Origin: an uncultured virus (IMG/VR IMGVR_UViG_3300034520_000374) | Taxonomy: Duplodnaviria > Heunggongvirae > Uroviricota > Caudoviricetes | IMG/VR virus record: IMGVR_UViG_3300034520_000374 | Strand: one strand, 5' to 3' | Length of the DNA: 64,000 nt | Shown here: piece after piece, positions 1 through 64,000 of the stretch | Numbering within the stretch: position 1 is the stretch's first letter | Layout: each line of letters begins with the position of its first letter | Notes under the pieces: model-generated | Told to the model about the DNA's origin: nothing | Database searches by the model: none | Seen by the model: only the letters and a program-made list of their open reading frames with translations | Position numbers and translations under genes: made by a program

Positions 1-729
1 AAGAACTTTGATGCAGGAATCCCGCGAGAATGGATGGTCAGGTTTACTTGCAGGGCTCTTAACGTCCAGCCAGCAGATGGTTCCGAAATCATCTTCGAGG
101 ACACCAGGAACATTAGTCCAGAAATTAGGGCTTACATCAACGCCGCTTATAACGAATACTTGACCGAAGGGGTAGGTCGGGACGATAGCGGTAAGCTCCA
201 GTTCGGTTACGGTCAGACAGTCACAAGAGCTCAGCTTGCTACAATGGCATTAAGGATTAAAGCCTATAAAGAGGACAAAGAAACATATAAGCAGTCCCGT
301 GCAATAGCTCGAAATGCGGCGGAGTTTGAGTGGAAGAAACAGCATAATAATAGCGGTAGCAGCAGTAGTAGTGGGAGCAGTGGAAGCGGTCAGCAACAGC
401 AGTGCGTTTACTGGAACGGGTATAAGTTCCCAGTTGGGTCGGTGTTTTACAATATGAACGCGAAGGAGCACCCTGAGGGTGTTGATTTCTTTGTGATGAT
501 ACAGTTTATAACTAGACCGCAAGAATTTGATGAGGTATACAATATCATGGCCAGCAAACTCGACCCAGCAACAGTTAAAAAGGCTATAGACTACGCTAGG
601 ACGAAGACCGATGAAAATAAGGAGCTACCAGACAAAATATTTAAGACACCAGACGGTTACGAGATATGGGTGTGGAGCGAAGCTTTTGAAAATGTAACAT
701 CAATTACTGTATATAAACCTGGAAAATAA
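1..729 (+). CDS. S-layer homology (SLH) domain surface protein, 5'-truncated by the window
   Basis: Frame is open from base 1 (KNFDAGIPREWM). Contains SLH-like FEDT...YINAAY...G...FGYGQTVTRAQLATM, then a Ser/Gly linker and a C-terminal domain. Confidence 0.75.
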   Translation, partial: KNFDAGIPREWMVRFTCRALNVQPADGSEIIFEDTRNISPEIRAYINAAYNEYLTEGVGRDDSGKLQFGYGQTVTRAQLATMALRIKAYKEDKETYKQSRAIARNAAEFEWKKQHNNSGSSSSSGSSGSGQQQQCVYWNGYKFPVGSVFYNMNAKEHPEGVDFFVMIQFITRPQEFDEVYNIMASKLDPATVKKAIDYARTKTDENKELPDKIFKTPDGYEIWVWSEAFENVTSITVYKPGK

Positions 730-745
730 GGACGGTGGTACTTAA

Positions 746-3700
746 ATGAAAGGGTTTAAGTTCAAGAAAGTTCTGAGCATGATAATAACAATAAGTTTAC
801 TTGTAGGGTTATTCCCAGCTAGTTCTCTAGCCTCTGGAATAAGTGGCGGAGATGTTATTAAAGGCACTAACGTTAGAATTGACCCCGATACAACTGTAAA
901 CGTAACAGAGTTTCTGAAGAAGATGAACAATGAGTTGGTAGAGATATACGGTATAGACTCTAAAGACCTAAAATTTCCTGAAGCAATAGCAGATGGAAAA
1001 TATAAAGCACGTATTTACAAAGTAAGAGGTTTATCGGAAGGCAAATGGACAGATTATGGTTACATCTTTGCATATGGTGCACCCTATGGAGACACTGCGA
1101 AGATTAATTACGACGGGGAGTTAGTAATCGTAAGTCGGTATATAGGTAGAGCGGGATATACACCCGATGACCCTGGTTCTGAATTTACAAACATAGCATT
1201 TCCTTATGACACAAAAGTTACTTGGACATTCCCAGACCTGCTTGAAGATGGAAAGGCTAAATCACCAATGATACCATGGCCTTGGGAAAATCGTAAGGCT
1301 CAGCAAGAAATTTATAGTCAGTTAGGTCAAAAAATAAATAAGAAAGCCGATAACATATTCTACAGGCAGGGCTCCGAAGCTCAGAAGAAAATCATCGACC
1401 AAATCAAACTCGGCATCCAACTCGTCCATCCAGAGCTTGTAGGCGACCCAGCGAAATTCAATCAAATCCCTTGGGAAAAATACGTTCACATCTATCAACC
1501 TCCAACCTACACCGCCTGGGGAATGGGTTGCATTTGGCATAAGGACAATAGTGATGGGCAGATATGGTATAAAACCATACCAATTGCACCTTACCAGTTG
1601 GTTGAGTCCAAATACGGTATAATTACCCTAGGTTTCCTTGATGATGGCAAGGTAGGTACTATAGATATACTTGAGTCGGTAGATAGCAAGAACCAGGAAA
1701 GGCTGTTAAAAACAATCAGTGAGGATGTAGTAGTACAGTTGTCGAGTTTCTGGGAGCAATTTTACAGGTACATGGTCTCCAATTATGGTAAGGACCCATA
1801 CAATGCAAGCGACGAGGAATTTGACAATGCATTCGATGAGTTCTACGATTCATACTCCGAAAAGGACGCATTAACTACAGCATATGACCTATTCAATCAG
1901 ATATTTGGCGGAACTATAGTGGACGACCTCGTGTTCAAGTATGGCATTATTTTGGGTGTGCTAAAGGCTATAAGCCCAAATGGGCAACTCAGCGAGGACG
2001 CGCTGTACTTGGCGAAAATTTACGAGAGGGACATATTTATATCTACGGCACAGTTATTGAGCTCAATGTCGGAAGACGAGCTGCGCAACGTGCTAAATTT
2101 ACTTGGGCCAAACTTAAATATACTTTATAAAGACCCAGATGTGCTGTATAAGGGAACAAAGGCAAGGATAAAGGACGTATACTATTCATTGTCCATTGAC
2201 CGTGTGGACAGGGATACCAACTTAAGTGAGGCACTCAAGTCACAGGTAGGTATAGCTAATGAGATAGCTGACAGGATGCTTGGAGCTGACGACTTAGGGC
2301 TTGTATTTTATTCGACTGCCGATTTGGGAATTGAGAAAGGCAGCAAGATTCCTAAGTCATACTTTAGGAACTTGGCTAACCTTTATGTTAAAGACGTCAT
2401 AGGTGAGATGTCTAATGCGGACGTAGGGCTTGACTCCGGTAAAAAGGAACTGACCATAGGAAGTGCACGCAGGGTAGCGGAGAAGTGGGCAGACAGCAAT
2501 TGGAGTCCTAAGGCACTAGAAGATTTGAATAACTTGCAGCTATACAGCATAGCATACAATACAGGGTTAACGTACGGCTTTTACGACAAGAACAAAGGTG
2601 CCTTTAAGACAATTGTAGCTAACGAAAGTGCAATAAGCGAAACATTTGCCAAGTTAGCAGGAATGGTAGCAAGCTTTGGTACGTCCGTAAGGACTTATAA
2701 GGTACAAAAAGAAGACGGTAGTTACGATACACTTAAATTTATACCTTTGAAAAATAAAGTTGGCTCGATAAGATGGTATAATGATGACTTACTTTACGGG
2801 TACAACATCAATAGGGATTTGTTAGCGAACTTCGGATTTGATGGGTTCTTAGATGCTCCTTATATAGATACATCCAATTCGGATATATTAACAAGCATGG
2901 CGCTCGCTGAGACAGCTTCCAGAACAAGAGTGAACATTAATGAGGATTACAATAGTGGCACAATGGATATAAGCGGTACAATTGCCATAACAATGGTTGG
3001 ATTGCATAAGGCGGTCCCTGTTGACTTCTATGTAGTGAGTAAAGACAGTAGTGGTAAGGCATTTATACTTTCTAAAGCTGAGAAGTACACCTATGCAGTA
3101 CCGCAGTTTATCAAGGGTGTAACTCTATTACCTGAGGTCAGCATCACGAATCCGTTAACCAAACTTCCGATGTCTGTAAAGATAACCGGAGCAACAATTA
3201 AACCTGCAAGCATAGATATAAAGACTTTCTTAAGCAAGCTGGACAGTGCTGAGGCTGCCGGTACTGACTTCATAGACGTTGGAAACAACAGGACATACAT
3301 TAAGAAGGCTCCATTCAGTGGCAAGGCTCAGCTTACAGATGTTATGACTGGGGTAGCCATTGAGCAAGACGTTAAAGATAAGCTGCTGTTCTCATTGACA
3401 AACGATGATGCTGCCGCTTACAAGCAGAACGAGCAGAACAGACCAGCCATAGTAGTATATGTTGAACCGGGAGAAGCTAAAGGAGTAGTCGAGGTAGACG
3501 TTTTCGAGGATGCTAACGGGAATACAGTGTCAGTGAACTTTAAGAATCCTGTTGTGAATGACGGTAAAGTCGTATTAAGCCAGGTAAAAGACGCAAGCCT
3601 GCTTGAGTGGAGGCTTTCTAATGAAGCAGTAGAACCTTTCGATGAGACAATCACATGGGATAAAGTCAAGAGCGTAAGGGCTATATCTTCAGGCGGACCT

Positions 3701-5680
3701 AACGATACACCTGTTATAAAAGATATGAATGGCGTGTACATTATATATGTAAGGTACAAGTACAATTTGAAGGACGTCAATATAACCGGAGATTTAGTGC
3801 TGTCACAAAAGAGGATAACAAAGGTATTTAATCTGTCACAACTTGGTCCTTTGCCGAATTTGACATTCACTTATCCTACTGCTGAACGGCATAGGCTTGA
3901 AGATGTGGATAGGAGCAGGACCGTAGACAGTAGTTACAAATACGTTATAGGCTACAGCAATAACCTAAACGGGTTGGCAGTGGCACTAAAAGGAGATAAG
4001 TTTACGCCAAGGTTTAACGGTACAAATATTAAGGTAGGCACAGCTAAATGGAACGGTGGCGCAAGTAGCATAACACCTAATCTGTATTTCATGGTATGGC
4101 GCGGAAAGGACATGCCTACATTAGCTTCCTATAAAGAACCTGCTAATCATCCATTATTGGCCTTGGGATTGAAGCGCGGGCACGTGCCTCAGAATGACAG
4201 GAACTCAGCAGGAGGGTATCAGGACAGCCTAACATCAGACTCCAATCCTTTGGTGCTGGATAAGTCAGGCAGTGGAGATTACAGCACAACATTCGCTTGT
4301 TTGAAGTGCGGGGACAGCAGGACGCAGACACACCAGCTAATAAATAAAGCAGATTATAAAGTAACAGTAGGCATACAATCATTTATAGGAAGCCCGAATA
4401 CAGGTAACGCTGTACCTGAAGACAGCACAGGTGGATTTACCGCATGTGGTGTAACCTTCAACAAGGCAGCCGGGTTCGCGATACCTCATAGCACAATGAT
4501 TAAATTCTATCCGTATGTACAGATGGGATATGACGTATTCAATGAGTCTGGAGATAATGCAGGTTATACTACAATGGGTGTAGACGTGCTAGCCCAGCAC
4601 GTATCAGCCATAAAAGTCAACGATTACGTTGAGGTAGGCTGGTACAACCCGAATCCGTCAATGAGCTTAACCATTAATTCAAATCAGTGGTCAACTTATG
4701 TGAGAGCTGTGCAGGCATTCGGCAAGAACAGTGTTTTACCAGGAGGAGCCTTATACAGTTTGACTACAAGCAATAGCCCAACCAAGGTAGGCGTAAGGAC
4801 GTGGCAGGTATACGTGCCCGATGGACTGAGGGTGTATCTAGTAGAAGGACAGGAGTTTAGTTATGACAGAGCGTCAAAGGCAGACAATGACTTTGCGGCT
4901 CAAGTGAAGAACACGTTAGATACATTGGACGTGGTTCAATACGTAAGTAACAATCCAAAAGCCGATAACGCCTTTGGTGGAGTAGAGTTACTTGCCAAAG
5001 GTGGACAAAACGTTTACGGGAACATCACATCAAGCTACGATAAGTACTGGCTGCGTAGGGGCACAAATCAGAACAGCACCTATGCTAACGAGGCTGACCT
5101 AGATATACTTGACGAAGACAAGTCGGTAATATTCTACAGGGTAAGGTCGGATACGAACGGTAACGTTTACGTGGAAAAGAGCACTGACTGGGGCAATAGC
5201 TGGGCTACTTTGGATACGCTTAGTAAGACAGAGGGAATTGGGTCATTAACCAGTGCAGAAGCCAAAGGCGTAGACGCTAGGACGAAGCTCATTACAAACT
5301 TTGTAGCAGCACTCGATAGGAATAAAGGTAACGACCCATCAGTTTCCAATGGGCCTGGCTGGTACAATGAGGCATGGGATGGAATCTACATCATGAGAGT
5401 GGACCGGGTATTCACAATAGGTTTCGGGTCACCGAAAGTGAGAAGTGTTGCACTTGACCCGAAATTAACACCACCTTCGGCAGGTATAGGAGATATCTTT
5501 ACAAGATACTATCTGAGCCAATTCAAGGTTAACGAGAAGTCCTACATTAGGGCAGATAAACCTAACGGATACCTTGGTTCATTCGGAGGAAGAAATGTTA
5601 TACTGCCTGGCATGGATATGATGTTCATGAGCAGGAAGTTCTTGATACCTAACGCTACCGTAATGGACCTTAAGTATTAA
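746..5680 (+). CDS. 1644-aa exported surface protein with an N-terminal Athe_2463-like domain
   Basis: Signal peptide MKGFKFKKVLSMIITISLLVGLFPASSLA. Motifs YGAPYG..RYIG..FTNIAFPYD and WEKYVHIYQPPTYTAWGMG resemble that family (from recall). Confidence 0.6.
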   Translation: MKGFKFKKVLSMIITISLLVGLFPASSLASGISGGDVIKGTNVRIDPDTTVNVTEFLKKMNNELVEIYGIDSKDLKFPEAIADGKYKARIYKVRGLSEGKWTDYGYIFAYGAPYGDTAKINYDGELVIVSRYIGRAGYTPDDPGSEFTNIAFPYDTKVTWTFPDLLEDGKAKSPMIPWPWENRKAQQEIYSQLGQKINKKADNIFYRQGSEAQKKIIDQIKLGIQLVHPELVGDPAKFNQIPWEKYVHIYQPPTYTAWGMGCIWHKDNSDGQIWYKTIPIAPYQLVESKYGIITLGFLDDGKVGTIDILESVDSKNQERLLKTISEDVVVQLSSFWEQFYRYMVSNYGKDPYNASDEEFDNAFDEFYDSYSEKDALTTAYDLFNQIFGGTIVDDLVFKYGIILGVLKAISPNGQLSEDALYLAKIYERDIFISTAQLLSSMSEDELRNVLNLLGPNLNILYKDPDVLYKGTKARIKDVYYSLSIDRVDRDTNLSEALKSQVGIANEIADRMLGADDLGLVFYSTADLGIEKGSKIPKSYFRNLANLYVKDVIGEMSNADVGLDSGKKELTIGSARRVAEKWADSNWSPKALEDLNNLQLYSIAYNTGLTYGFYDKNKGAFKTIVANESAISETFAKLAGMVASFGTSVRTYKVQKEDGSYDTLKFIPLKNKVGSIRWYNDDLLYGYNINRDLLANFGFDGFLDAPYIDTSNSDILTSMALAETASRTRVNINEDYNSGTMDISGTIAITMVGLHKAVPVDFYVVSKDSSGKAFILSKAEKYTYAVPQFIKGVTLLPEVSITNPLTKLPMSVKITGATIKPASIDIKTFLSKLDSAEAAGTDFIDVGNNRTYIKKAPFSGKAQLTDVMTGVAIEQDVKDKLLFSLTNDDAAAYKQNEQNRPAIVVYVEPGEAKGVVEVDVFEDANGNTVSVNFKNPVVNDGKVVLSQVKDASLLEWRLSNEAVEPFDETITWDKVKSVRAISSGGPNDTPVIKDMNGVYIIYVRYKYNLKDVNITGDLVLSQKRITKVFNLSQLGPLPNLTFTYPTAERHRLEDVDRSRTVDSSYKYVIGYSNNLNGLAVALKGDKFTPRFNGTNIKVGTAKWNGGASSITPNLYFMVWRGKDMPTLASYKEPANHPLLALGLKRGHVPQNDRNSAGGYQDSLTSDSNPLVLDKSGSGDYSTTFACLKCGDSRTQTHQLINKADYKVTVGIQSFIGSPNTGNAVPEDSTGGFTACGVTFNKAAGFAIPHSTMIKFYPYVQMGYDVFNESGDNAGYTTMGVDVLAQHVSAIKVNDYVEVGWYNPNPSMSLTINSNQWSTYVRAVQAFGKNSVLPGGALYSLTTSNSPTKVGVRTWQVYVPDGLRVYLVEGQEFSYDRASKADNDFAAQVKNTLDTLDVVQYVSNNPKADNAFGGVELLAKGGQNVYGNITSSYDKYWLRRGTNQNSTYANEADLDILDEDKSVIFYRVRSDTNGNVYVEKSTDWGNSWATLDTLSKTEGIGSLTSAEAKGVDARTKLITNFVAALDRNKGNDPSVSNGPGWYNEAWDGIYIMRVDRVFTIGFGSPKVRSVALDPKLTPPSAGIGDIFTRYYLSQFKVNEKSYIRADKPNGYLGSFGGRNVILPGMDMMFMSRKFLIPNATVMDLKY

Positions 5681-5694
5681 GCAAGACATAGCAC

Positions 5695-5728
5695 AAAAAT
5701 AAAGCGGGCGTAAGCCCGCTTTATTTTT
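5695..5728 (+). terminator. Intrinsic terminator (bidirectional-type)
   Basis: AAAAATAAAGCGGGC-GTAA-GCCCGCTTTATTTTT, a perfect stem just after the stop codon. Confidence 0.9.
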
Positions 5729-5750
5729 ATAAGGGGGTTGTAAAGTGTCC

Positions 5751-6224
5751 ATGAAGTTCAATTTGAGGACACATTATCTGATACTTGAACATCTGGCAAA
5801 AAATACATGGGTTTCCGTATGTGTGCTGCGAGGCTACAATGACGGTTGGCGGATGGCTTAAAAATACACGGAAGTAAAGGCTGTGAATGGCGTATACAAC
5901 ATGGACAACCTTCAAAATATAAATGATTATCTAACGATACCAGAGCATTGGTAGCTGGAGTTACCTGACGGAACTATAGTCGACTACACTTACCCGCGGT
6001 TTCACTGGGATTATAGCTTCATAAACAACACAACGAGTGTTGATTTCATATATTACGTGATGTCTAGCAGCAATAGAATTACACCTATCGTTAAAAAGGG
6101 AGCATACATTTACGAAAAGTTCATTCCACTTTCTTATAATGATGCGTTGGATGAATATGTGGAAAGCAAGCAGGAGCAAAAATTTGAGGACTTATCTAAA
6201 AAGAGTAGTACGAGAGATATATAA
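5751..6224 (+). pseudogene. Decayed papain/transglutaminase-like gene
   Basis: GFPYVCCE lies in one frame, followed by a frameshift in the A-run at about 5860. The next frame reads EHW*LELPDGTIVDYT with in-frame TAG at 5952-5954 and stays open to TAA 6222-6224. Confidence 0.55.
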
Positions 6225-6369
6225 TGTGAACACATAGTGAATACACTTAGGATTATTCTTACTGCATTCCGCATCGGCGTTGATGTATGAAGTGGTGAAA
6301 TAAAATAATCGGGAAGTATAAGCTATATGGTAATACGACAGGTGCATGCAGTGGGGCTTTATATCAACT

Positions 6370-6379
6370 ATATAGTGTA
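6370..6379 (+). promoter_or_regulatory. ATATAGTGTA upstream motif, copy 1
   Basis: The same 10-mer occurs at 11913 and 39417. All three copies are intergenic and upstream of genes. Confidence 0.45.
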
Positions 6380-6397
6380 AGGAAAGGAGATGTCAGT

Positions 6398-6760
6398 ATG
6401 CAACAGTATTTGACTTTTATCACTAAGCATAAGCCTACGAACGGTCAGGTTGCAACAGCAAGGCAAATGGGGTTTGCAGGTATCAACGTAAAGACAATTG
6501 AGTTTGGGGGTAACCCTGTGGAGCAGCTGGTAGCAGTCGGAATTTATCCAGGCAGCACGATAGCTGTTGTGGCTCCGCTGTTTGTGTCATTAATGCTACT
6601 GAGGGCCGGGTACACTATAGTTGATTTCGTAAATGAGCCATCGGCAAGACAGCGGGGGGTGTTCGTATGCAGAGGGGCTTGGGTGCACACGCTTCAAGAA
6701 TCCGCATTCGTGCCTTGTCCTATTCCTCTTGAGGCACAAGAAGAAAGTGCTCTTGCATAG
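6398..6760 (+). CDS. Small alpha/beta protein, possibly Csx15/Csx20-like (CARF-related)
   Basis: AAGGAGA RBS and N-terminal FITKHKPTNGQV..AR.MG pattern. The family call is tentative. Confidence 0.5.
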   Translation: MQQYLTFITKHKPTNGQVATARQMGFAGINVKTIEFGGNPVEQLVAVGIYPGSTIAVVAPLFVSLMLLRAGYTIVDFVNEPSARQRGVFVCRGAWVHTLQESAFVPCPIPLEAQEESALA

Positions 6761-6838
6761 GTTGGTGATTGGCTTGCAGTTAAGCATAAAGGCCGAGACA
6801 AAGACAATATGCATCGCACCGGAAAGGAGGGAGGTGTC

Positions 6839-8182
6839 GTGCAGGGGAAAGATGAAAAGGAGCTAAGAAGATTGAAGTTCTACAAGGATTTAATTAGGCA
6901 CAAGCTGGAGGCCATAAAGGACATTATAGGTGATTTGAAATACCGAGTATATCTAGGGGTAGTCGAGGAATGTAACGATTACAATGAGTTACGCGAGATG
7001 GCCGAACTAGATATGCATATAGAATTTGTCGAGTATGTTAAAAAGCATATACTTGATAAATTAAACGAAGACGAAGTAAGTATAGATGACCTACGCGAGT
7101 ATTACTATGGAGAGCCTGTGGAGAGCAGTGAGGCCGAGGTGGTCTTCAGCAACATTGCTGAGGCTGACGATAGCTTTATAGCATTAATGGCTATGGCATT
7201 AAATAATAGGTTAATACATGATGAAGAAATAGATGAACCTGAAGAAATCGAGCTTGACGATAGTGAGTCGGATGATGAGTCTGAGTTTGACCTATTCGAT
7301 GGCTCAGAAGAACAGGAGCAGGACGAGCAAGACTCAGAATTTGACGATGAAAGCCTCTACGGGGAAGAGGAAGAGCTTGAGGAAGATAGCGACGTCGAGC
7401 TAGACGAGGAAAGTTTATATGGAGACGAAATAGAAGAACCTGAAGAAGCCGACGAGGAACTCGAAGAAGCCTTAGAAGAACCCGACGAAGCCTTAGAGGA
7501 GCCTGAAGAAGCATTAGAGGAGACCGAAGAAGCCTTAGAGGAGCCTGAAGAAGCCGAGTTCGAGCTTGAGGAAGCAGATGATGAACCTGAGATAAATGAG
7601 GACGACTTCTTCGTAGATAGCGACGAACTTGAAGAAGATGAAGTGGACAATACAGATGTGGAAATAGACGAGAGCGATTTCTTTGTTGACGGTGATGAGG
7701 AAGATGACGACACAGAGGATACTTCAGATGAGCCTGAAATAGACGTGGATGAGGACGAGTTCTTCGTTGACGGCGATGATGAAGTTGACGACTCTGAGGA
7801 AGAAGATGAGGGCATTAGTGAAGAGGATTTCTTTGTAGATGGAGATGACAACATAGAGGAAGATGTAGAAGAACCTGTGGATGATGAGATAGACGAGAAC
7901 GATTTCTTTGTGGACTCTGATGAGGAAGAAGATGACGAAGGAATAGATGTAGACACACTATTTGGAGATGAGGGTAGTAGTGGAGGATTATTTGTACCTC
8001 CAGTAGCTAAAAAGCCTCAATCTCAGCAAGGCGGAAGTACACGGCCTAAAACTGAGGCTAAGTCTGCTAATACCGTCTTCAAAGACCCAAGAGCGCAATC
8101 TGTGCTTGACTTTATGCACAGAGGATTAAGCGGAGTAATAGGTCCAAAGAAGCGAAATCCGAATAAAGGTAAAACACGGTGA
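6839..8182 (+). CDS. Extremely acidic low-complexity protein
   Basis: GGAGG RBS before GTG 6839. D/E-rich central region with repeats and a basic C-terminal tail. Confidence 0.8.
   Translation: MQGKDEKELRRLKFYKDLIRHKLEAIKDIIGDLKYRVYLGVVEECNDYNELREMAELDMHIEFVEYVKKHILDKLNEDEVSIDDLREYYYGEPVESSEAEVVFSNIAEADDSFIALMAMALNNRLIHDEEIDEPEEIELDDSESDDESEFDLFDGSEEQEQDEQDSEFDDESLYGEEEELEEDSDVELDEESLYGDEIEEPEEADEELEEALEEPDEALEEPEEALEETEEALEEPEEAEFELEEADDEPEINEDDFFVDSDELEEDEVDNTDVEIDESDFFVDGDEEDDDTEDTSDEPEIDVDEDEFFVDGDDEVDDSEEEDEGISEEDFFVDGDDNIEEDVEEPVDDEIDENDFFVDSDEEEDDEGIDVDTLFGDEGSSGGLFVPPVAKKPQSQQGGSTRPKTEAKSANTVFKDPRAQSVLDFMHRGLSGVIGPKKRNPNKGKTR
7463..7555 (+). repeat. 21-bp coding tandem repeat (EEALEEP), about 4.4 copies
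   Basis: GAAGAAGCCTTAGA(A/G)GA(A/G)CC(C/T)-like units at 7463, 7484, 7505 and 7526. Confidence 0.85.
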
Positions 8183-8188
8183 TAATAT

Positions 8189-8713
8189 ATGGGGGCATTA
8201 TCGGTAAAGCTAGAGATACTTAAGAATGTACCTTTGAACTGTGGCGAGGTAACTATACGTAAGTTCAAGCTCAAAGACATTATAGGCTACTATAACCTCG
8301 TCTCGGACGAAAGGGTTTACAAGTTTCTCAGGAGTAGAAATCTCAGGAGTTACCCGGCAGTGGAGACTTTTTTATTGAGCATAATAAACGATTACAGTTT
8401 AGCTGCAGAGACCAGATTCGCGGTAGTCCTGAACAGTACAGATGAAATAGTTGGGGCAATATCAATGTATATAGACAAGAGGGATAGGGGAGTAGAACTA
8501 GGGTATTGGATTGGATATCCTTACTGGAATAGGGGTTACATGACGAGCGTAATAAACGCGTCAGTTAGCATGCTTGAGAAAATAAATGATGTTGACTTTG
8601 TGTATGCGAAAATACACAAGGAAAATAAAAGCTCGTTGAGGGTTGTTGAAAAGGCAGGTTTTAAGCTAGAAAAACTTGAAGGAGATATAATGACCTTTAG
8701 GAAAGAATTGTAG
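8189..8713 (+). CDS. GNAT N-acetyltransferase, RimJ/RimL family
   Basis: VELGYWIGYPYWNRGYMT and N.SSLRVVEKAGF motifs. Confidence 0.9.
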   Translation: MGALSVKLEILKNVPLNCGEVTIRKFKLKDIIGYYNLVSDERVYKFLRSRNLRSYPAVETFLLSIINDYSLAAETRFAVVLNSTDEIVGAISMYIDKRDRGVELGYWIGYPYWNRGYMTSVINASVSMLEKINDVDFVYAKIHKENKSSLRVVEKAGFKLEKLEGDIMTFRKEL

Positions 8714-8782
8714 GCAGACGATTTAAGCTCAAGAGTATATCAGGTAGATAATGTATAATTGATGAACAAAGGAGGGGTCAAA

Positions 8783-9055
8783 ATGCCGTTTGACTATTTG
8801 GATGTACCCCAGCAGGTGGTTAAGGCTATCAAGGAAGAAGCCAGGAAGGTAGGCAACGGTTACAAGGTTATACTCATATCGAGATACAGTGCTCATCCTG
8901 GAGACAGTCATTTGTACATGGTGTTGGCTTTTGGGGGCCCTACACAATCTTATGTAACATGGCTGTATAATGCTAGCATAGGCGGTCTTGGGTATGGGCA
9001 TTACGATATGGACTTCAAGACAGCCTTGTTCGATTTTGTGAACAGGTTAGGATAG
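8783..9055 (+). CDS. Hypothetical mobile-element protein
   Basis: GGAGG RBS and YVTWLYN...GYGHY motif. Confidence 0.7.
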   Translation: MPFDYLDVPQQVVKAIKEEARKVGNGYKVILISRYSAHPGDSHLYMVLAFGGPTQSYVTWLYNASIGGLGYGHYDMDFKTALFDFVNRLG

Positions 9056-9069
9056 CGGGAGGTACTTAT

Positions 9070-9573
9070 ATGGTGGTTGTTCTCATATCTGGATATGCAA
9101 CAAGTGGTAAAGATACTTTTTCAGACTTTGTTATAAAGCATTTACCGTGCGCCAAGAAGTTCCCTTTCGCCTATGAGCTAAAGGAGATAGCATCTAAATA
9201 CTTTGGATGGGACGGTAATAAGGACGAGAAAGGGCGTAATTTATTAATAGGAATAGGCAGTGTGGGTAGGGCTTACAATCCATACATCTGGGTGGACAAG
9301 ACAATAAAAAGAATAAAATCCGAAAGCCCAGCAGTAGCCATAGTCAGCGACTGGAGGTTCAAGAACGAGTTTATCAGGATGACAGAGGTCTTCGGGAGGG
9401 GTAGTGTAATAACAGTCAGAATAAAAAGGAACGTTGGAAGAATATTAGACGATATATCAGAACATGACCTAGACGACTTCACGGATTACGACTACATAGT
9501 AGATAATAACGGCACACTTGAGGGTTTAGAAGGAGCAGCAAGGGATTTTATAGGTAGGCTGCTGTTGGTGTAG
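9070..9573 (+). CDS. Phage-type deoxynucleoside monophosphate kinase
   Basis: P-loop SGYATSGKDT, FAYELK, SDWRFKNE, SEHDLD and IVDNNGT motifs. Confidence 0.8.
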   Translation: MVVVLISGYATSGKDTFSDFVIKHLPCAKKFPFAYELKEIASKYFGWDGNKDEKGRNLLIGIGSVGRAYNPYIWVDKTIKRIKSESPAVAIVSDWRFKNEFIRMTEVFGRGSVITVRIKRNVGRILDDISEHDLDDFTDYDYIVDNNGTLEGLEGAARDFIGRLLLV

Positions 9574-9601
9574 CAAGCAGCATGATACGGGAGTGGGGCG
9601 A

Positions 9602-10744
9602 ATGAAGAAGTTAGTAAATGGCAGGATAGTAAATATAAACAACATAGAACTATTTGAGAAGGCTTTTGAGGGTGCAGCCCTGAGAAGGGCTGCCGTTAGC
9701 CTTGTTGGCGAGACTGTGCCGGACTCGCCGTTACTGAATGAGTGTATTAAGCATTACGAAGATACCTACAAGTCGTTACCATTCCCTTTGTATGCCATAG
9801 AGGACAATATAAAATATGCTGTAATAGGCATGAACATTAAAGATAGGATGGAACATCCTTTAAGGATGTGGGCAGACGGAGGGTTATATGTCAAGATAGC
9901 GGATAATAAGGCATTAAAGTTCGTAGGCAATACTTGGGGAGTTGTAACCATAACGAGGGAGCTTCCAGACAATACGGAAATAGCCTTATATGAGGGCGAG
10001 ATAGGGTATAAGGAGTTCCTTTGGGCTGTAAAGAAGCTTATGAGAGGTGAGTCTCTGCGCGATTTTTATCAGGTGTTTATGAGAGAGTTTTATGAAGCAT
10101 GCAATGGTGAGCCAATGCTATTGAAGTGGGAGTTGGCACACATACTAGATTTTGGGTATGTGCCTAAGCAGTTGAACCTTAAGGATAATAGGATTATTGA
10201 CCTTAATACTGGTTGCGAGTACTTCTTAGATATATTTTCAGCAGGGAAGAGGGAAGTTAGCGAAAACATTATAGTTATTAGAGTCGGTGGGGATAAGCCT
10301 GGCTACGACATCAAGAAAAAGACCGCCAATGTGTATGATTTTGAGGTATACGAAAAACAGGCAGGTTCTGAAGATATACTCAGTGAAAAGAATACAAGTA
10401 AGTTGAGGAAAGTCAGGATTGAAGGGGCAGGGGCGGTATTCCAAGCAATAGTAAAAGCTGCAACAGATTATGGAGATATTAACAATGTCATATACAGGGG
10501 ATTTATTGTAGATGACCTAATAATATTTGAGGTAGCTGACGTGGTGTACATCAGCACAGCAGGGAAATACAATAAGCCTCAGGAAATAGGACGCGGACTG
10601 AAACTGTATAGTTACGAGAACGGGCAGGTGTACATGATTAAAATGACATTGTGCAACGCAGAGCCAAAGGTTTACAAGGAAGTTATATACTCCTACAACA
10701 TTGTTAACGGCATCGTGAGGTTGTGTCGTATAGGCTTCGAATAA
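9602..10744 (+). CDS. Hypothetical protein
   Basis: Long ORF in the operon with no recognised motif. Confidence 0.75.
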   Translation: MKKLVNGRIVNINNIELFEKAFEGAALRRAAVSLVGETVPDSPLLNECIKHYEDTYKSLPFPLYAIEDNIKYAVIGMNIKDRMEHPLRMWADGGLYVKIADNKALKFVGNTWGVVTITRELPDNTEIALYEGEIGYKEFLWAVKKLMRGESLRDFYQVFMREFYEACNGEPMLLKWELAHILDFGYVPKQLNLKDNRIIDLNTGCEYFLDIFSAGKREVSENIIVIRVGGDKPGYDIKKKTANVYDFEVYEKQAGSEDILSEKNTSKLRKVRIEGAGAVFQAIVKAATDYGDINNVIYRGFIVDDLIIFEVADVVYISTAGKYNKPQEIGRGLKLYSYENGQVYMIKMTLCNAEPKVYKEVIYSYNIVNGIVRLCRIGFE

Positions 10745-10758
10745 AGGAGGTGGCAATT

Positions 10759-11811
10759 ATGCACAGTGCACCACTGTTTAAGCTCATTGAGGATAACATA
10801 GAAGATATCTTCGAGGAGCAGAGGTATAAGGAGTTTCTACAGAAGGTAGGTAGGTTTCACAATTACAGTTTTTACAACCAGCTATTAATTTTGATGCAAC
10901 GTCCAAATGCACTCAAGGTGGCTGGCTACAGGGCATGGCAGAAGATGGGCAGATACGTTAAGCGTGGTGAGAGGGGCATACACATACTAGCTCCAAGGCT
11001 TGCTAAAGTGTACATTGACGCAAAAGATGGGCATACACTCAAGAAAGGTGAGCTCAGCATATCAGAGCTCAAGAAGGCAATCGAAAGGAAAGAGGTGCTA
11101 GTAAAGAATAGACTTTACGGTTATATTGGCGTAACGGTGTTCGACATAAGCCAGACAGATGGCAAGCCAATACATGTAACAATTGACGGTTTGCAAGGGA
11201 CATATAAGGAGCTTGACAGGCTAATAAAAGTCGTGCAGAATGTTACCCAAGCAAAAGTAACGGTAACAGACACATTGGGCATGCTCGATGCGATGGGGTA
11301 CTTCAACCCAAGTACAAATGAGATAGTCGTAAGGAAGCTCTCGGATGTGCAGATAGCTAAAACGCTAATACATGAGGCTGGTCATAATTTAGCAAAAAGG
11401 CTCAGGAGTACACTTGAGTTTTATGAAGGAGAATACGGAGGTTGGAAAAAAGAAGGAGCAGAAATGCTTAATCTTACCTACGATGATGAGGAAGTAGTCG
11501 TTGAGAGTGCAGCCTACATCGTAATGAGCCAATTGGGCATAGACACAAGCGATTACAGTTTTACCTATATTCGTAACTGGGCGACGGCTAAAAGGTCCGC
11601 TGAGGATGGCAAGAAAGCATTACAATCAATGTTCAGTATCATAGCCAAGATAGCCGATAAATTGTTAACAGCCATAGAGAATGAATTTAACATCCAGATT
11701 GATGCACCTGAAGAACAAAACACTGAGACAGTTCAAGAGGAAGAAGCCGCAGATTTAATACCTATTGTGGAGGCTAATGAGGTACACCAGAGGGTAAAAC
11801 AAGCCATGTGA
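10759..11811 (+). CDS. ardC: ArdC-family ssDNA-binding/antirestriction protein with zincin-like domain
   Basis: FHNYSFYNQLLI..QRP.A..VAGYRAWQKMGRYVKRGE.G, VFDISQT, HEAGH and E.VVES.AY.V...GID..YSF.YI..W motifs. Confidence 0.85.
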   Translation: MHSAPLFKLIEDNIEDIFEEQRYKEFLQKVGRFHNYSFYNQLLILMQRPNALKVAGYRAWQKMGRYVKRGERGIHILAPRLAKVYIDAKDGHTLKKGELSISELKKAIERKEVLVKNRLYGYIGVTVFDISQTDGKPIHVTIDGLQGTYKELDRLIKVVQNVTQAKVTVTDTLGMLDAMGYFNPSTNEIVVRKLSDVQIAKTLIHEAGHNLAKRLRSTLEFYEGEYGGWKKEGAEMLNLTYDDEEVVVESAAYIVMSQLGIDTSDYSFTYIRNWATAKRSAEDGKKALQSMFSIIAKIADKLLTAIENEFNIQIDAPEEQNTETVQEEEAADLIPIVEANEVHQRVKQAM

Positions 11812-11912
11812 GTCCAAAAGGACAAGTTGATAAACCTGTATGTAGCGTCAGTAATTAAATGAGGGTAACATTGGGTTATTTCAATACTACCTTAAACACG
11901 ACATTAAAATAA

Positions 11913-11922
11913 ATATAGTGTA
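11913..11922 (+). promoter_or_regulatory. ATATAGTGTA upstream motif, copy 2
   Basis: Identical 10-mer, just upstream of the RBS. Confidence 0.45.
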
Positions 11923-11945
11923 GATAAAAGGGGTTGAAAGTCGCT

Positions 11946-12569
11946 ATGGGAGACGACTTCAATATTGATAAGGGTGTAAATGTGGATGAAGTAATAAACT
12001 TCGAGGACGAAGAAGTATTACAAGAACCTCTTGAAGTGAATAAAGGCGACTACAAGAGGACAGCAATAATAACCGCTGTAATAGGCTTTATAATAGTTGT
12101 AGTAGCATTCGGAGTAACGAATTTTATCGGAAGTAGGTCACATAAGGTGCAGGAGGCACCTGCGAAAATAGAAGAACAATCAGGAGGTGGTGGTAGTGCT
12201 TATGTACAAAAGGCCGAGCCAGGAGGATTGCAGGTTAATCAGGAAAATCCGGTGGCCGGTCAGGCAGAAAGTGCCTTAACAACACAATGGGAAGAAATTT
12301 CGACGGATAGCGGAGTTGATTTCAACAAAGAGCTTAAAGGCACTTTTACAGTTACCAGCATTAGGCACTACGCGAAAGTTGCGGTATCGAATAAAGAGGT
12401 TGTTTTGAAAAGCGTAGTAACAGGAAGTATAAGCGGATTGAGTGGTACCTATGAAATAGAACTACCGTACACAAAGGCACGGTATCTAAAAATAGGCGAC
12501 ACTTTTGAAGTAAAATATCAGTGTGGTATTAAAGAAGGAGTGATGTTTATAGGGGAGATTAAGTATTGA
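11946..12569 (+). CDS. Single-pass membrane protein
   Basis: TM segment AIITAVIGFIIVVVAFGV and a beta-rich C-terminal domain. Confidence 0.75.
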   Translation: MGDDFNIDKGVNVDEVINFEDEEVLQEPLEVNKGDYKRTAIITAVIGFIIVVVAFGVTNFIGSRSHKVQEAPAKIEEQSGGGGSAYVQKAEPGGLQVNQENPVAGQAESALTTQWEEISTDSGVDFNKELKGTFTVTSIRHYAKVAVSNKEVVLKSVVTGSISGLSGTYEIELPYTKARYLKIGDTFEVKYQCGIKEGVMFIGEIKY

Positions 12570-12605
12570 GGGCGAAAAAAATTTGAGTTTTTACTGTGAA
12601 GGGTA

Positions 12606-12634
12606 TTGCACTTCCAGAGTAGGGGCGTTATAAT
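12606..12634 (+). promoter_or_regulatory. Sigma-A type promoter
   Basis: TTGCAC (12606-12611), 17-nt spacer, TATAAT (12629-12634), with an AT-rich tract upstream. Confidence 0.8.
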
Positions 12635-12695
12635 TAGGGTAGTAAGGGTGAAAAACCCTGCTATAAAAAATAAGATTTAAGGAGGTTTACGCACG

Positions 12696-13514
12696 ATGGA
12701 AGATTTTAGCAGATTGGATGCGGTTGAGGAAGTTGGTGGAGAAGTAAAGGCTAAGGGCGGAGAGAAAGCTGAAATGAAACAGCTTATGGAACTCTTCCGC
12801 CAGACGGTGGCCGAAGACCCCACAATTATGCAGAGGCTGAACAGCCTGTCCGACAAGGTCGTAGTCGTTAATACGCTCGGCTTTGGTGAGGGCGGGAGCC
12901 TGATTCAGAAGGAGCTTGCTCCTGGCGAAGAAGTCAAGTACGATGAGAACGGCAAGCCGATTAGGGAGCTTGTCCCGACTGCGAAGATTGTTGGTTATGC
13001 CATTCAGAACGTTGGCGACACGCCTATCAACTACGTGACCGAGGAGTTCGTGAAGAACGAACAGGGTATCTTCGTCGGTCAGAAAGTTGAGAAGGTGCTT
13101 GCTCCTGGTGAAAAGACAGCTCTGTCTCGTAAGTACATGACAATTTTCTGCTCCAGACCTGAGATTGCTTTCACTCTCAAGAACGGTAAGATTGTTCGTA
13201 AGCGCCAGAAACAGGGCGAGAAAGCTAAATCTCTCGATGAATACCTTGAATCCCATTACTTCGTATTTAACGACCCGAACCTCAAGGTCAACAGCGATGC
13301 CGTTAAGATTAACATCGGTATCAAGAAGAAGGCTGCTGACGGTACGGTTAAATGGGTCGTTAAACCCGAGTTCGAGAAGACCTTCGGTTATCTCAACAAT
13401 CCGAAGACCGCTGGCACCAAAGGCAGAGCCAAGGCTGCTGGCACCAAGGTTACTCCTCAGCAGTTGGCTGCTAACTACATTAACAAGCTGCTTCAAGAGT
13501 CCGGAGTCATTTAA
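12696..13514 (+). CDS. Lys-rich protein of unknown function, probably highly expressed
   Basis: TAAGGAGG RBS. No ATA, TTA, CTA or TCA codons. Has its own promoter and two downstream hairpins. Confidence 0.9.
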   Translation: MEDFSRLDAVEEVGGEVKAKGGEKAEMKQLMELFRQTVAEDPTIMQRLNSLSDKVVVVNTLGFGEGGSLIQKELAPGEEVKYDENGKPIRELVPTAKIVGYAIQNVGDTPINYVTEEFVKNEQGIFVGQKVEKVLAPGEKTALSRKYMTIFCSRPEIAFTLKNGKIVRKRQKQGEKAKSLDEYLESHYFVFNDPNLKVNSDAVKINIGIKKKAADGTVKWVVKPEFEKTFGYLNNPKTAGTKGRAKAAGTKVTPQQLAANYINKLLQESGVI

Positions 13515-13538
13515 CCTGGCGGCTTGAAGTAGGCTGGC

Positions 13539-13567
13539 AGACGAGCGGTGCTTAGCACCGCTCGTCT
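13539..13567 (+). terminator. GC-rich hairpin (3' stabiliser or terminator)
   Basis: AGACGAGCGGTGC-TTA-GCACCGCTCGTCT. Confidence 0.65.
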
Positions 13568-13588
13568 TGAGAACAAACCCCCTTTACG

Positions 13589-13628
13589 AAAATCCCCTTA
13601 GCTGAACGGCTAAGGGGATTTTTATTTT
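13589..13628 (+). terminator. Intrinsic terminator
   Basis: AAAATCCCCTTAGC-TGAACG-GCTAAGGGGATTTT followed by TATTTT. Confidence 0.9.
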
Positions 13629-13689
13629 GGCGTTGTGAGGTGACATATAAGGATTATAAACAAAAAAGGAAAGGGGTAGGTGTTGCAGT

Positions 13690-14124
13690 ATGCTGGCGAA
13701 CTTCCTGGCATTATTTAATGGTTTGGACATCAAATATGTTTATATGGCTGTAGGGATATTGATTTTGGCAGGTGCGATTTCCTTTATTAAGCGTGCTGTT
13801 AAGCTTGGTGCAACAATAATTATACTTGCACTACTCTTGAGTTATGGCGGAAACTACGTGCATGATTTTCAGCAGAAGTACAACATACATATAACGAAAG
13901 ACACAGTGTCTATGCGTGTGGACGGTAAGGATTATAGCATTAGCCTTAATAACATTGAGCGTGTTGAGTATACAATGGCCGGTGCAGGTGTATTCAACGT
14001 CAGTGTATATTATAAGAATAATACGGGCAAGACTAGCAAGGCAACATTTAAGGTACCAACCTACATGCTGGAGGTAATCAAGCAACAGGCAGAAAAGTTA
14101 GGGGTCAAGGCTGTGGAGAAGTAA
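13690..14124 (+). CDS. Membrane protein (two N-terminal TM helices)
   Basis: Hydrophobic N-terminal segments followed by a small beta domain. Confidence 0.75.
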   Translation: MLANFLALFNGLDIKYVYMAVGILILAGAISFIKRAVKLGATIIILALLLSYGGNYVHDFQQKYNIHITKDTVSMRVDGKDYSISLNNIERVEYTMAGAGVFNVSVYYKNNTGKTSKATFKVPTYMLEVIKQQAEKLGVKAVEK

Positions 14125-14154
14125 AAACAGTAAATGTAATAGGGGGTCGTAAGA

Positions 14155-15555
14155 GTGGCGGATATAGCTTTTCATAGGAAGTATAGACCTTTGACAATAA
14201 ATGAATACATCGGGGACAGCATGAGGAGCATCCTTCTAAACAGGTTCTCAGATGAGGATAAACTTCCTCAGACGATTCTCCTCTATGGCATGAGAGGTTG
14301 CGGTAAGACTTCAGCAGCTCGTTTAATTGCGAAAGAATATTTATGTTTGAACAAGGTGGATGGGCATGCCTGCGGTCAATGCGAAATGTGCCGTGAGGTG
14401 GAAGACAAATTAATAAAGGGTGAGGCAGGCGTAGAGGCCTTCGGTGTCCAGGAGCTAGACATCGCATCCGAAAGCGGTAAGGCTGCCATCGACAGCGTTC
14501 TCGAAGAAGCATTGATTGAGCCTCTTCCTCCACTTAAGTATAAAATCCTAATCCTTGACGAGTGTCATATGGCTACAAAGCAGGCTCAGAATAGACTTTT
14601 GAAAATAGTAGAGGAGCCTCCAAAGCATCTGGTGTTCATATTTTGCACAACTGACCCAGAGCAGTTGCTTGATACATTAAAAAGCAGGTGCCAACTTAAG
14701 ATAGAAGTTAAAAAGCCATCAGTAGAAGACCTCGCTCAGAGGCTTCTACAAGTCTGTCAAAGTGAGGGCATTACAACTTCATTGGCGGCACTCAGAATTA
14801 TAGCCAAAAAGGCGGATAGAATTCCAAGGGAAGCTCTAAACATACTAGAAAGCATAGCAAAAGAGTTTAACGGTGTAGTCACCATCGAGAACGTAAGGAA
14901 GAGGACGGGAGAAATTGCTTCGGAGATATACGCCGAGTATTATTCGGCAGCCAATAAGTCTTTGGAGGACATAATACTATTTGTAAAAAAGCTTAAGGAT
15001 GGTAATGTAGCACTGAAGGACTTTATCAGAGGGCTTACAAGGTTTACTCTGGACAGCATATATATTCGTTATGGCATAAATATAGATGAATATCCAGCAG
15101 ATTATGTCAAGGCTGTGAAGGAAGTTTTCAAGGTATATACGGCTGATGAGCTAGACTTTATACTACAGATTATTGAGCATGCAAATAAATTAATCGACAG
15201 TGATGAAACTAAGTCGGAGCTTGTGGTTGTAACTACAGCTATGAGGCTTGGCAAGGTAAAAATGCTTGAGGGAGGCCTAATAGACGCATTAGAGGCTGCC
15301 GAGAAGGAAAACAGAAAATCGTTAGAGAGGTACAGGAACATTGTAAATCAGGAGAGACTAGAGAGTAGAAGAACTATCAAGAAAGAGGTGGATAGTGCAT
15401 TACTATTATCGGTGTTCGGCGAGCAGGTGATAGAAGTAAAGCCCGACAAGGATATTGAGCTACTTAAGAAAAATGAGTCTAAACCTGAGGTTGAAGATGC
15501 AGGCATGTTGTCGGATGAGGAGTTATTAGCTAAGTTCAATATAGGTAAATTATGA
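14155..15555 (+). CDS. dnaX: DNA polymerase III gamma/tau clamp-loader subunit
   Basis: RKYRP, GMRGCGKT, ACGQCEMC zinc motif, DECH, LLKIVEEPP and SRC motifs. Confidence 0.93.
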   Translation: MADIAFHRKYRPLTINEYIGDSMRSILLNRFSDEDKLPQTILLYGMRGCGKTSAARLIAKEYLCLNKVDGHACGQCEMCREVEDKLIKGEAGVEAFGVQELDIASESGKAAIDSVLEEALIEPLPPLKYKILILDECHMATKQAQNRLLKIVEEPPKHLVFIFCTTDPEQLLDTLKSRCQLKIEVKKPSVEDLAQRLLQVCQSEGITTSLAALRIIAKKADRIPREALNILESIAKEFNGVVTIENVRKRTGEIASEIYAEYYSAANKSLEDIILFVKKLKDGNVALKDFIRGLTRFTLDSIYIRYGINIDEYPADYVKAVKEVFKVYTADELDFILQIIEHANKLIDSDETKSELVVVTTAMRLGKVKMLEGGLIDALEAAEKENRKSLERYRNIVNQERLESRRTIKKEVDSALLLSVFGEQVIEVKPDKDIELLKKNESKPEVEDAGMLSDEELLAKFNIGKL

Positions 15556-15591
15556 GACATGCAATATACAGGTTACATATATTTACTACAC

Positions 15592-15619
15592 AAATGCCCA
15601 TTTCAAAGGGCATTTTTTT
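15592..15619 (+). terminator. Intrinsic terminator
   Basis: AAATGCCC-ATTTCAAA-GGGCATTTTTTT. Confidence 0.8.
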
Positions 15620-15685
15620 GTACGTGTAAATCAATAAAAGACAAAGCGAAAGATATTTTTATTTGTAAAAAGGAGGTACTCGACA

Positions 15686-16558
15686 ATGAGAAAGCTCGTA
15701 GCGATTGTCTTATTGGGATTGATGGTGGCATGCTTGGTAGCAGTGCCAGCATTTGCGGAAGGAGAGGACAAGGCAACAAAGACCCTTGAAGAAGTAGTCA
15801 ACAAAAATGCACAGGAGGTGCAGTCTCAGACACAGCAAACGACACAACAGCCAGGTCAGCCGGCAACAAATACAGGCAATACTACCCAGAAGAACAGCAT
15901 AGATAGCGGTAAGGATATTATAAAGGACCTTGGTAAAGTTACCGATATGACTGAAAAGATGCCTGAGGTGGAGAAAGCTGGTAACGGAATAAAGCGTATA
16001 GTAACAATACTGGTGCAGATTATATCTTATGTTATTACCTTTGGACTAGCTTTAAAGGTTGCACTAGACTTAATGTTTATCGGACTACCATTCACGAGAG
16101 GGCTTTTAGCTAATGGGTACACTGGAAATCCGCAGGCTGGCGCTGGTGGTATGCCAACCCCTAGTGGAATGACTCCTGGAATGGGTGTGGGCATGGGCAT
16201 GCCTGGTATGGGTTACGGTGGATACGGAGGTTACGGATACCACAGGCCATTTGGTTTTTCACCTTTTGGAGCTGGTGGAATGACGAATCCTGCAATGCAA
16301 GGCTCAGGGTTTTTTGGCAGAATACAGTGGGTTTCTAACGCGGCATTAAATGCTGTAGCAGCGGAAACTACAATAGGTCCTGACGGTAGGCCGGTCAGTC
16401 CTCTAAAAGTATATGCAAAGGACATGATGATTGTGCTCGTATTGACTCCTATACTGCTCGTGTTAGCAGTAACTGGAGTATTAACACAGCTAGGGTTTAT
16501 GCTTGGTGAGCTTATATCTAATGCTCTCAGGAGCTTCGGAGGTAGTTTAGGTGCTTAA
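15686..16558 (+). CDS. Membrane protein, paralog family member 1 (pilin-like?)
   Basis: Signal peptide (VPAFA), two hydrophobic blocks, ALDLMFIGLPFTR and WVSNAALNAV motifs, and a Gly/Met-rich insert. Confidence 0.75.
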   Translation: MRKLVAIVLLGLMVACLVAVPAFAEGEDKATKTLEEVVNKNAQEVQSQTQQTTQQPGQPATNTGNTTQKNSIDSGKDIIKDLGKVTDMTEKMPEVEKAGNGIKRIVTILVQIISYVITFGLALKVALDLMFIGLPFTRGLLANGYTGNPQAGAGGMPTPSGMTPGMGVGMGMPGMGYGGYGGYGYHRPFGFSPFGAGGMTNPAMQGSGFFGRIQWVSNAALNAVAAETTIGPDGRPVSPLKVYAKDMMIVLVLTPILLVLAVTGVLTQLGFMLGELISNALRSFGGSLGA

Positions 16559-16856
16559 GTCAATAGAGGCATTGCGAAAGAAAAATGTTATTGAGCATAA
16601 GTATAATCTTAAAAGGCGTGAGGAGTTAAGCACGCTTAGGATTGAGTCGGCTTACAGGGCAAAGCTATACGATGAGATAAAAGTCATTGAGCTGTTGCTC
16701 AATGACGATAATGTAAAGTCGGTAGTCATTGAGGTGCCAAAGCAGCACATAACAAAGTTCTTAAGGGCAATATATGGTGAAGAATTCATGCAGTACAATA
16801 TAACGCAACTCGATGAATACACCTTCGAAATAGGTAGAAAGATTGTCAACTTCTAA
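16551..16856 (+). CDS. Hypothetical protein
   Basis: GGAGG RBS. Overlaps the end of the previous gene. Confidence 0.75.
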   Translation: MLKSIEALRKKNVIEHKYNLKRREELSTLRIESAYRAKLYDEIKVIELLLNDDNVKSVVIEVPKQHITKFLRAIYGEEFMQYNITQLDEYTFEIGRKIVNF

Positions 16857-16876
16857 TACGGGAGGTGGTACATGAC

Positions 16877-17221
16877 ATGAAAAGCATGACTGTCCAAGAA
16901 AGAATCGACGACATAGTAAGGAGAAGCGGTTTCAGTGAGGAGATAGTGCGTCGTGTATTAAACGCGGAGAGGGAAAGCATATTAGAGTCATTAAAGCATG
17001 GTGAGAGGGCAACACTCATAGGGAGATGTACAATAGTACCAGAGTTGAGAAAGTCACTAGACATCGGGGGTAAAATAAAGACAGTTATAAAGCTTAAAGC
17101 CTCACCAAGTTACTCTCTTGAGTCAGAGCTTGCTGGATTAGAAAGGTTTATCAAAGGAGACACGGGCGATGACGATAATGATGAGGGGGTAATGTTAAGG
17201 CAATTACCAGGTTTGGTGTAG
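16877..17221 (+). CDS. HU/IHF-like DNA-binding protein
   Basis: I.DI.RRSG.S.E.V.RVL.A..ESI.ESL..GE...L.G.....pattern of HU helices followed by the beta arm. Confidence 0.65.
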   Translation: MKSMTVQERIDDIVRRSGFSEEIVRRVLNAERESILESLKHGERATLIGRCTIVPELRKSLDIGGKIKTVIKLKASPSYSLESELAGLERFIKGDTGDDDNDEGVMLRQLPGLV

Positions 17222-17233
17222 GGGGCATAGTAG

Positions 17234-17866
17234 ATGCTGTATGTTACACATAAGAGGTTCGCTATATTTTGGGCTTTGCTCGGTGTCATGTATCTGTATT
17301 ATAAAGGCATGACAGAGATAAATTATTACTTAGCATTAATGCTTGTGGTGCCTTTTTCTAAAGTTGGAGCAGTGTTTCCTGACCTTGACCATGATTGGGA
17401 GAACGTGAAATTCAAAAACATACTTACTTGGGTAGTTAACAAGCTTATACATCTTACTGGTGGAAGGCACAGGAGTTGGCAGACACACAGCATAGATATA
17501 GCTGTTATTTGCACAATATTATCAGTGTACTTACCTGAAAAGCTGTACACTTTGGGTAAGGTATCACAGGTGAACAGAGAGGTTTTGAGCATTGTAATGA
17601 TTGGTTTCTCGCTTGGGTGGCTGAGTCACATATTTTCAGATATGCTAACTACAGGTAAAGTTAAATTACTATGCTTTGCGAACTGGCATGTAGGTTTTGT
17701 GCCAAGAAGATTTCTTGGACTCCAGTTCAAGACAGGAGGGCAATGGGAATGGTTTGTTAGCTCAGTCACGGATAAAATAAACGTGATAATAACAATAGTG
17801 GCATTGGCATTCCCAGCTCTCTTAAAGTACAATGTCTTGGGCTTAATCTTAAAGATTAAGGGGTGA
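17234..17866 (+). CDS. Membrane-bound metal-dependent hydrolase (YdjM/DUF457-like)
   Basis: TH, GAVFPDLDH, HRSWQTHS and GWLSHIFSDMLT motifs. Confidence 0.85.
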   Translation: MLYVTHKRFAIFWALLGVMYLYYKGMTEINYYLALMLVVPFSKVGAVFPDLDHDWENVKFKNILTWVVNKLIHLTGGRHRSWQTHSIDIAVICTILSVYLPEKLYTLGKVSQVNREVLSIVMIGFSLGWLSHIFSDMLTTGKVKLLCFANWHVGFVPRRFLGLQFKTGGQWEWFVSSVTDKINVIITIVALAFPALLKYNVLGLILKIKG

Positions 17867-17873
17867 TGTAATC

Positions 17874-18704
17874 GTGAAGAGGTTTCTAACAGCGTACGTA
17901 GTAGCTGTATTGCTGACCGTGCTTGTGTTCCCTATTATTGCTTTCGCAGCTGATGGTGATAACATATTCGAGAATAGCTACAGTGAAGATAACACTAACG
18001 CATACTTATCGGAGATATGTAAGGTAGATAAGTCAAAAGGAGCAATTATCCTCGATAAAAGAATAGAGGCCATCGTGAAAGAGTCAGATAGGTCCAATGC
18101 ACCAAAAACCAAGCATTTGACAATTACCAAAGATGGCATTAGCTACACCAAGGATGTAACCGATGATGCTTATAGGGAGCTTGTGACACTCGGCAGAGAT
18201 GTATACGACAGAATGAAGGTTAAACAACGCATAGAGGAAATGGGTAGTAGTGTGAATGTAGAGGCTGATACCGGTAGAGCTTCTGTGATGCTATCCGGGC
18301 TGCAGCCACTCATAAGTTTAATAGTAGGTATTCTAGCATACCTTGTTGTTCTTGGCATGACTTTATTTACGGCTATGGATATTTGTTTCATTACAATGCC
18401 TGTGTTCAGGAACAGGGTAGAAGAAATGAAGCAGTCGGGTAATGCAGCAATGGTTAAGTACGGCAAGGATGGAGAACCAAAATTACGTTGGGTCAGTGAT
18501 GAGGCACAGTATGCAGTAATTACATGCACAGTAGACTCAGGGAGGAACCCATTAACAGTTTACCTGCAAAAGAGAATATGGGCACACATCATGGTAGCTA
18601 TAGTCATTTACATCCTGCTTACCGGTAACATCCAAATGATAGTTAATATAGCAATTAACTTCGTCAGCGGCATACTTGATATACTCAGCGACCTTGGACG
18701 CTAA
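17874..18704 (+). CDS. Membrane protein, paralog family member 2
   Basis: Signal peptide (IAFA), AMDICFITMPVFR, WVSDEAQYAV and GRNPLTVYL motifs. Confidence 0.75.
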   Translation: MKRFLTAYVVAVLLTVLVFPIIAFAADGDNIFENSYSEDNTNAYLSEICKVDKSKGAIILDKRIEAIVKESDRSNAPKTKHLTITKDGISYTKDVTDDAYRELVTLGRDVYDRMKVKQRIEEMGSSVNVEADTGRASVMLSGLQPLISLIVGILAYLVVLGMTLFTAMDICFITMPVFRNRVEEMKQSGNAAMVKYGKDGEPKLRWVSDEAQYAVITCTVDSGRNPLTVYLQKRIWAHIMVAIVIYILLTGNIQMIVNIAINFVSGILDILSDLGR

Positions 18705-18729
18705 AAGAGAAGCGGGGTAGGTGTTATGA

Positions 18730-19188
18730 ATGAATCCTACAGATATAAAGGAGGGCATTGCAGAGCAGCTGAATGTTCCTTATGGGATAGACTTTGCAAA
18801 ACTGGGAGAAATACAATACTTAGTAGATACAGTAGCATCCGTAATCCTTGGTGTGATTGCCTATTCAATAGTAGCCCTGCTTACAATAGTCACCGCTATA
18901 GACATTGCATACATTACTCTGCCAGCGTTCAGGGAAAGAGTACAGGCACTTAAATGGGATGGGTCTAAGCATTTTTACTTAAGGGCGGTATCCAGAGATG
19001 CCATCCTGGCTGTTGAGGAGGCAGTTCTTTCGGACTCAGGTAAATCAGCAATATCAATTTACCTTTGGAGAAGATTGAAGACATATATGATTAGTGTGAC
19101 AATACTATTTATAATAGTTGGCGGTGGGGTGTTCATAAAGAACTTTATTGTAAATGTGATTGTTACCATTTTAAGGGCATTCATGTAG
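18730..19188 (+). CDS. Membrane protein, paralog family member 3
   Basis: AIDIAYITLPAFR, AVSRDAILAV and GKSAISIYL motifs. Confidence 0.75.
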   Translation: MNPTDIKEGIAEQLNVPYGIDFAKLGEIQYLVDTVASVILGVIAYSIVALLTIVTAIDIAYITLPAFRERVQALKWDGSKHFYLRAVSRDAILAVEEAVLSDSGKSAISIYLWRRLKTYMISVTILFIIVGGGVFIKNFIVNVIVTILRAFM

Positions 19189-19214
19189 CTACACGCAAGT
19201 GTAGCTATTATTTT
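19186..19214 (+). terminator. Intra-operon hairpin or weak terminator
   Basis: TAGCTACAC-GCAA-GTGTAGCTA followed by TTATTTT. Confidence 0.6.
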
Positions 19215-19241
19215 ATATGGGACCTGGAGGTGGTGCGCTGT

Positions 19242-21500
19242 ATGCTAAAGAGGATAGCTTTAATCTTATGTATGATGAGCATGTTATTAATATTAACTGG
19301 ATGTGAGGCCGCATGGGTTAAAAAGACAAACCTAGAGCAGGCTATGGGTAATCGTGCAGCTCTAAATCTTGAGCTTATAAATAGGCTTGTTAACAGCGGT
19401 TTACTTAGTGAGGACGCTGCAAAAGGTATGCGAGAGTCCTTGGAGAGATTAAAGGAGAACCCATCGAGCTTAAATCCAAACCAGAGCATTTCGTGGTATC
19501 TTAACACAAGTATAGGGGAATGGAGTACTGAGCCAACACAGGATTCGACTTTTCCAAAAAGCAATGCACCAACTGGAAATAGTGGTAGGGACATACCGGA
19601 TTCTGAGATTAAGCCATTAGATATTATTGCAGCTAACCAGTGGGCACAGCTTAACGCATTAATGACTTGCAAGGTATATGTGCTAAAGGAGCAGCCGGGA
19701 CAGCCAGTAAATACAGACGAGATAAAAGGCCTACTTGAGGCAGCAAAGACGAAGACCGGAAGTGAGCAAGAAGAAGCATTCAATGCTTTAGTATCTAAGG
19801 GATATTTTAAGGATAGTGGGAAATATTTAACAGACCCTAATGACCCCAAGAATCAGATGGTGATTGTAACAAAACGTATAACAGAGACTGAGAGTGTTCC
19901 TGTGAGAGACTCTAAGAACAATATCATAGGACATGTGACAGTTAAGAGGAATTATGTTAATGAGATGGGATATGACCTTGTAGTGTGCGACAAGGATAAT
20001 ATTCCAGTTGCTACATTAAGGTTCAGGGAGATAAACAAGGAGGCAGTAGACAAACTGCTTGGGGCTGGAGATGCTCCGAAAGATAAGTTTTTACTGGATA
20101 TTAAAAATAAGAGAGCATTCTTACTTGAGTATCCTGCTTATTATATAAGCAGTGTAAGCCTTGATAAAGATGGCAACTATAAAACAAGTTTTAGTGAGTC
20201 AGACCTACTAGTTAATCTGCTATCCGGTAAGATTAAGGATAAAAGCGGGAAAGAACTCAAGCAATCAGAGAACATACAAGAGGTTTATGGGAGCAACGGA
20301 GCATTTGTTATATATGGAACGGGGGACATAAAGAACGTTGGTTTTGAGCAGGCTACTGTAAAGGGCGGCACTATAGTTCTTAGGGATTACCTTGAGTTGT
20401 CATATATGACTGGCGTGGTGAACGGCGAAGATTTTGTAACATTGGGCAGGCGCGTGCGCGTAAGTGATTTTGAGGGGAGCAAGCAGACTGTATTTGCTAA
20501 CTTCATAAATAAAAAAGGCGAAGTTATGAAGGACACACCTAATATACTCATAAGCCATCTTATGGATATAGATTCTGGCGTAGACGGTAAGGCCATTAAG
20601 CTTGGAATAGTTACAGATACAGACGAAAAAGAAGGCGGAGGACAGGCTGGAGGCAACCAGCAAGGTAGCACTGGACAGAGCCAGGGCAACCAGGAGAATA
20701 GCAATAATACCGGAGACGAGAACGATACAGGGCTATTATCAGATGCCAACATAAACAGGGCTTTACTTAAGCCAATATACAAGGAGTCCATAAAGCCGAC
20801 CACAAGATTCCCAGGCGAAAAGGTCGGTATAGCAAGTATGTCTAATTTAGGTAACAAGATGATTTTTTATGGTATGGCAATCGACATGAGTCCTTTCGAG
20901 TCAGGTCTATATAACGGGTGGATAATGAGAGATGACTTAGAAGTAGGGAGCTTAACGTGGTGGAATAGGTGGTTGAACACCAAAGAGTTGGATTATGGTT
21001 ATTCCATTGACCCTGAAATACTCAGGCAGTTTTTCATGGGAAATTACAGCTTCGACATTATGAAAAGGGAAAACACAATTATATTCAATTTAGGCACAAT
21101 TGCGAAGATACAACAGGGCTATAACGCGGAAGATAGAGCTAGAAATGTAAACTACTTCAGAACATTATTTGCTGGACTTGGGATACTTCTAATAGCATAC
21201 GCGATAGTGCTGATGGCTGCATGGGTGTTCGATGTCAACCTGATAACAGGTCCTAAGCTAATGAGTGTATTAACATTTGGGAAGTGGGAGGCAATAAGCA
21301 GTTATGAGGAGTTGCCTAATATGGAGTTGGGCGAGAAGCACTACATGACTTTTGAAAAGACATTAAATAATTGCATTGTCATAATATGTATAGGTGTATT
21401 GTTGTTATTTATAGATGTTGTAGCTATAGTGAAACAGCTCATTGAAATATTCGGCGGCGTTGGAGAATGGATAGGAAAATCAATATTTAATAAAATGTAG
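19242..21500 (+). CDS. Large lipoprotein with C-terminal TM helices
   Basis: Lipobox LTGC and two hydrophobic segments near the C-terminus. Confidence 0.75.
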   Translation: MLKRIALILCMMSMLLILTGCEAAWVKKTNLEQAMGNRAALNLELINRLVNSGLLSEDAAKGMRESLERLKENPSSLNPNQSISWYLNTSIGEWSTEPTQDSTFPKSNAPTGNSGRDIPDSEIKPLDIIAANQWAQLNALMTCKVYVLKEQPGQPVNTDEIKGLLEAAKTKTGSEQEEAFNALVSKGYFKDSGKYLTDPNDPKNQMVIVTKRITETESVPVRDSKNNIIGHVTVKRNYVNEMGYDLVVCDKDNIPVATLRFREINKEAVDKLLGAGDAPKDKFLLDIKNKRAFLLEYPAYYISSVSLDKDGNYKTSFSESDLLVNLLSGKIKDKSGKELKQSENIQEVYGSNGAFVIYGTGDIKNVGFEQATVKGGTIVLRDYLELSYMTGVVNGEDFVTLGRRVRVSDFEGSKQTVFANFINKKGEVMKDTPNILISHLMDIDSGVDGKAIKLGIVTDTDEKEGGGQAGGNQQGSTGQSQGNQENSNNTGDENDTGLLSDANINRALLKPIYKESIKPTTRFPGEKVGIASMSNLGNKMIFYGMAIDMSPFESGLYNGWIMRDDLEVGSLTWWNRWLNTKELDYGYSIDPEILRQFFMGNYSFDIMKRENTIIFNLGTIAKIQQGYNAEDRARNVNYFRTLFAGLGILLIAYAIVLMAAWVFDVNLITGPKLMSVLTFGKWEAISSYEELPNMELGEKHYMTFEKTLNNCIVIICIGVLLLFIDVVAIVKQLIEIFGGVGEWIGKSIFNKM

Positions 21501-21506
21501 CCGGAG

Positions 21507-24500
21507 GTGTTGTTAGTGAGGTCAAGAAAATTTACGAGGGTAACTTCAGTGGCAATATTAGCGGTTTTAATCATTACAACCATATCAACGGCTGTGGCTG
21601 CTACGGGTACTCCTAAAACTACCATTATTGGTACCAATCTTGCTTTAGGGTCACCACTACTAGACACAACGAATTTTGACCCAAAGACCTGGAATAAATG
21701 GGAAATGGTTGCATTCGGGGTATTTTTGAGTAACTTTGCATATCCTTTAGTTGACGACTATAAAAGTGCATTTACAGCATGTAACGAAGGTACAAAGGGG
21801 TCAGGGTTAAAGGCGTTGCAGTTTGGGTCGGGTAACGACCCATCAACAAACGATATACTCAAGGAAATGGTGAACTATGCCGTAGCGGTGCAGTCATCGA
21901 CATTAAAGCCTATAAAGTATAGGTCATTAAAAGATGATAACAGCGGGTTGGATGAATATAAGGACGCAGTGTTTGAGGATTTGTTTCTCTACAATAAGCT
22001 TGGATGGCTTGAGAAGCTCGTAAGTGGGCAGGTAATTGCCAAAGTAGGGGACTGGGGCTTAACTGGACCTAGCAGGTTTATATACAACGAGTTCGTAGTG
22101 GAGATTGATGGTGGGACATACCAGAGAGTCTTCAGCTACGATGACGGTTGGGATTTACAGATGCTGGCAGCTTGGCTAACCAGGGTATTTAGCGGTGAGT
22201 ATAGCGGTGTGGCTAAGAGTAACTTCGAGAAGTTTAGAAAAAGCCCTTTGTTCCTCGACGCTTTCGGGAATATAGTTGTTCTCCATGGAGGTAGGCCATA
22301 CATTGTGTTCCCTGCTGCGGCAAGTCAATATATAACACAGACAAAGCAATATAACCTGCTACAATCAGTGTTGTTTAACGGCAATTATCTTCCAGCATCT
22401 GGAGAGAGCATCATAAACAACGGTGTATCTGAAAACACCAGTAGAGGTGGTGGAGGACCTTTATCTGGAACAACTGATTTTGGGGTTGGCAAGGTTGTAG
22501 TGTCTTTCGATACAGATATACTACTTATGGAGAAAGCCAAGCAAAAGGTAAAAATAAGTGAGTCAGGGGTTCCAGGTAGCTTGGTAAGCTGGTTAGGAAT
22601 TTCTGTACCTAGTGTAGCTGTAGAAGAAGCCGAATTAGGTAATGCTGTTGACAATGTGATGGCAGCCGACATTAACAGCAGCAGAATACCTTTCAGAGTG
22701 GAAATTATACGTGGGGAAAAGATGCCTAACTTACCTGACGCTGTGAAATACTTAGCAAAGTATGTAGATGACCTTGCTTCAATATACCCAGTTGCAAAAG
22801 ATGTACCGATTCTTAATTATATTAACACTAACAATGGTAAGTTGCAGCTGTTCTCTAATCCTGTGGTTACATCTGTTACAACCACTAATCCTTTAGAGAA
22901 GCGGTATATTAACAAGATGTACGAGTCCATATACGGCGGCGGGTATGTGCAAGCCGGTTCGGAGCCTATAGATTATGGCATGTTGAGGGCTGGACTGCAA
23001 AGGACAAAAACCTGGATGGGCCTTGGAAGATGGGCCTACGTTGGCAAGTACGATAACATTGAGGCAATAAAAGAGGATTATTACAGTTGGATGTCAATGC
23101 CTGCGTCTCCGATTCTTAAGGCATTCTTAGGGAAGGAAGTCGGAGTAAAACAGGGAGTTAGCGTTCCGTCTGATGTGGCTGTAGCCGACCTTGGCAGGTA
23201 TTATAACATACTGAGCAAAGACCAGAATAATGTTGTGGCAGGCAAGGTATTTGACCTGACAGAGTCAGAGGTGCAACAGTCGTTTAGAAGAATTATCAAG
23301 GGATATCCGATATCACGCGAGATAGAAATAGCGAGCAACATACTAGGAGTCAGGCAGGGGACAGAATTTGCTTTGTGGTCGCCTTTTATATATGCGACAT
23401 ACTTAAACTGGTACGGCATAACGTCTGACGGTGGTCATAAGTTCAATACCAAATTATTCAGCGATAAGTCCGACATACTTAAGTTCGACATGGAGAAGGT
23501 GTCAAAGGGGTTATACTTGACCGAAGAAGAAAAGAAGAAGGAAGTTCTTAATTACACTTACATGATGTTGCACCCAACAGCAGGTAGGGAATATAGGGCA
23601 AGGTTAATAATGGATGCCATATCTGACTGGATTTACAGGACATATCAAAACATAGTTTACGGCGGTGTTACGCAGTATTACAGTGGCAGTTACGGTAACA
23701 TTGGGACGAGAAGTGCCAATGGATTCCTGCACATAAACAGTTACAGCGATAATTTCATGACGAAATGGTTTATTAACAAGTATGTAGAATATATAGTCAT
23801 AATTTTGGGTATATGTGCAGTGATGATAATTCTAATAGGCATTCTAACACAGAAGAAACTCATATGGTTTTTGGCATCGCTATTTATAGTGGTGAACGTT
23901 TGCATTTTGATGCCATCAATAGGAGATGTGACTCCTTACGTGGCAGATAGTGCTGTGCAGAACATGTTTAAGGACAAGATGTCATATTGGGCAATGTCTG
24001 AAGCCATAAGGAACAACGAAATAGAGCAGAACGCTAACAATAAAGCATCTGCTGCGGAGGAACAGGCGCTTGGAAGCGATGTTGACGCCAAGAAGGTAGC
24101 CAATCTAGTACGTATGTTGAACATATCTTATTTGGATAGGGCATTAATGCTAAAGCTGGACATATCAAAGAAGATAAACGAGACACAACTAGAGAACTTT
24201 GACGAAATTCAGAAGTTGCAATCAGCGCGGTGGCTGCTGCCAATACTCATGAGGCAGTTTACAGCCAACGACAGGTCGCCAAATTACATTTACGTGCCTC
24301 TTGGAGACGAATATATTAACATGTCAAACCTATACTGTCTATATGTGCCAAGCGATATAGGTAGTAAAAGAGCCGTAGACGCTGCAAATGATGCTGGTGC
24401 AGCTGCAGCAACGAATGAGGAAGTAAAGAGCAGAATATTGAGCGATAGCCAGAAAACAGCATTATTCGCCGATTATACAAAGACATCATTTGATTCAGAC

Positions 24501-26405
24501 CTAACCAACGGGCGCTACAATACAATCGTTATATCTTCTAAAGACGAAGATTATCGGAAGCCTCCAGGGTGGGAGAGCGTATCAAGGATAAAAGACGACA
24601 GCCAGCTGGTTCATACGAGCTCTTACTTATTAGCAGACTTGCCTATACCTTCAAGGAAAATTACAACAAGCAAGGGCAAGACTGTAGACGGCGATTGGGA
24701 ACTGTACTTAAAGACATATAAAGATAAAGTAGCCGCAGATTTTGCAAGAAAGGCGAATGAGCTAGAGGAGATAGCCGGTAGTTATAACTCTTTTGACTCT
24801 TCCACAGTTCAAGAGGATTATGGATATTTGTGGACAACTCAAAATCCATTGCATTACTTCTATCAGGTTATTAAAGACACTATGCGTCCTGACGCTAACG
24901 TTGCTCTAATAGCTGGCGAACTTCAAGGAGAGTACAGAACGAGCAGTTTAACAGGAAAAGAAGAAAGAGTATCATTCATGCATTATAAGGATACCGGGAA
25001 AATTCGTGATTTCCTTGATATGGAGGAGCTATTTACAAATGTAATTCCTTATCTATACCAAGTGCAGATACTTGCGGGAGGATTCGATGGTACATCAGGA
25101 GCTTTGGGAGATGCCAAGATAGAAAGGTATACACTCTACAAGAACAATTATAAGTCGTGGATGTTCAGGAGCAATTGGGCAACGAAGCTAATGGAGTCTC
25201 CTTTACTCACAAGCGGTACCACTGTTCGGGATGGCAAGGGCAATAAGTATTATGTGGAAAATCCCATGCTTCCTTCATGCTACCCGAAAGAAAGGCCTAT
25301 GGTATTTAGTGAAGCTCAGATGTATGCTATGGGGCTTTCAGAAGGGGACCTGAGCATACCAGAAGTAAAGATTATCAAGGTAGGTAAGGCAGTTGAGCGT
25401 AGGTGGACATTGCTGTTAAACTATGTTAACGTTCCAGGAGTCACACCAGACATACTTTATAAACAGATGGCACTGGACGCATTACTAGAATTTAACAGGG
25501 AATTCTCTTCAGGCAACTTCCTAAATCCTGCATGGAACCTGTATCCAATGAGCATAGACTTAAGGGCACTTTCATTTGACTCAGTTATGAAGATGCTCAT
25601 GTTGAATAATACGAAAGACGTAAGGTATATTTATGGAGATACCATGAAGAATATCATAGAAAGCAGCGATATATTCAGTGCACTACTTCTACTTCTGTCA
25701 GCTTTCCTATGCGCATACGTCATACCGTTCGTAAGGGACGTAGCACTTGGTTTGTTGTTCTACCTTGGGTTCTGGGCTGTAATAACCAATATACTGTCAG
25801 CTGGCAAGACAAAGCTAAAGATAACCGCAGCATTTGCAATAAACAACATAGCTTACTTAATTATGACACTTGCATATTATCAGGTGTTTGCCGTTTTGAT
25901 TAATCTGACGTACAGCGATAACATACTGAACGTTAAGGATGTTACCATAAATACAGGTAGCCCTGTGTGGGTGTTCATTATCATAATTATAGCCAGCGGA
26001 TTGTACATTTGGGGCACCTGGAGATTAATCAGGATGACCATATTGAATTACAGAGATCTTGGGTTTGAAGTCTATGCAACATGGGCAGGAGTGCTGGCTA
26101 CGAAGATACAGGATAAGATAGGCGAAATTGGAAGTACATTCAGAGAGGCATTTGGCGGATTCCAAAGTGGCAGTGAAGAGGCTGGCACTGGCAGTACAGT
26201 TGGCGAAGGGGCAAGCGTAATCGGTAAAGACGTTAAGGTAAAGGTCGAAGTGGATGGAGACACTACCAGGAGTAAGGATAAGCAAGAAGTTAGGAATGAA
26301 GTACTTTACAGAGATTCAGGGTACATTGATGATGTCGGCGATGATGATGTAGAGATTCATATAGATATAGACAAGGAAATCGAGAAAGGTAAGCGTATAG
26401 AATAG
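21507..26405 (+). CDS. 1632-aa polytopic membrane protein (possible extended VirB6-like channel component)
   Basis: Signal peptide, a central TM pair (IVIILGICAVMIILIGIL; IWFLASLFIVVNVCILM) and about 4 C-terminal TM helices. The role is inferred from context. Confidence 0.7.
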   Translation: MLLVRSRKFTRVTSVAILAVLIITTISTAVAATGTPKTTIIGTNLALGSPLLDTTNFDPKTWNKWEMVAFGVFLSNFAYPLVDDYKSAFTACNEGTKGSGLKALQFGSGNDPSTNDILKEMVNYAVAVQSSTLKPIKYRSLKDDNSGLDEYKDAVFEDLFLYNKLGWLEKLVSGQVIAKVGDWGLTGPSRFIYNEFVVEIDGGTYQRVFSYDDGWDLQMLAAWLTRVFSGEYSGVAKSNFEKFRKSPLFLDAFGNIVVLHGGRPYIVFPAAASQYITQTKQYNLLQSVLFNGNYLPASGESIINNGVSENTSRGGGGPLSGTTDFGVGKVVVSFDTDILLMEKAKQKVKISESGVPGSLVSWLGISVPSVAVEEAELGNAVDNVMAADINSSRIPFRVEIIRGEKMPNLPDAVKYLAKYVDDLASIYPVAKDVPILNYINTNNGKLQLFSNPVVTSVTTTNPLEKRYINKMYESIYGGGYVQAGSEPIDYGMLRAGLQRTKTWMGLGRWAYVGKYDNIEAIKEDYYSWMSMPASPILKAFLGKEVGVKQGVSVPSDVAVADLGRYYNILSKDQNNVVAGKVFDLTESEVQQSFRRIIKGYPISREIEIASNILGVRQGTEFALWSPFIYATYLNWYGITSDGGHKFNTKLFSDKSDILKFDMEKVSKGLYLTEEEKKKEVLNYTYMMLHPTAGREYRARLIMDAISDWIYRTYQNIVYGGVTQYYSGSYGNIGTRSANGFLHINSYSDNFMTKWFINKYVEYIVIILGICAVMIILIGILTQKKLIWFLASLFIVVNVCILMPSIGDVTPYVADSAVQNMFKDKMSYWAMSEAIRNNEIEQNANNKASAAEEQALGSDVDAKKVANLVRMLNISYLDRALMLKLDISKKINETQLENFDEIQKLQSARWLLPILMRQFTANDRSPNYIYVPLGDEYINMSNLYCLYVPSDIGSKRAVDAANDAGAAAATNEEVKSRILSDSQKTALFADYTKTSFDSDLTNGRYNTIVISSKDEDYRKPPGWESVSRIKDDSQLVHTSSYLLADLPIPSRKITTSKGKTVDGDWELYLKTYKDKVAADFARKANELEEIAGSYNSFDSSTVQEDYGYLWTTQNPLHYFYQVIKDTMRPDANVALIAGELQGEYRTSSLTGKEERVSFMHYKDTGKIRDFLDMEELFTNVIPYLYQVQILAGGFDGTSGALGDAKIERYTLYKNNYKSWMFRSNWATKLMESPLLTSGTTVRDGKGNKYYVENPMLPSCYPKERPMVFSEAQMYAMGLSEGDLSIPEVKIIKVGKAVERRWTLLLNYVNVPGVTPDILYKQMALDALLEFNREFSSGNFLNPAWNLYPMSIDLRALSFDSVMKMLMLNNTKDVRYIYGDTMKNIIESSDIFSALLLLLSAFLCAYVIPFVRDVALGLLFYLGFWAVITNILSAGKTKLKITAAFAINNIAYLIMTLAYYQVFAVLINLTYSDNILNVKDVTINTGSPVWVFIIIIIASGLYIWGTWRLIRMTILNYRDLGFEVYATWAGVLATKIQDKIGEIGSTFREAFGGFQSGSEEAGTGSTVGEGASVIGKDVKVKVEVDGDTTRSKDKQEVRNEVLYRDSGYIDDVGDDDVEIHIDIDKEIEKGKRIE

Positions 26406-26421
26406 GCAAGGGGGAATTAAA

Positions 26422-27816
26422 GTGGCTAGCAGCGATAGATTGGTGAAGAACAGAAGCGGTCAGATTTTTATACCGATGAATGTTGATGGTGGTGTCATCG
26501 AGGAGAGCTTCATGAGCTCGGGAAAAGTAGCACTAATTATAGTGCTACTTTTCTCCACCTTCATTGCATGGGTTTGGGTAAACGGCTGGAATACTGGCTG
26601 GGTAATGAGGTTTGTAGGTCATATTTTCATACTTTATATTGACCAATTAGTAGTAAGGAAGTTGATTTTAGAAGAAAATTATTTATACAAGATGCACAAG
26701 AAAACGCGAGCTCACCGCATTACTACACCTGCTGTATTTTGGGATATAGTCAACATCAAAGATACAGAGGACGGGGCAGTATTAATATACTCCGATATGA
26801 AGATAGGTGTAATACTTAAGGTAGAGAGAGGTACAATTACAGGTAAGTCGGAGGACTTTAGAGAAAAGCACTATGACGCTCTGTCGGATTTTTACAAGGA
26901 ACTAAATTTCAGGAAGTACAAGTTTGTTCAGATGAACATCATGGAGCAGGCTGGCAAAGACCCAAGACTGCAGAAGCTAGACAATTTGGTGCTCAAGGAG
27001 AAAAACGAGAATTTATCTTCGTTGCTTGAGGCGCAGGTCAGCTTTATAAAAAAGATAACACGTTCAACTCTGTCGGAGAACGACTATTTCCTGATTTATA
27101 CAGATAACGTAAGTAGGTCAGACCAAATTATACAAGATGTTATTGATTCTGTTATGATACTTATGGACGGCGGGTTCTTAGGGTTCAAGCTGTTATCACT
27201 GTCAGAGATAATAGACCTCGTGCATGAAATCTATGGTGTACGTTACTTCGATTATGCGGAAGCATCATTAAATGTATTCAAGGACGCAAAAGCAGCAGTA
27301 GACAATCCTTTTATAGTGAAGGAGATTAAGTTTACTGACGGTACGTCCATAAAGGTGGGGCAACAGGAGAATAATAGGATTAAAGCATTATCACATTACA
27401 TCAAGACGAATGACATAGATTATGCAACCTTTAATGCCTTGGAAGCACTTAAGGGTAAGATAAGATACTTAAGACCGGCAGGCTCTAAAGATTATATTAC
27501 GTCGGCGGAGGAAGTTAAGGCTTTCGAGATAGTGGACAAGACTGAAGAAGTTGTTGTAGACCTTGATAACTATGCATTTGGTGTTTTAGGCACACCAGCT
27601 AACACTTCTAATAGCGTTAACAGTGCTAATAGGCGTGAGGATAATGAGAATGAGGGGTTGAAAAGGAAAAAATTGGAAGTAAAAATAAGGCTACCGTTGG
27701 GCGGGCGTAAGGGTAAAAAAGATAACACCAAAAAAGACGATTTTCAACATAAAAAAGTAGGTTTTAGTGTTTCGAATGATAATGGTCAGAACGAAGATGA
27801 ATTTATCGACTTCTGA
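26422..27816 (+). CDS. Membrane protein with cytoplasmic domain (PrgI/TcpE-like position)
   Basis: Two N-terminal TM helices. Lies upstream of the VirB4-like ATPase. Confidence 0.6.
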   Translation: MASSDRLVKNRSGQIFIPMNVDGGVIEESFMSSGKVALIIVLLFSTFIAWVWVNGWNTGWVMRFVGHIFILYIDQLVVRKLILEENYLYKMHKKTRAHRITTPAVFWDIVNIKDTEDGAVLIYSDMKIGVILKVERGTITGKSEDFREKHYDALSDFYKELNFRKYKFVQMNIMEQAGKDPRLQKLDNLVLKEKNENLSSLLEAQVSFIKKITRSTLSENDYFLIYTDNVSRSDQIIQDVIDSVMILMDGGFLGFKLLSLSEIIDLVHEIYGVRYFDYAEASLNVFKDAKAAVDNPFIVKEIKFTDGTSIKVGQQENNRIKALSHYIKTNDIDYATFNALEALKGKIRYLRPAGSKDYITSAEEVKAFEIVDKTEEVVVDLDNYAFGVLGTPANTSNSVNSANRREDNENEGLKRKKLEVKIRLPLGGRKGKKDNTKKDDFQHKKVGFSVSNDNGQNEDEFIDF

Positions 27817-27840
27817 TGAATAATTGGATATTTAGGAGGT

Positions 27841-29793
27841 ATGGGCATGCGTGTTTTAATATGCGGAGGCGTTAAAACTATAAATATTGTACGTGCACTA
27901 CAGCCAAAGTTCAAAGCCGGAACAGTAGATTTCGTTGTTATAAATAGCATAACCGGAACGGAAATAAAGAACTGGTTTAGCAGGGGAGAGCAGTTTGATA
28001 GAGCAGTTATAATTGAGCAGTCTTGGACGGATGACGGGAACATACAAGATGAATACGAAATGCGTAAAGCAATAAACTGGTTTGCCAGTGCATTCAGGCA
28101 GCGGGCTGGTGCTGGTGCTACCTGTGTGTTTATAACAACAAATGAAGCTATGGCCACGATGGTTGCTGAGGAGACCATTGAAATAAGTAGGAGTTGCAAG
28201 GTGCTTATAAAAGAACCACCATATACAGTATCCTTCTTCAATTTGGTGGTGACCTATGACCTGAACAGCATGCCTGATATCTATGTATTTGACTTTACCA
28301 AGGCATCAAGGAACGAGCAGAGTGAGGCAGATATCGTTATTAAGCAACCTTTGAATAAAGCCAATGAGGTGGAGGTTAGCATAGACGAGCCCAGCACTAG
28401 TTCGAGCAAGCAGGAAGTGGATGACTTAGATAATGACTTCTTCGGTAATTTGCATGAGGATTTCGGGGACAACGCTGAATTTGGTATTGAGAGCAAAGAC
28501 GAAATTGAAAATCAACCAGATTTAGGCGAAGAATACACCGAAGGCAATTTTGAGAAATCATTTGACGAAATTGATGATTACACTGAAGATGAAACTGATA
28601 ATACAGAGACAATTAATATAGAGGACATTGAGGAAGATAGCAGTCCTGCTGATTTACCCGATAGCTCCGAAGCGGAGGAAGTGGAGAAGACAGTAGAGGA
28701 AGTGGATGCAGCTGAGGAAGAAGATAAAGCAGATGAGGGAGATATTGAGGTACTTGAGGGCTTTGCAGAACCTGTAGAGGAGCCCAGCAAGCCCAAAGAG
28801 CCTAAGGAACAAGAAGGTAATAGCAAGGAGCCTGTAGAACCACATGCCTTTTTTGATGAAGAAGTATACAAGAGGCCTACAACAAAGGCGAGGAACGAGA
28901 GGGTAGAGATAAAGCCTACAGGTGCTCCTCAGGCGGACGCACTAATTACATTGCTTAATACATTTAAGAATCGTGGAAGTTCATTAGTGGTTACAGGCGG
29001 ACCCGCAAGCGGCAAAAGCATACTAGCCTTCAACATAGCCAATGTTGTAGCAAGGCTAGGATATCAATGTTTACTTGTAGACTTTGATTTATTTGGAAGG
29101 ACTCAGGCTTATTTGAGCAAGGAGGCTTATGAGGCGGTACATTCAGGAGATACCGCGAAGACCAATTTATTGGCGGCGATAAACAGCTCACATGGCAAGA
29201 TAGGCAGGTATGTGGATATAATTTCGCCTGGTTTTCATATATTGACGAACGGTTTAGCAGGTGATGTAATTAAGCCTGAGCAGTTTAGCGATAAGCAGAA
29301 GGTAATCAGGTTAGACAATACAGTAAAAAGTAACTACAATTTCATAGTGTACGATATGCCATTTGGGTTTGTGGATGGACTATGCTCAGATATAGTGCTT
29401 AACGCTGATAATGTAGTTATTACAATAGACGCAAGCACTTGGGGGGTTATGCAGGCACTACTTTTGATGGGTAATGTGGACAATATGGAGGTGCAGGAGG
29501 CACTGTTCTGCAGGTCTCAAGTGTGCTTTACCAAAGTGCGAGAGTCTATTAATAAGGTTTTAGGCAGGCAGGTAAGGGATGTATACGATATATTGAGGCT
29601 CATGGATACTATTATTGTAGATTTGCTAGGTATTGAGCCAGAGTTTTTATTCAGCGATATCAGGGTATGCGGAGTTGTTCCGTATAATGAACAGTTAGAA
29701 AATCTGTGGTTTGACAGGAAGCAATATTCGGATACAAGTGAAGGATATGATTTTACGCTGAGACTACTCGAGAGTATATTGTTAAAGCATTGA
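27841..29793 (+). CDS. MinD/ParA-superfamily ATPase (CpaE/TadZ-like) with acidic linker
   Basis: VTGGPASGKS..AFNIA...LG...LLVDFD and YNFIVYDMP motifs. Confidence 0.75.
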   Translation: MGMRVLICGGVKTINIVRALQPKFKAGTVDFVVINSITGTEIKNWFSRGEQFDRAVIIEQSWTDDGNIQDEYEMRKAINWFASAFRQRAGAGATCVFITTNEAMATMVAEETIEISRSCKVLIKEPPYTVSFFNLVVTYDLNSMPDIYVFDFTKASRNEQSEADIVIKQPLNKANEVEVSIDEPSTSSSKQEVDDLDNDFFGNLHEDFGDNAEFGIESKDEIENQPDLGEEYTEGNFEKSFDEIDDYTEDETDNTETINIEDIEEDSSPADLPDSSEAEEVEKTVEEVDAAEEEDKADEGDIEVLEGFAEPVEEPSKPKEPKEQEGNSKEPVEPHAFFDEEVYKRPTTKARNERVEIKPTGAPQADALITLLNTFKNRGSSLVVTGGPASGKSILAFNIANVVARLGYQCLLVDFDLFGRTQAYLSKEAYEAVHSGDTAKTNLLAAINSSHGKIGRYVDIISPGFHILTNGLAGDVIKPEQFSDKQKVIRLDNTVKSNYNFIVYDMPFGFVDGLCSDIVLNADNVVITIDASTWGVMQALLLMGNVDNMEVQEALFCRSQVCFTKVRESINKVLGRQVRDVYDILRLMDTIIVDLLGIEPEFLFSDIRVCGVVPYNEQLENLWFDRKQYSDTSEGYDFTLRLLESILLKH

Positions 29794-29815
29794 GGTATGA
29801 GGGAGATGCATTGAA

Positions 29816-31204
29816 ATGACTAAATACGCTGTAGGAAAAAATTTAATAGGTTTTGAGAGTCTTGCAGTAGACAATGAGAAAGTGGGGACTATACGAGACA
29901 GCCAGGTTGTCATCATTCTAAGCGGTGATGACGACAACCTTTACACTGAGTACTACAAGGCAATTAAAGAATTGATTATTAATAACAACAAAGTAGTGCT
30001 AGTGTATGTAAGCGGGAGAAGCATTATCTGGAAGCCTCTAGCCATGCTTATGGCATCATACAGGCGGTACGATGTTTACGAGGTTGACGACTACAATGAG
30101 ATAACCGAGAGCTACGTAATGCAGATGATGTCCAGGACCGCATCGGAAGAGGAGGTAAGGACTTTTATATCATCTGAGGTAATCGCTTATGGTGAGCTGG
30201 ACTCACTGCTGCTGGACGTTAGCTCTGCTATACAGAACGGGGATATAGAGTCGGCAGTTAATTTGCTGGCATCCAAGGCGGATATTGTTGAGGCTTCAAT
30301 AAAAGCGGTAAACTACCTTAGAAAGACCTTGGATACATTGAGCAGCAAGGAGGACGACAGCAAGCTTAATGAGTTGCAAGAGCTGGTGAATAAACTCAAG
30401 AAGGAGCTTGATGAGGCAAGGAATAAAATTGCTGAGCTTAGCGATACCAATAAAACGCTTGCGGAAGAAAATAAAGGGCTCAAGCAAGAATTGGTCAATA
30501 CCAATAATAGATTGCGCGAGATTGAGGAGCAGGTGACCAGCGGAGCTCCCGTTATCAGGTCTTATGCTGAAGTGCAGACATCGCTGGTGAAGTGCAAGGC
30601 GAAGTCTATAATCTACTTCAAGGAGATAACATACGTAAGGTATATAAACAGCTTCGTGACAAAACTTTTCGAAGTCATATCGAAAATACACAAGTTACGT
30701 GTAAAACTTGTTATATACGACAATAGAAATGGGTTCGTGCAGATTTACAAGCCATTAACGGTTGTTGGTTCGGCGGAGTATGTAGCTAGCCGTGACCTAA
30801 TTGTAAAAAAGACTGACAAGATTGTAGTTGTAGAGGCCAATACTGCTATCATAGAGGACATTATAAAAGCAGACTATGATGTTGTTATAGTGTATGACCG
30901 TATGAGGCAGCCAAACGACGTTGTTGCAGGCAACAACGTTTACAAGTATTGGGTCATAAACTCTACCACTGAATACAACACAATATCGCAGACGTACAAG
31001 ATAGATAAGCATCATGTAATAACAAGGCCTGGCATTTTCCCTGAAAGCATACCGTTGCTGGAAATCAGTGGTTATAGTGAGATGACTGAGTCAGCCCGTA
31101 TTTCATCATATATAAGGCTTGAGCATCCTGTGATGAAGAAGTCATTATTCGAGTTAATATTTGAGAGGACAAATGTTAACTCAATAGCGAAGCTTAGGAG
31201 GTAG
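29816..31204 (+). CDS. Coiled-coil protein with a degenerate ParA-like C-terminal domain
   Basis: Heptad region KLNELQELVNKLKKELDEARNKIAEL. DYDVVIVYD motif present but no P-loop. Confidence 0.6.
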   Translation: MTKYAVGKNLIGFESLAVDNEKVGTIRDSQVVIILSGDDDNLYTEYYKAIKELIINNNKVVLVYVSGRSIIWKPLAMLMASYRRYDVYEVDDYNEITESYVMQMMSRTASEEEVRTFISSEVIAYGELDSLLLDVSSAIQNGDIESAVNLLASKADIVEASIKAVNYLRKTLDTLSSKEDDSKLNELQELVNKLKKELDEARNKIAELSDTNKTLAEENKGLKQELVNTNNRLREIEEQVTSGAPVIRSYAEVQTSLVKCKAKSIIYFKEITYVRYINSFVTKLFEVISKIHKLRVKLVIYDNRNGFVQIYKPLTVVGSAEYVASRDLIVKKTDKIVVVEANTAIIEDIIKADYDVVIVYDRMRQPNDVVAGNNVYKYWVINSTTEYNTISQTYKIDKHHVITRPGIFPESIPLLEISGYSEMTESARISSYIRLEHPVMKKSLFELIFERTNVNSIAKLRR

Positions 31205-31210
31205 TGGAAA

Positions 31211-33286
31211 GTGGCGTTGTTAAAATTGTTCAACATTAAAAAGTTCAAGCAGGACTTTGCCGAGAAAGTGGAGTTGTACGACACTATATTAGCCAATCTA
31301 ATAGCCGGAAACTCAGTTATAGAACCAGACATAAACCTGGATAACAGCAGGATATCGATAGGGTTTAGCAGCATAGCATCTGAGAGCCAGGTCTCCAGAT
31401 ACTTTCTAATTAGAAATTTACCTGATTATTTGCCTGCTAATTCTTTAGATAACCTCAGGGGTACATGTATACTGCCTGGGGTGAAATTTAATTTTTACCT
31501 GTACGCTTCACCTCATATGATACGCTGGGACTCACCAGAAATGAAGAATAGGCTCGATATATGGAAGCAGTACACTGCATCACAGCCAGATAACATTAAT
31601 GTGTTTGAGTACAGGCAGAAAAGGAGTGCCAGCTTGGCCAAGCAGAGGATTATATATTCAACAAAATATTTGAATGAGGCAGAACTTGATTTCAAGAGGT
31701 CATTATTTAAGGTGGCTATACTTATAGAAATCACAAGCAGGCGGGATGAGCAATCACTCGTAAATTTAAGCAGGTCAATCAGTACATTCAAGAATATATG
31801 CAGGAATATGGATATAAAGCTTCTGGAAATCAAGATGAACGTTCTTGATTGGCTTGCTTATTTTGGCATATTCAGCCTTAAGAACATAAGGGAGGTAGCA
31901 AACAAGGTAAGCAGAAGGACTTTGACGGACGATATACTGGCAAGCTTCAACCCTTATAAGCAAGGAAGGGTTGGGGATGATGGCGTATGCCTTGGCATAG
32001 ATGTGCTGTCAAAAGTCCCTGTCCTAAAGAAGTTCAAGGCGGACCCTGACGCACCTGAAAACTGGCTTATCTGTGCCGAAACAGGCGGAGGTAAATCATT
32101 GTTTATCAAGGTGCTATTGACTTACTTGCTTGCAGATGGGTTTGTAGTTACCGTAATGGACTACGAGGGCGACGAATACTTCAATCTAGCCAACTACATA
32201 AAGGCCGGCAATCCTGATGATGTAAAAATCATATCAATGGGTAAGGGTTCAACTGAGTATTTTGACCCAATGGAAATAGCCGACCTTACCGGTGAGGACG
32301 ATATAGACAACGAGTTAAAGGAAAATGCTATAACCTATACGCTGGCAATTTTTAGAGTAATAGTAGGTGGGCTTGAAGGCAACATAAACCAGTGGGAAGA
32401 ACGGGTCATATCCACAGCAATAAAAAGGGTTTACGAGAAAGCAGGGGTAACCGAGGACAAGAGCACCTGGCATCGCTCTAAAGGACTTAGAATAAAAATG
32501 GTATACGATGAGATAAAGTGCATGGCAGAAACAAAAGAGTTCGTTGACGAGGATGTGGATAACGTAAAGCATAAAGCAGCAGTCCGCATAGCAGACTGCG
32601 CATCGGTTTATTTTGAGGAAGGGGAGGCTAAGTCAGGAACATTCAAGAACCCGATTTCGGTCAACGAGCTTTACAAGGCAAGGTTTATAGTATTCTCCTT
32701 CGGTATGCGTGGTGCCACATCCTCGCAGATTGACCCTGTAATCCTTGCACTTAAGCAGTTGTCCGTTGCAAACGTAGCAATACAGATATCAAACTACTGC
32801 AAGTATGTTAGGAAATGCTTCAATGTCAAGGTATGGGAAGAGTTCCAGCGTTGGGGTGAAGTCAGAGGTTCTTCAGAAATCATCCTAAACGCTATGACAG
32901 GCGGTCGTAAACGTGGGGACGTGAACTTTATAATCACCAATAAGCTCGGTGCTATACTTGATGACGACAATCCAATAGCGGCTGGGCTACGTGAGAATAT
33001 AACTTCTAAGGCTATAGGGAAAATTAACGACAAGACAATAAGGCATAAGTTCTGCGAAGTATTTAGTGTACCTGAGGTTGAAGGTGTACTAGACATGATA
33101 GCTAAAGCAAGCATGGCAGACGAGACAAATAATAAGGTAATAGCAAGCAGTTCAGGCAACAGGTACAAGTACGCTTTCTGCTTAATGTTGGACAATGGCA
33201 AGAAAGCAGTGGTTAAAGTTATGCTACCTCAGGTACTGAGGCAGTCTCAGCTATTTAAGACAGGAGTAAATGTAGAAAGCAGGTGA
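31211..33286 (+). CDS. VirB4/TraE-like conjugative transfer ATPase
   Basis: Walker A AETGGGKS, VMDYEGDEY, FDPM, Walker B VWEEFQRW and GRKRG motifs. Confidence 0.8.
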   Translation: MALLKLFNIKKFKQDFAEKVELYDTILANLIAGNSVIEPDINLDNSRISIGFSSIASESQVSRYFLIRNLPDYLPANSLDNLRGTCILPGVKFNFYLYASPHMIRWDSPEMKNRLDIWKQYTASQPDNINVFEYRQKRSASLAKQRIIYSTKYLNEAELDFKRSLFKVAILIEITSRRDEQSLVNLSRSISTFKNICRNMDIKLLEIKMNVLDWLAYFGIFSLKNIREVANKVSRRTLTDDILASFNPYKQGRVGDDGVCLGIDVLSKVPVLKKFKADPDAPENWLICAETGGGKSLFIKVLLTYLLADGFVVTVMDYEGDEYFNLANYIKAGNPDDVKIISMGKGSTEYFDPMEIADLTGEDDIDNELKENAITYTLAIFRVIVGGLEGNINQWEERVISTAIKRVYEKAGVTEDKSTWHRSKGLRIKMVYDEIKCMAETKEFVDEDVDNVKHKAAVRIADCASVYFEEGEAKSGTFKNPISVNELYKARFIVFSFGMRGATSSQIDPVILALKQLSVANVAIQISNYCKYVRKCFNVKVWEEFQRWGEVRGSSEIILNAMTGGRKRGDVNFIITNKLGAILDDDNPIAAGLRENITSKAIGKINDKTIRHKFCEVFSVPEVEGVLDMIAKASMADETNNKVIASSSGNRYKYAFCLMLDNGKKAVVKVMLPQVLRQSQLFKTGVNVESR

Positions 33287-33293
33287 TGTCTGT

Positions 33294-33446
33294 ATGTACC
33301 TTTTGCTATTTTTGGCTATTGTGTTCGCAGTATATATAAATACATTTAAGAATGAGTTCGACAAAGAGGACATGGGTAAAGCAACATTATTTATAATCTT
33401 AAGCGGGTTGACCATAATGTTTGTTGGCATAATATCTAATTTGTAG
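33294..33446 (+). CDS. 50-aa two-TM small membrane protein (not in the ORF track)
   Basis: MYLLLFLAIVFAVYINTFKNEFDKEDMGKATLFIILSGLTIMFVGIISNL. AGGTGA RBS. Fills the gap between the two ATPase genes. Confidence 0.7.
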   Translation: MYLLLFLAIVFAVYINTFKNEFDKEDMGKATLFIILSGLTIMFVGIISNL

Positions 33447-33449
33447 TCA

Positions 33450-35822
33450 TTGGTGGTGATATATGTGCCTGTAGGTGATTTGAGGAATAAAGTATCTTCT
33501 GACGACGTTGAAAAGATAAAGAAAAAGCGTAATCCTCCTGAATATGAGGAAGGGTTTGAGCCTATGGAAGATGGCGAAATAAGCTTTAGCGATTTATTTG
33601 AGGACACTGGAGGAAATAGCGGGTCTTCTGGGAAACCTTTGACAGCAAGTGAGATATTCGGTGGGCCATTACCATCGGCTCAGAAGCCTGCAGGTCCTGG
33701 AGCTCCAGGGCCTGGAGGTTTTGCTACACCTGGAGCCCCACCAGGTTCGCCAGGAGTGCCTGGGACTACACCAGGGGTGCCTGGTGCACAGCCTTTGTCA
33801 GGACCGATGAGCCCATTTCCTCCTGGTCCTAGACCTTTCGGTGCACCTTTAGGCACGCCTTTTGGCGGCCCACAGGTGGGTGCGCCAGGGCAGCCTACAC
33901 AGCAAGGTCCAGACACTCTAGATAAAGTTTTCGACAGTGCTGGAGACGCTCTAGTATCCATAGGCAAGTTATTCGTACATGCCGTAAAGACCATAGGCAC
34001 TAGAACAGCAGATGATTGGGGAGTGTACTGCAGAAACATAATAATTACATCATTCGGAATTTCAGCAGTAGCCATATTAATAAGCATAATAGGTGCAGCT
34101 TCTGGGATTAGACCATTAAAATTCTTTGGACTGCCTTTTCAAATGATTGTAGCATCGATGTTATCTCTAGGTACTGGGTTAATAGGTGTTGGATGCTCAG
34201 CTTTTGCAATCTTACTTGAGAAAGACCCTTCTGTAACTACAATACAGCAGCTGGATAATGTCGTGGACGATAGCGGTAGAGACGCTGGGGCATACGAGGA
34301 TGGGCTCGACGAAGCACTAGACAATCTGCTAGAAGGGATAGAAGATGACGGTTTAGATGACATATATGAAGATGAAGAACCTGAGGAAGATATTGACGGT
34401 ACACAGGAGATAGAGCAGGTAAAGAACGAAGAAGTTGATTTCGACAAGTATTTAGAGAAAGTACCTGAAAATGTCCCTATGCTGCATAGGGAGATGCTGT
34501 TCAGCACATTTAAGCCATTTTTACCACAGAACACTCCTGGATTCTCCAAGCGTAGGGAGATAGACCCTGAGTCTGAAGAGTTTGCTACACTTGAGACTAT
34601 ATGCTTAAAGGCTTTGGCGGCGGCCGCTAAATGCGAGCTCGAGGAAATCAGCAGTTCATTAGAGTCGGCTGTAGAAACATACTTTTGCTATGAGCTACGC
34701 ATAAAAAGAGTAAGAGGACTTAATAAATTAGAAGATATCGAGAGGGAGATAACAGCTTACTTCAGGGAATCCAGCGATGATGTTGGGGTATCAAGCGTAG
34801 TAGACCTTGAGGGAGACTTCTACAAGGTAATTGTGAACAAAGGAGTAAATGCCATAGTTACATTCGGTGATGTATTTACACTTAAAGAGGCAGTTGACTT
34901 CTATGTTAATCCAAAAAATATATTGCCTCTAATAGCTGGTGTAACCGAAAGCGGTAAACCAGTATTAATTGACGGAAAGCATTACAATACTATCTTAGTA
35001 GCCGGTAAACCACGTTCCGGTAAATCGTGGTACGTGCTATCAATCTTAATGTCTTTGATGATGTTCAACACACCAGAAGATGTCTGCTTCTTACTCATTG
35101 ACCCTAAAGAGTCAACGCTCTTCAAGACATTAGCACTTATGCCACATGTTTGTGGGCTTCACAATGACTCGAATGTGCTAGATGTATTGAGGGATGTAAT
35201 TGAGTCTGAAGGTGCTAGGCGTAAGAAACTTTTAGCAGACCATAAATGCGACGACATCTGGGATTTAAGGAAGCGCAAAGGGATTAAATTACCAGTTTTA
35301 TATGTCGTAATAGATGAAGTTATGACCATAGTATCGAATCTCGGCGACAGGTCGAAAGAGTTCTTTGACTTAATGAAAGTTATTATATCGCAGTTACCTT
35401 CGACAGGCATAAGGTTAATTTTCGTCCCGCATAGGGCTCAAGGAGTCGTCGACAAGACCATAAGATTCCTAATTGACTACGTGGCAGCTGTTAGGGCCGA
35501 CCCAGAAGTAGTTAGGGAAACATTAGACATAAAGAAGTGGGACAGGGCACTTGTAAATCCTGGCGATACAGCTTTGAGGTTACAGGGGCACGGTAAAGAG
35601 TCATTCGTTAAAGGAATTGCATTGACGACTTCGGATAGCGACAACATGGAGTTAATAACCAATATAGCAAGAGCTTTTTATAAGATGGGCGTCGAAATAC
35701 CAGATATGCATAGCTTAGGTGTAGGCTACAACAGGGATGAGGACAACATACGTGAAGAACTCGATGTAGGCAACACTTCATATCGTGTGCAGTACAGTAA
35801 TTTTGATGAGGACGAAGTATAA
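33450..35822 (+). CDS. FtsK/SpoIIIE-family membrane ATPase (TcpA-like coupling protein candidate)
   Basis: Two TM helices, Walker A AGKPRSGKS, LLIDPK, E..RR, Walker B VVIDE, and a Pro/Gly-rich N-terminus. Confidence 0.85.
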   Translation: MVVIYVPVGDLRNKVSSDDVEKIKKKRNPPEYEEGFEPMEDGEISFSDLFEDTGGNSGSSGKPLTASEIFGGPLPSAQKPAGPGAPGPGGFATPGAPPGSPGVPGTTPGVPGAQPLSGPMSPFPPGPRPFGAPLGTPFGGPQVGAPGQPTQQGPDTLDKVFDSAGDALVSIGKLFVHAVKTIGTRTADDWGVYCRNIIITSFGISAVAILISIIGAASGIRPLKFFGLPFQMIVASMLSLGTGLIGVGCSAFAILLEKDPSVTTIQQLDNVVDDSGRDAGAYEDGLDEALDNLLEGIEDDGLDDIYEDEEPEEDIDGTQEIEQVKNEEVDFDKYLEKVPENVPMLHREMLFSTFKPFLPQNTPGFSKRREIDPESEEFATLETICLKALAAAAKCELEEISSSLESAVETYFCYELRIKRVRGLNKLEDIEREITAYFRESSDDVGVSSVVDLEGDFYKVIVNKGVNAIVTFGDVFTLKEAVDFYVNPKNILPLIAGVTESGKPVLIDGKHYNTILVAGKPRSGKSWYVLSILMSLMMFNTPEDVCFLLIDPKESTLFKTLALMPHVCGLHNDSNVLDVLRDVIESEGARRKKLLADHKCDDIWDLRKRKGIKLPVLYVVIDEVMTIVSNLGDRSKEFFDLMKVIISQLPSTGIRLIFVPHRAQGVVDKTIRFLIDYVAAVRADPEVVRETLDIKKWDRALVNPGDTALRLQGHGKESFVKGIALTTSDSDNMELITNIARAFYKMGVEIPDMHSLGVGYNRDEDNIREELDVGNTSYRVQYSNFDEDEV

Positions 35823-35834
35823 GGGGGTGAGACT

Positions 35835-36959
35835 GTGCAGAACTTTAATATAGGCATGGTAATTAGCCTGGGTGATTTAGAGTTAGCGGTAGATTATATA
35901 AATAATCGTGATGTAATAAAGGACGAGCTCAAGAAGACTAAAAATGCACAGTCCTCACATATCGAGGTCACCAGTCAGGGCTCATCCGCATCACCTGAGG
36001 TTGCAGGTATACAAAAACAGGAAGTCAGCGAGGAAAAAGAAGTTTACGAGGAAGACATTGAGATAGACGATGAAGAATTTGAGGTAGACGATGAAGAATT
36101 TGAGGTAGACGACGAAGAAATTGAGGCAGACGAGGAATTTGAGGTAGATGCTGAGGGATTTGAGGTAGACGACGAAGAAATAGCTGTTGAAGAAACCGAT
36201 GATGACGACATAGGATCAATTTACGATGAGCCTGAAGATTCGCAGGATGAGTATGAAGAAGAGGAAGATTACGTTGAGGAGGTTAAAGCTACTCCTACAG
36301 CACAGGTTAAGGTTGAGCCTAAACAGCAGGGCACAGCATCTGTTCTATCTCCTCTAGACCTACTGCAGAAAAAGAAAGGTTTAGCAGGACAGCAGGCTGG
36401 CAGTCAACAGGTGGATAGGCCGGTGCAGACTGGGCAAAAGCCTAATGAGGTCAAGACAGCAGGACCTGTTCAACAGCCTGTGCAACCAAAGCAGGTAGTT
36501 GAGCAGCCGAAGCAACCTAATTTGGCACAGACACAGCAAAAACAGCCTAGACCACAAGGACAGGTAGTTAGCATTAAGCGAGCACAGGGTAACATTAAAT
36601 CATCAGAGCAGCCTACAGGTACATTAGCAAGCAGGGTTGTGGATAACTATAAGCATTCTGTGGATAAACAGGTGCACCCTGTTGGTAATATACAAAAGAA
36701 GGATGTGCAGAATACAGCAAGTAAAGATGTTAGTAGTAGGGAAGTTAATGCAGATGCCTCAAGGGTAAGTATGTATTCCGCTATGGACGAGAAGGCTCTA
36801 TATAAGGAAGTGAAGAAGTTCCTGGAGTCGAGGCATGTAGCAAAGGCTCCTGTTGATAGAAAAATAGTGGAGGCTGAATTTGGTGTAGATAACGTGCTCA
36901 AGTTAATAAAAAGAGGATACTTAGTAAGTGTAGGCAGAGGCATAACAATAGGATATTAA
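35835..36959 (+). CDS. Acidic and Gln-rich disordered protein with a small C-terminal domain
   Basis: EVDDEEF repeats and Q/P-rich linker. Confidence 0.75.
   Translation: MQNFNIGMVISLGDLELAVDYINNRDVIKDELKKTKNAQSSHIEVTSQGSSASPEVAGIQKQEVSEEKEVYEEDIEIDDEEFEVDDEEFEVDDEEIEADEEFEVDAEGFEVDDEEIAVEETDDDDIGSIYDEPEDSQDEYEEEEDYVEEVKATPTAQVKVEPKQQGTASVLSPLDLLQKKKGLAGQQAGSQQVDRPVQTGQKPNEVKTAGPVQQPVQPKQVVEQPKQPNLAQTQQKQPRPQGQVVSIKRAQGNIKSSEQPTGTLASRVVDNYKHSVDKQVHPVGNIQKKDVQNTASKDVSSREVNADASRVSMYSAMDEKALYKEVKKFLESRHVAKAPVDRKIVEAEFGVDNVLKLIKRGYLVSVGRGITIGY
36060..36180 (+). repeat. 21-bp coding tandem repeat (EVDDEEF), about 6 imperfect copies
   Basis: GAGGTAGACGATGAAGAATTT-like units. Confidence 0.8.
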
Positions 36960-36966
36960 CAGGGGG

Positions 36967-38910
36967 TTGAGTAATTTGAAGCGAGTATTAATTAGTTTAC
37001 TAGTCATTTTTATGCTAGGTAGCATAGTAAAAGGTATGTTTTTCAGCGGTAAGGCAGCCAAACTGCCTTTAGTGCCACCGCTAACTGAGCAGGAGCTAAC
37101 CGATTATTATAAAAAGGCTCTTGCTTATGATAGCATTGTGCCAAAGAGGGATTCGACTCAAAATAATTACGAGATAAACGAAGTTGATGAAGCAACAAAG
37201 AAAAAGATTATAAAGGCACAGGAGATAGTAGAACAGCAATTGTTCAGACATAATTATGTGCCTGGGTCGGTTCTCTTGGATAGCCAGCAGTATTACATTA
37301 AGGCAGTAATAGACGACAAACAATTAATTAAGGCTTCGGTAGATAAAGTTGGCAAGGCATTTGATTTTTACATTATTGATGTTAAGTATAACATAAGACC
37401 GAAATCTCCAGGTACTATATTGGACGCGGCAAAATACTTAGGTATACACGGGGCGTTCAAGCAAAGCGGTGGAAAGGATTACGTTGACACAAACTTCCTT
37501 GCTGCAGCTAACAATAAAGTATGGGAGTACTTGGTGGCTAATCAGAAAACGAGCACAATAAATGTAGGTACCGAAACACCTCCACCTCCACAATCTCAGC
37601 AACCTCAACAGCCTCAGCAGACTCAGCAAGAACAGCAGGCTTCGCAGGGTCAGAATAAGCAGGAACAGCAAGCACAGGTTGCTCAGCAACCTCAGGTACA
37701 GCCTCCAGCACAAGAGGCAATACTAAGTGACTACGGTCTAGCTGGAAGGACTCCAAAAGTGGATGTTAAACTTTTCAATAAAGTTATGGGAAGTTCACTG
37801 ACGAACACAGCATATATGCCAGTTTTATCAATAGTGTTCACTCCTAGTGGTGAGGCCGAAACTATAGCTGGTTATGGCATATACCCAGAGGGTAATGCAG
37901 GAATGAGGTTGTTCGGGTTCGACAGGGGTTCTATGGACGGTACACTGGTAATGAGATACCTATTTAAGGGCGGTATTGACGATGTATCAAAGCTTGAGGC
38001 AATAGCTGCATATCCTGTGAGCATGGAGGTGAAATTCAATCCACAGCGTAAAGAGGTTGTTGTACCTGATTTTGTAATGACCGAGATTGGGAAATTGATA
38101 GACAGGTATGATAGGGCAGTCGTTAATAACGACATTACAGCTCTTATGTCTGGCGAGATAGTAAGGGATGTGGGCATAGCTATAAGGAATGGTTTCACGC
38201 AAAACTATGTGTACTTGACGAGGCATATAAGTAAAGTTAACGGTATAGTGGATAAGAAAGGCAGTTATTATTTAGTAGAGGTAGAGTCGTTGGTGCAGGA
38301 GAGCCCGAAGAAAACACAGTTGTACGGCACATACAAAGACAAAAGTTTATTTGTAATTGAGCAGCAAGGCAGTAATTTTGTAATTAACGACATATTGAAG
38401 GTTGGCAGAACTCTTGTGGATGAGCCTAAGCTAGAACTTGATGACTCAATACAAAAACATTTGGCAGCATTAAATCTATCTGGGGCAATCAGTGAAGATA
38501 GCAAGAAGGGCATAAGAGAGCTGTTGAACAATCTTTATAAGGCATCTACAGATAGGGTATTAAAAGGAATGTACAGCTGTTTCAATGATGACGTTAATGT
38601 GTTGCCGAGTTCTAAAAAGGAGTATCTAAATTCTCAATTGCGTGGGTGGCTTGTAAAATATGGCGTTGATGTGAAGTCGACATACACTGGAAAGGTTAAT
38701 GAGTGGCTTGGAGGCTCAGCTAGTCAAGCTGAGTTGATAACCGATGAGCTCATTGAGTATGAAGGTAAGGACTCCGGTCAATACATAAAGATGTATTATC
38801 TAGTGTCTAACTTCAACGGTAAGTGGGTCATTGACGACATGAAGATTATTAGGCTAGAGGACGTTAGTGGGGCTAGGTTAGCCGAAATAAAACAAAAGCT
38901 TGGGCAGTAG
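36967..38910 (+). CDS. Membrane-anchored protein with NTF2-like domains (VirB8/TcpC-like candidate)
   Basis: N-terminal anchor and Q-rich linker. Repeated helix-plus-strand domains end in EQQGSNFVINDI and SNFNGKWVIDDM. Confidence 0.6.
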   Translation: MSNLKRVLISLLVIFMLGSIVKGMFFSGKAAKLPLVPPLTEQELTDYYKKALAYDSIVPKRDSTQNNYEINEVDEATKKKIIKAQEIVEQQLFRHNYVPGSVLLDSQQYYIKAVIDDKQLIKASVDKVGKAFDFYIIDVKYNIRPKSPGTILDAAKYLGIHGAFKQSGGKDYVDTNFLAAANNKVWEYLVANQKTSTINVGTETPPPPQSQQPQQPQQTQQEQQASQGQNKQEQQAQVAQQPQVQPPAQEAILSDYGLAGRTPKVDVKLFNKVMGSSLTNTAYMPVLSIVFTPSGEAETIAGYGIYPEGNAGMRLFGFDRGSMDGTLVMRYLFKGGIDDVSKLEAIAAYPVSMEVKFNPQRKEVVVPDFVMTEIGKLIDRYDRAVVNNDITALMSGEIVRDVGIAIRNGFTQNYVYLTRHISKVNGIVDKKGSYYLVEVESLVQESPKKTQLYGTYKDKSLFVIEQQGSNFVINDILKVGRTLVDEPKLELDDSIQKHLAALNLSGAISEDSKKGIRELLNNLYKASTDRVLKGMYSCFNDDVNVLPSSKKEYLNSQLRGWLVKYGVDVKSTYTGKVNEWLGGSASQAELITDELIEYEGKDSGQYIKMYYLVSNFNGKWVIDDMKIIRLEDVSGARLAEIKQKLGQ

Positions 38911-38913
38911 AGG

Positions 38914-38952
38914 GTAAAAATACCGATAGCAATACGCTATCGGTATTTTTAC
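38914..38952 (+). terminator. Intrinsic terminator ending the transfer-like operon
   Basis: GTAAAAATACCGATAGC-AATAC-GCTATCGGTATTTTTAC. Confidence 0.9.
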
Positions 38953-39011
38953 TCTCCTTGGGAGGCTGCATTAAGGTATGTTAGGTGAAAATAATATAGG
39001 AGGTATCAGTT

Positions 39012-39344
39012 GTGAGGAAGTCAGAAGTCGTAGGGGCTATCCTGGAGTCGTTCAAGAAGATGGCACACGAGGAGCTAGTCAATAGGTTTCTTGAGATGAA
39101 GGACTTCGGGGACCGCATGGTAGAAAGGAACGTAACTTTCACTGATGCCTTCGGAGATGATGCTGAGGCAGTTAGGAAAGCTAAAGACTTCTGGAAAGTA
39201 GTCAATGTGCTTGAGAGTAACGGGCTTGACGATGATGAGGTGTTCGAGCTGCTTATAGACGCGGTAGTGGACGGGCTAAATAGTGTAACTGAGCTATCGG
39301 ACGAGAGGTTACACGCACTGATTCAGTTCCTGCTTGTTGAATAG
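39012..39344 (+). CDS. Hypothetical helical protein
   Basis: AGGAGG RBS with GTG start. Confidence 0.75.
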   Translation: MRKSEVVGAILESFKKMAHEELVNRFLEMKDFGDRMVERNVTFTDAFGDDAEAVRKAKDFWKVVNVLESNGLDDDEVFELLIDAVVDGLNSVTELSDERLHALIQFLLVE

Positions 39345-39354
39345 AAGGAAGGTT

Positions 39355-39389
39355 AAAATCGTGGCCTTAAGGCCACGATTTTTATTTTT
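39355..39389 (+). terminator. Intrinsic terminator
   Basis: AAAATCGTGGCC-TTAA-GGCCACGATTTTTATTTTT. Confidence 0.88.
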
Positions 39390-39416
39390 CTACCTGCTCA
39401 TACAGCGTATTTGTAT

Positions 39417-39426
39417 ATATAGTGTA
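39417..39426 (+). promoter_or_regulatory. ATATAGTGTA upstream motif, copy 3
   Basis: Identical 10-mer after a terminator. Confidence 0.45.
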
Positions 39427-39521
39427 GGTGCAAGGAATATGATTTATGGGGGGTGTAAAATGTAATAGCAAGTGTAGTATGGTGTACCTTCAGTGGTGAA
39501 TATTGAAGAAAATCAGATGAA

Positions 39522-39968
39522 ATGGAGGTAGACCGAATGTATAAGGAAATGGAGCGCAGAATGGAGAAGGACCTCAAGACTTTGTTTAAGAGTCTTATGT
39601 CGGAGAATCTAGGGTTAGATAAAGATGACCCGTCTCTAGAAGTAATGTATGAGAAGGAGAGTAAGAGGAGCCTCCAGGTTGGGTGTGTGCCTCTAAGTAT
39701 AAGTGAGTGTCTCAAGATTAAGGTTGTGGAGGAGTATAAAGGTCGTGTAATAGGTAAGCTGAATGAAAGGGGAGCAGATGAGGAAGTAAAAAATCGCGTT
39801 AAGAAATCATATGATATGCCCGATGTAGTTGAGGTTGTCAGTGAGAGTGGATTTAGTTATCAGGAGCAGAGGGACCTAATCGTAGAGAGTATATTGAAGG
39901 TCCTGGAGGAAGTAGGAGGGTCACCTGAGGGTCAGGTCAGAACATTGATGTGTTGGTTCTTAATCTAA
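39522..39968 (+). CDS. Hypothetical protein
   Basis: ORF with element-typical codon usage. Start position uncertain. Confidence 0.65.
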   Translation: MEVDRMYKEMERRMEKDLKTLFKSLMSENLGLDKDDPSLEVMYEKESKRSLQVGCVPLSISECLKIKVVEEYKGRVIGKLNERGADEEVKNRVKKSYDMPDVVEVVSESGFSYQEQRDLIVESILKVLEEVGGSPEGQVRTLMCWFLI

Positions 39969-39980
39969 GTAAATTAGGGG

Positions 39981-40024
39981 GTAATAGAGAAAGGCCTAGT
40001 TAATATTAGGCCTTTCTCTATTAC
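39981..40024 (+). terminator. 18-bp stem hairpin
   Basis: GTAATAGAGAAAGGCCTA-GTTAATAT-TAGGCCTTTCTCTATTAC. Confidence 0.7.
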
Positions 40025-40051
40025 GACCTAGTTAATTAAGGAGGAGATAGG

Positions 40052-40894
40052 ATGTATAAAGCATGGATGCGTGCTGTTAGAAGGGAAATAATAGACGAGA
40101 ATACTGTTTTAATTCACCTTAGCGGAGGCGATACTATACTTGCAGATGCAGAGGATGCATGGAGGTTAATGCGAGCTGAATACAGGAAGTCTTCTGAGGG
40201 TCCTTTATATATAACTTGGTATCCAGAGCAAGGAAATGATAACATGTATTTAGCTAGGTTTGTATTGAAAGGGCATGGAATAGACAAAACGGCCAGGAGT
40301 ACTATTCACGAGGACGCAAGAAAGAGATATTATGGCGAGACATTTTGCTATGACGTTAGGAAAAGTAAGATGCTCATATTAGATACTGGTGCTGCAGAGA
40401 ATACTTTCAAGGACCTTGGTGACGGCATCACTGAGATGACTGTCGGAGACCTTAAGGTATTGATTAGCGCCGAAGATGTAGATAAGGTTAAGCAGTATAA
40501 ATGGAGGGCTGTCTACAGAAAAGGAAAATTTGAGGGTATAGTAACAAATTTAAGTGGTCAAAAGGCAAAGCGTATGACACTTTCGAGTTATATATTGTCA
40601 CTGCAGGGTAAGGTGATAGACAAGTATTCGCGTGTTATCTATAAAAACAATAATAGGTTGGACTTTAGGAGAGAAAACTTGGACATTGGAAGTAAAGAGG
40701 AGTATCCTATAGTAAGAGGTAGGACGGGCCACAAAGGAATAGTTTATATTGAGAGAGATAAAAAGTACAAAGCATACATTAGCATTGACGGCGTTAACAT
40801 AGATTTGGGATACTTTGATACTATTGAGGAAGCAGTGCAAGTTAGAGAGCGAGCACTTAAGATTAAAGCTGAGAAGCTCTCTAATAAAGAGTAA
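40052..40894 (+). CDS. HNH-AP2 protein with a degenerate HNH site
   Basis: VIYKNNNRLDFRRENL, then an AP2 domain GHKGIVY..KYKAYISIDG..IDLGYFDTIEEA. Confidence 0.8.
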   Translation: MYKAWMRAVRREIIDENTVLIHLSGGDTILADAEDAWRLMRAEYRKSSEGPLYITWYPEQGNDNMYLARFVLKGHGIDKTARSTIHEDARKRYYGETFCYDVRKSKMLILDTGAAENTFKDLGDGITEMTVGDLKVLISAEDVDKVKQYKWRAVYRKGKFEGIVTNLSGQKAKRMTLSSYILSLQGKVIDKYSRVIYKNNNRLDFRRENLDIGSKEEYPIVRGRTGHKGIVYIERDKKYKAYISIDGVNIDLGYFDTIEEAVQVRERALKIKAEKLSNKE

Positions 40895-40912
40895 TAGCAG
40901 GAGGGATATCTC

Positions 40913-41608
40913 ATGCGTGCACTAAGGAAAGTTAGCATAATAAAAGTAGTTGAACTACGTGATTGTTCTTTGATTATGTTCGATAATGACGCAGTAGTCT
41001 TGGTAGATAAAGAGGATGTGCCGAAACTAATGAAGGTTGAATTCGTACAGATAAAGAACAAGGTCTATGTGAAAGATATAGTTGAGGGAAAGCCAGTATA
41101 CTTATCGGTATATAAATACATTACCGGAGTAATAGATAAGCGGACCTTGGAGAAAATCATGGAGAAGCAAAGGAAAGTTGCAGAGGCAAAAAGTATAGGA
41201 TTAGCCATTCGGTCTGAAGCCACAAGAAGGAAGTGGCACAGCAAATTAGATAATAAATACGTCGATTTGAATAATGGCACTACCGAGTTGATTATCAACG
41301 GTAAGTATAGGGTACTGCTGGATACGGAAGACGTTGAAGAGGTTAAGAAGTACTCATGGGGAGTGAGATGTAACAGTGAAAGCGATTGCAAGTCACACGT
41401 AATAACTTATGTAAGAAACAAAGGTAGCAGCAAGCCACAATACAAGGTAGTAGGATTATTCAGATTTATAGCCAGTTTACACGGTTTGTATTTACCTGCG
41501 GGGTGCGGTAGAATATTTCTAAATGGGGACGTAATGGATTATAGGGGAGACAATCTAGCTTTTCGGTATGGCGGTAATATGTATTATATACATGGTGCAA
41601 AATTTTAA
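40913..41608 (+). CDS. HNH-homing-endonuclease-related protein, degenerate
   Basis: LLDTEDVEEVKKYSW and IFLNGDVMDYRGDNL motifs. Confidence 0.6.
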   Translation: MRALRKVSIIKVVELRDCSLIMFDNDAVVLVDKEDVPKLMKVEFVQIKNKVYVKDIVEGKPVYLSVYKYITGVIDKRTLEKIMEKQRKVAEAKSIGLAIRSEATRRKWHSKLDNKYVDLNNGTTELIINGKYRVLLDTEDVEEVKKYSWGVRCNSESDCKSHVITYVRNKGSSKPQYKVVGLFRFIASLHGLYLPAGCGRIFLNGDVMDYRGDNLAFRYGGNMYYIHGAKF

Positions 41609-41675
41609 GATAAAATTTTTAGATTTTTAGTCCTGTTCTTCGACCTTATAGTATAAAGAGTGTTGAAAGAAGTTT

Positions 41676-42025
41676 GGGGGTGAAAGGGTTCGACGGGGGC
41701 ATTGCACGGTAGGGATAGCGAGCCGAGGTTCCTGCTACCTCGTTAATCAGCAGGGAAGCAATAAACGCCAACGAACGCGAACTTCTCGCTGCTTGATTTA
41801 AGCAGCCGTCTAACTTGAGAGGCCCGCATCTCAAGATTGGGCGTCAAAATAGCGGGAGCCAGTTACACCTGAGCCTCAGGGTGTAACCCAGTATACGAGG
41901 ATACCGAGGCAGTTATCCTGTCGCTGGGAGGACTGCTGAGGGAAAGGTTAATACAGCGACTGCGCTCGGAGAAGTCCTTACTGTGATGCTTTCGGACAGG
42001 GGTTCGATTCCCCTCACCTCCACCA
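41676..42025 (+). ncRNA. ssrA: tmRNA, tag peptide (A)ANERELLAA
   Basis: 5' GGGGGTGAAAGGGTTCGAC and 3' GGGGTTCGATTCCCCTCACCTCCACCA, with a G3-U wobble in the acceptor stem. Tag ORF 41767-41796 follows ATAAAC. Confidence 0.96.
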
Positions 42026-42026
42026 T

Positions 42027-42102
42027 GGGCCCATAGCTCAACGGTCAGAGCATCCGGCTCATAACCGGCAGGTTCCAGGTTCGAGTCCTGGTGGGCCCAC
42101 CA
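42027..42102 (+). tRNA. tRNA with CAT anticodon, Ile2 (lysidine) type
   Basis: Cloverleaf GGGCCCA/TGGGCCC, anticodon arm CCGG-CTCATAA-CCGG and encoded CCA. Resembles Firmicute Ile2 rather than Met. Confidence 0.9.
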
Positions 42103-42169
42103 ATATCAATCATCCAGTTGGTAAGCATAGTTCAATTGCTGCGACAGACGTGAGGTTCAGGTAGTATAT

Positions 42170-42256
42170 GTCGGAGTGGCGGAATAGGCAGACGCAAGGG
42201 ACTTAAAATCCCTCGGTCCTACGACCATACGGGTTCAAATCCCGTCTCCGACACCA
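42170..42256 (+). tRNA. tRNA-Leu(TAA)
   Basis: GTCGGAG/CTCCGAC, AGGGA-CTTAAAA-TCCCT, long variable arm and CCA. Confidence 0.95.
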
Positions 42257-42268
42257 AACACGAGAATT

Positions 42269-42306
42269 TACGGGCTTAAATCCAGTGATATGGGTTTAAG
42301 CCCGTA
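42269..42306 (+). other. Hairpin in the tRNA spacer
   Basis: TACGGGCTTAAATCCA-GTGATA-TGGGTTTAAGCCCGTA. Confidence 0.65.
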
Positions 42307-42317
42307 TCAATACATAC

Positions 42318-42392
42318 GGGCCCATAGCTCAATGATTAGAGCAACCGGCTCATAACCGGTCGGTTCTAGTTCGAGTCCTGGTGGGCTTATCA
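42318..42392 (+). pseudogene. Degenerate second tRNA(CAT), Ile2-like
   Basis: Near-copy of 42027-42102 with a T-stem deletion, G-U pairs at the top of the acceptor stem and TCA in place of CCA. Confidence 0.75.
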
Positions 42393-42454
42393 AAGTCTAT
42401 CTATGGATGGAGTTCATGTTGATTTGATAAAACTACGAGAGGGGAGAATTGAGA

Positions 42455-42649
42455 ATGACATTAGAGGAGTTGTATGAGAGACTTAAACATGAAGGTAAGA
42501 AGATAGGGCAAGAGGCAAAAGCCGGAAATGAAAAAGCTAAGCATGTTATAGAGATGTATCAATTCCATTATAAATGTCCTAGTGACCCTGGTGGGCAAGC
42601 TTTCCTTATAGAGGCCTATAAGGAATACAAAAAGAGCTGCAGCGAGTAG
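42455..42649 (+). CDS. Small hypothetical protein
   Basis: GAGGGGAG RBS and element-like codons. Confidence 0.7.
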   Translation: MTLEELYERLKHEGKKIGQEAKAGNEKAKHVIEMYQFHYKCPSDPGGQAFLIEAYKEYKKSCSE

Positions 42650-42672
42650 AAAGAGGCTCGAGGTGAGGAAAG

Positions 42673-43407
42673 ATGGAGCACTGTACCACCGTACGCTTGG
42701 TTTCAGACTTCTGGGATTATTATGACCATTGGTTTGATGGCTATGCTGCAGAACTTGTATTCTACCGCCTGTCTTCAAGTGGCATGACTCGACGTGAGAT
42801 GCTTGAGTATCTACAGTCACTTGGTTTTCGGGTGCCAATCTTCGGTAGAACCAGCGATATCCATGATAGGTTACGTAAAAAACACAGATTTATTGGTTTT
42901 GACCATATCTTAGACGTTGTAGTATATCTGGATGACAGTGCTCACCGTGGCGAGGGGAAAATTAAGATTCCGCTACGTGATGCAATAGAAAAGTACCCTT
43001 ATCACCTAGCTACGGAGTATATCCCTGCTTTACCATCCGGCCTCGGGTTGAGCTGGCGGTACCTCCAGTTAGGGGATAAGGCGTTTTGGCTGGAGTATGC
43101 CAGTCGGAACGACTGGAGGTCGAACTACGGCGACGTAAGCATTAAGGTCCTATCTCGCGAGCGGGACGGATACTGTGCACGAATCAAATACCCGTTGTTT
43201 GCGGTGGACTTCGTTCCAGCCTATGGGCTAGGCCTGTTTGCAGTTGATTTCAACATAGCTCCCCAGGTCAGAGGTACTGGCGTAGAAGAGCTTCTGTCGG
43301 CTAGAGATGCGGCAGAGGCAATAAAAAAGGCGATATATTTAATTTGCCAAAATGGAGAGGTCCATGAGCACGGATTTCAAATTTGTGGTCCGAATATTGG
43401 AAGATAA
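42673..43407 (+). CDS. ATP-grasp-like protein
   Basis: HRGEGK, ATEYIP and C-terminal FAVDF...FAVDFNIAP motifs. Confidence 0.5.
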   Translation: MEHCTTVRLVSDFWDYYDHWFDGYAAELVFYRLSSSGMTRREMLEYLQSLGFRVPIFGRTSDIHDRLRKKHRFIGFDHILDVVVYLDDSAHRGEGKIKIPLRDAIEKYPYHLATEYIPALPSGLGLSWRYLQLGDKAFWLEYASRNDWRSNYGDVSIKVLSRERDGYCARIKYPLFAVDFVPAYGLGLFAVDFNIAPQVRGTGVEELLSARDAAEAIKKAIYLICQNGEVHEHGFQICGPNIGR

Positions 43408-43626
43408 TCTATATAAGGTCGAAAGATACACAGCAGGTACACCTGCTAGATGATATGGTGAATGGGTAGAAGCAGGAGGTGATAGGAGACTACCTGTAGC
43501 CTATTCAAATCCGGCTCGCCATTAGAGTGTTCTACACCGTTAAGCGTGCATACAAAAGCATATGCATATAGTTGATAGGCATTAGTTTGCGGCGTAGGAG
43601 CAGTCAGATATGACTGCTAACCTTAT

Positions 43627-43702
43627 GCCACCGTAGCTCAATTGGCAGAGCGGCTGATTTGTAATCAGCGGGTTGCAGGTTCGAATCCTGTCGATGGCTC
43701 CA
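43627..43702 (+). tRNA. tRNA-Thr(TGT)
   Basis: GCTGA-TTTGTAA-TCAGC, T-loop GTTCGAATC and CCA. One C-A mismatch in the acceptor stem. Confidence 0.9.
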
Positions 43703-43718
43703 GTTTAGCATAAGCTTT

Positions 43719-43795
43719 GGGGGAGTAGCTCAATTGGCTAGAGCGGCGGTCTCCAAAACCGCTGGCTGCAGGTTCAAGTCCTGTCTCCCCTGCCA
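43719..43795 (+). tRNA. tRNA-Trp(CCA)
   Basis: GGGGGAG/CTCCCCT, GCGGT-CTCCAAA-ACCGC and GCCA end. Confidence 0.93.
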
Positions 43796-43807
43796 TGTTT
43801 TAGCAAC

Positions 43808-44257
43808 ATGAGAGGTGGTCGCGTGAGCGTTAAAAATGTGCTAGAGTGCTCATCTCGTGGAGATAAGCGTTTTTCAGCACTCTATGCCGAGGTTGAGGTT
43901 TGTGGAAAGCGTGCTTCTATAGAGGAACATTATCAGCTAGCTAAAAGGTTTCCTTGGGCACCAAAGACATGGCATGAGGCAAAAGGCAGAAAGCCAGTTT
44001 ATCTTGAGATATGCGGACAGCAGTTTCCTGTCAGCTATCTTACATCCTGGTACGCACTGTTATGGTTGTTATATTTAGATGCACATCCAGAACTGGTTGA
44101 GTACGCTAAACAATTTGACGACTACTCAGATTGCTTTGCAAAACCTAACTGCAATAGTCAGGCAGACATGGTTAGGGTGTATGTAAGGCATGGTAGGGAA
44201 GCATTGTTAAGTCTGTGTAAGGATTTGTTATTGCAATTAAAGGGGTGTAAAATATGA
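43808..44257 (+). CDS. NADAR-superfamily-like protein
   Basis: LECSSRGDKRFSALYA..SIEEHYQLAK, YALLW..YL..HPEL and SDCFA..NSQA motifs. Confidence 0.55.
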   Translation: MRGGRVSVKNVLECSSRGDKRFSALYAEVEVCGKRASIEEHYQLAKRFPWAPKTWHEAKGRKPVYLEICGQQFPVSYLTSWYALLWLLYLDAHPELVEYAKQFDDYSDCFAKPNCNSQADMVRVYVRHGREALLSLCKDLLLQLKGCKI

Positions 44258-44742
44258 GTGATGCGTTGACTGATATAAACAGAGACATTGAAAGGGCTGA
44301 TTTAACAGAAAAATTTATAGAGGCATTAGCTAAGTATTTAAGTAACCCAACGGATGAAGGAAAGCAGAAGGTATTTACCTGTGCGGAGGATGTAGACAAC
44401 CTTAGAGGAGGCTATTGGACATCAAAGACTAATTTGCGCTCTTACATAGAAAGAAACCTTGATAACTTGATGGTTGGCGATAAAGAGACATGGATGTCAT
44501 TACTTTTTAGATTTATGGGGTATAGGAAGTACAAGAAGCTAAAGGAGCTGTCACCATTTAAGGATAATATTCTACTTATAGCAGATTATGGGTACGGTTT
44601 CGTAACATTTGAGGGAGAGATAGAAAGCGAGATTTATACGGCGTTAAGGGATAGGGGCTGTAAGGCATACAATGGTGAGACGTATATAATTGTGTTGCCT
44701 GACGATGTATTTAGAAATGCTAACATAGTGAGGGTGAAATGA
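44254..44742 (+). CDS. Hypothetical protein
   Basis: Start overlaps the previous stop codon (ATGA). Confidence 0.7.
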   Translation: MSDALTDINRDIERADLTEKFIEALAKYLSNPTDEGKQKVFTCAEDVDNLRGGYWTSKTNLRSYIERNLDNLMVGDKETWMSLLFRFMGYRKYKKLKELSPFKDNILLIADYGYGFVTFEGEIESEIYTALRDRGCKAYNGETYIIVLPDDVFRNANIVRVK

Positions 44743-44746
44743 GTCT

Positions 44747-45109
44747 ATGGTAGTATTGGTGTGTGGCGATAGAAATTGGGACGATTACGATACTATTAGA
44801 AAAGAACTTAAGAAGTTACCTAAAGGCTCAGTCATCGTCCACGGAGATTGCCGCGGAGCTGATAAAATAGCAGGAGAAGTGGCAATGGAGCTTGGCTTAA
44901 AGGTGATAGCTTTTCCAGCTGAATGGGGCAAGTACGGAAAGTCAGCTGGGCCTATAAGAAATGCCAAGGTGTTGGAGGAGACTCGTCCAGACTTGGTTTT
45001 AGCTTTTCATGATGACTTAGAGAATAGTAAAGGCACCAAAGACATGGTGTACAGGGCAGCTAAGGAGAATATCATGGTCAAAATAATTTCAAGAAGGAAG
45101 CTTGTTTGA
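44747..45109 (+). CDS. SLOG-superfamily protein (DUF2493/YspA-like)
   Basis: VLVCGDRN, IVHGDCRGAD, FPAEWGKYGKSAGPIRN and SKGTKDMV motifs. Confidence 0.88.
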   Translation: MVVLVCGDRNWDDYDTIRKELKKLPKGSVIVHGDCRGADKIAGEVAMELGLKVIAFPAEWGKYGKSAGPIRNAKVLEETRPDLVLAFHDDLENSKGTKDMVYRAAKENIMVKIISRRKLV

Positions 45110-45123
45110 TATAGCAGTGTGAG

Positions 45124-45153
45124 AATAAGCGCCCGGCAATGGGCATTTATTTT
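45124..45153 (+). terminator. Probable terminator
   Basis: GCCC-GGCAAT-GGGC followed by ATTTATTTT. Confidence 0.55.
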
Positions 45154-45212
45154 GTCCTCGCAAGACTCACTAAAGTATAAATATATAGAATGGTGTTAGG
45201 AGGTGAATTTAT

Positions 45213-46823
45213 TTGGCTGTTAAGTATCCTGTTATAAAGAACGGAATATACTATGGAAATATTCCTGATGACATAGCGGATGCTATTCTTACTATCAGGC
45301 AGCAGAAGGTAATTCCCGGCTTAAAATACCAGATTTTTGATTTTCCCCCTGAGCTAATAATGAGGTCATTACAGGAAGAGAGAAGCATTAGAGACATCAT
45401 TAAATCCGAAGGGATAGACTATACGCAGTATATAGGGGAGCTTAAGGACTATCAGACAGTTGGAACAGCATTTATGTATTTATCGCCACGCAGTATACTT
45501 GGCGATGGCGTTGGCTTGGGTAAAACAGCCGAGGTTGCAGCTTTATTAAATCTATTAAAGGAGCGTGGTGAACTGACCAGGTTTTTGATTGCGGTGGAGA
45601 GCTCAGCACTAGCACAGATACATTACGAGCTCATGAGGTTTACAGGCATGAATATCATACTACTTCCTTCTGAGTCCGAAAGGATGCGGGATGTAATCAC
45701 CAGCACAGACTGGAGGCTCGTTGACGGCGTTGTAACCAAGCATTCAGCCTTAAGGTCTGACATACTATCCAAATGGCTGGCACTTTATCTAGACGAGAAA
45801 GGCAAGAGCAAAATATTTAATACTTTCATTCTTGACGAAAGTTCTGTAGTAAAGAATGTGGAAACCAAGATATACAAGTATACGCTTAATATATGCAACA
45901 TAGTGGATAGGGTGCACTTCCTTAATGCTACAACCTTCGAGACATCAATAATGGACATTTACAACCAAGTAGATATGTTGAACGATACGATATTACCTAA
46001 GAGGTGGCGTATTGAGCAAGAATACTGTAAGTTCGGTAGAAAAAGCTATTGGGTGAAGGAGAACGGCAAGCCCGTAATGAAATTTGCAAGACAGTTAGAA
46101 GGATACAAGAACCAGCAGAAGTTCAAGGAATCACTTAAGTTAGTATACTTTGGGCGTTCAAAGAAGGACGTGGGATTAGAAAGACCGCACACTTACAAAG
46201 TTTATGAGGTAGAGCCTACAAACGAGCAATCGCTTGCAATGGCTAAAGGCTACCGTTATATGGAGGTACTCAACTGTCCGTCGCTTATTCCTGAGGCGAA
46301 AGTTCAATTTGACGTTGAGCATGTGCCTAAATTAAAGAGGCTTATACAGTTAGTGGAAAATGAGTTCTATGATGATAAAATTATGATTTACTGTTATTAT
46401 ATTGATGCACAGCGGAAAATAGCCGACGAGCTTATGAAAATTGGCAAAACGCCTGTGATAATTAATGGCGAGGACTCCGATGATGAAAGATGGGAGAAAA
46501 TGAAGGAATTTAATAAAGGCTCAGCAGATGTGCTTATTACCAATGTTAAGAAATCGCTAAACCTTTACGGTGGTGATGTATGCATTTTCTATACTGTAGA
46601 GACCAATCCGGCAAAAATGGAACAAATCAGAGGTCGTATAGACAGGAATGTGGACGACAGCATAAAAACGTATGTCATATTGGTCTACAGAGGTACGGAT
46701 GAATACAGGTTCTTGACCAAGGTTGTTAAGCAGAGGGCACAGGATGCCCGAAGCCTTACAATTGATGTCAAAACGGCAGTAGATTACTTTATGGAAGCTA
46801 TGGGACAGGAGGGAAAAGCATGA
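45213..46823 (+). CDS. SNF2-family superfamily 2 helicase/ATPase
   Basis: LKDYQ, GDGVGLGKT, ILDESS, ATT, SLNL and QIRGRIDR motifs. Confidence 0.88.
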   Translation: MAVKYPVIKNGIYYGNIPDDIADAILTIRQQKVIPGLKYQIFDFPPELIMRSLQEERSIRDIIKSEGIDYTQYIGELKDYQTVGTAFMYLSPRSILGDGVGLGKTAEVAALLNLLKERGELTRFLIAVESSALAQIHYELMRFTGMNIILLPSESERMRDVITSTDWRLVDGVVTKHSALRSDILSKWLALYLDEKGKSKIFNTFILDESSVVKNVETKIYKYTLNICNIVDRVHFLNATTFETSIMDIYNQVDMLNDTILPKRWRIEQEYCKFGRKSYWVKENGKPVMKFARQLEGYKNQQKFKESLKLVYFGRSKKDVGLERPHTYKVYEVEPTNEQSLAMAKGYRYMEVLNCPSLIPEAKVQFDVEHVPKLKRLIQLVENEFYDDKIMIYCYYIDAQRKIADELMKIGKTPVIINGEDSDDERWEKMKEFNKGSADVLITNVKKSLNLYGGDVCIFYTVETNPAKMEQIRGRIDRNVDDSIKTYVILVYRGTDEYRFLTKVVKQRAQDARSLTIDVKTAVDYFMEAMGQEGKA

Positions 46824-47554
46824 AGCTAAAATTAATAGTAATAGGTTTAATAGTGGTATTAATGCTGGGGGTTACCGGGTGCTCTGGGGGAAAGAGCAAG
46901 GCAGACCTTGAGCGCGAGAACGCAGCTATGTTGGACATGTTGAAAGAAAACGAGAACAAGATAGCTTCTTTGGAGGCTTTGGTTAAGTCATTAACTGGCT
47001 CGGAGCCGAAGAACGTTATCGAGAGCTTAAGGACAGATAGTATTAACGAGATAAACAAAGTGTTAATATTACCTGCACAGCTGGTGTATAAAGGGTCTAC
47101 GGAAGCCCCGGGAACTGGCACACTTAATATTTCGCAGAACGTGTCAATAGTGCCTTCGAATAACTGGGTGGTTAAGTCAAATGGGTCGACAGCAGAACTC
47201 GGGCACAAGAGCGGTATTTACGGAGTTATTAAAGTAGGCGCGATTAAAGAGGTGCTGCAGCCTGATGCCATCGAGAGCGATGTGCTTAAACCGTTCTACA
47301 GCAAGTTTACAACCAGCTCGTTATCTGTAGGGAACATTTTTGTTGGCGATATCTGCTGGGGTAAGCAGGTAGTAATGCAGACAAAAATAGGTGATTCAGA
47401 CGGAGTAGTTCAGGCTGGAGCACTTGGTATTGGTGGAACAAGCGTGGTTTACACATTTACCTATAAAGGGCAGTATGACTCCACGAAAAGCGAGCTTATA
47501 AATATCCTTCTTAAGTCAATGAAGGTGAACAATATGCCAGTCAATTTCAATTAA
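46820..47554 (+). CDS. Lipoprotein
   Basis: Lipobox VTGC after a hydrophobic signal, then a short coiled coil. Confidence 0.8.
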   Translation: MKLKLIVIGLIVVLMLGVTGCSGGKSKADLERENAAMLDMLKENENKIASLEALVKSLTGSEPKNVIESLRTDSINEINKVLILPAQLVYKGSTEAPGTGTLNISQNVSIVPSNNWVVKSNGSTAELGHKSGIYGVIKVGAIKEVLQPDAIESDVLKPFYSKFTTSSLSVGNIFVGDICWGKQVVMQTKIGDSDGVVQAGALGIGGTSVVYTFTYKGQYDSTKSELINILLKSMKVNNMPVNFN

Positions 47555-47572
47555 TAGCTTGGAGGTATAAAA

Positions 47573-48451
47573 ATGGCTGGGTGCGGTAAGTGCGATAACG
47601 GGTATATAACAATAGAACCTTTAGGATTGAGAGTAAAATGCAGCTGTATGATTGACAATCCAAATAATAAGCAAGAAGCCGAGAAGAATCCTGAAAAGCC
47701 ATATTATCATGTTACGGGAGCACAAAAGGAGCTTGCAGTTTACAAGGGGTTAATCCCTGAAAGTCGTAAGGATGACGAGTTCGACGAGGAATTTTTCCGA
47801 GACCGCATAGTAACTATGTGTAAGGTGCAGAACTGCAGGGTGGTTGACTTTCAGAAGTATATAGATACATTGAACGAAATTCTAATAGGTATATCAACAA
47901 ATACACTAAGGCGTTCTTATATTGTCGGTGCACCTAGTGGGTTTGGCAAGACGACATTTGTGTACACCTGCATAAAAAGGTTGTATGCAATGGGTAAAAA
48001 GGCAGTTCCATATTTGTCATTATTTGAGCTGGCGAACTTAAGGGACGAGCACGAGAGAAAACTAATGGGAAGCATCTTTGGGAATAAAAAGAAGGCCGAG
48101 CAACGCGAGGATGAACAGGAAGGCAAGGAAGATGCTGTAAAATACGGTTGGCAAGACTTTATGCAGGCGGATGTTCTGTTTACCTACATGTCCGGTCTGG
48201 ATAACATGAGGCTTGAGTCCAAGATACTCAAGATAATCATGGAGATACGTGGTCCAAAGGAGCTGCCTACAATAGTCATGACCGCTTACTCATTAAAACC
48301 TTACCTTGCAAACATAGAGCTTAAGCAGTATATATGGGACGACATACTAGCATATAGTGATGATTTAGCCGGATGTGATAGGTTAATACATCGTTCATGT
48401 TTTAAGGTATACAATACAAAGATTAAGGCTGTTGAGGGCGAAGACTTCTAA
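47573..48451 (+). CDS. DnaC/IstB-like P-loop protein (helicase-loader-like)
   Basis: N-terminal CxxC..CxC, Walker A GAPSGFGKT and R....LPTIVMT. Walker B is degenerate. Confidence 0.65.
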   Translation: MAGCGKCDNGYITIEPLGLRVKCSCMIDNPNNKQEAEKNPEKPYYHVTGAQKELAVYKGLIPESRKDDEFDEEFFRDRIVTMCKVQNCRVVDFQKYIDTLNEILIGISTNTLRRSYIVGAPSGFGKTTFVYTCIKRLYAMGKKAVPYLSLFELANLRDEHERKLMGSIFGNKKKAEQREDEQEGKEDAVKYGWQDFMQADVLFTYMSGLDNMRLESKILKIIMEIRGPKELPTIVMTAYSLKPYLANIELKQYIWDDILAYSDDLAGCDRLIHRSCFKVYNTKIKAVEGEDF

Positions 48452-48467
48452 TAAGGGGTTGTATACA

Positions 48468-48767
48468 ATGGGGAGAAGGGTATTACATGAACTGACAGAG
48501 GTTATATGTCCATGGTGCCATGAGAAAAGCACCGTAAAGGAATGGGACGATAACACTTATAAATGTTGTACTTCTCGTGAAATGAGGAGGTTATACTTAA
48601 GCATAGAAGAGGTCAAGGCTTTTTATAAAGGGTCAGGTAAGTACTACAAGTGTCCAAAGTGCAATATGTGGTCTGAGGGTTGCAACCTTAAGATAGATAC
48701 CTGTGACCCAGAATTAATGCGCCTTGGGGGTGAGCCTTTAGATATAAAGATTGTAAGGTTGGAGTAA
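48468..48767 (+). CDS. Zinc-finger protein
   Basis: CPWC...CPKC motifs. Confidence 0.7.
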   Translation: MGRRVLHELTEVICPWCHEKSTVKEWDDNTYKCCTSREMRRLYLSIEEVKAFYKGSGKYYKCPKCNMWSEGCNLKIDTCDPELMRLGGEPLDIKIVRLE

Positions 48768-48821
48768 GAGGATAAGTTAGCCGAACAAAAACAAGAAGAA
48801 CAGATGGGAGGATAACTAAGT

Positions 48822-49124
48822 ATGCCAAAGGGTAAAATCGTAACATGCATCGAGTGCGGTCAGGAGTTTGAGCTGTCAATTGAGGAAATCACATACTACG
48901 TAGCAAAAGGTATGCAGGAGCCAAAGAGGTGCCCAATCTGCAGAGCGTTGAAAGGCAAGTACCGCTATGTCAAGTGTGCAGGTTGCGGGACACTTATGAG
49001 GATTCCACTTTTAACCGAGATTAGGAACCGGCGCCTATACGGCGATAAATATAGGCCTATGAAGTGGTGCAAAACGTGCCGGGATAAACGGGCTAACGCG
49101 AAGCTTTTTGTAGGTCAGCCATAG
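48822..49124 (+). CDS. Tandem zinc-ribbon protein
   Basis: CIECGQEF...E..YY..KG..EPKRCPICR, followed by CAGC...CKTC. Confidence 0.8.
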   Translation: MPKGKIVTCIECGQEFELSIEEITYYVAKGMQEPKRCPICRALKGKYRYVKCAGCGTLMRIPLLTEIRNRRLYGDKYRPMKWCKTCRDKRANAKLFVGQP

Positions 49125-49144
49125 TGAAAGTAGCCGGTGAAATT

Positions 49145-49186
49145 GGGGATATCCTGAATATGAATTCAGGATATCCCCTTATTTTT
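49145..49186 (+). terminator. Intrinsic terminator
   Basis: GGGGATATCCTGAAT-ATGA-ATTCAGGATATCCCC followed by TTATTTTT. Confidence 0.9.
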
Positions 49187-49460
49187 CGCTCTAGTAGCAT
49201 TATGGCACTTACTCAGACATAACGAAAAGCATAAAAATAAATATAAAAGGAAGATTAATGGGGAATGTGGATTATCTAGGCTTTATAAAAACTATGGGGG
49301 TGTAGGCATTAGATGCAAGACTTAAGGAATAGAGAGCATACGATGAGCGGCTACATAAAGTTATTAAACTAAAAAGTGAGAATGAGCCTTGATTCTGCTT
49401 TCGGGATAGTGCTGGGTACAGATTTGATTTGGGAGAAACTTAATTGAAATGGAGGTATAC

Positions 49461-51434
49461 ATGTTGGGTAAGTCATATACGAACACATCCATATCAGCTC
49501 TTAAGGATGAACAGCAGGTCAGACAGAGACCTGCCGTAATCTTTGGCACCAATGACGCCAAAGGGTGTGCACATGCAATATTTGAAATCATTGCGAACGC
49601 AATTGATGAGGCACGTGAAGGATACGGGGACACCATTGAAGTTGATGTTAAACTTGACGGAACGATTCGTGTCAGGGATTATGGTCGTGGGGTTCCCATG
49701 GACTGGAACGAAAAGGAAAAGGAGTATAACTGGAAATTAGTATTTTGCACTTTGTATGCATCTGGAAAATACGACAGCTCAAGCTACTCGACATCAATGG
49801 GTCTCAATGGTCTTGGTGCAACGGCAACTCAATACGCATCAGAGTTTATGAAGGTTACTTCTTACAGGGACGGCAAGAAGTATGTAATGAACTTCAAGAA
49901 GGGTAAGCCTGTCGGTCAGTTACAGGTGTTTGACAATCCGACTGGTGAGACAGGCACAGAGATTATATTCCGACCTGATAAGGAAGTATTCACCGAAATC
50001 ATACTGCCTGTGGAACACTATGTGGACGTATTAAGAAGGCAGGCAATGCTTCACAGGAACATCAAGTTTATTTTGAGGTATGAAGGCAAGAACGAGATAG
50101 CCATTCATTATCCAGGAGGTATGCAGGAGTTTGTAAGTATCATTTGCGAGAAACCTATACTTTCTAAGTCCATGTATTTTGCCGGTGAGGCTGAGGGAAG
50201 CGACTTAGAAGATAGTCCTGTATACAAGGTGAGGATGGAGGCAGCCATTAACTTTAGTCGTGAGATATCCTTCATAGAAGTATATCACAATGGCATGCAC
50301 TTGCAGGATGGTGGCTCGTCACTAGAAGGATTTGAGGCAGCCATAACGAAAGTAATCGAGGACGTGGCAAAGCAGTCCGGTAAACTCAAAGCGAACGACA
50401 AAATCATTTATAAGGACATACAGGAAATTTTAGTATTTATAGGGTCAACATCATGTCCTGGGCATTTAACGTTCTTCAAGAACCAGACGAAGACAGCTAT
50501 TAACAATCCATTTATAAAGCGTGCGTATGCCGATTTCATTTATCAGAACTTAAGTAGGTGGTTCGTGGAGAACAAGGAGTTAGGTGAGAAAATCGTAGAT
50601 GAAGTTCTAGCCAACAAAGAGGCTAGGGAAAATGCCGAAGCTGTAAAGAAGAAGGTCATTAAGAAGCTTTCAAGTTCAATAGACAGGTTCGGGAGCAGAC
50701 CTGAGAAGTTCGTCGAGTGTGCGTCAAAGAGCCCCTTTGAACGTGAGCTTTATATCGTAGAGGGAGACTCAGCTAAAGGCTCCTGCAAGCTTGCAAGGGA
50801 CAGCAGGTTCCAGGCAATCATGCCAATTAGAGGCAAGATTATGAACTGTTTGAAGGAAGATTTAACCACTATACTTAACAGCGAGGTCATAGTGGACTTA
50901 ATAAGGGTCATTGGTTGTGGTATAGAAGCCAAGAGCAAGTATATCAAAGACCTTCCAGAATTTGATTTGTCCAAGCTGAATTGGGGTAAAATCATCATTT
51001 GTACTGATGCAGACCTTGACGGTATGCAGATTAGGTGCCTGGTATTAGCTATGATTTACAGGCTAATGCCGACACTGCTAAAGGCAGGCAAGGTATTTAT
51101 AGTGGAAACTCCATTGTTCGAGATAGTTGCCAAAGGTAAATCCTATTTTGCATATAGCGAGCAGGAGAAGAACAAGATAATCAACGAGCTGAAGATGAAA
51201 GGTTTTAAGGATAGCCAGATATCAGTTCAGAGGTCAAAAGGTCTTGGTGAGAATGACCCAGAAATGATGGCAATTAGCACTATGAATCCTTCGACGAGAC
51301 GATTGATTCCTGTGGAGTATCCTGAGGACGACAATCAGGTGGCTCAACTATTTGAGGTATTACTTGGTAATGACCTAGAAAGCCGTAAGTATTTGATTGA
51401 GGAGTACTTTGATATTGACGTCGAGATTGATTAA
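49461..51434 (+). CDS. gyrB: Type IIA topoisomerase subunit B (GyrB/ParE family)
   Basis: VRQRP, EIIANAIDE, DYGRGVP, GLNGLG, VEGDSA, PIRGK, TDADLDG and KGLGE motifs. Confidence 0.93.
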   Translation: MLGKSYTNTSISALKDEQQVRQRPAVIFGTNDAKGCAHAIFEIIANAIDEAREGYGDTIEVDVKLDGTIRVRDYGRGVPMDWNEKEKEYNWKLVFCTLYASGKYDSSSYSTSMGLNGLGATATQYASEFMKVTSYRDGKKYVMNFKKGKPVGQLQVFDNPTGETGTEIIFRPDKEVFTEIILPVEHYVDVLRRQAMLHRNIKFILRYEGKNEIAIHYPGGMQEFVSIICEKPILSKSMYFAGEAEGSDLEDSPVYKVRMEAAINFSREISFIEVYHNGMHLQDGGSSLEGFEAAITKVIEDVAKQSGKLKANDKIIYKDIQEILVFIGSTSCPGHLTFFKNQTKTAINNPFIKRAYADFIYQNLSRWFVENKELGEKIVDEVLANKEARENAEAVKKKVIKKLSSSIDRFGSRPEKFVECASKSPFERELYIVEGDSAKGSCKLARDSRFQAIMPIRGKIMNCLKEDLTTILNSEVIVDLIRVIGCGIEAKSKYIKDLPEFDLSKLNWGKIIICTDADLDGMQIRCLVLAMIYRLMPTLLKAGKVFIVETPLFEIVAKGKSYFAYSEQEKNKIINELKMKGFKDSQISVQRSKGLGENDPEMMAISTMNPSTRRLIPVEYPEDDNQVAQLFEVLLGNDLESRKYLIEEYFDIDVEID

Positions 51435-51467
51435 AAATTACTGGGCTGTATAAGCCCAGTAATTTTT
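51433..51467 (+). terminator. Intrinsic terminator
   Basis: AAAAATTACTGGGCT-GTATA-AGCCCAGTAATTTTT. Confidence 0.85.
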
Positions 51468-51488
51468 AACGAATTGAGGGGTGTTTAC

Positions 51489-52379
51489 ATGTTTGGGGGC
51501 ATGAAAGATAAGCTGATGAGCATTCTAGAATTCTTATTAGACAACAAAAAGATAGCTTTGTGTATTTCGGCGGGCGTGCTGGTGCTTGCAGTTGCATTTG
51601 CACTATTCATCAATCATGAGAGCAAAGTTAAAACTGCACATAAAGGCAATAAGAACATTATAGAAGCACCTGTGAAGGTGTCGAATGAACTTGTGATTAT
51701 GTCTCCTGACCTTGTAAAAGATTTGGGTATGGCACCTCAGAATAACAAGCAGAACAATGTGGAGGAGGCAAATAATCCTAAGGCGACTGGTGTGTTATCC
51801 TTGGAGGAGATAGACAATATACTTAAAGCTAGGCTGAAGGGCACTCAGGACGCAAAGGAAGAAACCGCTGAGAATGTTAATAACAACAGTAGTTCTGAAG
51901 GTTCTGCTACAGAAAGCAGCGGGGATTACTATAATAAGCAGGATGAGTACATTAAGCAATTGTTGACTAGCGAAGACGGTGCCATTAGTCGCTATATGAA
52001 TATTAAACTCATCGAAATCAGGAACTTCTTAACGGTTAATATATTGAACAGTGGTTTTTACAGCATAAAGTCATATGCTGAAACTGGAAAGAGCAAGTAT
52101 GGTGCTCCAGTCGACATAAATATATTGATGGCAAGAATGGGAACAGTGATGGAGCGCAAGAGAGGTTATGATGAGTTATTCAGTCTTGTGAATGGCAAGG
52201 AGTTAAAGGAGATAGCTTCAGTTTGGTACAAGGTATCACAGCAGATAGATGCTAAGTACAGTGAGGTGGTCAATAATCCACCAGTAGCGGGTCAACCTTA
52301 TAACCTTGACTTAAGCGGTCTGGAAACATCAATAAAAGAATTTTATGCTGTATTAGATAAGTATGGCATAAACCTGTAA
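51489..52379 (+). CDS. Single-pass membrane protein
   Basis: TM segment IALCISAGVLVLAVAFALFI. Confidence 0.75.
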   Translation: MFGGMKDKLMSILEFLLDNKKIALCISAGVLVLAVAFALFINHESKVKTAHKGNKNIIEAPVKVSNELVIMSPDLVKDLGMAPQNNKQNNVEEANNPKATGVLSLEEIDNILKARLKGTQDAKEETAENVNNNSSSEGSATESSGDYYNKQDEYIKQLLTSEDGAISRYMNIKLIEIRNFLTVNILNSGFYSIKSYAETGKSKYGAPVDINILMARMGTVMERKRGYDELFSLVNGKELKEIASVWYKVSQQIDAKYSEVVNNPPVAGQPYNLDLSGLETSIKEFYAVLDKYGINL

Positions 52380-52380
52380 T

Positions 52381-53283
52381 ATGGGGGTGTACTGCATGGA
52401 GATAAGTTATGATAAAATTCCAGATAGGGCGTTCTTAAGGGTAATAATGGTGCGGGACATAAGAAGGGCTAGGGTGATGGCACAGGTTGAGGCCGCGACA
52501 AAAGGACTACTTGACCGTGACATAGCTTTAGAATCACCTTTAGGGTTTGTCGAGTATATATCAAGGGCTGAGCTTTTACAAAGGTACAGGTATCCAAACG
52601 GGAGGAAAATAAATCTTATAAGGTGGCGGAGGGGACAAAAATATATAATTGTGGCAGGTAGTAATGCACTTATGTATTCCATTTATATTCCTGAGAAGTT
52701 TAGGGTAAGGATATCCAGACCAAAGCAGGATTTAGTAGTCAACGATAACGGTAAAAGCCATTACATAGTATGTATGGCGGACGCTTCAGGTAATATAGAT
52801 AGAGGACGTGTATTTGTAATTTCAAGCTCATTATTCAAGAAGATATTCAGGTATTATAGTTCCGCTGACGTAGTAGAGTTCATAAAGAATCATGGAAGAA
52901 TAGAGGATGAGCAGATTGATTTTGGGTATACAACAAAACAAAATATTAAGAATACAGCAGGAAGTAAAGTGGCACAATACGATAAAAATAGTGGTACTGA
53001 AGTAAAAAGTATGAATACCGATGAGCAGCCAAAAGAACCAATAAAGATTAAGTACACAGCAGTAGGTAAGGTCGTGGATAATGGTAAAGTGGTCGGTTTC
53101 GTTCTAAGAGATAGCTACGGGACAGTTTATACGATGGATAAACTACAGACAATGGAGTTGTGCCGGAACAAAATGGTGGATAATCTTGGGGTAAGGGAGC
53201 TAAACGGCAAGTGGTATATTTACGGTATAGGCATCAGGATTGAGCAGTTACCTGAGATAAACACTTTTCAACAGACAACGTAA
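52381..53283 (+). CDS. Hypothetical protein
   Basis: Long ORF in the operon. Confidence 0.7.
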   Translation: MGVYCMEISYDKIPDRAFLRVIMVRDIRRARVMAQVEAATKGLLDRDIALESPLGFVEYISRAELLQRYRYPNGRKINLIRWRRGQKYIIVAGSNALMYSIYIPEKFRVRISRPKQDLVVNDNGKSHYIVCMADASGNIDRGRVFVISSSLFKKIFRYYSSADVVEFIKNHGRIEDEQIDFGYTTKQNIKNTAGSKVAQYDKNSGTEVKSMNTDEQPKEPIKIKYTAVGKVVDNGKVVGFVLRDSYGTVYTMDKLQTMELCRNKMVDNLGVRELNGKWYIYGIGIRIEQLPEINTFQQTT

Positions 53284-53346
53284 TTTATGAGCCGATGTTT
53301 TCAGCTTTTGAGTAATTATTGTAAAGAAAATAAAGGGGAGAGGTTC

Positions 53347-55458
53347 ATGGCGGATATACGGTCAATTCTTATTAATAACTATATGCCTTATGCGAAAGGC
53401 ACAATAGTTGCAAGAGCAATCCCAGCCATAGATGGTTTGAAGCCTGTAAACAGAAGGATTTTATACACAATGTATAAAATGGGGCTTCTCAACAGTAGGT
53501 CTAAGTCAGCGAATATAGTTGGTGCGACTATGAGGCTTCATCCTCACGGCGACATGGCAATCTATGAGGCATTAGTCAGAATGACAACAGGGCATGAGGC
53601 ACTAAATGTTCCTTACATCGAAAGTAAAGGTTCATTCGGTAAATTTTATTCACGCGATACAGATTATGCGGCACCGAGATACACCGAAGCAAAGCTCGCA
53701 GAAATTTGCAAGGAAGCCTTTGAGGGTATTGATGAGGACGCGGTGGACTTTGTAGACAACTATGATAATACAGCAAAGGAGCCTGTAGTTCTTCCTGTTA
53801 AGTTCCCATCAGTTCTCGTAAATACTTCAAGCGGTATAGCTGTCGGAACATCATCGAATATACCTTCATTTAATCTCAAGGAAGTATGCGAGGCAACTAT
53901 AGCAATACTTGAGGGAAAAGTAGAGAGTGCCAAAGATTTGGCAGGCATACTGAAGGCTCCTGACTTTCCAACAGGAGGATTTATACACGGAAAGGAAGAG
54001 GAGTTCATTAAATTACTTGAGACTGGTCAGGGGACTTTTACAGTCAGTGGCACTGTAGAACTCCATAGGGGTAAGATAGTAATTACCGAGGTACCTTATA
54101 AGGTAAGCATTGAGGGTATTCTCGACGATATAAGGGAATTGGTGAAAACAGGAGTACTTGATGATGTTACGGATGTACGGGACGAGTCGGACTTAAGGGG
54201 TCTCAGGGCAGTTGTAGAACTGCGCAGGGATGCCGATGTTCGCAGAGTACTTCAGAAGATTAACGCATACACAAAGCTCAGGACGCAAGTCTCGTTTACT
54301 ACGAGAGTAATAGTCGAAAAAGACGGTAAGCAAAGATGCATTACAATGGGCATACTTGACTTACTCAATGAGTGGATAGCATTCAGGATGAGTGTAATTC
54401 GCAGGATTTACTCATATAGGCTGGAAAAGAGGTTGGAGCATGAGCACTTACTAGAAGTCTGGGAGAAAATCAAGAACGACATTAGAAAAGTGGCAGACTT
54501 CATTGCAAATAACCCTGAAGATTCCGTGGTGAAATTTTTGAGGGACACTTACGTGATGGACGATATCCAGATACAATATCTGCTCGACATGAAAATCAAG
54601 GAGTTAACTCCTGACAGGATGGAGAAAAAGCTTAAGGAGCTAGCGGCAGTCAGACAAGACATAAAAGTTTACAAGGAAGTAGTTGAGAAAGACGAGGCTA
54701 AGCGTGCAATTATCATTGACGAGCTTAAGCGTATAAAAGATAAGTACGGTGCGGATAGGAAAACACGTATAGTAGGGCCTGTGAGCAAGGAAGAAGCACA
54801 GTTAGCTAAAGCAGTTGAAATCAAAGACTACCTAGCAACGGTAATAATTACGAAGAACGGTTACATGAAGAAGTTTGAGAAGGCTTCCGACGAGGACAAG
54901 TTGCAATTGCATCAAGGGGACGAAATCAAGTGGAGATATACAGTGTCAAATAAAGACGTCATGCTTATTTTCACATACAACGGTACCTGCTATAAGGTGC
55001 CAGTAAATAACATCGACAGCAGTAAGGGACTGCCAAGGGATTATGTTTACAGTTACGTTGATGACGGCTCTGAGGTACTACTGGTTGTTCCATCATACAT
55101 GTACAAAGGTAGCATAAACGTAGTTTATAATAACGGGAAGGCAACAAGAGTAGAATTTACTCGTGTATCAGGTAACCGTTCTAAGTATCGCAGTGTATTT
55201 GAGGCAGGTGAGCCTGGAACTATTTGGGTAACTACTGAGGATAAATTCTTTATTATCACTTGGAACAAGAAGGCGGCGTTCGCAGATGCGTCCATATATA
55301 AAGGGTACGACAGGGTGTCATATAGGATTGCACGTATAATGAGTGGCGAGAAGATATTCGGCGTTCAACCTCTATCCAAGGTACCTAATGCTCATAATGT
55401 AGATTTTAGCAGGTACTCTAAAGGATATTGCGTAAAAATTGCGGAGCCTCTTTGGTAA
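53347..55458 (+). CDS. gyrA: Type IIA topoisomerase subunit A (GyrA/ParC family, no GyrA-box)
   Basis: RAIPAIDGLKPVNRR, HPHGD, catalytic AAPRYTE, SGIAVG and PDFPTGG motifs. Confidence 0.92.
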   Translation: MADIRSILINNYMPYAKGTIVARAIPAIDGLKPVNRRILYTMYKMGLLNSRSKSANIVGATMRLHPHGDMAIYEALVRMTTGHEALNVPYIESKGSFGKFYSRDTDYAAPRYTEAKLAEICKEAFEGIDEDAVDFVDNYDNTAKEPVVLPVKFPSVLVNTSSGIAVGTSSNIPSFNLKEVCEATIAILEGKVESAKDLAGILKAPDFPTGGFIHGKEEEFIKLLETGQGTFTVSGTVELHRGKIVITEVPYKVSIEGILDDIRELVKTGVLDDVTDVRDESDLRGLRAVVELRRDADVRRVLQKINAYTKLRTQVSFTTRVIVEKDGKQRCITMGILDLLNEWIAFRMSVIRRIYSYRLEKRLEHEHLLEVWEKIKNDIRKVADFIANNPEDSVVKFLRDTYVMDDIQIQYLLDMKIKELTPDRMEKKLKELAAVRQDIKVYKEVVEKDEAKRAIIIDELKRIKDKYGADRKTRIVGPVSKEEAQLAKAVEIKDYLATVIITKNGYMKKFEKASDEDKLQLHQGDEIKWRYTVSNKDVMLIFTYNGTCYKVPVNNIDSSKGLPRDYVYSYVDDGSEVLLVVPSYMYKGSINVVYNNGKATRVEFTRVSGNRSKYRSVFEAGEPGTIWVTTEDKFFIITWNKKAAFADASIYKGYDRVSYRIARIMSGEKIFGVQPLSKVPNAHNVDFSRYSKGYCVKIAEPLW

Positions 55459-55473
55459 GGAGGTAGGTGAGTA

Positions 55474-56994
55474 GTGTATATAGACATTGGGATGGAGGAA
55501 ACGCTGAAGAAGATATTTGGGGCGGTAATTGCTGGTGGTATCAGGCGTGATAATCCATATCTAGAACAGAAACAAGAGGTTTTCAGGGCGTGTGTTCCTA
55601 AGTTCTTAGCCACTTTCCCAAGCAATATATTTCTAAACGAGTACGCTTTCTTCTATGAGGTGTTAACAACTCTAAAAGTAAAGGTATTCAGCGAGCAGCA
55701 ATTACGCATACTGATTGAGCAGAACTCTGATTTAATTCTAACTAGCCCATATATTGACCTTAGTCAATGGGCATCAACTGTGGACGGCAGGCAAGCTACA
55801 CCAGACGAGAAAGTTGAAGCATTTGCGAATAGCCTGCTGGAGACTTACAAAGAGCTTTCAAATATGTATGTTACGGTCGAGGAATTTGAGTCGGCTTGTA
55901 ACATATACATTAATTACTTTATCGAAAAGACCATGTTTGAGACCGTTCAGAACATGGCATTAATACTCGGCGACACTGGGTACATGGAGAGGAAGCCACA
56001 CGGCAAGACGGCAATATACAAAGGTTTAGATGATGCACAACGATATTATAACGAGAAAATGAAGCTCATCAGGGAGCTTTCAGAAACTGAAAAGATACAA
56101 GCAAGAGTTATCGACCATGCGTGGTTAGAGGACGAGCTACAAAAGGAAGACATAGGTGATACCGAAGGAATTCTTGACTTTGGCATTGAAGAAATTGACA
56201 AAGTCATGGGCAAGCTCAGAAGGTCGTATATGCTTGGAATACTTGGACCGCCAAAAGGCGGTAAGACCAGGATGACTAACTATATAGTTTGTAGGGCTCT
56301 CGAAAGAGGATTAAATGTGGCGGTATGGCCTCTGGAAGGTACTGTAGAAGAATGGGTAGCCATGCAGATAGCGGCTATGATACGTATGACATCAGGTCAA
56401 TCACTTGACGATAAGCAGATAATCGAAAGGAGATACGATAACGACGATATAAAACAGCTGGTTCTGTCAGCAAAAACAAAGTTGGCAACAGATTATAATA
56501 GGGGCAAACTATCGTTCATAACCGGAACAGCGTATGTAGAGGACTTCATAGACGTTTTACAAGCTCATTACGATAATGAAAATGCTTTTGATGTTATTGT
56601 AATTGACAGCTTGGTGAACATACTGTCAAAGACTAAAAAGACCAAGGTAGAGCGCATAAGTGAAGCATACATGTTGCTAAAGGACTTCATAGCAAATAAA
56701 TTACCACGCAAGGCGATAGCTATAGTACCTGCTCAACTAAAGCAGGACGTCATAGATTATTTGCGGAAGAATCCTGGAGAGACTATTGATGTAACATCTG
56801 GTGGCGAATCTGCTGAAACGGTAAGGTCACCTGATGAAGTAATAGGGCTGTTCTCGACAAAAGAGGAGAGGAATACAGGAAAAATGAGGATTTATAGCGT
56901 AGCTTCAAGACATAGCGCCAACTTTGATGACTTTTATGTAAGGTGCGAGCTTGGGTGTTGTTTCTTCTACAGTGACCCGAGCCTTAATGAGTAG
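55474..56994 (+). CDS. DnaB-like (SF4) replicative helicase
   Basis: GIEEIDKVMG.L, GPPKGGKT, PLEG, VIVIDS, PAQL and D.VIGL motifs. Confidence 0.8.
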   Translation: MYIDIGMEETLKKIFGAVIAGGIRRDNPYLEQKQEVFRACVPKFLATFPSNIFLNEYAFFYEVLTTLKVKVFSEQQLRILIEQNSDLILTSPYIDLSQWASTVDGRQATPDEKVEAFANSLLETYKELSNMYVTVEEFESACNIYINYFIEKTMFETVQNMALILGDTGYMERKPHGKTAIYKGLDDAQRYYNEKMKLIRELSETEKIQARVIDHAWLEDELQKEDIGDTEGILDFGIEEIDKVMGKLRRSYMLGILGPPKGGKTRMTNYIVCRALERGLNVAVWPLEGTVEEWVAMQIAAMIRMTSGQSLDDKQIIERRYDNDDIKQLVLSAKTKLATDYNRGKLSFITGTAYVEDFIDVLQAHYDNENAFDVIVIDSLVNILSKTKKTKVERISEAYMLLKDFIANKLPRKAIAIVPAQLKQDVIDYLRKNPGETIDVTSGGESAETVRSPDEVIGLFSTKEERNTGKMRIYSVASRHSANFDDFYVRCELGCCFFYSDPSLNE

Positions 56995-57005
56995 TGCAGG
57001 CATTG

Positions 57006-57047
57006 GAAAAACACATAAGCCAGCTGTGGCTGGCTTATGTGTTTTTC
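57006..57047 (+). terminator. Intrinsic terminator
   Basis: GAAAAACACATAAGCCAGC-TGTG-GCTGGCTTATGTGTTTTTC. Confidence 0.9.
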
Positions 57048-57198
57048 AGGAAAATAGTTTGTAAAAGGTATATATTAATAGGCTTGCACATAACAGGTTA
57101 ACATTTTAAGGGGATTAAGGTGAAAATCAAGGTATAGCATTCGGAACGACATGAGTTATAAATAGTAGTGAACAAAAAGGAAAAAGGAGGTTTTTCTA

Positions 57199-57858
57199 AT
57201 GAGCGGGGCTAAAGTTTCTAAGAAGCTTATTGACATGTTGAGTGAGTTTTTGGTAACCGAAATTCAGGGGAAGGCACTTGGCGGAATTACTTACACACTA
57301 TTATTCAAAGACGGTAAGGACAAGGAGATGTGTGCCAAATACTTTAAGATTAGGGAAGAGGCTACAAATTGTGGTTTCGGACCGAACGAAGTATTTAGGG
57401 TTTACGAGGTAACCAACGGTTACATTTTCGACATGGATTTAAGCGTTGCTAAATACATTACTGTGGAGCTTTCCAAGGCTGTAGCCAAGATGAACGGTGG
57501 CAAGACTCCTGTTGGTGACCTTATCGGCGAGGCTCCTGAGAAAAGGCGCAGGGAAGATATGACGTTACTTGCAAAATATTTGCAGGGACAGTTCAAGGAA
57601 GGTAAGAAAGATGTGGAGGTAGCCTTATTTAGCCGCAACAGCGTTCCAAGGATTGTGATTAATGCTGTGGATAAAGCCGGGAATCCAGTACTTTTGAAGT
57701 ATAATGCTTATGCAATTAGGCACTGGGACATTGAGGATGTTAACACAGCTCTGTTACTACCTGTAGGCATCAGGATTGCGAGTATTGAGCCTTGTGAGAT
57801 TTTACCTTCGAAAACAGGAGTGCGGTTTATAATTCGTTTAGCTTCTGTTGGAAAATAA
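57199..57858 (+). CDS. Hypothetical protein
   Basis: AAGGAGG RBS. Confidence 0.8.
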   Translation: MSGAKVSKKLIDMLSEFLVTEIQGKALGGITYTLLFKDGKDKEMCAKYFKIREEATNCGFGPNEVFRVYEVTNGYIFDMDLSVAKYITVELSKAVAKMNGGKTPVGDLIGEAPEKRRREDMTLLAKYLQGQFKEGKKDVEVALFSRNSVPRIVINAVDKAGNPVLLKYNAYAIRHWDIEDVNTALLLPVGIRIASIEPCEILPSKTGVRFIIRLASVGK

Positions 57859-57875
57859 GATAGTTGGGAGGTAGG

Positions 57876-57912
57876 CAGAGTTGTTAACATCATATAAATG
57901 TTAACAACTCTG
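57876..57912. repeat. Perfect 15-bp inverted repeat between the SD and the start codon
   Basis: CAGAGTTGTTAACAT-CATATAA-ATGTTAACAACTCTG, with no U-tract after it. Confidence 0.85.
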
Positions 57913-57913
57913 T

Positions 57914-58861
57914 ATGTATATGTTGATTAAAGGAAAATTAATTGTTAGCGATAATAATGGAAATTACAGGCTTGGGAATATTGATGGCGAGTCCTTGAGA
58001 AACGTCAATGTGCATGAGAGAAGTATAATGTCAATTGACGGTAGCACTTCACGGACAGGCATAAGCGTATTAAATTACGAAGGTAAGCCAAAAGTAGTTT
58101 TTGCAGTCATAAGGGGTAATGACGAGAGTCATGTGGAGTATAAGGTAAACCTTAAGAGAGTTATCGGTGCAGTACTGTTGGGGAACAAGAGCATTGACAC
58201 AGTGGTGTATGAGGAGCCTTTCATTGAGTACTCAAGTGCTGCCAAACATTTGCTCATGCTTAGAACATTCGTAGAGGAGCTTATAATTGAGTGCAGGCCA
58301 GAACTAAATCACATCAGGTTTATTGAGATTAACAATAAGAAGTGGAAGCGCATATTTTTGCGTCCGGATAAGTGCCCTAGTAGCTCGCAGCTTGAAAAGA
58401 AGGCAGTCAAAGATAAGTTGATGAGCACATTCCCATATTTAGCTGGCATTTCGCAGGACGAGATAGACTCAGTAGCTATGGGTCTGGCTGTGTTAAGCGA
58501 GATAAGAGCTGGAAATATAGGCAAGTTAGCTTCGCGTAAACCAGGACGCAAGTTTGCATATAACATAGAGTTTATTGGTGCAGACAATGACGATGAGGCT
58601 TTTGCCGAAATTGGAGACAACTTGAGTGATATGGGAATACCAATGCGTGTGGCTGAGGAAGGAATCAGTTTCGTTGAGCTAAACGGGAGAGAAGATTTTG
58701 ATGACGTAATATTTAACAACCTGGCGTATGAGGATAAATTACTTATACTTAAGTTTAGGTCAAAGCATTTTGGAAACATAGTTCTTAAGCATAGAATTGG
58801 CGAATTGGCGGCAACGAATAATTGGATTTACGCTTTCGTGTGGAGAAAACATAGAAAGTGA
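57914..58861 (+). CDS. RuvC-like Holliday junction resolvase with C-terminal extension
   Basis: MSIDGSTSRTG, VYEEP, WKR, K..VK and DEIDSVAMG motifs. Confidence 0.75.
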   Translation: MYMLIKGKLIVSDNNGNYRLGNIDGESLRNVNVHERSIMSIDGSTSRTGISVLNYEGKPKVVFAVIRGNDESHVEYKVNLKRVIGAVLLGNKSIDTVVYEEPFIEYSSAAKHLLMLRTFVEELIIECRPELNHIRFIEINNKKWKRIFLRPDKCPSSSQLEKKAVKDKLMSTFPYLAGISQDEIDSVAMGLAVLSEIRAGNIGKLASRKPGRKFAYNIEFIGADNDDEAFAEIGDNLSDMGIPMRVAEEGISFVELNGREDFDDVIFNNLAYEDKLLILKFRSKHFGNIVLKHRIGELAATNNWIYAFVWRKHRK

Positions 58862-58871
58862 GGAGGTAAAC

Positions 58872-59057
58872 ATGAAGTGCAAAAAGTGTGGCAAAGAAGT
58901 GGAGATAACATACGATGGTGTGTGTTCTGTTTGCCTCTCTATACAGGCATCAGAGGAAGGGGAATACCTCAGCGATGAGCTGGATGTATCGGATTTGCAG
59001 ATAAATACACCATTGACTTTTAAGGAACTTGTAAATATAGCTAGGCAGATGAAATAA
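58872..59057 (+). CDS. Small zinc-finger protein
   Basis: AGGAGG RBS and CKKC...CSVC motif. Confidence 0.7.
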   Translation: MKCKKCGKEVEITYDGVCSVCLSIQASEEGEYLSDELDVSDLQINTPLTFKELVNIARQMK

Positions 59058-59154
59058 GTGGAGGTACCAGTTTGCGAGGAAGGTAATAGCATTACCTGAG
59101 GTATCCACAACAGAACCTCAAGCTGAATATGTAGTATTATAGGCAATAAGAAGT

Positions 59155-59197
59155 AATAATCCCTCACCGAAACAAGCACGGTGAGGGATTATTTGTT
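59155..59197 (+). terminator. Intrinsic terminator
   Basis: AATAATCCCTCACCG-AAACAAGCA-CGGTGAGGGATTATTTGTT. Confidence 0.85.
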
Positions 59198-59367
59198 GTC
59201 ACCGAAAGATGTAGAGTATACCTGGCCGCTATACTTTTGTATATTTATTACAGGCATGTGTGAGGAGACGTGGTTTTTATCTAGCACTTAGATAATGGCT
59301 TCACTGCTTAGTGTTAGGGCTTTGAGGTATTAATACTGTAAAAATAATGAGGAACGGAGGTATGCTT

Positions 59368-59604
59368 ATGGCTAGGATTACGAAAAACGAGATAATTAGC
59401 TTGTTAACTGACCCCTTTTCAAGGGAAAATGCTAGCAGGCTGAGCGAGACTGACCTTATGTATCTGATGAAAACCATGATTGAAGCATACAATGACGGCA
59501 ATCTAGTTTTCAGAGGCACCGCATTTGATTTCCTGAACGACAATCAATTCGAAGAGACCGTTGTAGAACTTTGTTTTGGTCTTAAAAGAAGAAAAAAAGG
59601 TTGA
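59368..59604 (+). CDS. Small hypothetical protein
   Basis: GGAGG RBS. Confidence 0.65.
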   Translation: MARITKNEIISLLTDPFSRENASRLSETDLMYLMKTMIEAYNDGNLVFRGTAFDFLNDNQFEETVVELCFGLKRRKKG

Positions 59605-59665
59605 GTATAATGACTATCATAGTGGTCAGTGGATAATCGTAAGAATAAAATAGGAGGGCATAATA

Positions 59666-59905
59666 ATGGAATGTTACTATTATAATAGGTTTAACGGTCC
59701 TGTTGTAAAAGAACTCTCGTCAAAAGATATTGAACAGCAGGATGCAGTAGACAATGCAATATATAAGTTGCTATGTGAACTCACTGGTAAGGAGCTTCTA
59801 TGGGACATATCCGTCATACACGAAATATTTGATGTAATACGTGAAAAGGTGTATAAAAGATACGGTATAGTTATACCATATGCGGAGGTTGGGGAGGAGT
59901 CGTAA
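59666..59905 (+). CDS. Small hypothetical protein
   Basis: AGGAGG RBS and QDAVDNAIY motif. Confidence 0.7.
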   Translation: MECYYYNRFNGPVVKELSSKDIEQQDAVDNAIYKLLCELTGKELLWDISVIHEIFDVIREKVYKRYGIVIPYAEVGEES

Positions 59906-59906
59906 G

Positions 59907-61103
59907 ATGATTAATAAGAATCTTTTAGATGAGCTGAACAGACTGGGATTTGGTGCCGATGTAGACGCATTGGAGAGTTATGTAGCTTCATTGCAGGATG
60001 CAGCAGGTATGGGCGAGCCCAAAGTCACAGACGTGATGTACGACTATTATGTTCGTTTACTCAGGCAGTTAAAACCAGACAGCTATGTATTAAAACGTAA
60101 CTGGGAAGTGGACGACTACGAATTAGACGAAAACGACATTCTTCTTACCAAATACGGAATGAAGTCAATCACAACAATACAAAACATGGCGGACCTTTAT
60201 AAATTTAAGGAAGCTCTCGGGGACAGAACTGTTAACATGTTAGCATCTATAAAACTCAACGGTCACGCCATAAGGGCCGTTTACAGGAACGGCAAGCTAG
60301 TTAGTGGCTCTACAAGAGGCAGGCGCAAGAAGGGTCGGGACATTACACGTCATCTTAAAGCAGTATTACCAAATGAAGTTGAAGCATGGCATGATATAAA
60401 TATCGTAGAAGTGAGAGGTGAAATGCTGGTTCCGCTAGCCAAGTTCGAATATCTAAGGGACTACCTGAAAACACCCTTATCAGCTGTAACTTCTCTACTT
60501 CGAGATAGCGTAACGGACGCAGAATTGAAATATCTTGACTGTGTATGCTACAAGGCGCTCACTGAAAATAATGAGTTAGGACTAAATAAGTTATCCGAGG
60601 AAATGGACCATCTTGACAAGTGCGGGTTCAAGACACCACGCAGAATACTTGTCGAGAACGTTGACATTTATAACCTAAACGTTGTAGTGGAAGAAGTGCT
60701 TAATCACTTTGAAAGAATCTACGATGAATTAGAATACGCTACAGACGGTGTTGTAATGGCGATAGATGACAATGAGACATTCTACAGCTTGGGCATGGAC
60801 GGCAACGCATATTTAGGCAACTTTGCATTAAAAATGGGCAAGTACTGGGAAAGCAACATTTACAAATCAATCATTAAGGAAATTAAGTGGATACCTGGAA
60901 AGACTTATATAACACCAAAGGCAATTATAGAGCCCGTAATAACAGTTACCGGTGCAACTGTAGAGAATGTTCCTTTATACAATGTAGGGGTTATTGAGCG
61001 TCTGAAATTAATTCCGGGTAACGAGATATACTTCAAGTTTGGTGGTGAAACTGGAGTAACACTTGTGGCACCAGATGGCACACCAATAAGCATGCTTGAG
61101 TAG
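59907..61103 (+). CDS. NAD-dependent DNA ligase-like protein (adenylation and OB domains only)
   Basis: P.VTD.MYD, KLNG, STRG..GRDIT, EVRGE, TDGVV, FALK and ITPKA..EPV...G motifs. No Zn finger, HhH or BRCT domain. Confidence 0.85.
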   Translation: MINKNLLDELNRLGFGADVDALESYVASLQDAAGMGEPKVTDVMYDYYVRLLRQLKPDSYVLKRNWEVDDYELDENDILLTKYGMKSITTIQNMADLYKFKEALGDRTVNMLASIKLNGHAIRAVYRNGKLVSGSTRGRRKKGRDITRHLKAVLPNEVEAWHDINIVEVRGEMLVPLAKFEYLRDYLKTPLSAVTSLLRDSVTDAELKYLDCVCYKALTENNELGLNKLSEEMDHLDKCGFKTPRRILVENVDIYNLNVVVEEVLNHFERIYDELEYATDGVVMAIDDNETFYSLGMDGNAYLGNFALKMGKYWESNIYKSIIKEIKWIPGKTYITPKAIIEPVITVTGATVENVPLYNVGVIERLKLIPGNEIYFKFGGETGVTLVAPDGTPISMLE

Positions 61104-61120
61104 CTTTAACGAATAAGAAT

Positions 61121-61158
61121 AGGCACAGCCAAATATTTTGCAGGCTGTGCTTAATTTT
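61121..61158 (+). terminator. Probable terminator
   Basis: AGGCACAGCC-loop-GGCTGTGCTT followed by AATTTT. Confidence 0.65.
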
Positions 61159-61263
61159 ATGTTTGCATGTCAAAGTACGTGTAGGTGAATTAAATTGTAA
61201 AATAGGGAGAAGTGGCGGCTCTCTTAAGACATGTGTGAAATTTATATAGGCAGGTGATTTAGG

Positions 61264-62697
61264 TTGGAACCTCGTAAACAAAAAGTTGACATCGAGTTTG
61301 ATGACATGGAATTCGATGTTGATGACATGTATGGTGATGATGACGGTGAGGATGAGGTAGTCAATATTGAGGATGATGATAACAGTGAGGGATATGCAGA
61401 CAATTACGGAACTCAGGTGGACGCAAGCGAGATTCAGGGAGACAATATCGACGAGTACGAGATAGCTGGCAGTAATGGGCATGATTTAATAAGTAGTACT
61501 GGTGACATAGTTGTAATGGACCCAAGCTTTGATAGGGAATACTTTAAGTTTGCCTATGTCGACATTGAGAACATAGCTGTAGTCAAGCGTATACGCAAGA
61601 CAAAAAATGTTGAGGACTTAGTGAAGTCTATCAAGAGCACCGGATTATTGATGCCTATAGTTGTTGCACCAACTGTTACGGAAGGCATATATGTGCTTTT
61701 GAGCGGGTTCAGAAGGCTTTTAGCCTGTGCTCGTGTCGGAATGAAGAAGGTTCCATGCATTATAAATACTATGGTTAATACTCCAGAAATACCAATTATA
61801 GAGGCTATGTACAACCATGTAAAGCCTTATACTATGCAGGAGATTATTGACTACATTGATTATCTGGAGAAAGAGAAGGGTATAATGTCGGCATCAATGA
61901 TTGAATATTTACTACAGATGGAAAGTGGTGATTACACCAAGCTTAAAGATATATTAACTGACAATGACCCTGACATTGTTTCCAAGCTACTTAATAACGA
62001 AATGACTATAAGCCAAGCATTCAAAAAGCTTGAGCAACGGAGAAAGAAGGAGAGCAAGGAAGAAAAGGAACTCAAGAAGGCAAACAAGGTATATGTTGAG
62101 GATAAGGAGAGCGCGGAGAAGCTTGAAGGAGCAGGCGAGACAGCTGTTGATGGCCAGGGTCTCAGCGATGAAGAAATAGCTTCTTTAGCATTTATGGCAA
62201 ACAACATAGATGAAGATGAAAGAAGCCTTGAGCAAATGATTGAGGATGGCGAGAAAATGCCTGGGTTCGAACCGAAGGTTCAGAAGGTAGGGGAACGTGA
62301 GATTGTAGACCCTGCTCTTCGTAAGGCGGTCATGGAAAGAGACCATAACACATGTAGGTGCTGTGAAGAAGGCGGTCCAGAATACGTTGACGTTAATGAT
62401 TTCCATCATGTCGTGCCTGTGTTCCTTGGAGGCCCGGACACAGTGGATAATGCGATATGTGTATGTGTGAAGTGTCATAAATTAATACATCTATATGCAC
62501 GCGGGCAACTACATCTAGTCAATATTGATAAAATGAGTGAGCAGGAGAAAAAGAAGTTTAAGCGTATTATAAAATATGGCGAGATTATTCGTGAGGGGAT
62601 AGCCCGTAAGGGCATGAAGCTGGAGGAATACAGGAAGAAGGATAATATACGTGTTATAGGGCGTCAGATGCCCGGGCATAAAAACACTGTAACATAA
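61264..62697 (+). CDS. ParB/Srx-domain protein fused to a C-terminal HNH endonuclease
   Basis: L..SIK..GLLMPIVV..LLSGFRRL.A motif, then V.ERD...CRCC..HHVVP...GG.D..DN...C..CH. Confidence 0.88.
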   Translation: MEPRKQKVDIEFDDMEFDVDDMYGDDDGEDEVVNIEDDDNSEGYADNYGTQVDASEIQGDNIDEYEIAGSNGHDLISSTGDIVVMDPSFDREYFKFAYVDIENIAVVKRIRKTKNVEDLVKSIKSTGLLMPIVVAPTVTEGIYVLLSGFRRLLACARVGMKKVPCIINTMVNTPEIPIIEAMYNHVKPYTMQEIIDYIDYLEKEKGIMSASMIEYLLQMESGDYTKLKDILTDNDPDIVSKLLNNEMTISQAFKKLEQRRKKESKEEKELKKANKVYVEDKESAEKLEGAGETAVDGQGLSDEEIASLAFMANNIDEDERSLEQMIEDGEKMPGFEPKVQKVGEREIVDPALRKAVMERDHNTCRCCEEGGPEYVDVNDFHHVVPVFLGGPDTVDNAICVCVKCHKLIHLYARGQLHLVNIDKMSEQEKKKFKRIIKYGEIIREGIARKGMKLEEYRKKDNIRVIGRQMPGHKNTVT

Positions 62698-62702
62698 GTG
62701 GT

Positions 62703-62756
62703 AAAAAATAAAAAGCCTGGGGAGCTTAAATTAGTACCACAGGCTTTTTATTTTTA
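62703..62756 (+). terminator. Intrinsic terminator
   Basis: AAAAATAAAAAGCCTG...CAGGCTTTTTATTTTT. Confidence 0.85.
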
Positions 62757-62859
62757 TGTCATTGTGGGAAAGCATATATGTAATATAAATAAAGAAAAGA
62801 AGGAGAGGAGGGAACAGCTTCTCGTTCAGCTTATTATAGCTTTGCGGAGAAGCGATAGC

Positions 62860-64000
62860 ATGGCGAAAAATATCTTTAGTTTACCGGAGAATTACGAGGT
62901 TAAGGAAGTAGCAGGCTTAAGAGGATTAGTGAGGCACGGCAAGAACGGCGAGCAATGGATACTAGAGCCGGTCTATGCGGATATTCTTATAGCAAGGTGC
63001 ATGGGTAAGATAATCATAGCCTGTAGGTATCCTATGGATTATGACAGTGGGTACAGGTTGATTGACAGCAAAGGCAATACATTAATAAATATACCTATCG
63101 CAGATGTGCTTTTCGGGGATAGATTCTTATACATCAGGACTATCAGGCCTAGCTCAAAGACAATTGAATGGTGCAAGGTAAATGAGGACTTCAAGGGAGG
63201 TAAATTTCTAGGGGACTTCGAAATCCTTGGCAGAGACCCAAGGATGCCGCACCACATACAAAAAGATAGGGAAACCATAATGGTTCGTGATGCAAACGGG
63301 CTATTAAAGCGTATCTACCTCAAAACAGGGGAAATCGAAGACGAAGTGGCTTTTGCTACTGACCCGCAGCCAAAGAAGGAATACGTTGTCGAGAACTACC
63401 GCGTGGAAATCAACTCAAACACTAACAAAGTAGAAGTATACGATGCGAACGGTAGGGGTAACTCCATTATGACTTTTGGCATTGGGGAAATAGGGACTTA
63501 CAGCACAATTATAACAGAATGTCTTGGTGGAAATCTCAATATGGTTCCGAAGGCTCTTGGCGATAAGTTCCTAACAGGTGTGCTGGGCAGGTTCGAGTAT
63601 TGTGGTAACTACATCGGATTGCTTGCAGCATACCAAATAGCTAAGCGAAACAATACTAAAGATGCAAATGAGCTCGTAGATTTAATAATCAAGGAACTTG
63701 AGGCTGGCTGGGCAGACATAGGTGGAGGGTATTATATAAAAGGGTATGTGCTCAGCGGTATAGTCATAGCAATGGTTGCCTTGCCACAAGGCAAGATTAC
63801 AACAGCAGTCTACAAGATTCGTGGCGAAGATGGCATTGTGGATGTCGGCGGTGTGCAGGCAATAGTAAATGCCTATAAGAGCACTGGCGTCAAGATAGTT
63901 AGACTACTAGTTAATGAGGCAGTGGCGAATGATATGAACATTGATGAGATAAAACTTATGCCTCCATATTCTGTAGTTCAGCGTAAGTCACTTGCATCAG
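62860..64000 (+). CDS. Hypothetical protein, 3'-truncated by the window (not in the ORF track)
   Basis: ATG 62860 (MAKNIFSLPENYEVKEV...), with the frame open to the end of the window. Confidence 0.8.
   Translation, partial: MAKNIFSLPENYEVKEVAGLRGLVRHGKNGEQWILEPVYADILIARCMGKIIIACRYPMDYDSGYRLIDSKGNTLINIPIADVLFGDRFLYIRTIRPSSKTIEWCKVNEDFKGGKFLGDFEILGRDPRMPHHIQKDRETIMVRDANGLLKRIYLKTGEIEDEVAFATDPQPKKEYVVENYRVEINSNTNKVEVYDANGRGNSIMTFGIGEIGTYSTIITECLGGNLNMVPKALGDKFLTGVLGRFEYCGNYIGLLAAYQIAKRNNTKDANELVDLIIKELEAGWADIGGGYYIKGYVLSGIVIAMVALPQGKITTAVYKIRGEDGIVDVGGVQAIVNAYKSTGVKIVRLLVNEAVANDMNIDEIKLMPPYSVVQRKSLAS

Follow-up and report, generated by a model that had tools for sequence, protein, structure and literature searches.

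The one studied relative of the element described here is pXO16, a 350 kb conjugative plasmid of Bacillus thuringiensis (record pAM65-52-2-350K/pBTHD789-1, NZ_CP013277.1, from B. thuringiensis sv. israelensis). Reviews portray pXO16 as transferring not only its own DNA but also 'non-mobilisable' plasmids and as much as 791 kb of chromosomal DNA, and one likens its transfer to the pCW3 Tcp conjugation system of Clostridium perfringens. Two reviews note that it has two ATPases, that its relaxase and oriT have not been identified, and that all of its coding sequences share a common orientation, and a figure legend in a review places its transfer (tip) locus within the replication region. Two other groups of giant elements bear comparison. 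Hodors, which are conjugative gut megaplasmids of Bacillota, resemble the pXO16-type family in their size of hundreds of kb, Bacillota hosts, misfiling as huge phages, VirB4, actin-like partition gene and not readily found relaxase; however, they own Rep_3, VirD4, a MOBH-like relaxase, a sec operon and proteins of >7300 aa, and their main text makes no mention of pXO16, gyrase, tRNA or FtsK (PMC12934698). In G002 and G006, two relatives from the pXO16-type family, VirD4, the MOBH-like relaxase and the sec operon had no Pfam match and no ORF exceeded ~1930 aa; Rep3_N was matched in 0/5 relatives (control 3/14), with no Rep_3 in the DNA analysed here either. This separation from Hodors is drawn from their published description. 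Inocles, giant oral Streptococcus elements (10.1101/2024.09.30.615745), are likewise large, circular and capsid-less, with tRNAs, gyrase and surface proteins. They bear the marker InoC and switch gene direction at origin and terminus, whereas the pXO16-type family is coded on one strand all round, and no such two-replichore switch exists in four of its circles, where 95/95 10-kb bins have positive skew. The InoC marker PF13814 matched 0/5 relatives, the control being likewise without a match.

The window, i.e., the whole 64,000-nt stretch analysed here (IMG/VR record IMGVR_UViG_3300034520_000374), is the replication and transfer backbone of a pXO16-type megaplasmid and is neither phage nor chromosome. 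It comes from a family of very large, capsid-less, plasmid-like elements that appear to have their own DNA-copying machinery and an unusual transfer system; a thermophilic clostridium is the probable host. An identical copy of the window's VirB4-like ATPase is encoded by a contig up to 191,492 bp long. Within the window, 52 ORFs, all on the + strand, cover 91.6 % of the sequence, and GC skew is positive in 32/32 bins; strand bias and uniform skew suggest one-way replication. The features are as follows.

1-729, + strand: SLH surface protein gene, 3' part (cut); 14/14 longer homologues have PF00395
746-5680, + strand: exported protein of 1644 aa, a candidate adhesin, with an Athe_2463 domain; conserved within the close clade
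6809-8182, + strand: acidic low-complexity protein, its N-terminus matched in G002
8189-9573, + strand: accessory genes for a GNAT acetyltransferase, an LPD24 protein and a dNMP kinase (9070-9573)
9593-10744, + strand: 383-aa protein outside known families, conserved in 6/6 close-clade records
10723-11811, + strand: ArdC-like anti-restriction protein with a zincin domain
11934-13514, + strand: two family-core genes upstream of dnaX, for a 211-aa membrane protein and a 272-aa protein
14155-15555, + strand: DnaX clamp-loader ATPase of the element's own clade (TIGR02397, 240 bits, below the cut-off of 250)
15686-19188, + strand: start of the tip-like transfer locus, with three paralogous small membrane proteins (15686, 17874, 18730), an HU-like protein (16865) and a YdjM-like hydrolase (17234)
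19230-21500, + strand: 756-aa exported protein whose C-terminal two-helix membrane anchor is also found in pXO16 wall-enzyme genes
21507-26405, + strand: 1632-aa polytopic membrane protein with 6 hydrophobic segments (pXO16 orthologue, E 4e-34); candidate channel subunit
26422-31204, + strand: 464-aa core membrane protein, ParA/MinD-like ATPase-fold protein (27841) and coiled-coil protein (29816)
31211-33286, + strand: VirB4-like ATPase, Walker A intact
33450-35822, + strand: FtsK/SpoIIIE ATPase, probably the coupling motor, with two membrane segments
35835-38910, + strand: acidic 374-aa protein and 647-aa exported protein, two genes of the close clade that end the transfer locus
39012-41608, + strand: variable island with two HNH-like genes; two related elements have other DNA at this place
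41676-43795, + strand: tmRNA (41676-42025) and tRNA-Met (two), Leu, Thr and Trp, around a 244-aa ORF
43808-45109, + strand: accessory genes, one NADAR-like, one of no known function and one of the SLOG family
45213-48767, + strand: SNF2-type helicase (core), exported 244-aa protein, 292-aa P-loop protein (47573-48451) and zinc-finger protein
49449-55458, + strand: type IIA topoisomerase B (49449-51434) and A (53287-55458) subunits, two ORFs between
55474-56994, + strand: DnaB-like replicative helicase
57199-57858, + strand: 219-aa core protein with two winged-helix-like domains
57914-58861, + strand: RuvC-like resolvase (PHROG E 1e-6)
59880-61103, + strand: NAD-dependent ligase, N-terminal half (407 aa, motif KLNG)
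61264-62697, + strand: ParB-N domain fused to an HNH nuclease (core)

Part of this inventory had been named in an initial annotation, and its DnaX, DnaB-like, topoisomerase, RuvC-like, ParB, dNMP kinase, tmRNA, tRNA, VirB4/FtsK and ArdC-like genes were all located, the VirB4-like match (NCBIfam E 3e-16) lying far under the curated cut-off. Three entries stood in part. The ligase is there as its N-terminal half only, the C-half being encoded by a separate gene in relatives; the 'DnaC-like' protein at 47573-48451 has a Walker A motif and N-terminal cysteine pairs but no Pfam match better than E 0.1, and is a candidate helicase-loader; and the SLH label applies to the truncated gene at 1-729 (itself scoring E 0.14 for SLH; best homologue, at 68 %, a Fervidicola ferrireducens protein), not to the adjoining 1644-aa gene. 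The topoisomerase retains its catalytic RY, and a pattern search of the window did not find a GyrA-box. Repeats in the window consist of acidic coding repeats, tRNA copies and terminator-like hairpins; the search showed no CRISPR array and no iterons.

That annotation also saw a mixture of phage-like and chromosome-like modules. Neither such a mixture nor a class without precedent is supported: the backbone is colinear with an already described conjugative plasmid. From dnaX via the VirB4-like and FtsK genes to gyrB, gyrA, dnaB, ruvC, ligase and ParB-HNH, pXO16 runs parallel to the window, and it shares one-strand coding, uniform skew and the lack of a known relaxase. Sixteen of the 52 window genes cluster with genes of whole pXO16, mostly at 20-37 % identity, and 12/52 proteins match the first 90 kb examined, in nearly identical order; 36/52 match the relative G002, in order. 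Profiles built for the 211-aa and 272-aa proteins match their syntenic counterparts in pXO16 with E 2.4e-4 and 7e-5. Twenty-four single-copy families, 13 of them within the window, are common to pXO16 and three database 'viruses' of 158-265 kb (G006, G007 and G011), which were scored as circular based on direct terminal repeats. The circular order of these families is identical in G006, G011 and pXO16, and holds for 23/24 in G007, where one is displaced. One strand holds 97-99.8 % of the coding DNA in 10/10 records, and the family comprises at least 438 VirB4-like clusters. Differences from pXO16 include the low identity, a separate branch in a quick VirB4 tree, the tmRNA and tRNAs (none on pXO16), surface genes that in the window are of SLH rather than sortase type, the lack of a hydrolase gene after the 1632-aa gene, and a probable host in the Clostridia rather than Bacillus. 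A full-text literature search, with subscription papers and theses outside its coverage, found no paper on pXO16 relatives outside Bacillus; what is new here is the replisome make-up and the conserved gene order.

Gene content bears on whether the element might instead be a jumbo phage or phage-plasmid, with virion genes too divergent to detect and a membrane locus serving injection or superinfection. Eleven relatives are filed in a viral collection, phage-like traits include the one-strand coding, tRNAs, tmRNA, PolA and dNMP kinase, most genes fall into no family, and a review records that a phage-like nature was suggested for pXO16. Nevertheless, as first annotated, none of the 52 window proteins matched an integrase, terminase, capsid, portal or ribosomal protein. 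Terminase_6N was matched in 0/5 records, including the three circles and pXO16 (control 5/14). Pfam gave no terminase, portal or major capsid among 178/178 ORF pieces of G006 and 219/219 of G002, nor among the pieces scanned of G007 (135/193 non-window) and G011 (59/112), and PHROG scans of 146 G006 and 109 G007 pieces gave none; the portal and HK97 major capsid searches used sequence profiles and covered G007 and G011 in part. Where PHROG did assign 'tail', 'virion' or 'spanin', the label belongs to an NlpC/P60, lysozyme or coiled-coil domain. The single 'tail' label in the window (29816-31204, tape measure, E 8e-5) lies on a coiled coil that SMC and SbcC models also match. Additionally, two core proteins had no match among 50,697 phage records, and pXO16 is a conjugative plasmid for which, according to a review, no plaques are reported. 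Such a phage or phage-plasmid is very improbable.

A chromid, reduced chromosome or chromosomally integrated island would account for the housekeeping-like genes, tmRNA and tRNAs, as well as for the IF3, SmpB, ClpB and S1-domain protein that G002 additionally encodes; moreover, IMG/VR classes several relatives as 'provirus', and six loci lie within genome bins. However, in the trees that had been proposed as a check, the element's DnaX and GyrB split from 15 and 17 chromosomal Bacillota copies, respectively, with support of 100, and in bin G012 a chromosomal DnaX accompanies two copies of the element type. The 219-aa core gene occurs in 1/401 Bacillota genomes, with one further marginal match. 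G002 keeps a single strand and a single skew over its full length, and the window is without integrase or, in an Rfam scan confined to it, rRNA. The separation of gyrB from gyrA and the lack of a recR match were also as annotated. A chromid, reduced chromosome or integrated island is thus very unlikely. What the annotation proposed, a megaplasmid that replicates itself by a near-autonomous replisome and carries VirB4/FtsK genes for transfer, is supported.

The polymerase, clamp and primase, as well as the circular form, are inferred from relatives. A DnaE replicase had been expected; instead, the DnaE model matched 0/5 relatives (control 10/14), and a PolA of 1132-1212 aa is present in 4/4 circles, only a 522-526-aa PolA-like gene being seen in the two nearest relatives, both incomplete. 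The replicase of the relatives is of family A (PolA-type), accompanied by DnaX, a probable divergent beta clamp and a delta-like subunit, for which the Atlas score was 0.93 with 176 shared features. The clamp candidate aligns from its first residue to 18 host DnaN (hhalign 59.6 %, E 8.9e-5, 297 columns), with 6/6 control sets under 1 %; in hmmsearch with host DnaN, an unrelated pXO16 protein (E 0.012) was level with it (E 0.013). Modelled as a head-to-tail homodimer, it scored 0.57 versus a best control of 0.00, with runs agreeing in at least 95 % of contacts and pLDDT of at least 87. The mark used is reached by 20/30 solved pairs and 1/23 single chains, and the model supports such a homodimer, although the pass may stem from resemblance to solved clamps. 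PDB sequence searches with the delta and clamp alignments gave nothing relevant. Both candidates were found only in the pXO16-side clade, and profile searches did not reach orthologues in the window's own clade. A pattern scan of viral contigs with the DnaB-like query confirmed 0/1 candidates; it was insensitive, since all five records later examined have a DnaB-like gene.

For initiation, the 219-aa winged-helix-like protein (96 representatives; model pLDDT 96.8) is a candidate and a weak lead. Its best structural Z was 6.4, within the range of common folds, RepE scored 5.0 and Pi 4.9, and there was no Foldseek match at E 0.001; PDB sequence matches to designed PPR proteins were regarded as artefacts. 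The 272-aa protein gave no fold match (model pLDDT 80.7; best Z 4.4; viral best E 6e-3), and its candidacy as capsid, clamp or SSB was unsupported by fold searches, with Atlas blank.

The transfer locus lies inside the replication region, with dnaX before it and SNF2, gyrB, gyrA and dnaB after it, and this tip-type locus with two ATPases is orthologous and colinear between the window and pXO16. The best PDB match of the VirB4-like ATPase is VirB4 4ag5 (E 3.5e-4). No relaxase was found among the 52 window proteins, and PF03432 (MOB-P) matched 0/5 relatives (control 2/14), other relaxase families being covered by bulk Pfam scans only. A conserved OB-HD protein of the pXO16-side clade was considered as a MOBH-like relaxase; having a generic HD match only and no orthologue in the window's clade, it remains a weak lead. 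The pCW3 Tcp system uses an FtsK-like coupling protein and a recombinase-like relaxase, and the latter has no counterpart among Pfam matches for the pXO16-type family. The window's transfer locus also has no wall hydrolase domain, though pXO16 requires one (TipB) for transfer; G006 has a CHAP domain at the hydrolase position, and close relatives have NlpC/P60 or M23 genes elsewhere. These absences, along with a weak score of the FtsK domain with EssC/EccC models and the MOB-suite typing of 22/22 related plasmids as non-mobilizable, could mean that the tip-like locus of the same replicon family no longer moves DNA, or secretes proteins type VII-style. However, such typing also mislabels pXO16, which a review calls highly conjugative, both ATPases keep their Walker A motifs, and throughout the family the locus retains its genes and their order. 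Loss of DNA transfer or a protein-secreting role is accordingly improbable, and by analogy with pXO16 the window's element would be conjugative.

Based on window gene content and complete relatives, the element would load its own DnaB helicase, prime with a split CHC2/Toprim primase, and copy with a family A polymerase of ~1150 aa; the element's own beta-type clamp, loaded by DnaX with the delta-like subunit, would hold the polymerase. A single fork would travel round the circle in the direction of transcription; topoisomerase II, RuvC, ligase, SbcCD, RecJ, UvrD and a 5'-3' exonuclease would complete and separate the copies, and an actin-like protein would segregate them. For transfer, following pXO16, surface proteins may hold donor and recipient together, while tip-type membrane proteins and the VirB4-like ATPase would form a channel into which the FtsK-type ATPase feeds DNA. 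Since no known relaxase was found, the starter may be an enzyme not recognised as such, or transfer may begin from intermediates of replication or recombination. As accessory functions, the tmRNA and tRNAs may support translation of the large gene set. That all of this holds together, i.e., a pXO16-type backbone from an element no smaller than 190 kb, with a thermophilic clostridium as probable host, replicating and transferring as outlined, is judged quite probable.

A broader reading, put forward tentatively and rated at somewhat below even chances as a whole, is that pXO16 is the cultured representative of a class of capsid-less replicons, 150-550 kb in size, that is widespread in Gram-positive bacteria. 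Such a class would keep about two dozen genes in fixed order, have a private, complete replisome of family A polymerase, bacterial-type beta clamp and DnaX/delta loader, replicate by a single fork round the circle, and transfer without any known relaxase; an FtsK motor might instead be passed intermediates of replication or recombination. If so, the missing initiator and transfer starter of pXO16 lie among a short list of unassigned core genes; the fixed 24-gene order and the many VirB4-like clusters narrow the relaxase/oriT candidates to a handful. A family A polymerase with plasmid-encoded beta clamp and loader would be an unusual replisome. Moreover, if the relatives mobilise DNA as pXO16 does, they would form a gene-flow route in gut, digester and subsurface Bacillota, so far unseen: they are typed as non-mobilizable among plasmids and listed as phages in virus databases. 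More distant than pXO16 are a 215-kb B. velezensis/B. amyloliquefaciens plasmid type (NZ_CP076292.1; 96 of 216 kb compared) and 136-156-kb Bacillus plasmids, with VirB4-like proteins at 25 %; the 215-kb plasmid also has DnaX-like, FtsK, SNF2, DnaB, CHC2, ParB, ligase and polymerase genes.

A search of 72,556 plasmid records with the VirB4-like protein of the window matched 22, of which the ten best are copies of pXO16 (32.9 %), the plasmid of Bacillus thuringiensis (NZ_CP013277.1), and the DnaB-like protein matched 12 plasmid records; neither protein had a match among 50,697 phage records. Over a 90-kb portion of pXO16, 12 of the 52 window proteins find counterparts at 20–37 % identity in nearly the same order, and when the whole plasmid is compared, 16 of the 52 fall into shared clusters, with several further window proteins tied to it by profiles at corresponding positions. 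All 52 ORFs of the window lie on the + strand and cover 91.6 % of the 64 kb (GC approximately 42 %), with a positive GC skew in every one of the 32 bins.

The pXO16-type family has further members. An alignment-based scan finds 11 loci in viral contigs, at least 34 in metagenome contigs and seven in genome contigs; of these seven, one is marginal and six sit on short contigs binned as Lachnospiraceae, Oscillospiraceae or Clostridia. Among 8000 scored candidates, the VirB4-like protein yields 438 clusters at E ≤1e-20, the best 120 of which are 59–98 % identical and lie on contigs of up to 547 kb; an identical protein is found on a contig of up to 191,492 bp. A 250-kb relative (G002) has matches to 36 of the 52 window proteins in the same order, and terminal repeats occur in G007 (264.6 kb, from the window's clade), G006 (179.8 kb) and G011 (158.4 kb). 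These three circular records and pXO16 have 24 single-copy families in common, 13 of them within the window; three of the circles have these families in the same circular order, from which G007 departs by a single gene. Coding is on one strand for 97–99.8 % in 10 of 10 records, and GC skew never changes sign across the four circles (95 of 95 bins). In an unrelated Bacillota genome, a second GyrB (L195, G030:C100) groups with the element clade at 48 % identity and may mark another family member. A VirB4-like protein that is 63 % identical (P0074) stands under an archaeal bin name, probably through mis-binning.

Two reviews (PMC9673590, PMC6199540) describe pXO16 as a conjugative plasmid of 350 kb on which every CDS has the same orientation and whose 25-kb transfer locus (tip) lies within the replication region and includes two ATPases and a wall hydrolase; according to them, its transfer is single-stranded, and neither its relaxase nor its oriT has been identified. 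The corresponding part of the window is as follows.

15686-38910, + strand: putative transfer locus, with three small membrane proteins that are paralogues, a YdjM-like protein, a membrane protein of 1632 aa, a ParA-fold protein, a coiled-coil protein and two ATPases

Both ATPases have an intact Walker A motif, and no wall hydrolase is present in this locus. A MOB-P relaxase was detected in none of five records (relatives, including the three circles, and pXO16) and in two of 14 controls. By homology to pXO16, we infer a transfer function for the locus. Core genes that have no assigned role and would be candidates for a part in transfer include, in pXO16, a large P-loop ATPase gene at 179599-183921 and an OB-HD gene at 131714-132661, together with the ParB-HNH, RuvC-like and SNF2 genes.

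The replication genes common to the family suggest a replisome built on a family A polymerase. DnaE/PolC was found in none of the five records and in 10 of 14 controls, and all four circles encode a family A polymerase of 1132-1212 aa, whose gene is at 117099-120497 in pXO16. They also have a CHC2 zinc finger and a Toprim protein on separate genes, together with SbcC/SbcD, UvrD, a RecJ-like protein, a 5'-3' exonuclease and an actin-like gene. A conserved protein of 380-427 aa aligns from its N-terminus with 18 host DnaN sequences (297 columns, hhalign 59.6 %, E 8.9e-5), with six of six control sets under 1 % in the same comparison, and its pXO16 copy, encoded at 172590-173762, hits the Pfam model of the beta C-terminal domain at E 0.033. 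Two copies of the G006 protein are predicted to fold into a head-to-tail dimer, residues ~76-128 packing against 276-315, which is the geometry of the beta-clamp arrangement. This model scored 0.57 against 0.00 for the best control, with at least 95 % contact agreement between runs and pLDDT of at least 87; among solved pairs, 20 of 30 attain this mark, as does one of 23 single chains, and the model may have passed because it resembles solved clamps. A lead towards a delta-like subunit is a conserved protein of 321-398 aa with a resemblance to Pol III delta (Atlas 0.93), which pXO16 encodes at 109040-110236. Both candidates lie outside the window, and no orthologue was traced in the window's own clade. 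Rep3_N had no match in any of the five records. The 219-aa core protein encoded directly after dnaB is confidently predicted to fold into two winged-helix-like domains, its weak structural matches (Z ~5) including RepE and Pi; it is no more than an initiator candidate. In pXO16 the genes that follow dnaB occupy 26670-27987.

Two further genes were observed. In addition to the full-length polymerase that G007 shows, a short PolA-like gene is present in the window's clade, and a core protein without a Pfam family, in which Walker A/B-like motifs are seen by eye, follows directly after sbcD and a split sbcC; the latter may be a third motor of the HerA/FtsK type, for end processing.

G007 128371-129552; G002 241685-243253; G003 30479-32059: short PolA-like gene (391-526 aa)
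G007 73018-77061; G006 4024-8427; pXO16 179599-183921: core protein of 1347-1525 aa

The initial annotation had reported no virion, integrase or ribosomal genes, and ARAGORN and Rfam scans of the window find no rRNA. Terminase_6N was found in none of the five records (five of 14 controls), and the major-strand ORF pieces scanned with Pfam (178/178 of G006, 219/219 of G002, 135/193 non-window pieces of G007, 59/112 of G011) or PHROG (146 pieces of G006, 109 of G007) gave no hit to a terminase, portal, major capsid, relaxase or integrase family. Against a non-phage reading count the PHROG labels 'tail', 'virion structural' and 'spanin', which fall on NlpC/P60, lysozyme and coiled-coil regions, and against a non-chromosome reading count IF3, SmpB and an S1 domain in G002. 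The comparison with chromosomal DnaX and GyrB that had been proposed likewise came out in favour of separate element copies: FastTree sets all element copies apart, with support 100, from the chromosomal ones, which comprised 15 DnaX (every second locus of 30, cut to the first 400 residues) and 17 GyrB/ParE, in midpoint-rooted trees from which separation, not origin, can be read. In one bin (G012), a host DnaX occurs alongside two element-type copies. Judged from its sequences, the family appears to be neither phage nor chromosome. The same Lachnospiraceae bin has two different element-type copies each of DnaX, GyrB, the 219-aa gene and the VirB4-like gene, reflecting either two co-resident elements or mis-binning.

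G012 contigs with duplicate element-type genes: C103, C142, C205, C248, C347, C400

G002 (L010-L022) carries 18 tRNAs, a tmRNA with SmpB, IF3, ClpB, MetK, a ThyX-like gene, RtcB and several SLH proteins, among them one that weakly matches an ATLF-type metallopeptidase domain, and its T2SSE ATPase gene adjoins a ParA-like gene. The G006 and G011 circles both encode antigen I/II-type adhesins and an FHA, PP2C and Ser/Thr kinase trio, the trio being partly common to pXO16.

The best relatives of the window's SLH gene are named Fervidicola ferrireducens (Thermosediminibacterales), Tepidanaerobacteraceae and Thermoanaerobacteraceae, and we infer that the host would be a thermophilic clostridium. 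Four subsurface runs contain the stretch and may themselves be the source of the record; related contigs from hot-spring and manure runs show a likeness of ~94-95 % over 6-10 kb, and short pieces come from another hot-spring run.

Since pXO16 has already been described, this kind of element is known, and full-text searching found no paper on its relatives outside Bacillus. New are the fixed 24-gene order, the PolA-plus-clamp reading of its replisome and, probably, a thermophile member with tmRNA and tRNAs. By their published descriptions, Hodors (PMC12934698) and Inocles (10.1101/2024.09.30.615745) appear to differ from the family in initiator, coupling protein and strand layout; passages of PMC8530359 offered nothing specific.

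Within the window, one tmRNA and five tRNAs are called by ARAGORN and Rfam alike, and a 26-kb piece (G001) is of identical sequence. The gene list of the initial annotation is largely borne out by family scans, with three labels corrected: DnaC lacks profile support, the plural SLH surface proteins reduce to one cut gene, and the ligase is present but encoded as its N-terminal half only.

59880-61103, + strand: N-terminal half of NAD ligase, adenylation motif KLNG

This motif has N at a position where NAD ligases usually have D, and N stands there in G006, G010 and G011 too; relatives encode the C-terminal half on a conserved gene of its own. A variable island lies ahead of the tmRNA (38951-41676), an HNH-bearing stretch whose place is taken by other DNA in the relatives from hot spring and manure. 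At 43425-43620, a sequence resembling decayed tRNA genes is seen by eye, with no ARAGORN or Rfam call, and the genes at 6809-8182, 27841-29793 and 35835-36959 contain long tracts of acidic repeats whose period is 21 bases.

Follow-up and report, generated by a model that had tools for sequence, protein, structure and literature searches.

The 16 genes at positions 15686-38910 of the 64-kb stretch of DNA analyzed here (the window) probably encode a conjugative DNA-transfer apparatus of the pXO16 tip type, an atypical Gram-positive T4SS, carried on a giant plasmid-like element with its own replisome. As judged from sequence comparison, the operon is a distant relative of the tip locus in conserved gene order, and thus belongs to a machine type that has been published and is poorly understood. 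The transfer function would be carried over from the pXO16 homologue, with which its proteins share only 20-37% identity. According to passages of two publications, tip ('transfer of israelensis plasmid') is a 25-kb locus of 16 CDS within the replication region of the Bacillus thuringiensis sv. israelensis plasmid pXO16; it encodes two ATPases and a wall hydrolase, is required for pXO16 conjugation, and is distantly T4SS-like and likened to pCW3 (PMC9673590; PMC6199540).

The features of the operon and its flanks are listed in Table 1. An earlier note on this DNA had described 16 tightly packed co-directional genes between two terminators. The coordinates and the common + strand were borne out, with 99.2% of 15686-38910 coding and intergenic gaps of -8 to +41 bp, and all gene-like ORFs of at least 100 aa in the window lie on the same strand. 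A terminator-like site was also found upstream. At 38914, the place given for the downstream one, a pattern scan gave no terminator-like site, but folding of 38905-38990 revealed a hairpin at 38910-38956 whose stability was equaled in 0 of 200 shuffles and whose T run lies within the 3' arm. The pattern scan gave a further terminator-like site at 39355-39382. An ArdC-like anti-restriction gene is located upstream of the operon, and a gene for an SNF2 helicase is located downstream, as in pXO16. GC content is about 42%, and the run label names a subsurface metagenome as source rather than a Bacillus.

Table 1. The operon and flanking features, in window coordinates.
Feature	Position	Strand	Evidence
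Clamp-loader gene (DNA pol III delta'/tau-like), conserved upstream neighbour	14155..15555	+	PF13177 1.5e-30; present in 5/5 relatives
Terminator-like hairpin, end of clamp-loader gene	15592..15615	+	8-bp stem, then T run
g01, 290-aa membrane protein, Gly-rich; paralogue of g05, g06	15686..16558	+	signal peptide + TM segments
g02, 101-aa soluble protein	16551..16856	+	37-41% identity in G002-G004
g03, HU/IHF-like small DNA-binding protein	16865..17221	+	Bac_DNA_binding 7.9e-4, sub-threshold; phrog_379 3.6e-6
g04, YdjM-family inner-membrane metal-dependent hydrolase	17234..17866	+	PF04307 1.5e-11
g05, 276-aa membrane protein, signal peptide; g06 paralogue	17874..18704	+	33% identity to g06, 2e-16
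g06, 152 aa, 2 TM; g05 paralogue	18730..19188	+	33% identity to g05
g07, 756-aa lipoprotein, two C-terminal TM helices	19230..21500	+	lipobox LTGC; TM 646-664, 716-734
g08, 1632-aa polytopic protein, two large extracytoplasmic domains	21507..26405	+	TM 15-33, 763-806 (two), 1389-1505 (four)
g09, 464 aa; membrane hairpin, cytoplasmic alpha/beta domain, disordered tail	26422..27816	+	
g10, 650 aa; small N-terminal domain, acidic linker, C-terminal MinD/ParA-type ATPase domain	27841..29793	+	Walker A at 386
g11, 462-aa coiled-coil protein without P-loop	29816..31204	+	coiled-coil-type matches only
g12, 691-aa VirB4-type ATPase (Walker A at 289)	31211..33286	+	NCBIfam VirB4_plasma 3e-16, CD1110 8e-13
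g13, 50-aa peptide, 2 TM	33294..33446	+	homologues in 3 loci
g14, FtsK/SpoIIIE-type ATPase, 790 aa, TM hairpin at 197-250	33450..35822	+	PF01580 1.1e-15
g15, 374-aa acidic low-complexity protein	35835..36959	+	conservation limited to last ~65 aa
g16, 647-aa membrane-anchored extracytoplasmic protein	36967..38910	+	TM 7-25
Operon-closing hairpin, 21-bp stem	38910..38956	+	dG -36.1 kcal/mol, z -6.58

Searched by tblastn against 72,556 plasmids, g12 matched 22 records (21 Bacillus, 1 Paenibacillus); the best ten were 350-kb B. thuringiensis plasmids (32.9% identity, 92% coverage, E 4e-84), each matched at one place. In pBTHD789-1 (NC_018516), the sequence used for pXO16 (in a passage of PMC6199540), tblastn gave collinear matches to the clamp loader (37% identity to the gene upstream of the pXO16 region), g04, g05/g06, g08 (22%), g09, g12 (33%), g14 (27%) and the SNF2 helicase (32%), while 9 of the 16 proteins had no match at E 1e-3. 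Family HMMs, with E-values computed in a 33-protein set, reached pXO16 proteins at 3e-161 for g08, 4e-57 for g09, 6e-190 for g12, 7e-108 for g14 and 4e-38 for g04 (ORF 3976-4683). The g05 HMM matched ORFs 4696 and 5694 at 1e-40 and 7e-36 (1e-36 to 5e-44 for g05/g06), and that of g01 found three pXO16 paralogues, ORF 2165-2929 at 2e-6 and ORFs 4696 and 5694 at 6e-10. A 52-aa ORF with 2 TM directly precedes the FtsK gene in pXO16.

These comparisons establish, at the level of sequence, that the operon is collinear and homologous, gene for gene, with the pXO16 region. Three paralogous membrane proteins, an HU-like ORF, a YdjM hydrolase, a polytopic protein of ~1800 aa, a g09 homologue, a VirB4-type ATPase, a ~50-aa peptide and an FtsK-type ATPase occur in shared order, with the clamp loader upstream and the helicase downstream in both. 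Both host elements are giant, carry their own replication genes, have nearly all genes in one direction and are without a known relaxase. The two regions differ in that a 710-aa protein weakly matching NlpC/P60, possibly TipB, follows the giant gene in pXO16 and lacks a counterpart here, whereas g07, g15, g16 and the MinD-type domain of g10 are without detectable pXO16 homologues. The pXO16 region fits the published tip locus as reviews describe it, to the extent of the passages cited above. The earlier note had taken the system as a candidate for an undescribed one, and its accessory set as unlike that of any known system (Tn916, pCW3, ICEBs1, pIP501). The first claim does not hold, given this distant homologue in pXO16/pBTHD789-1; the second drew on a set that included pCW3 but left out pXO16.

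The T4SS-like core that had been proposed, consisting of a VirB4-type ATPase, an FtsK-type coupling ATPase and membrane channel proteins, was upheld. For g12, assignment as a VirB4-type ATPase is established by its NCBIfam matches and by its family profile (A4), which matched the VirB4 C-terminal domain (PDB 4AG5) at 6.4e-21, as against 2e-3 and the P-loop only for HerA. VirB4 conjugation models matched 36 and 33 of the 53 g12-family members (conju_CD1110, 36/53), and HerA models matched 0/53; we therefore rejected a HerA identity. The FtsK domain of g14 was likewise confirmed, and its matches identify it as a membrane-anchored FtsK/TcpA-type ATPase. The PDB matches of g14 are EssC, EccC and FtsK, and its best NCBIfam matches, EssC (1.5e-14) and EccC (1.1e-13), could point to a T7SS-like protein exporter with an EssC-type ATPase; CedD, an archaeal DNA-import ATPase matched by 7 of the 53 g12-family members, could similarly suggest Ced- or ComB-like DNA import. 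We consider a non-conjugative machine of either kind very improbable: g14 has one FtsK domain only, in a single stretch, no further T7SS family was found among the 16 proteins, VirB4 conjugation models match far more g12-family members than CedD does, and the homologous pXO16 region is reported, in a passage of PMC9673590, as required for conjugation.

The ATPase domain of g12 is VirB4-type, as in the Gram-negative VirB3/VirB4 pair (TrwM/TrwK of R388). In the structure model of g09, the alpha/beta domain, which follows a membrane hairpin of two helices as in VirB3, resembles the first half of a VirB4 N-terminal domain (TrwK residues 15-217). Unlike in R388, the ATPase and the part like the N-terminal domain are encoded here by different genes with two others in between, and no fused g09-g12 form occurred among 150 family representatives. 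VirB2, B5, B7, B9, B10, B11 and VirD4 of Gram-negative T4SSs are absent here. The description of g09 as a 2-TM protein was partly upheld, with one strong TM by hydropathy and a second helix (60-82) in the model only. The C-terminal domain of g10 is MinD-like, as had been claimed (AAA_31 1.2e-6; PDB CapB kinase 1.8e-4, MinD 3e-3), and conservation is limited to these ~280 aa (38-41% identity). Its supposed degenerate partner, g11, was not supported as such, having no similarity to g10, no Walker A and coiled-coil-type matches only; the g11 HMM matches the same-position pXO16 ORF 18570-19808 weakly (2e-4).

Among the remaining proteins, the membrane hydrolase (g04, present in 5/5 relatives), the lipoprotein (g07), the 1632-aa polytopic protein (g08) and the 50-aa membrane peptide (g13) were as the earlier note described them. 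Paralogy is clear for g05 and g06 and weaker for g01, which matched g05 at 1.6e-4 by blastp and 2e-8 by phmmer (34-protein set) and is conserved in G002, G003 and G004. The HU-like character of g03 is qualified by a Pfam score of 20.1 bits against a cut-off of 22.4; one homologue exceeds the cut-off, homologues match HU/HU-HIG, and the same-position pXO16 ORF scores 5.6e-4. As a small HU/IHF-like protein, g03 is a candidate DNA-processing accessory factor. The seven hydropathy TM segments of g08 form a topology common to G002, G005 and the 1834-aa pXO16 protein; Atlas leads were weak (DUF8208 at 0.84; at 0.83, a cluster 14% of whose members have TrbL), and we infer a putative channel former in the VirB6 role. 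No match was obtained for g02 in Pfam, NCBIfam or PHROGs, or for g07 and g16 in Pfam or PDB profile searches. Homologues of g07 show 25-33% identity in G002-G004, and G005 keeps the C-terminal part only. Homologues of g16, of which databases hold 13, carry a lipobox (consensus LxGCS), and its NTF2-like Atlas leads were weak (0.81-0.84). A peptidoglycan hydrolase domain was not found in the cluster proteins or their homologues.

The Tcp system of pCW3 (47 kb) from Clostridium perfringens is likewise a single co-directional operon, and shares with the present one a hairpin-anchored coupling ATPase of the FtsK type, a YdjM-type hydrolase, a VirB4-type ATPase, a large polytopic protein and small essential membrane proteins. 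HMM matches to TcpA (8e-9) and TcpI (1e-7), in the same 33-protein set, indicate that g14 and g04 are their counterparts. In contrast, g12 and TcpF have no detectable similarity beyond the P-loop/Walker A, g08 differs in topology from TcpH, and homologues of TcpM, TcpG and TcpC were not detectable in the window by sequence. pCW3 pairs its FtsK-type coupling protein with an unusual relaxase, TcpM, and an unrecognised relaxase is therefore plausible here.

That argument bears on whether the identical machine might instead move double-stranded DNA without a relaxase, with g14 as translocase and g12 only building the channel. TraB of Streptomyces, an FtsK-type dsDNA translocase, would be the model for g14. 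Six relaxase families, each sought by family, were found in 0/5 relatives, the window likewise yielded no relaxase, and VirD4 was found in none of the five relatives. Against double-stranded transfer, the ArdC-like gene upstream is of a kind typical of single-strand transfer. Passages of PMC9673590 report the relaxase and oriT of pXO16 as unidentified, and describe mobilisation of plasmids without mob/oriT and of chromosomal stretches up to 791 kb; a passage of PMC6199540, to the contrary, states that pXO16 was shown to transfer DNA in single-stranded form. On balance we regard double-stranded transfer as rather unlikely, and a tip-type conjugative apparatus remains our preferred reading.

Gene order is kept in three IMG/VR records of 134-268 kb, with homologues of 15/16 genes in G002, 16/16 in G003 and all except g13 in G004; g13 is the one missing from the G002 count, where a 60-aa ORF floor would drop a 50-aa peptide. 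A seven-gene core occurs in two more distant records (G005, G006) and in a 136-kb B. subtilis plasmid. The order is thus conserved in other replicons, g12 groups with VirB4 rather than HerA, and the components do not all map to a described MPF_FA or MPF_FATA system, points on which the earlier note had staked its reading. Its Clostridia host was not sustained: one Lachnospiraceae-labelled MAG contained relatives, and it was the only one to do so among 401 sampled genomes of the family (1/401).

IMG/VR files the relatives as viral, and CheckV rates two of these records 100% complete; 227 of the 247 ORFs of G002 (250 kb) run in one direction, and the element has replication genes of phage-like type and numerous homing endonucleases. 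According to a passage of PMC6199540, a phage-like nature has also been proposed for pXO16, and no plaques are reported. There is hardly any chance, in our estimation, that the operon is a giant-phage module serving, for example, DNA delivery or virion-less spread, as a PHROGs scan of 229 of the 247 G002 ORFs (all but 11 across locus borders and 7 shorter than 70 aa) yielded no family of capsid, portal, terminase or tail sheath, and g12 matched none of 50,697 phage records. The host element is plasmid-like and giant, and is filed as a virus in databases. Hodor conjugative megaplasmids of the human gut, as presented in passages of a preprint, are likewise giant Bacillota-type elements first filed with huge phages, and as here they combine VirB4 with a VirB6 that is hard to recognise; they have Rep_3, ParABM, several sortases, VirD4 and a MOBH-like relaxase (PMC12934698), whereas searches of the five relatives of the present element for Rep_3, sortase, VirD4 and TraI_2 each gave 0/5. 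The preprint mentions neither pXO16 nor FtsK.

For the tip-type apparatus we propose that g14 would receive DNA and pump it in the manner of TcpA, the coupling protein of pCW3, while g12 would energise channel assembly and transport through the channel. The VirB3-like hairpin and VirB4-N-like half-domain of g09 may tether g12 to a membrane complex, in which g08, g01/g05/g06 and g13 would form the channel (VirB6 and TcpD/TcpE roles). The MinD/ParA-type g10, with coiled-coil g11, may place or assemble the machine, HU-like g03 could aid DNA processing, and g07 and g16 would act at the wall or cell surface.

The 16 co-directional genes proposed for positions 15686-38910 are all present. As 16 plus-strand ORFs (g01 to g16) they are spaced by -8 to +41 bp, with coding sequence making up 99.2% of the span. 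Directly 3′ of the upstream gene is a terminator-like hairpin (15592-15615), in agreement with the terminator that the earlier note had placed at 15592. Its downstream counterpart, placed at 38914, was recovered by folding as a 21-bp stem at 38910-38956 (dG -36.1 kcal/mol, z -6.58, equalled in stability by 0 of 200 shuffles), although a pattern scan was empty at 38914. The operon layout is real. The entire 64-kb window is transcribed in one direction, with a steadily positive GC skew.

The operon had been put forward as an undescribed DNA-transfer system. A tblastn search with g12, the VirB4-type ATPase of the operon, returned 22 records among 72,556 plasmids and zero matches among 50,697 phages. 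The ten best plasmid matches were 350-kb Bacillus thuringiensis plasmids, with 92% of the query aligned at 32.9% identity. In pBTHD789-1 (NC_018516), which the available part of PMC6199540 gives as the record used for the pXO16 sequence, collinear matches were found to the clamp loader (37%), g04, g05/g06, g08 (22%), g09, g12 (33%) and g14 (27%), and a SNF2 helicase 3′ of the transfer block is also common to the two (32% identity). The pBTHD789-1 block 3′ of the clamp loader spans about 25.6 kb, at roughly 202.9-228.5 kb of NC_018516. Since this fits the published 25-kb size of tip, the transfer locus of pXO16, we took the block to be tip, an identification that rests on descriptions in the accessible portions of PMC9673590 and PMC6199540. 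As far as those portions go, tip comprises 25 kb and 16 CDSs, including two ATPases and a wall hydrolase, with a role in conjugation (PMC9673590); it lies inside the pXO16 replication region, and the system is distantly T4SS-like, as is that of the Clostridium perfringens plasmid pCW3 (PMC6199540).

Profile comparisons extended this correspondence. Family HMMs, each built from a window protein and its metagenomic homologues, were run against a 33-protein set and gave E-values of 3e-161 for g08, 4e-57 for g09, 6e-190 for g12, 7e-108 for g14, 4e-38 for g04 and 1e-36 to 5e-44 for g05/g06. Two further correspondences came from them: g01 matched the opening ORF of the pXO16 block at 2e-6, and g11 gave a weak match at 2e-4. 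A 52-aa ORF with two TM segments lies directly 5′ of the pXO16 FtsK gene, and the pXO16 YdjM gene is preceded by a weakly HU-like ORF. The setting is also held in common: a clamp-loader gene before the block, a SNF2 helicase after it, and a giant element with one-way genes. No hydrolase domain corresponding to a TipB-like cell-wall hydrolase was found in the 16 window proteins or 58 homologues, and neither tblastn nor the HMMs found a homologue of the pXO16 ORF at 12433-14565 among the window proteins. The functional reading as a DNA-transfer machine was right in kind, with homology to pXO16 carrying the role. The epithet 'undescribed' was not borne out: judged by sequence, the operon is best read as a remote variant of the tip-type machine of pXO16.

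Pfam identified g04 as a YdjM-family membrane hydrolase (1.5e-11), found a MinD/ParA-type C-terminal domain in g10 (AAA_31, 1.2e-6) and gave g12 a generic DUF87 match (1.4e-8). A coupling protein of the TcpA/FtsK type is present in g14, which carries an FtsK/SpoIIIE domain (PF01580, 1.1e-15), matches pCW3 TcpA at 8e-9 and has EssC, EccC and FtsK as its nearest NCBIfam models. Hydropathy and N-terminal features indicated signal peptides in g01 and g05 and a lipobox in g07; by hydropathy, g08 has seven TM segments, g14 a TM hairpin and the 50-aa g13 two TM segments. The large domains of g08 span 34-762 and 807-1388, and its TM bundle 1389-1505. Where three paralogous membrane proteins had been described, g05 and g06 are clearly related (33%, 2e-16) and g01 is a weaker third; an HU match is present in g03, but its score is sub-threshold. 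The proposal that g11 is a degenerate partner of the MinD-like g10 fell away, as g11 has neither a P-loop nor likeness to g10 and is predicted to be a coiled-coil protein rather than a degenerate ATPase. Atlas searches gave weak leads, all below 0.9, to NTF2-like proteins for g16, and equally weak ones for g08, the candidate VirB6-like component. Sequence-profile searches of Pfam and PDB for an NTF2/VirB8-type match to g16 were empty; PDB searches with g16, g09, g08 and g07 yielded no credible match, and Pfam on 75 homologues found no further family for g07, g08, g09, g11 or g15.

The ATPase gene at 31211 (g12) could have grouped with HerA rather than VirB4, and a profile built from 25 close homologues matched the VirB4 structure 4AG5 weakly (7e-4). 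An exhaustive search of 1.84 billion entries with the g12 profile found a small family, with 453 representatives at ≤1e-3 and 174 at ≤1e-30. Canonical VirB4 proteins were out of reach of this search, g12 being too divergent. A 53-member profile (A4) matched the VirB4 C-terminal domain of 4AG5 over the whole domain at E 6.4e-21, with positions 246-611 aligned to chain residues 5-356, whereas HerA (4D2I) matched A4 at 2e-3 over 43 residues, covering the P-loop only. The nearest NCBIfam models to g12 are VirB4-type conjugation ATPases (VirB4_plasma, 3.3e-16; CD1110 family, 8.4e-13; TraC, 1.9e-7). Among the 53 family members, 36 matched conju_CD1110, 33 VirB4_plasma, 21 TraC, 8 VirB4_CagE and 7 CedD; HerA models at 1e-3 matched 0 of 53. 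These comparisons argue firmly for membership of the g12 ATPase domain in the VirB4 type and against a HerA grouping. In hhalign, the g12-family profile met pCW3 TcpF at the Walker A motif alone (probability 1.6).

The alignment of g12 to the NCBIfam VirB4 models starts only at residue 162, corresponding to model positions 403 of 894 and 307 of 752. A structural lead to the first part of VirB4 came from g09, a member of the conserved core for which 127 database homologues were found. Its AlphaFold model, built with 41 sequences, has a mean pLDDT of 68; values are mostly 80-93 across residues 30-290, falling to 62-64 around residues 91-110, and disorder marks the tail. In Foldseek, the matches listed (ranks 1-10 and 13) were all R388 entries containing TrwK/VirB4, none of them at E 1e-3 or better. 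The R388 paper, in the part available, assigns residues 15-400 to the VirB4 N-terminal domain and portrays VirB3, small and with a pair of TM helices, as wrapped around this domain. The N-terminus of g09 has a TM helix at 36-54 and a second hydrophobic helix at 60-82, and there are two TM segments in the pXO16 homologue. From this moderate structural match we infer that g09 may be a separate polypeptide in which a VirB3-like hairpin is joined to the initial half of a VirB4 N-terminal domain. No fused g09-g12 form was found among 150 g12-family representatives, 15 longer ones included, and the g09 profile had no hhalign match to pCW3 TcpF.

Conservation of gene order in other large elements, raised in the earlier note, was observed. 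In G002, a 249,770-bp IMG/VR record, all genes are in order save the 50-aa g13, which is shorter than the ORF floor used for that record; homologues of 16 of 16 genes occur in G003 and of all but g13 in G004. The more distant relatives G005 and G006 (g12 at 33%) retain g04, g05/g06, g08, g09, g12 and g14, the set that also makes up the pXO16 core. Comparing the three clades sets a conserved core of these genes apart from a changeable shell. In G002 the FtsK-like and g15-like genes are separated by an inserted 660-aa homing endonuclease (L021:10465-12447, minus strand; phrog_3339, 1.7e-93). In 136-156 kb B. subtilis plasmids the cluster takes a shorter form, comprising a g09-like gene, an AAA ATPase, a g12-like gene preceded by one unnamed gene, an M23 peptidase and FtsK. 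In one such locus (NZ_CP061871, 35513-73423) the M23 peptidase directly follows the VirB4-like gene and the FtsK protein has 1127 aa. These plasmids are typed as non-mobilizable.

CONJScan defines a conjugative T4SS by the presence of a relaxase, a T4CP and VirB4. No relaxase was found in the window, and the relaxase families PF03432, PF03389, PF01076, PF02486, PF08751 and PF07514 each occurred in 0 of the 5 relatives (G002-G006), two of them with a completeness of 90% or more. VirD4 (PF02534) was likewise found in 0 of 5, as were Rep_3 (PF01051) and sortase (PF04203), neither of which is in the window; Pfam found no relaxase, Rep_3 or sortase in the first 148 G002 ORFs. Because Rep_3, sortase, VirD4 and the six relaxase families were each absent from all five relatives, these are not Hodors, the gut megaplasmids described in the accessible text of PMC12934698, and that candidate was rejected. 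In having no recognisable relaxase the relatives resemble pXO16, whose relaxase and oriT are unidentified according to the available portion of PMC9673590.

G002 encodes 227 of its 247 ORFs on one strand. PHROGs, applied to 229 of the 247 (11 locus-border and 7 under-70-aa ORFs left out), returned DNA-metabolism genes and many homing endonucleases, and no capsid, portal, terminase or tail-sheath protein. Capsid, portal and terminase were also absent among 37 window proteins. The window flanks (1-15555 and 39012-64000), with their clamp loader, ArdC-like protein, GyrB/GyrA-type topoisomerase, DnaB, NAD ligase, ParB-HNH and SNF2 helicase, form a replication and defence-evasion block.

Features of the regions flanking the operon in the window
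Feature	Position	Strand
1644-aa protein, no family	746-5680	+
GNAT acetyltransferase	within the flanks (1-15555, 39012-64000)	+
ArdC-like protein	10723-11811	+
Clamp loader	upstream flank, within 1-15555	+
SNF2 helicase	45213-46823	+
GyrB-like gene	49449-51434	+
GyrA-like gene	53287-55458	+
DnaB-like helicase, RuvC-like resolvase, NAD ligase	within the flanks (1-15555, 39012-64000)	+
ParB-HNH fusion	61264-62697	+

Since g16 in G002 is followed by one small ORF and then the SNF2 helicase, the window segment 39012-45109 looks like an insertion. At 40052-41608 a gene with an HNH endonuclease domain is immediately followed by its paralogue (26% identity, 3e-11), and at 43808-45109 a weak, sub-cut-off match to a DarT1-associated NADAR-like protein (1.3e-5) adjoins a YspA/SLOG-family protein (3.9e-15). 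G002 carries further modules. A minus-strand cluster (L014:1083-12831) is a second secretion-like one, similar to a Tad or type IV pilus module: several consecutive proteins of 149-196 aa are accompanied by a 668-aa T2SSE-type ATPase (7e-7), a ParA-like protein and two others of 696 and 329 aa. A possible module for surface adhesion consists of SLH-domain proteins beside two giants, a Big_9/cadherin-like one of 1821 aa and another of 1840 aa (L012:15794-16771 to L013:14189-19711); it is reminiscent of the pXO16 aggregation region in the part of PMC9673590 available. GIY-YIG and HNH homing endonucleases are numerous, and L017-L019 encode SmpB, SAM synthetase, a translation initiation factor-like gene, ThyX, RNase H and SSB, an unusual plasmid cargo.

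A 26-kb IMG/VR contig has 99-100% protein identity to part of the window, and contigs with the g12 family reach 547 kb and 721 kb. Sequencing runs labelled as subsurface metagenomes contain the whole stretch and are its possible source. In one hot-spring run, 27% of the sampled words of the stretch were present; runs with a word share of 0.16 or less have no bearing on habitat. No RNA runs were listed among those containing the stretch. One Lachnospiraceae-labelled MAG (G007) contained two relatives, but a sample of 401 genomes from its family yielded g12 in just 1, the MAG itself, so a Lachnospiraceae host was dropped. Its contigs C168 and C80 carry two differing g12 copies (61% and 60% to that of the window) and two clamp-loader copies, and the MAG may hold two elements or be a mixed bin. 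Homologues of g12 and g09 (P0038 and P0240) share one 63,785-bp NCBI contig in a MAG labelled 'Candidatus Anstonellales archaeon', a label that probably reflects misbinning of an element of this kind.

A broader reading appears possible but rather doubtful. A VirB4 motor split between the g09 module and g12, with genes for an ATPase of MinD/ParA type and a coiled-coil protein between them, an FtsK-type pump and no recognisable relaxase, would constitute a distinct T4SS branch. The plasmids it served would be a large family so far unrecognised, giant and replisome-encoding, from gut and subsurface, on contigs of 134-721 kb and filed as viruses.

In the available text of PMC9673590, pXO16 transfer is described as unusually fast, and the plasmid as mobilising plasmids without an oriT and chromosomal stretches of up to 791 kb. 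The machine responsible is poorly understood and seemed, until now, a Bacillus oddity. Judged by titles and abstracts, the 13 papers from 2021 onwards that mention pXO16 in the collection searched do not treat metagenomic relatives. New here are the three-clade division into core and shell, the firm placing of the ATPase domain among VirB4 proteins, the correspondences for YdjM/TcpI and the HU-like protein, the lack of VirD4 and of six relaxase families in the five relatives, and the g09 lead. Elements with the g12 family are filed as viruses in databases. For pXO16 genetics, the core/shell split offers concrete targets, and the g09 model provides a structural lead for a core protein without an assigned role. 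The window indicates that, beyond Bacillus, a machine of the pXO16 type serves a broad family of giant elements, gene for gene.
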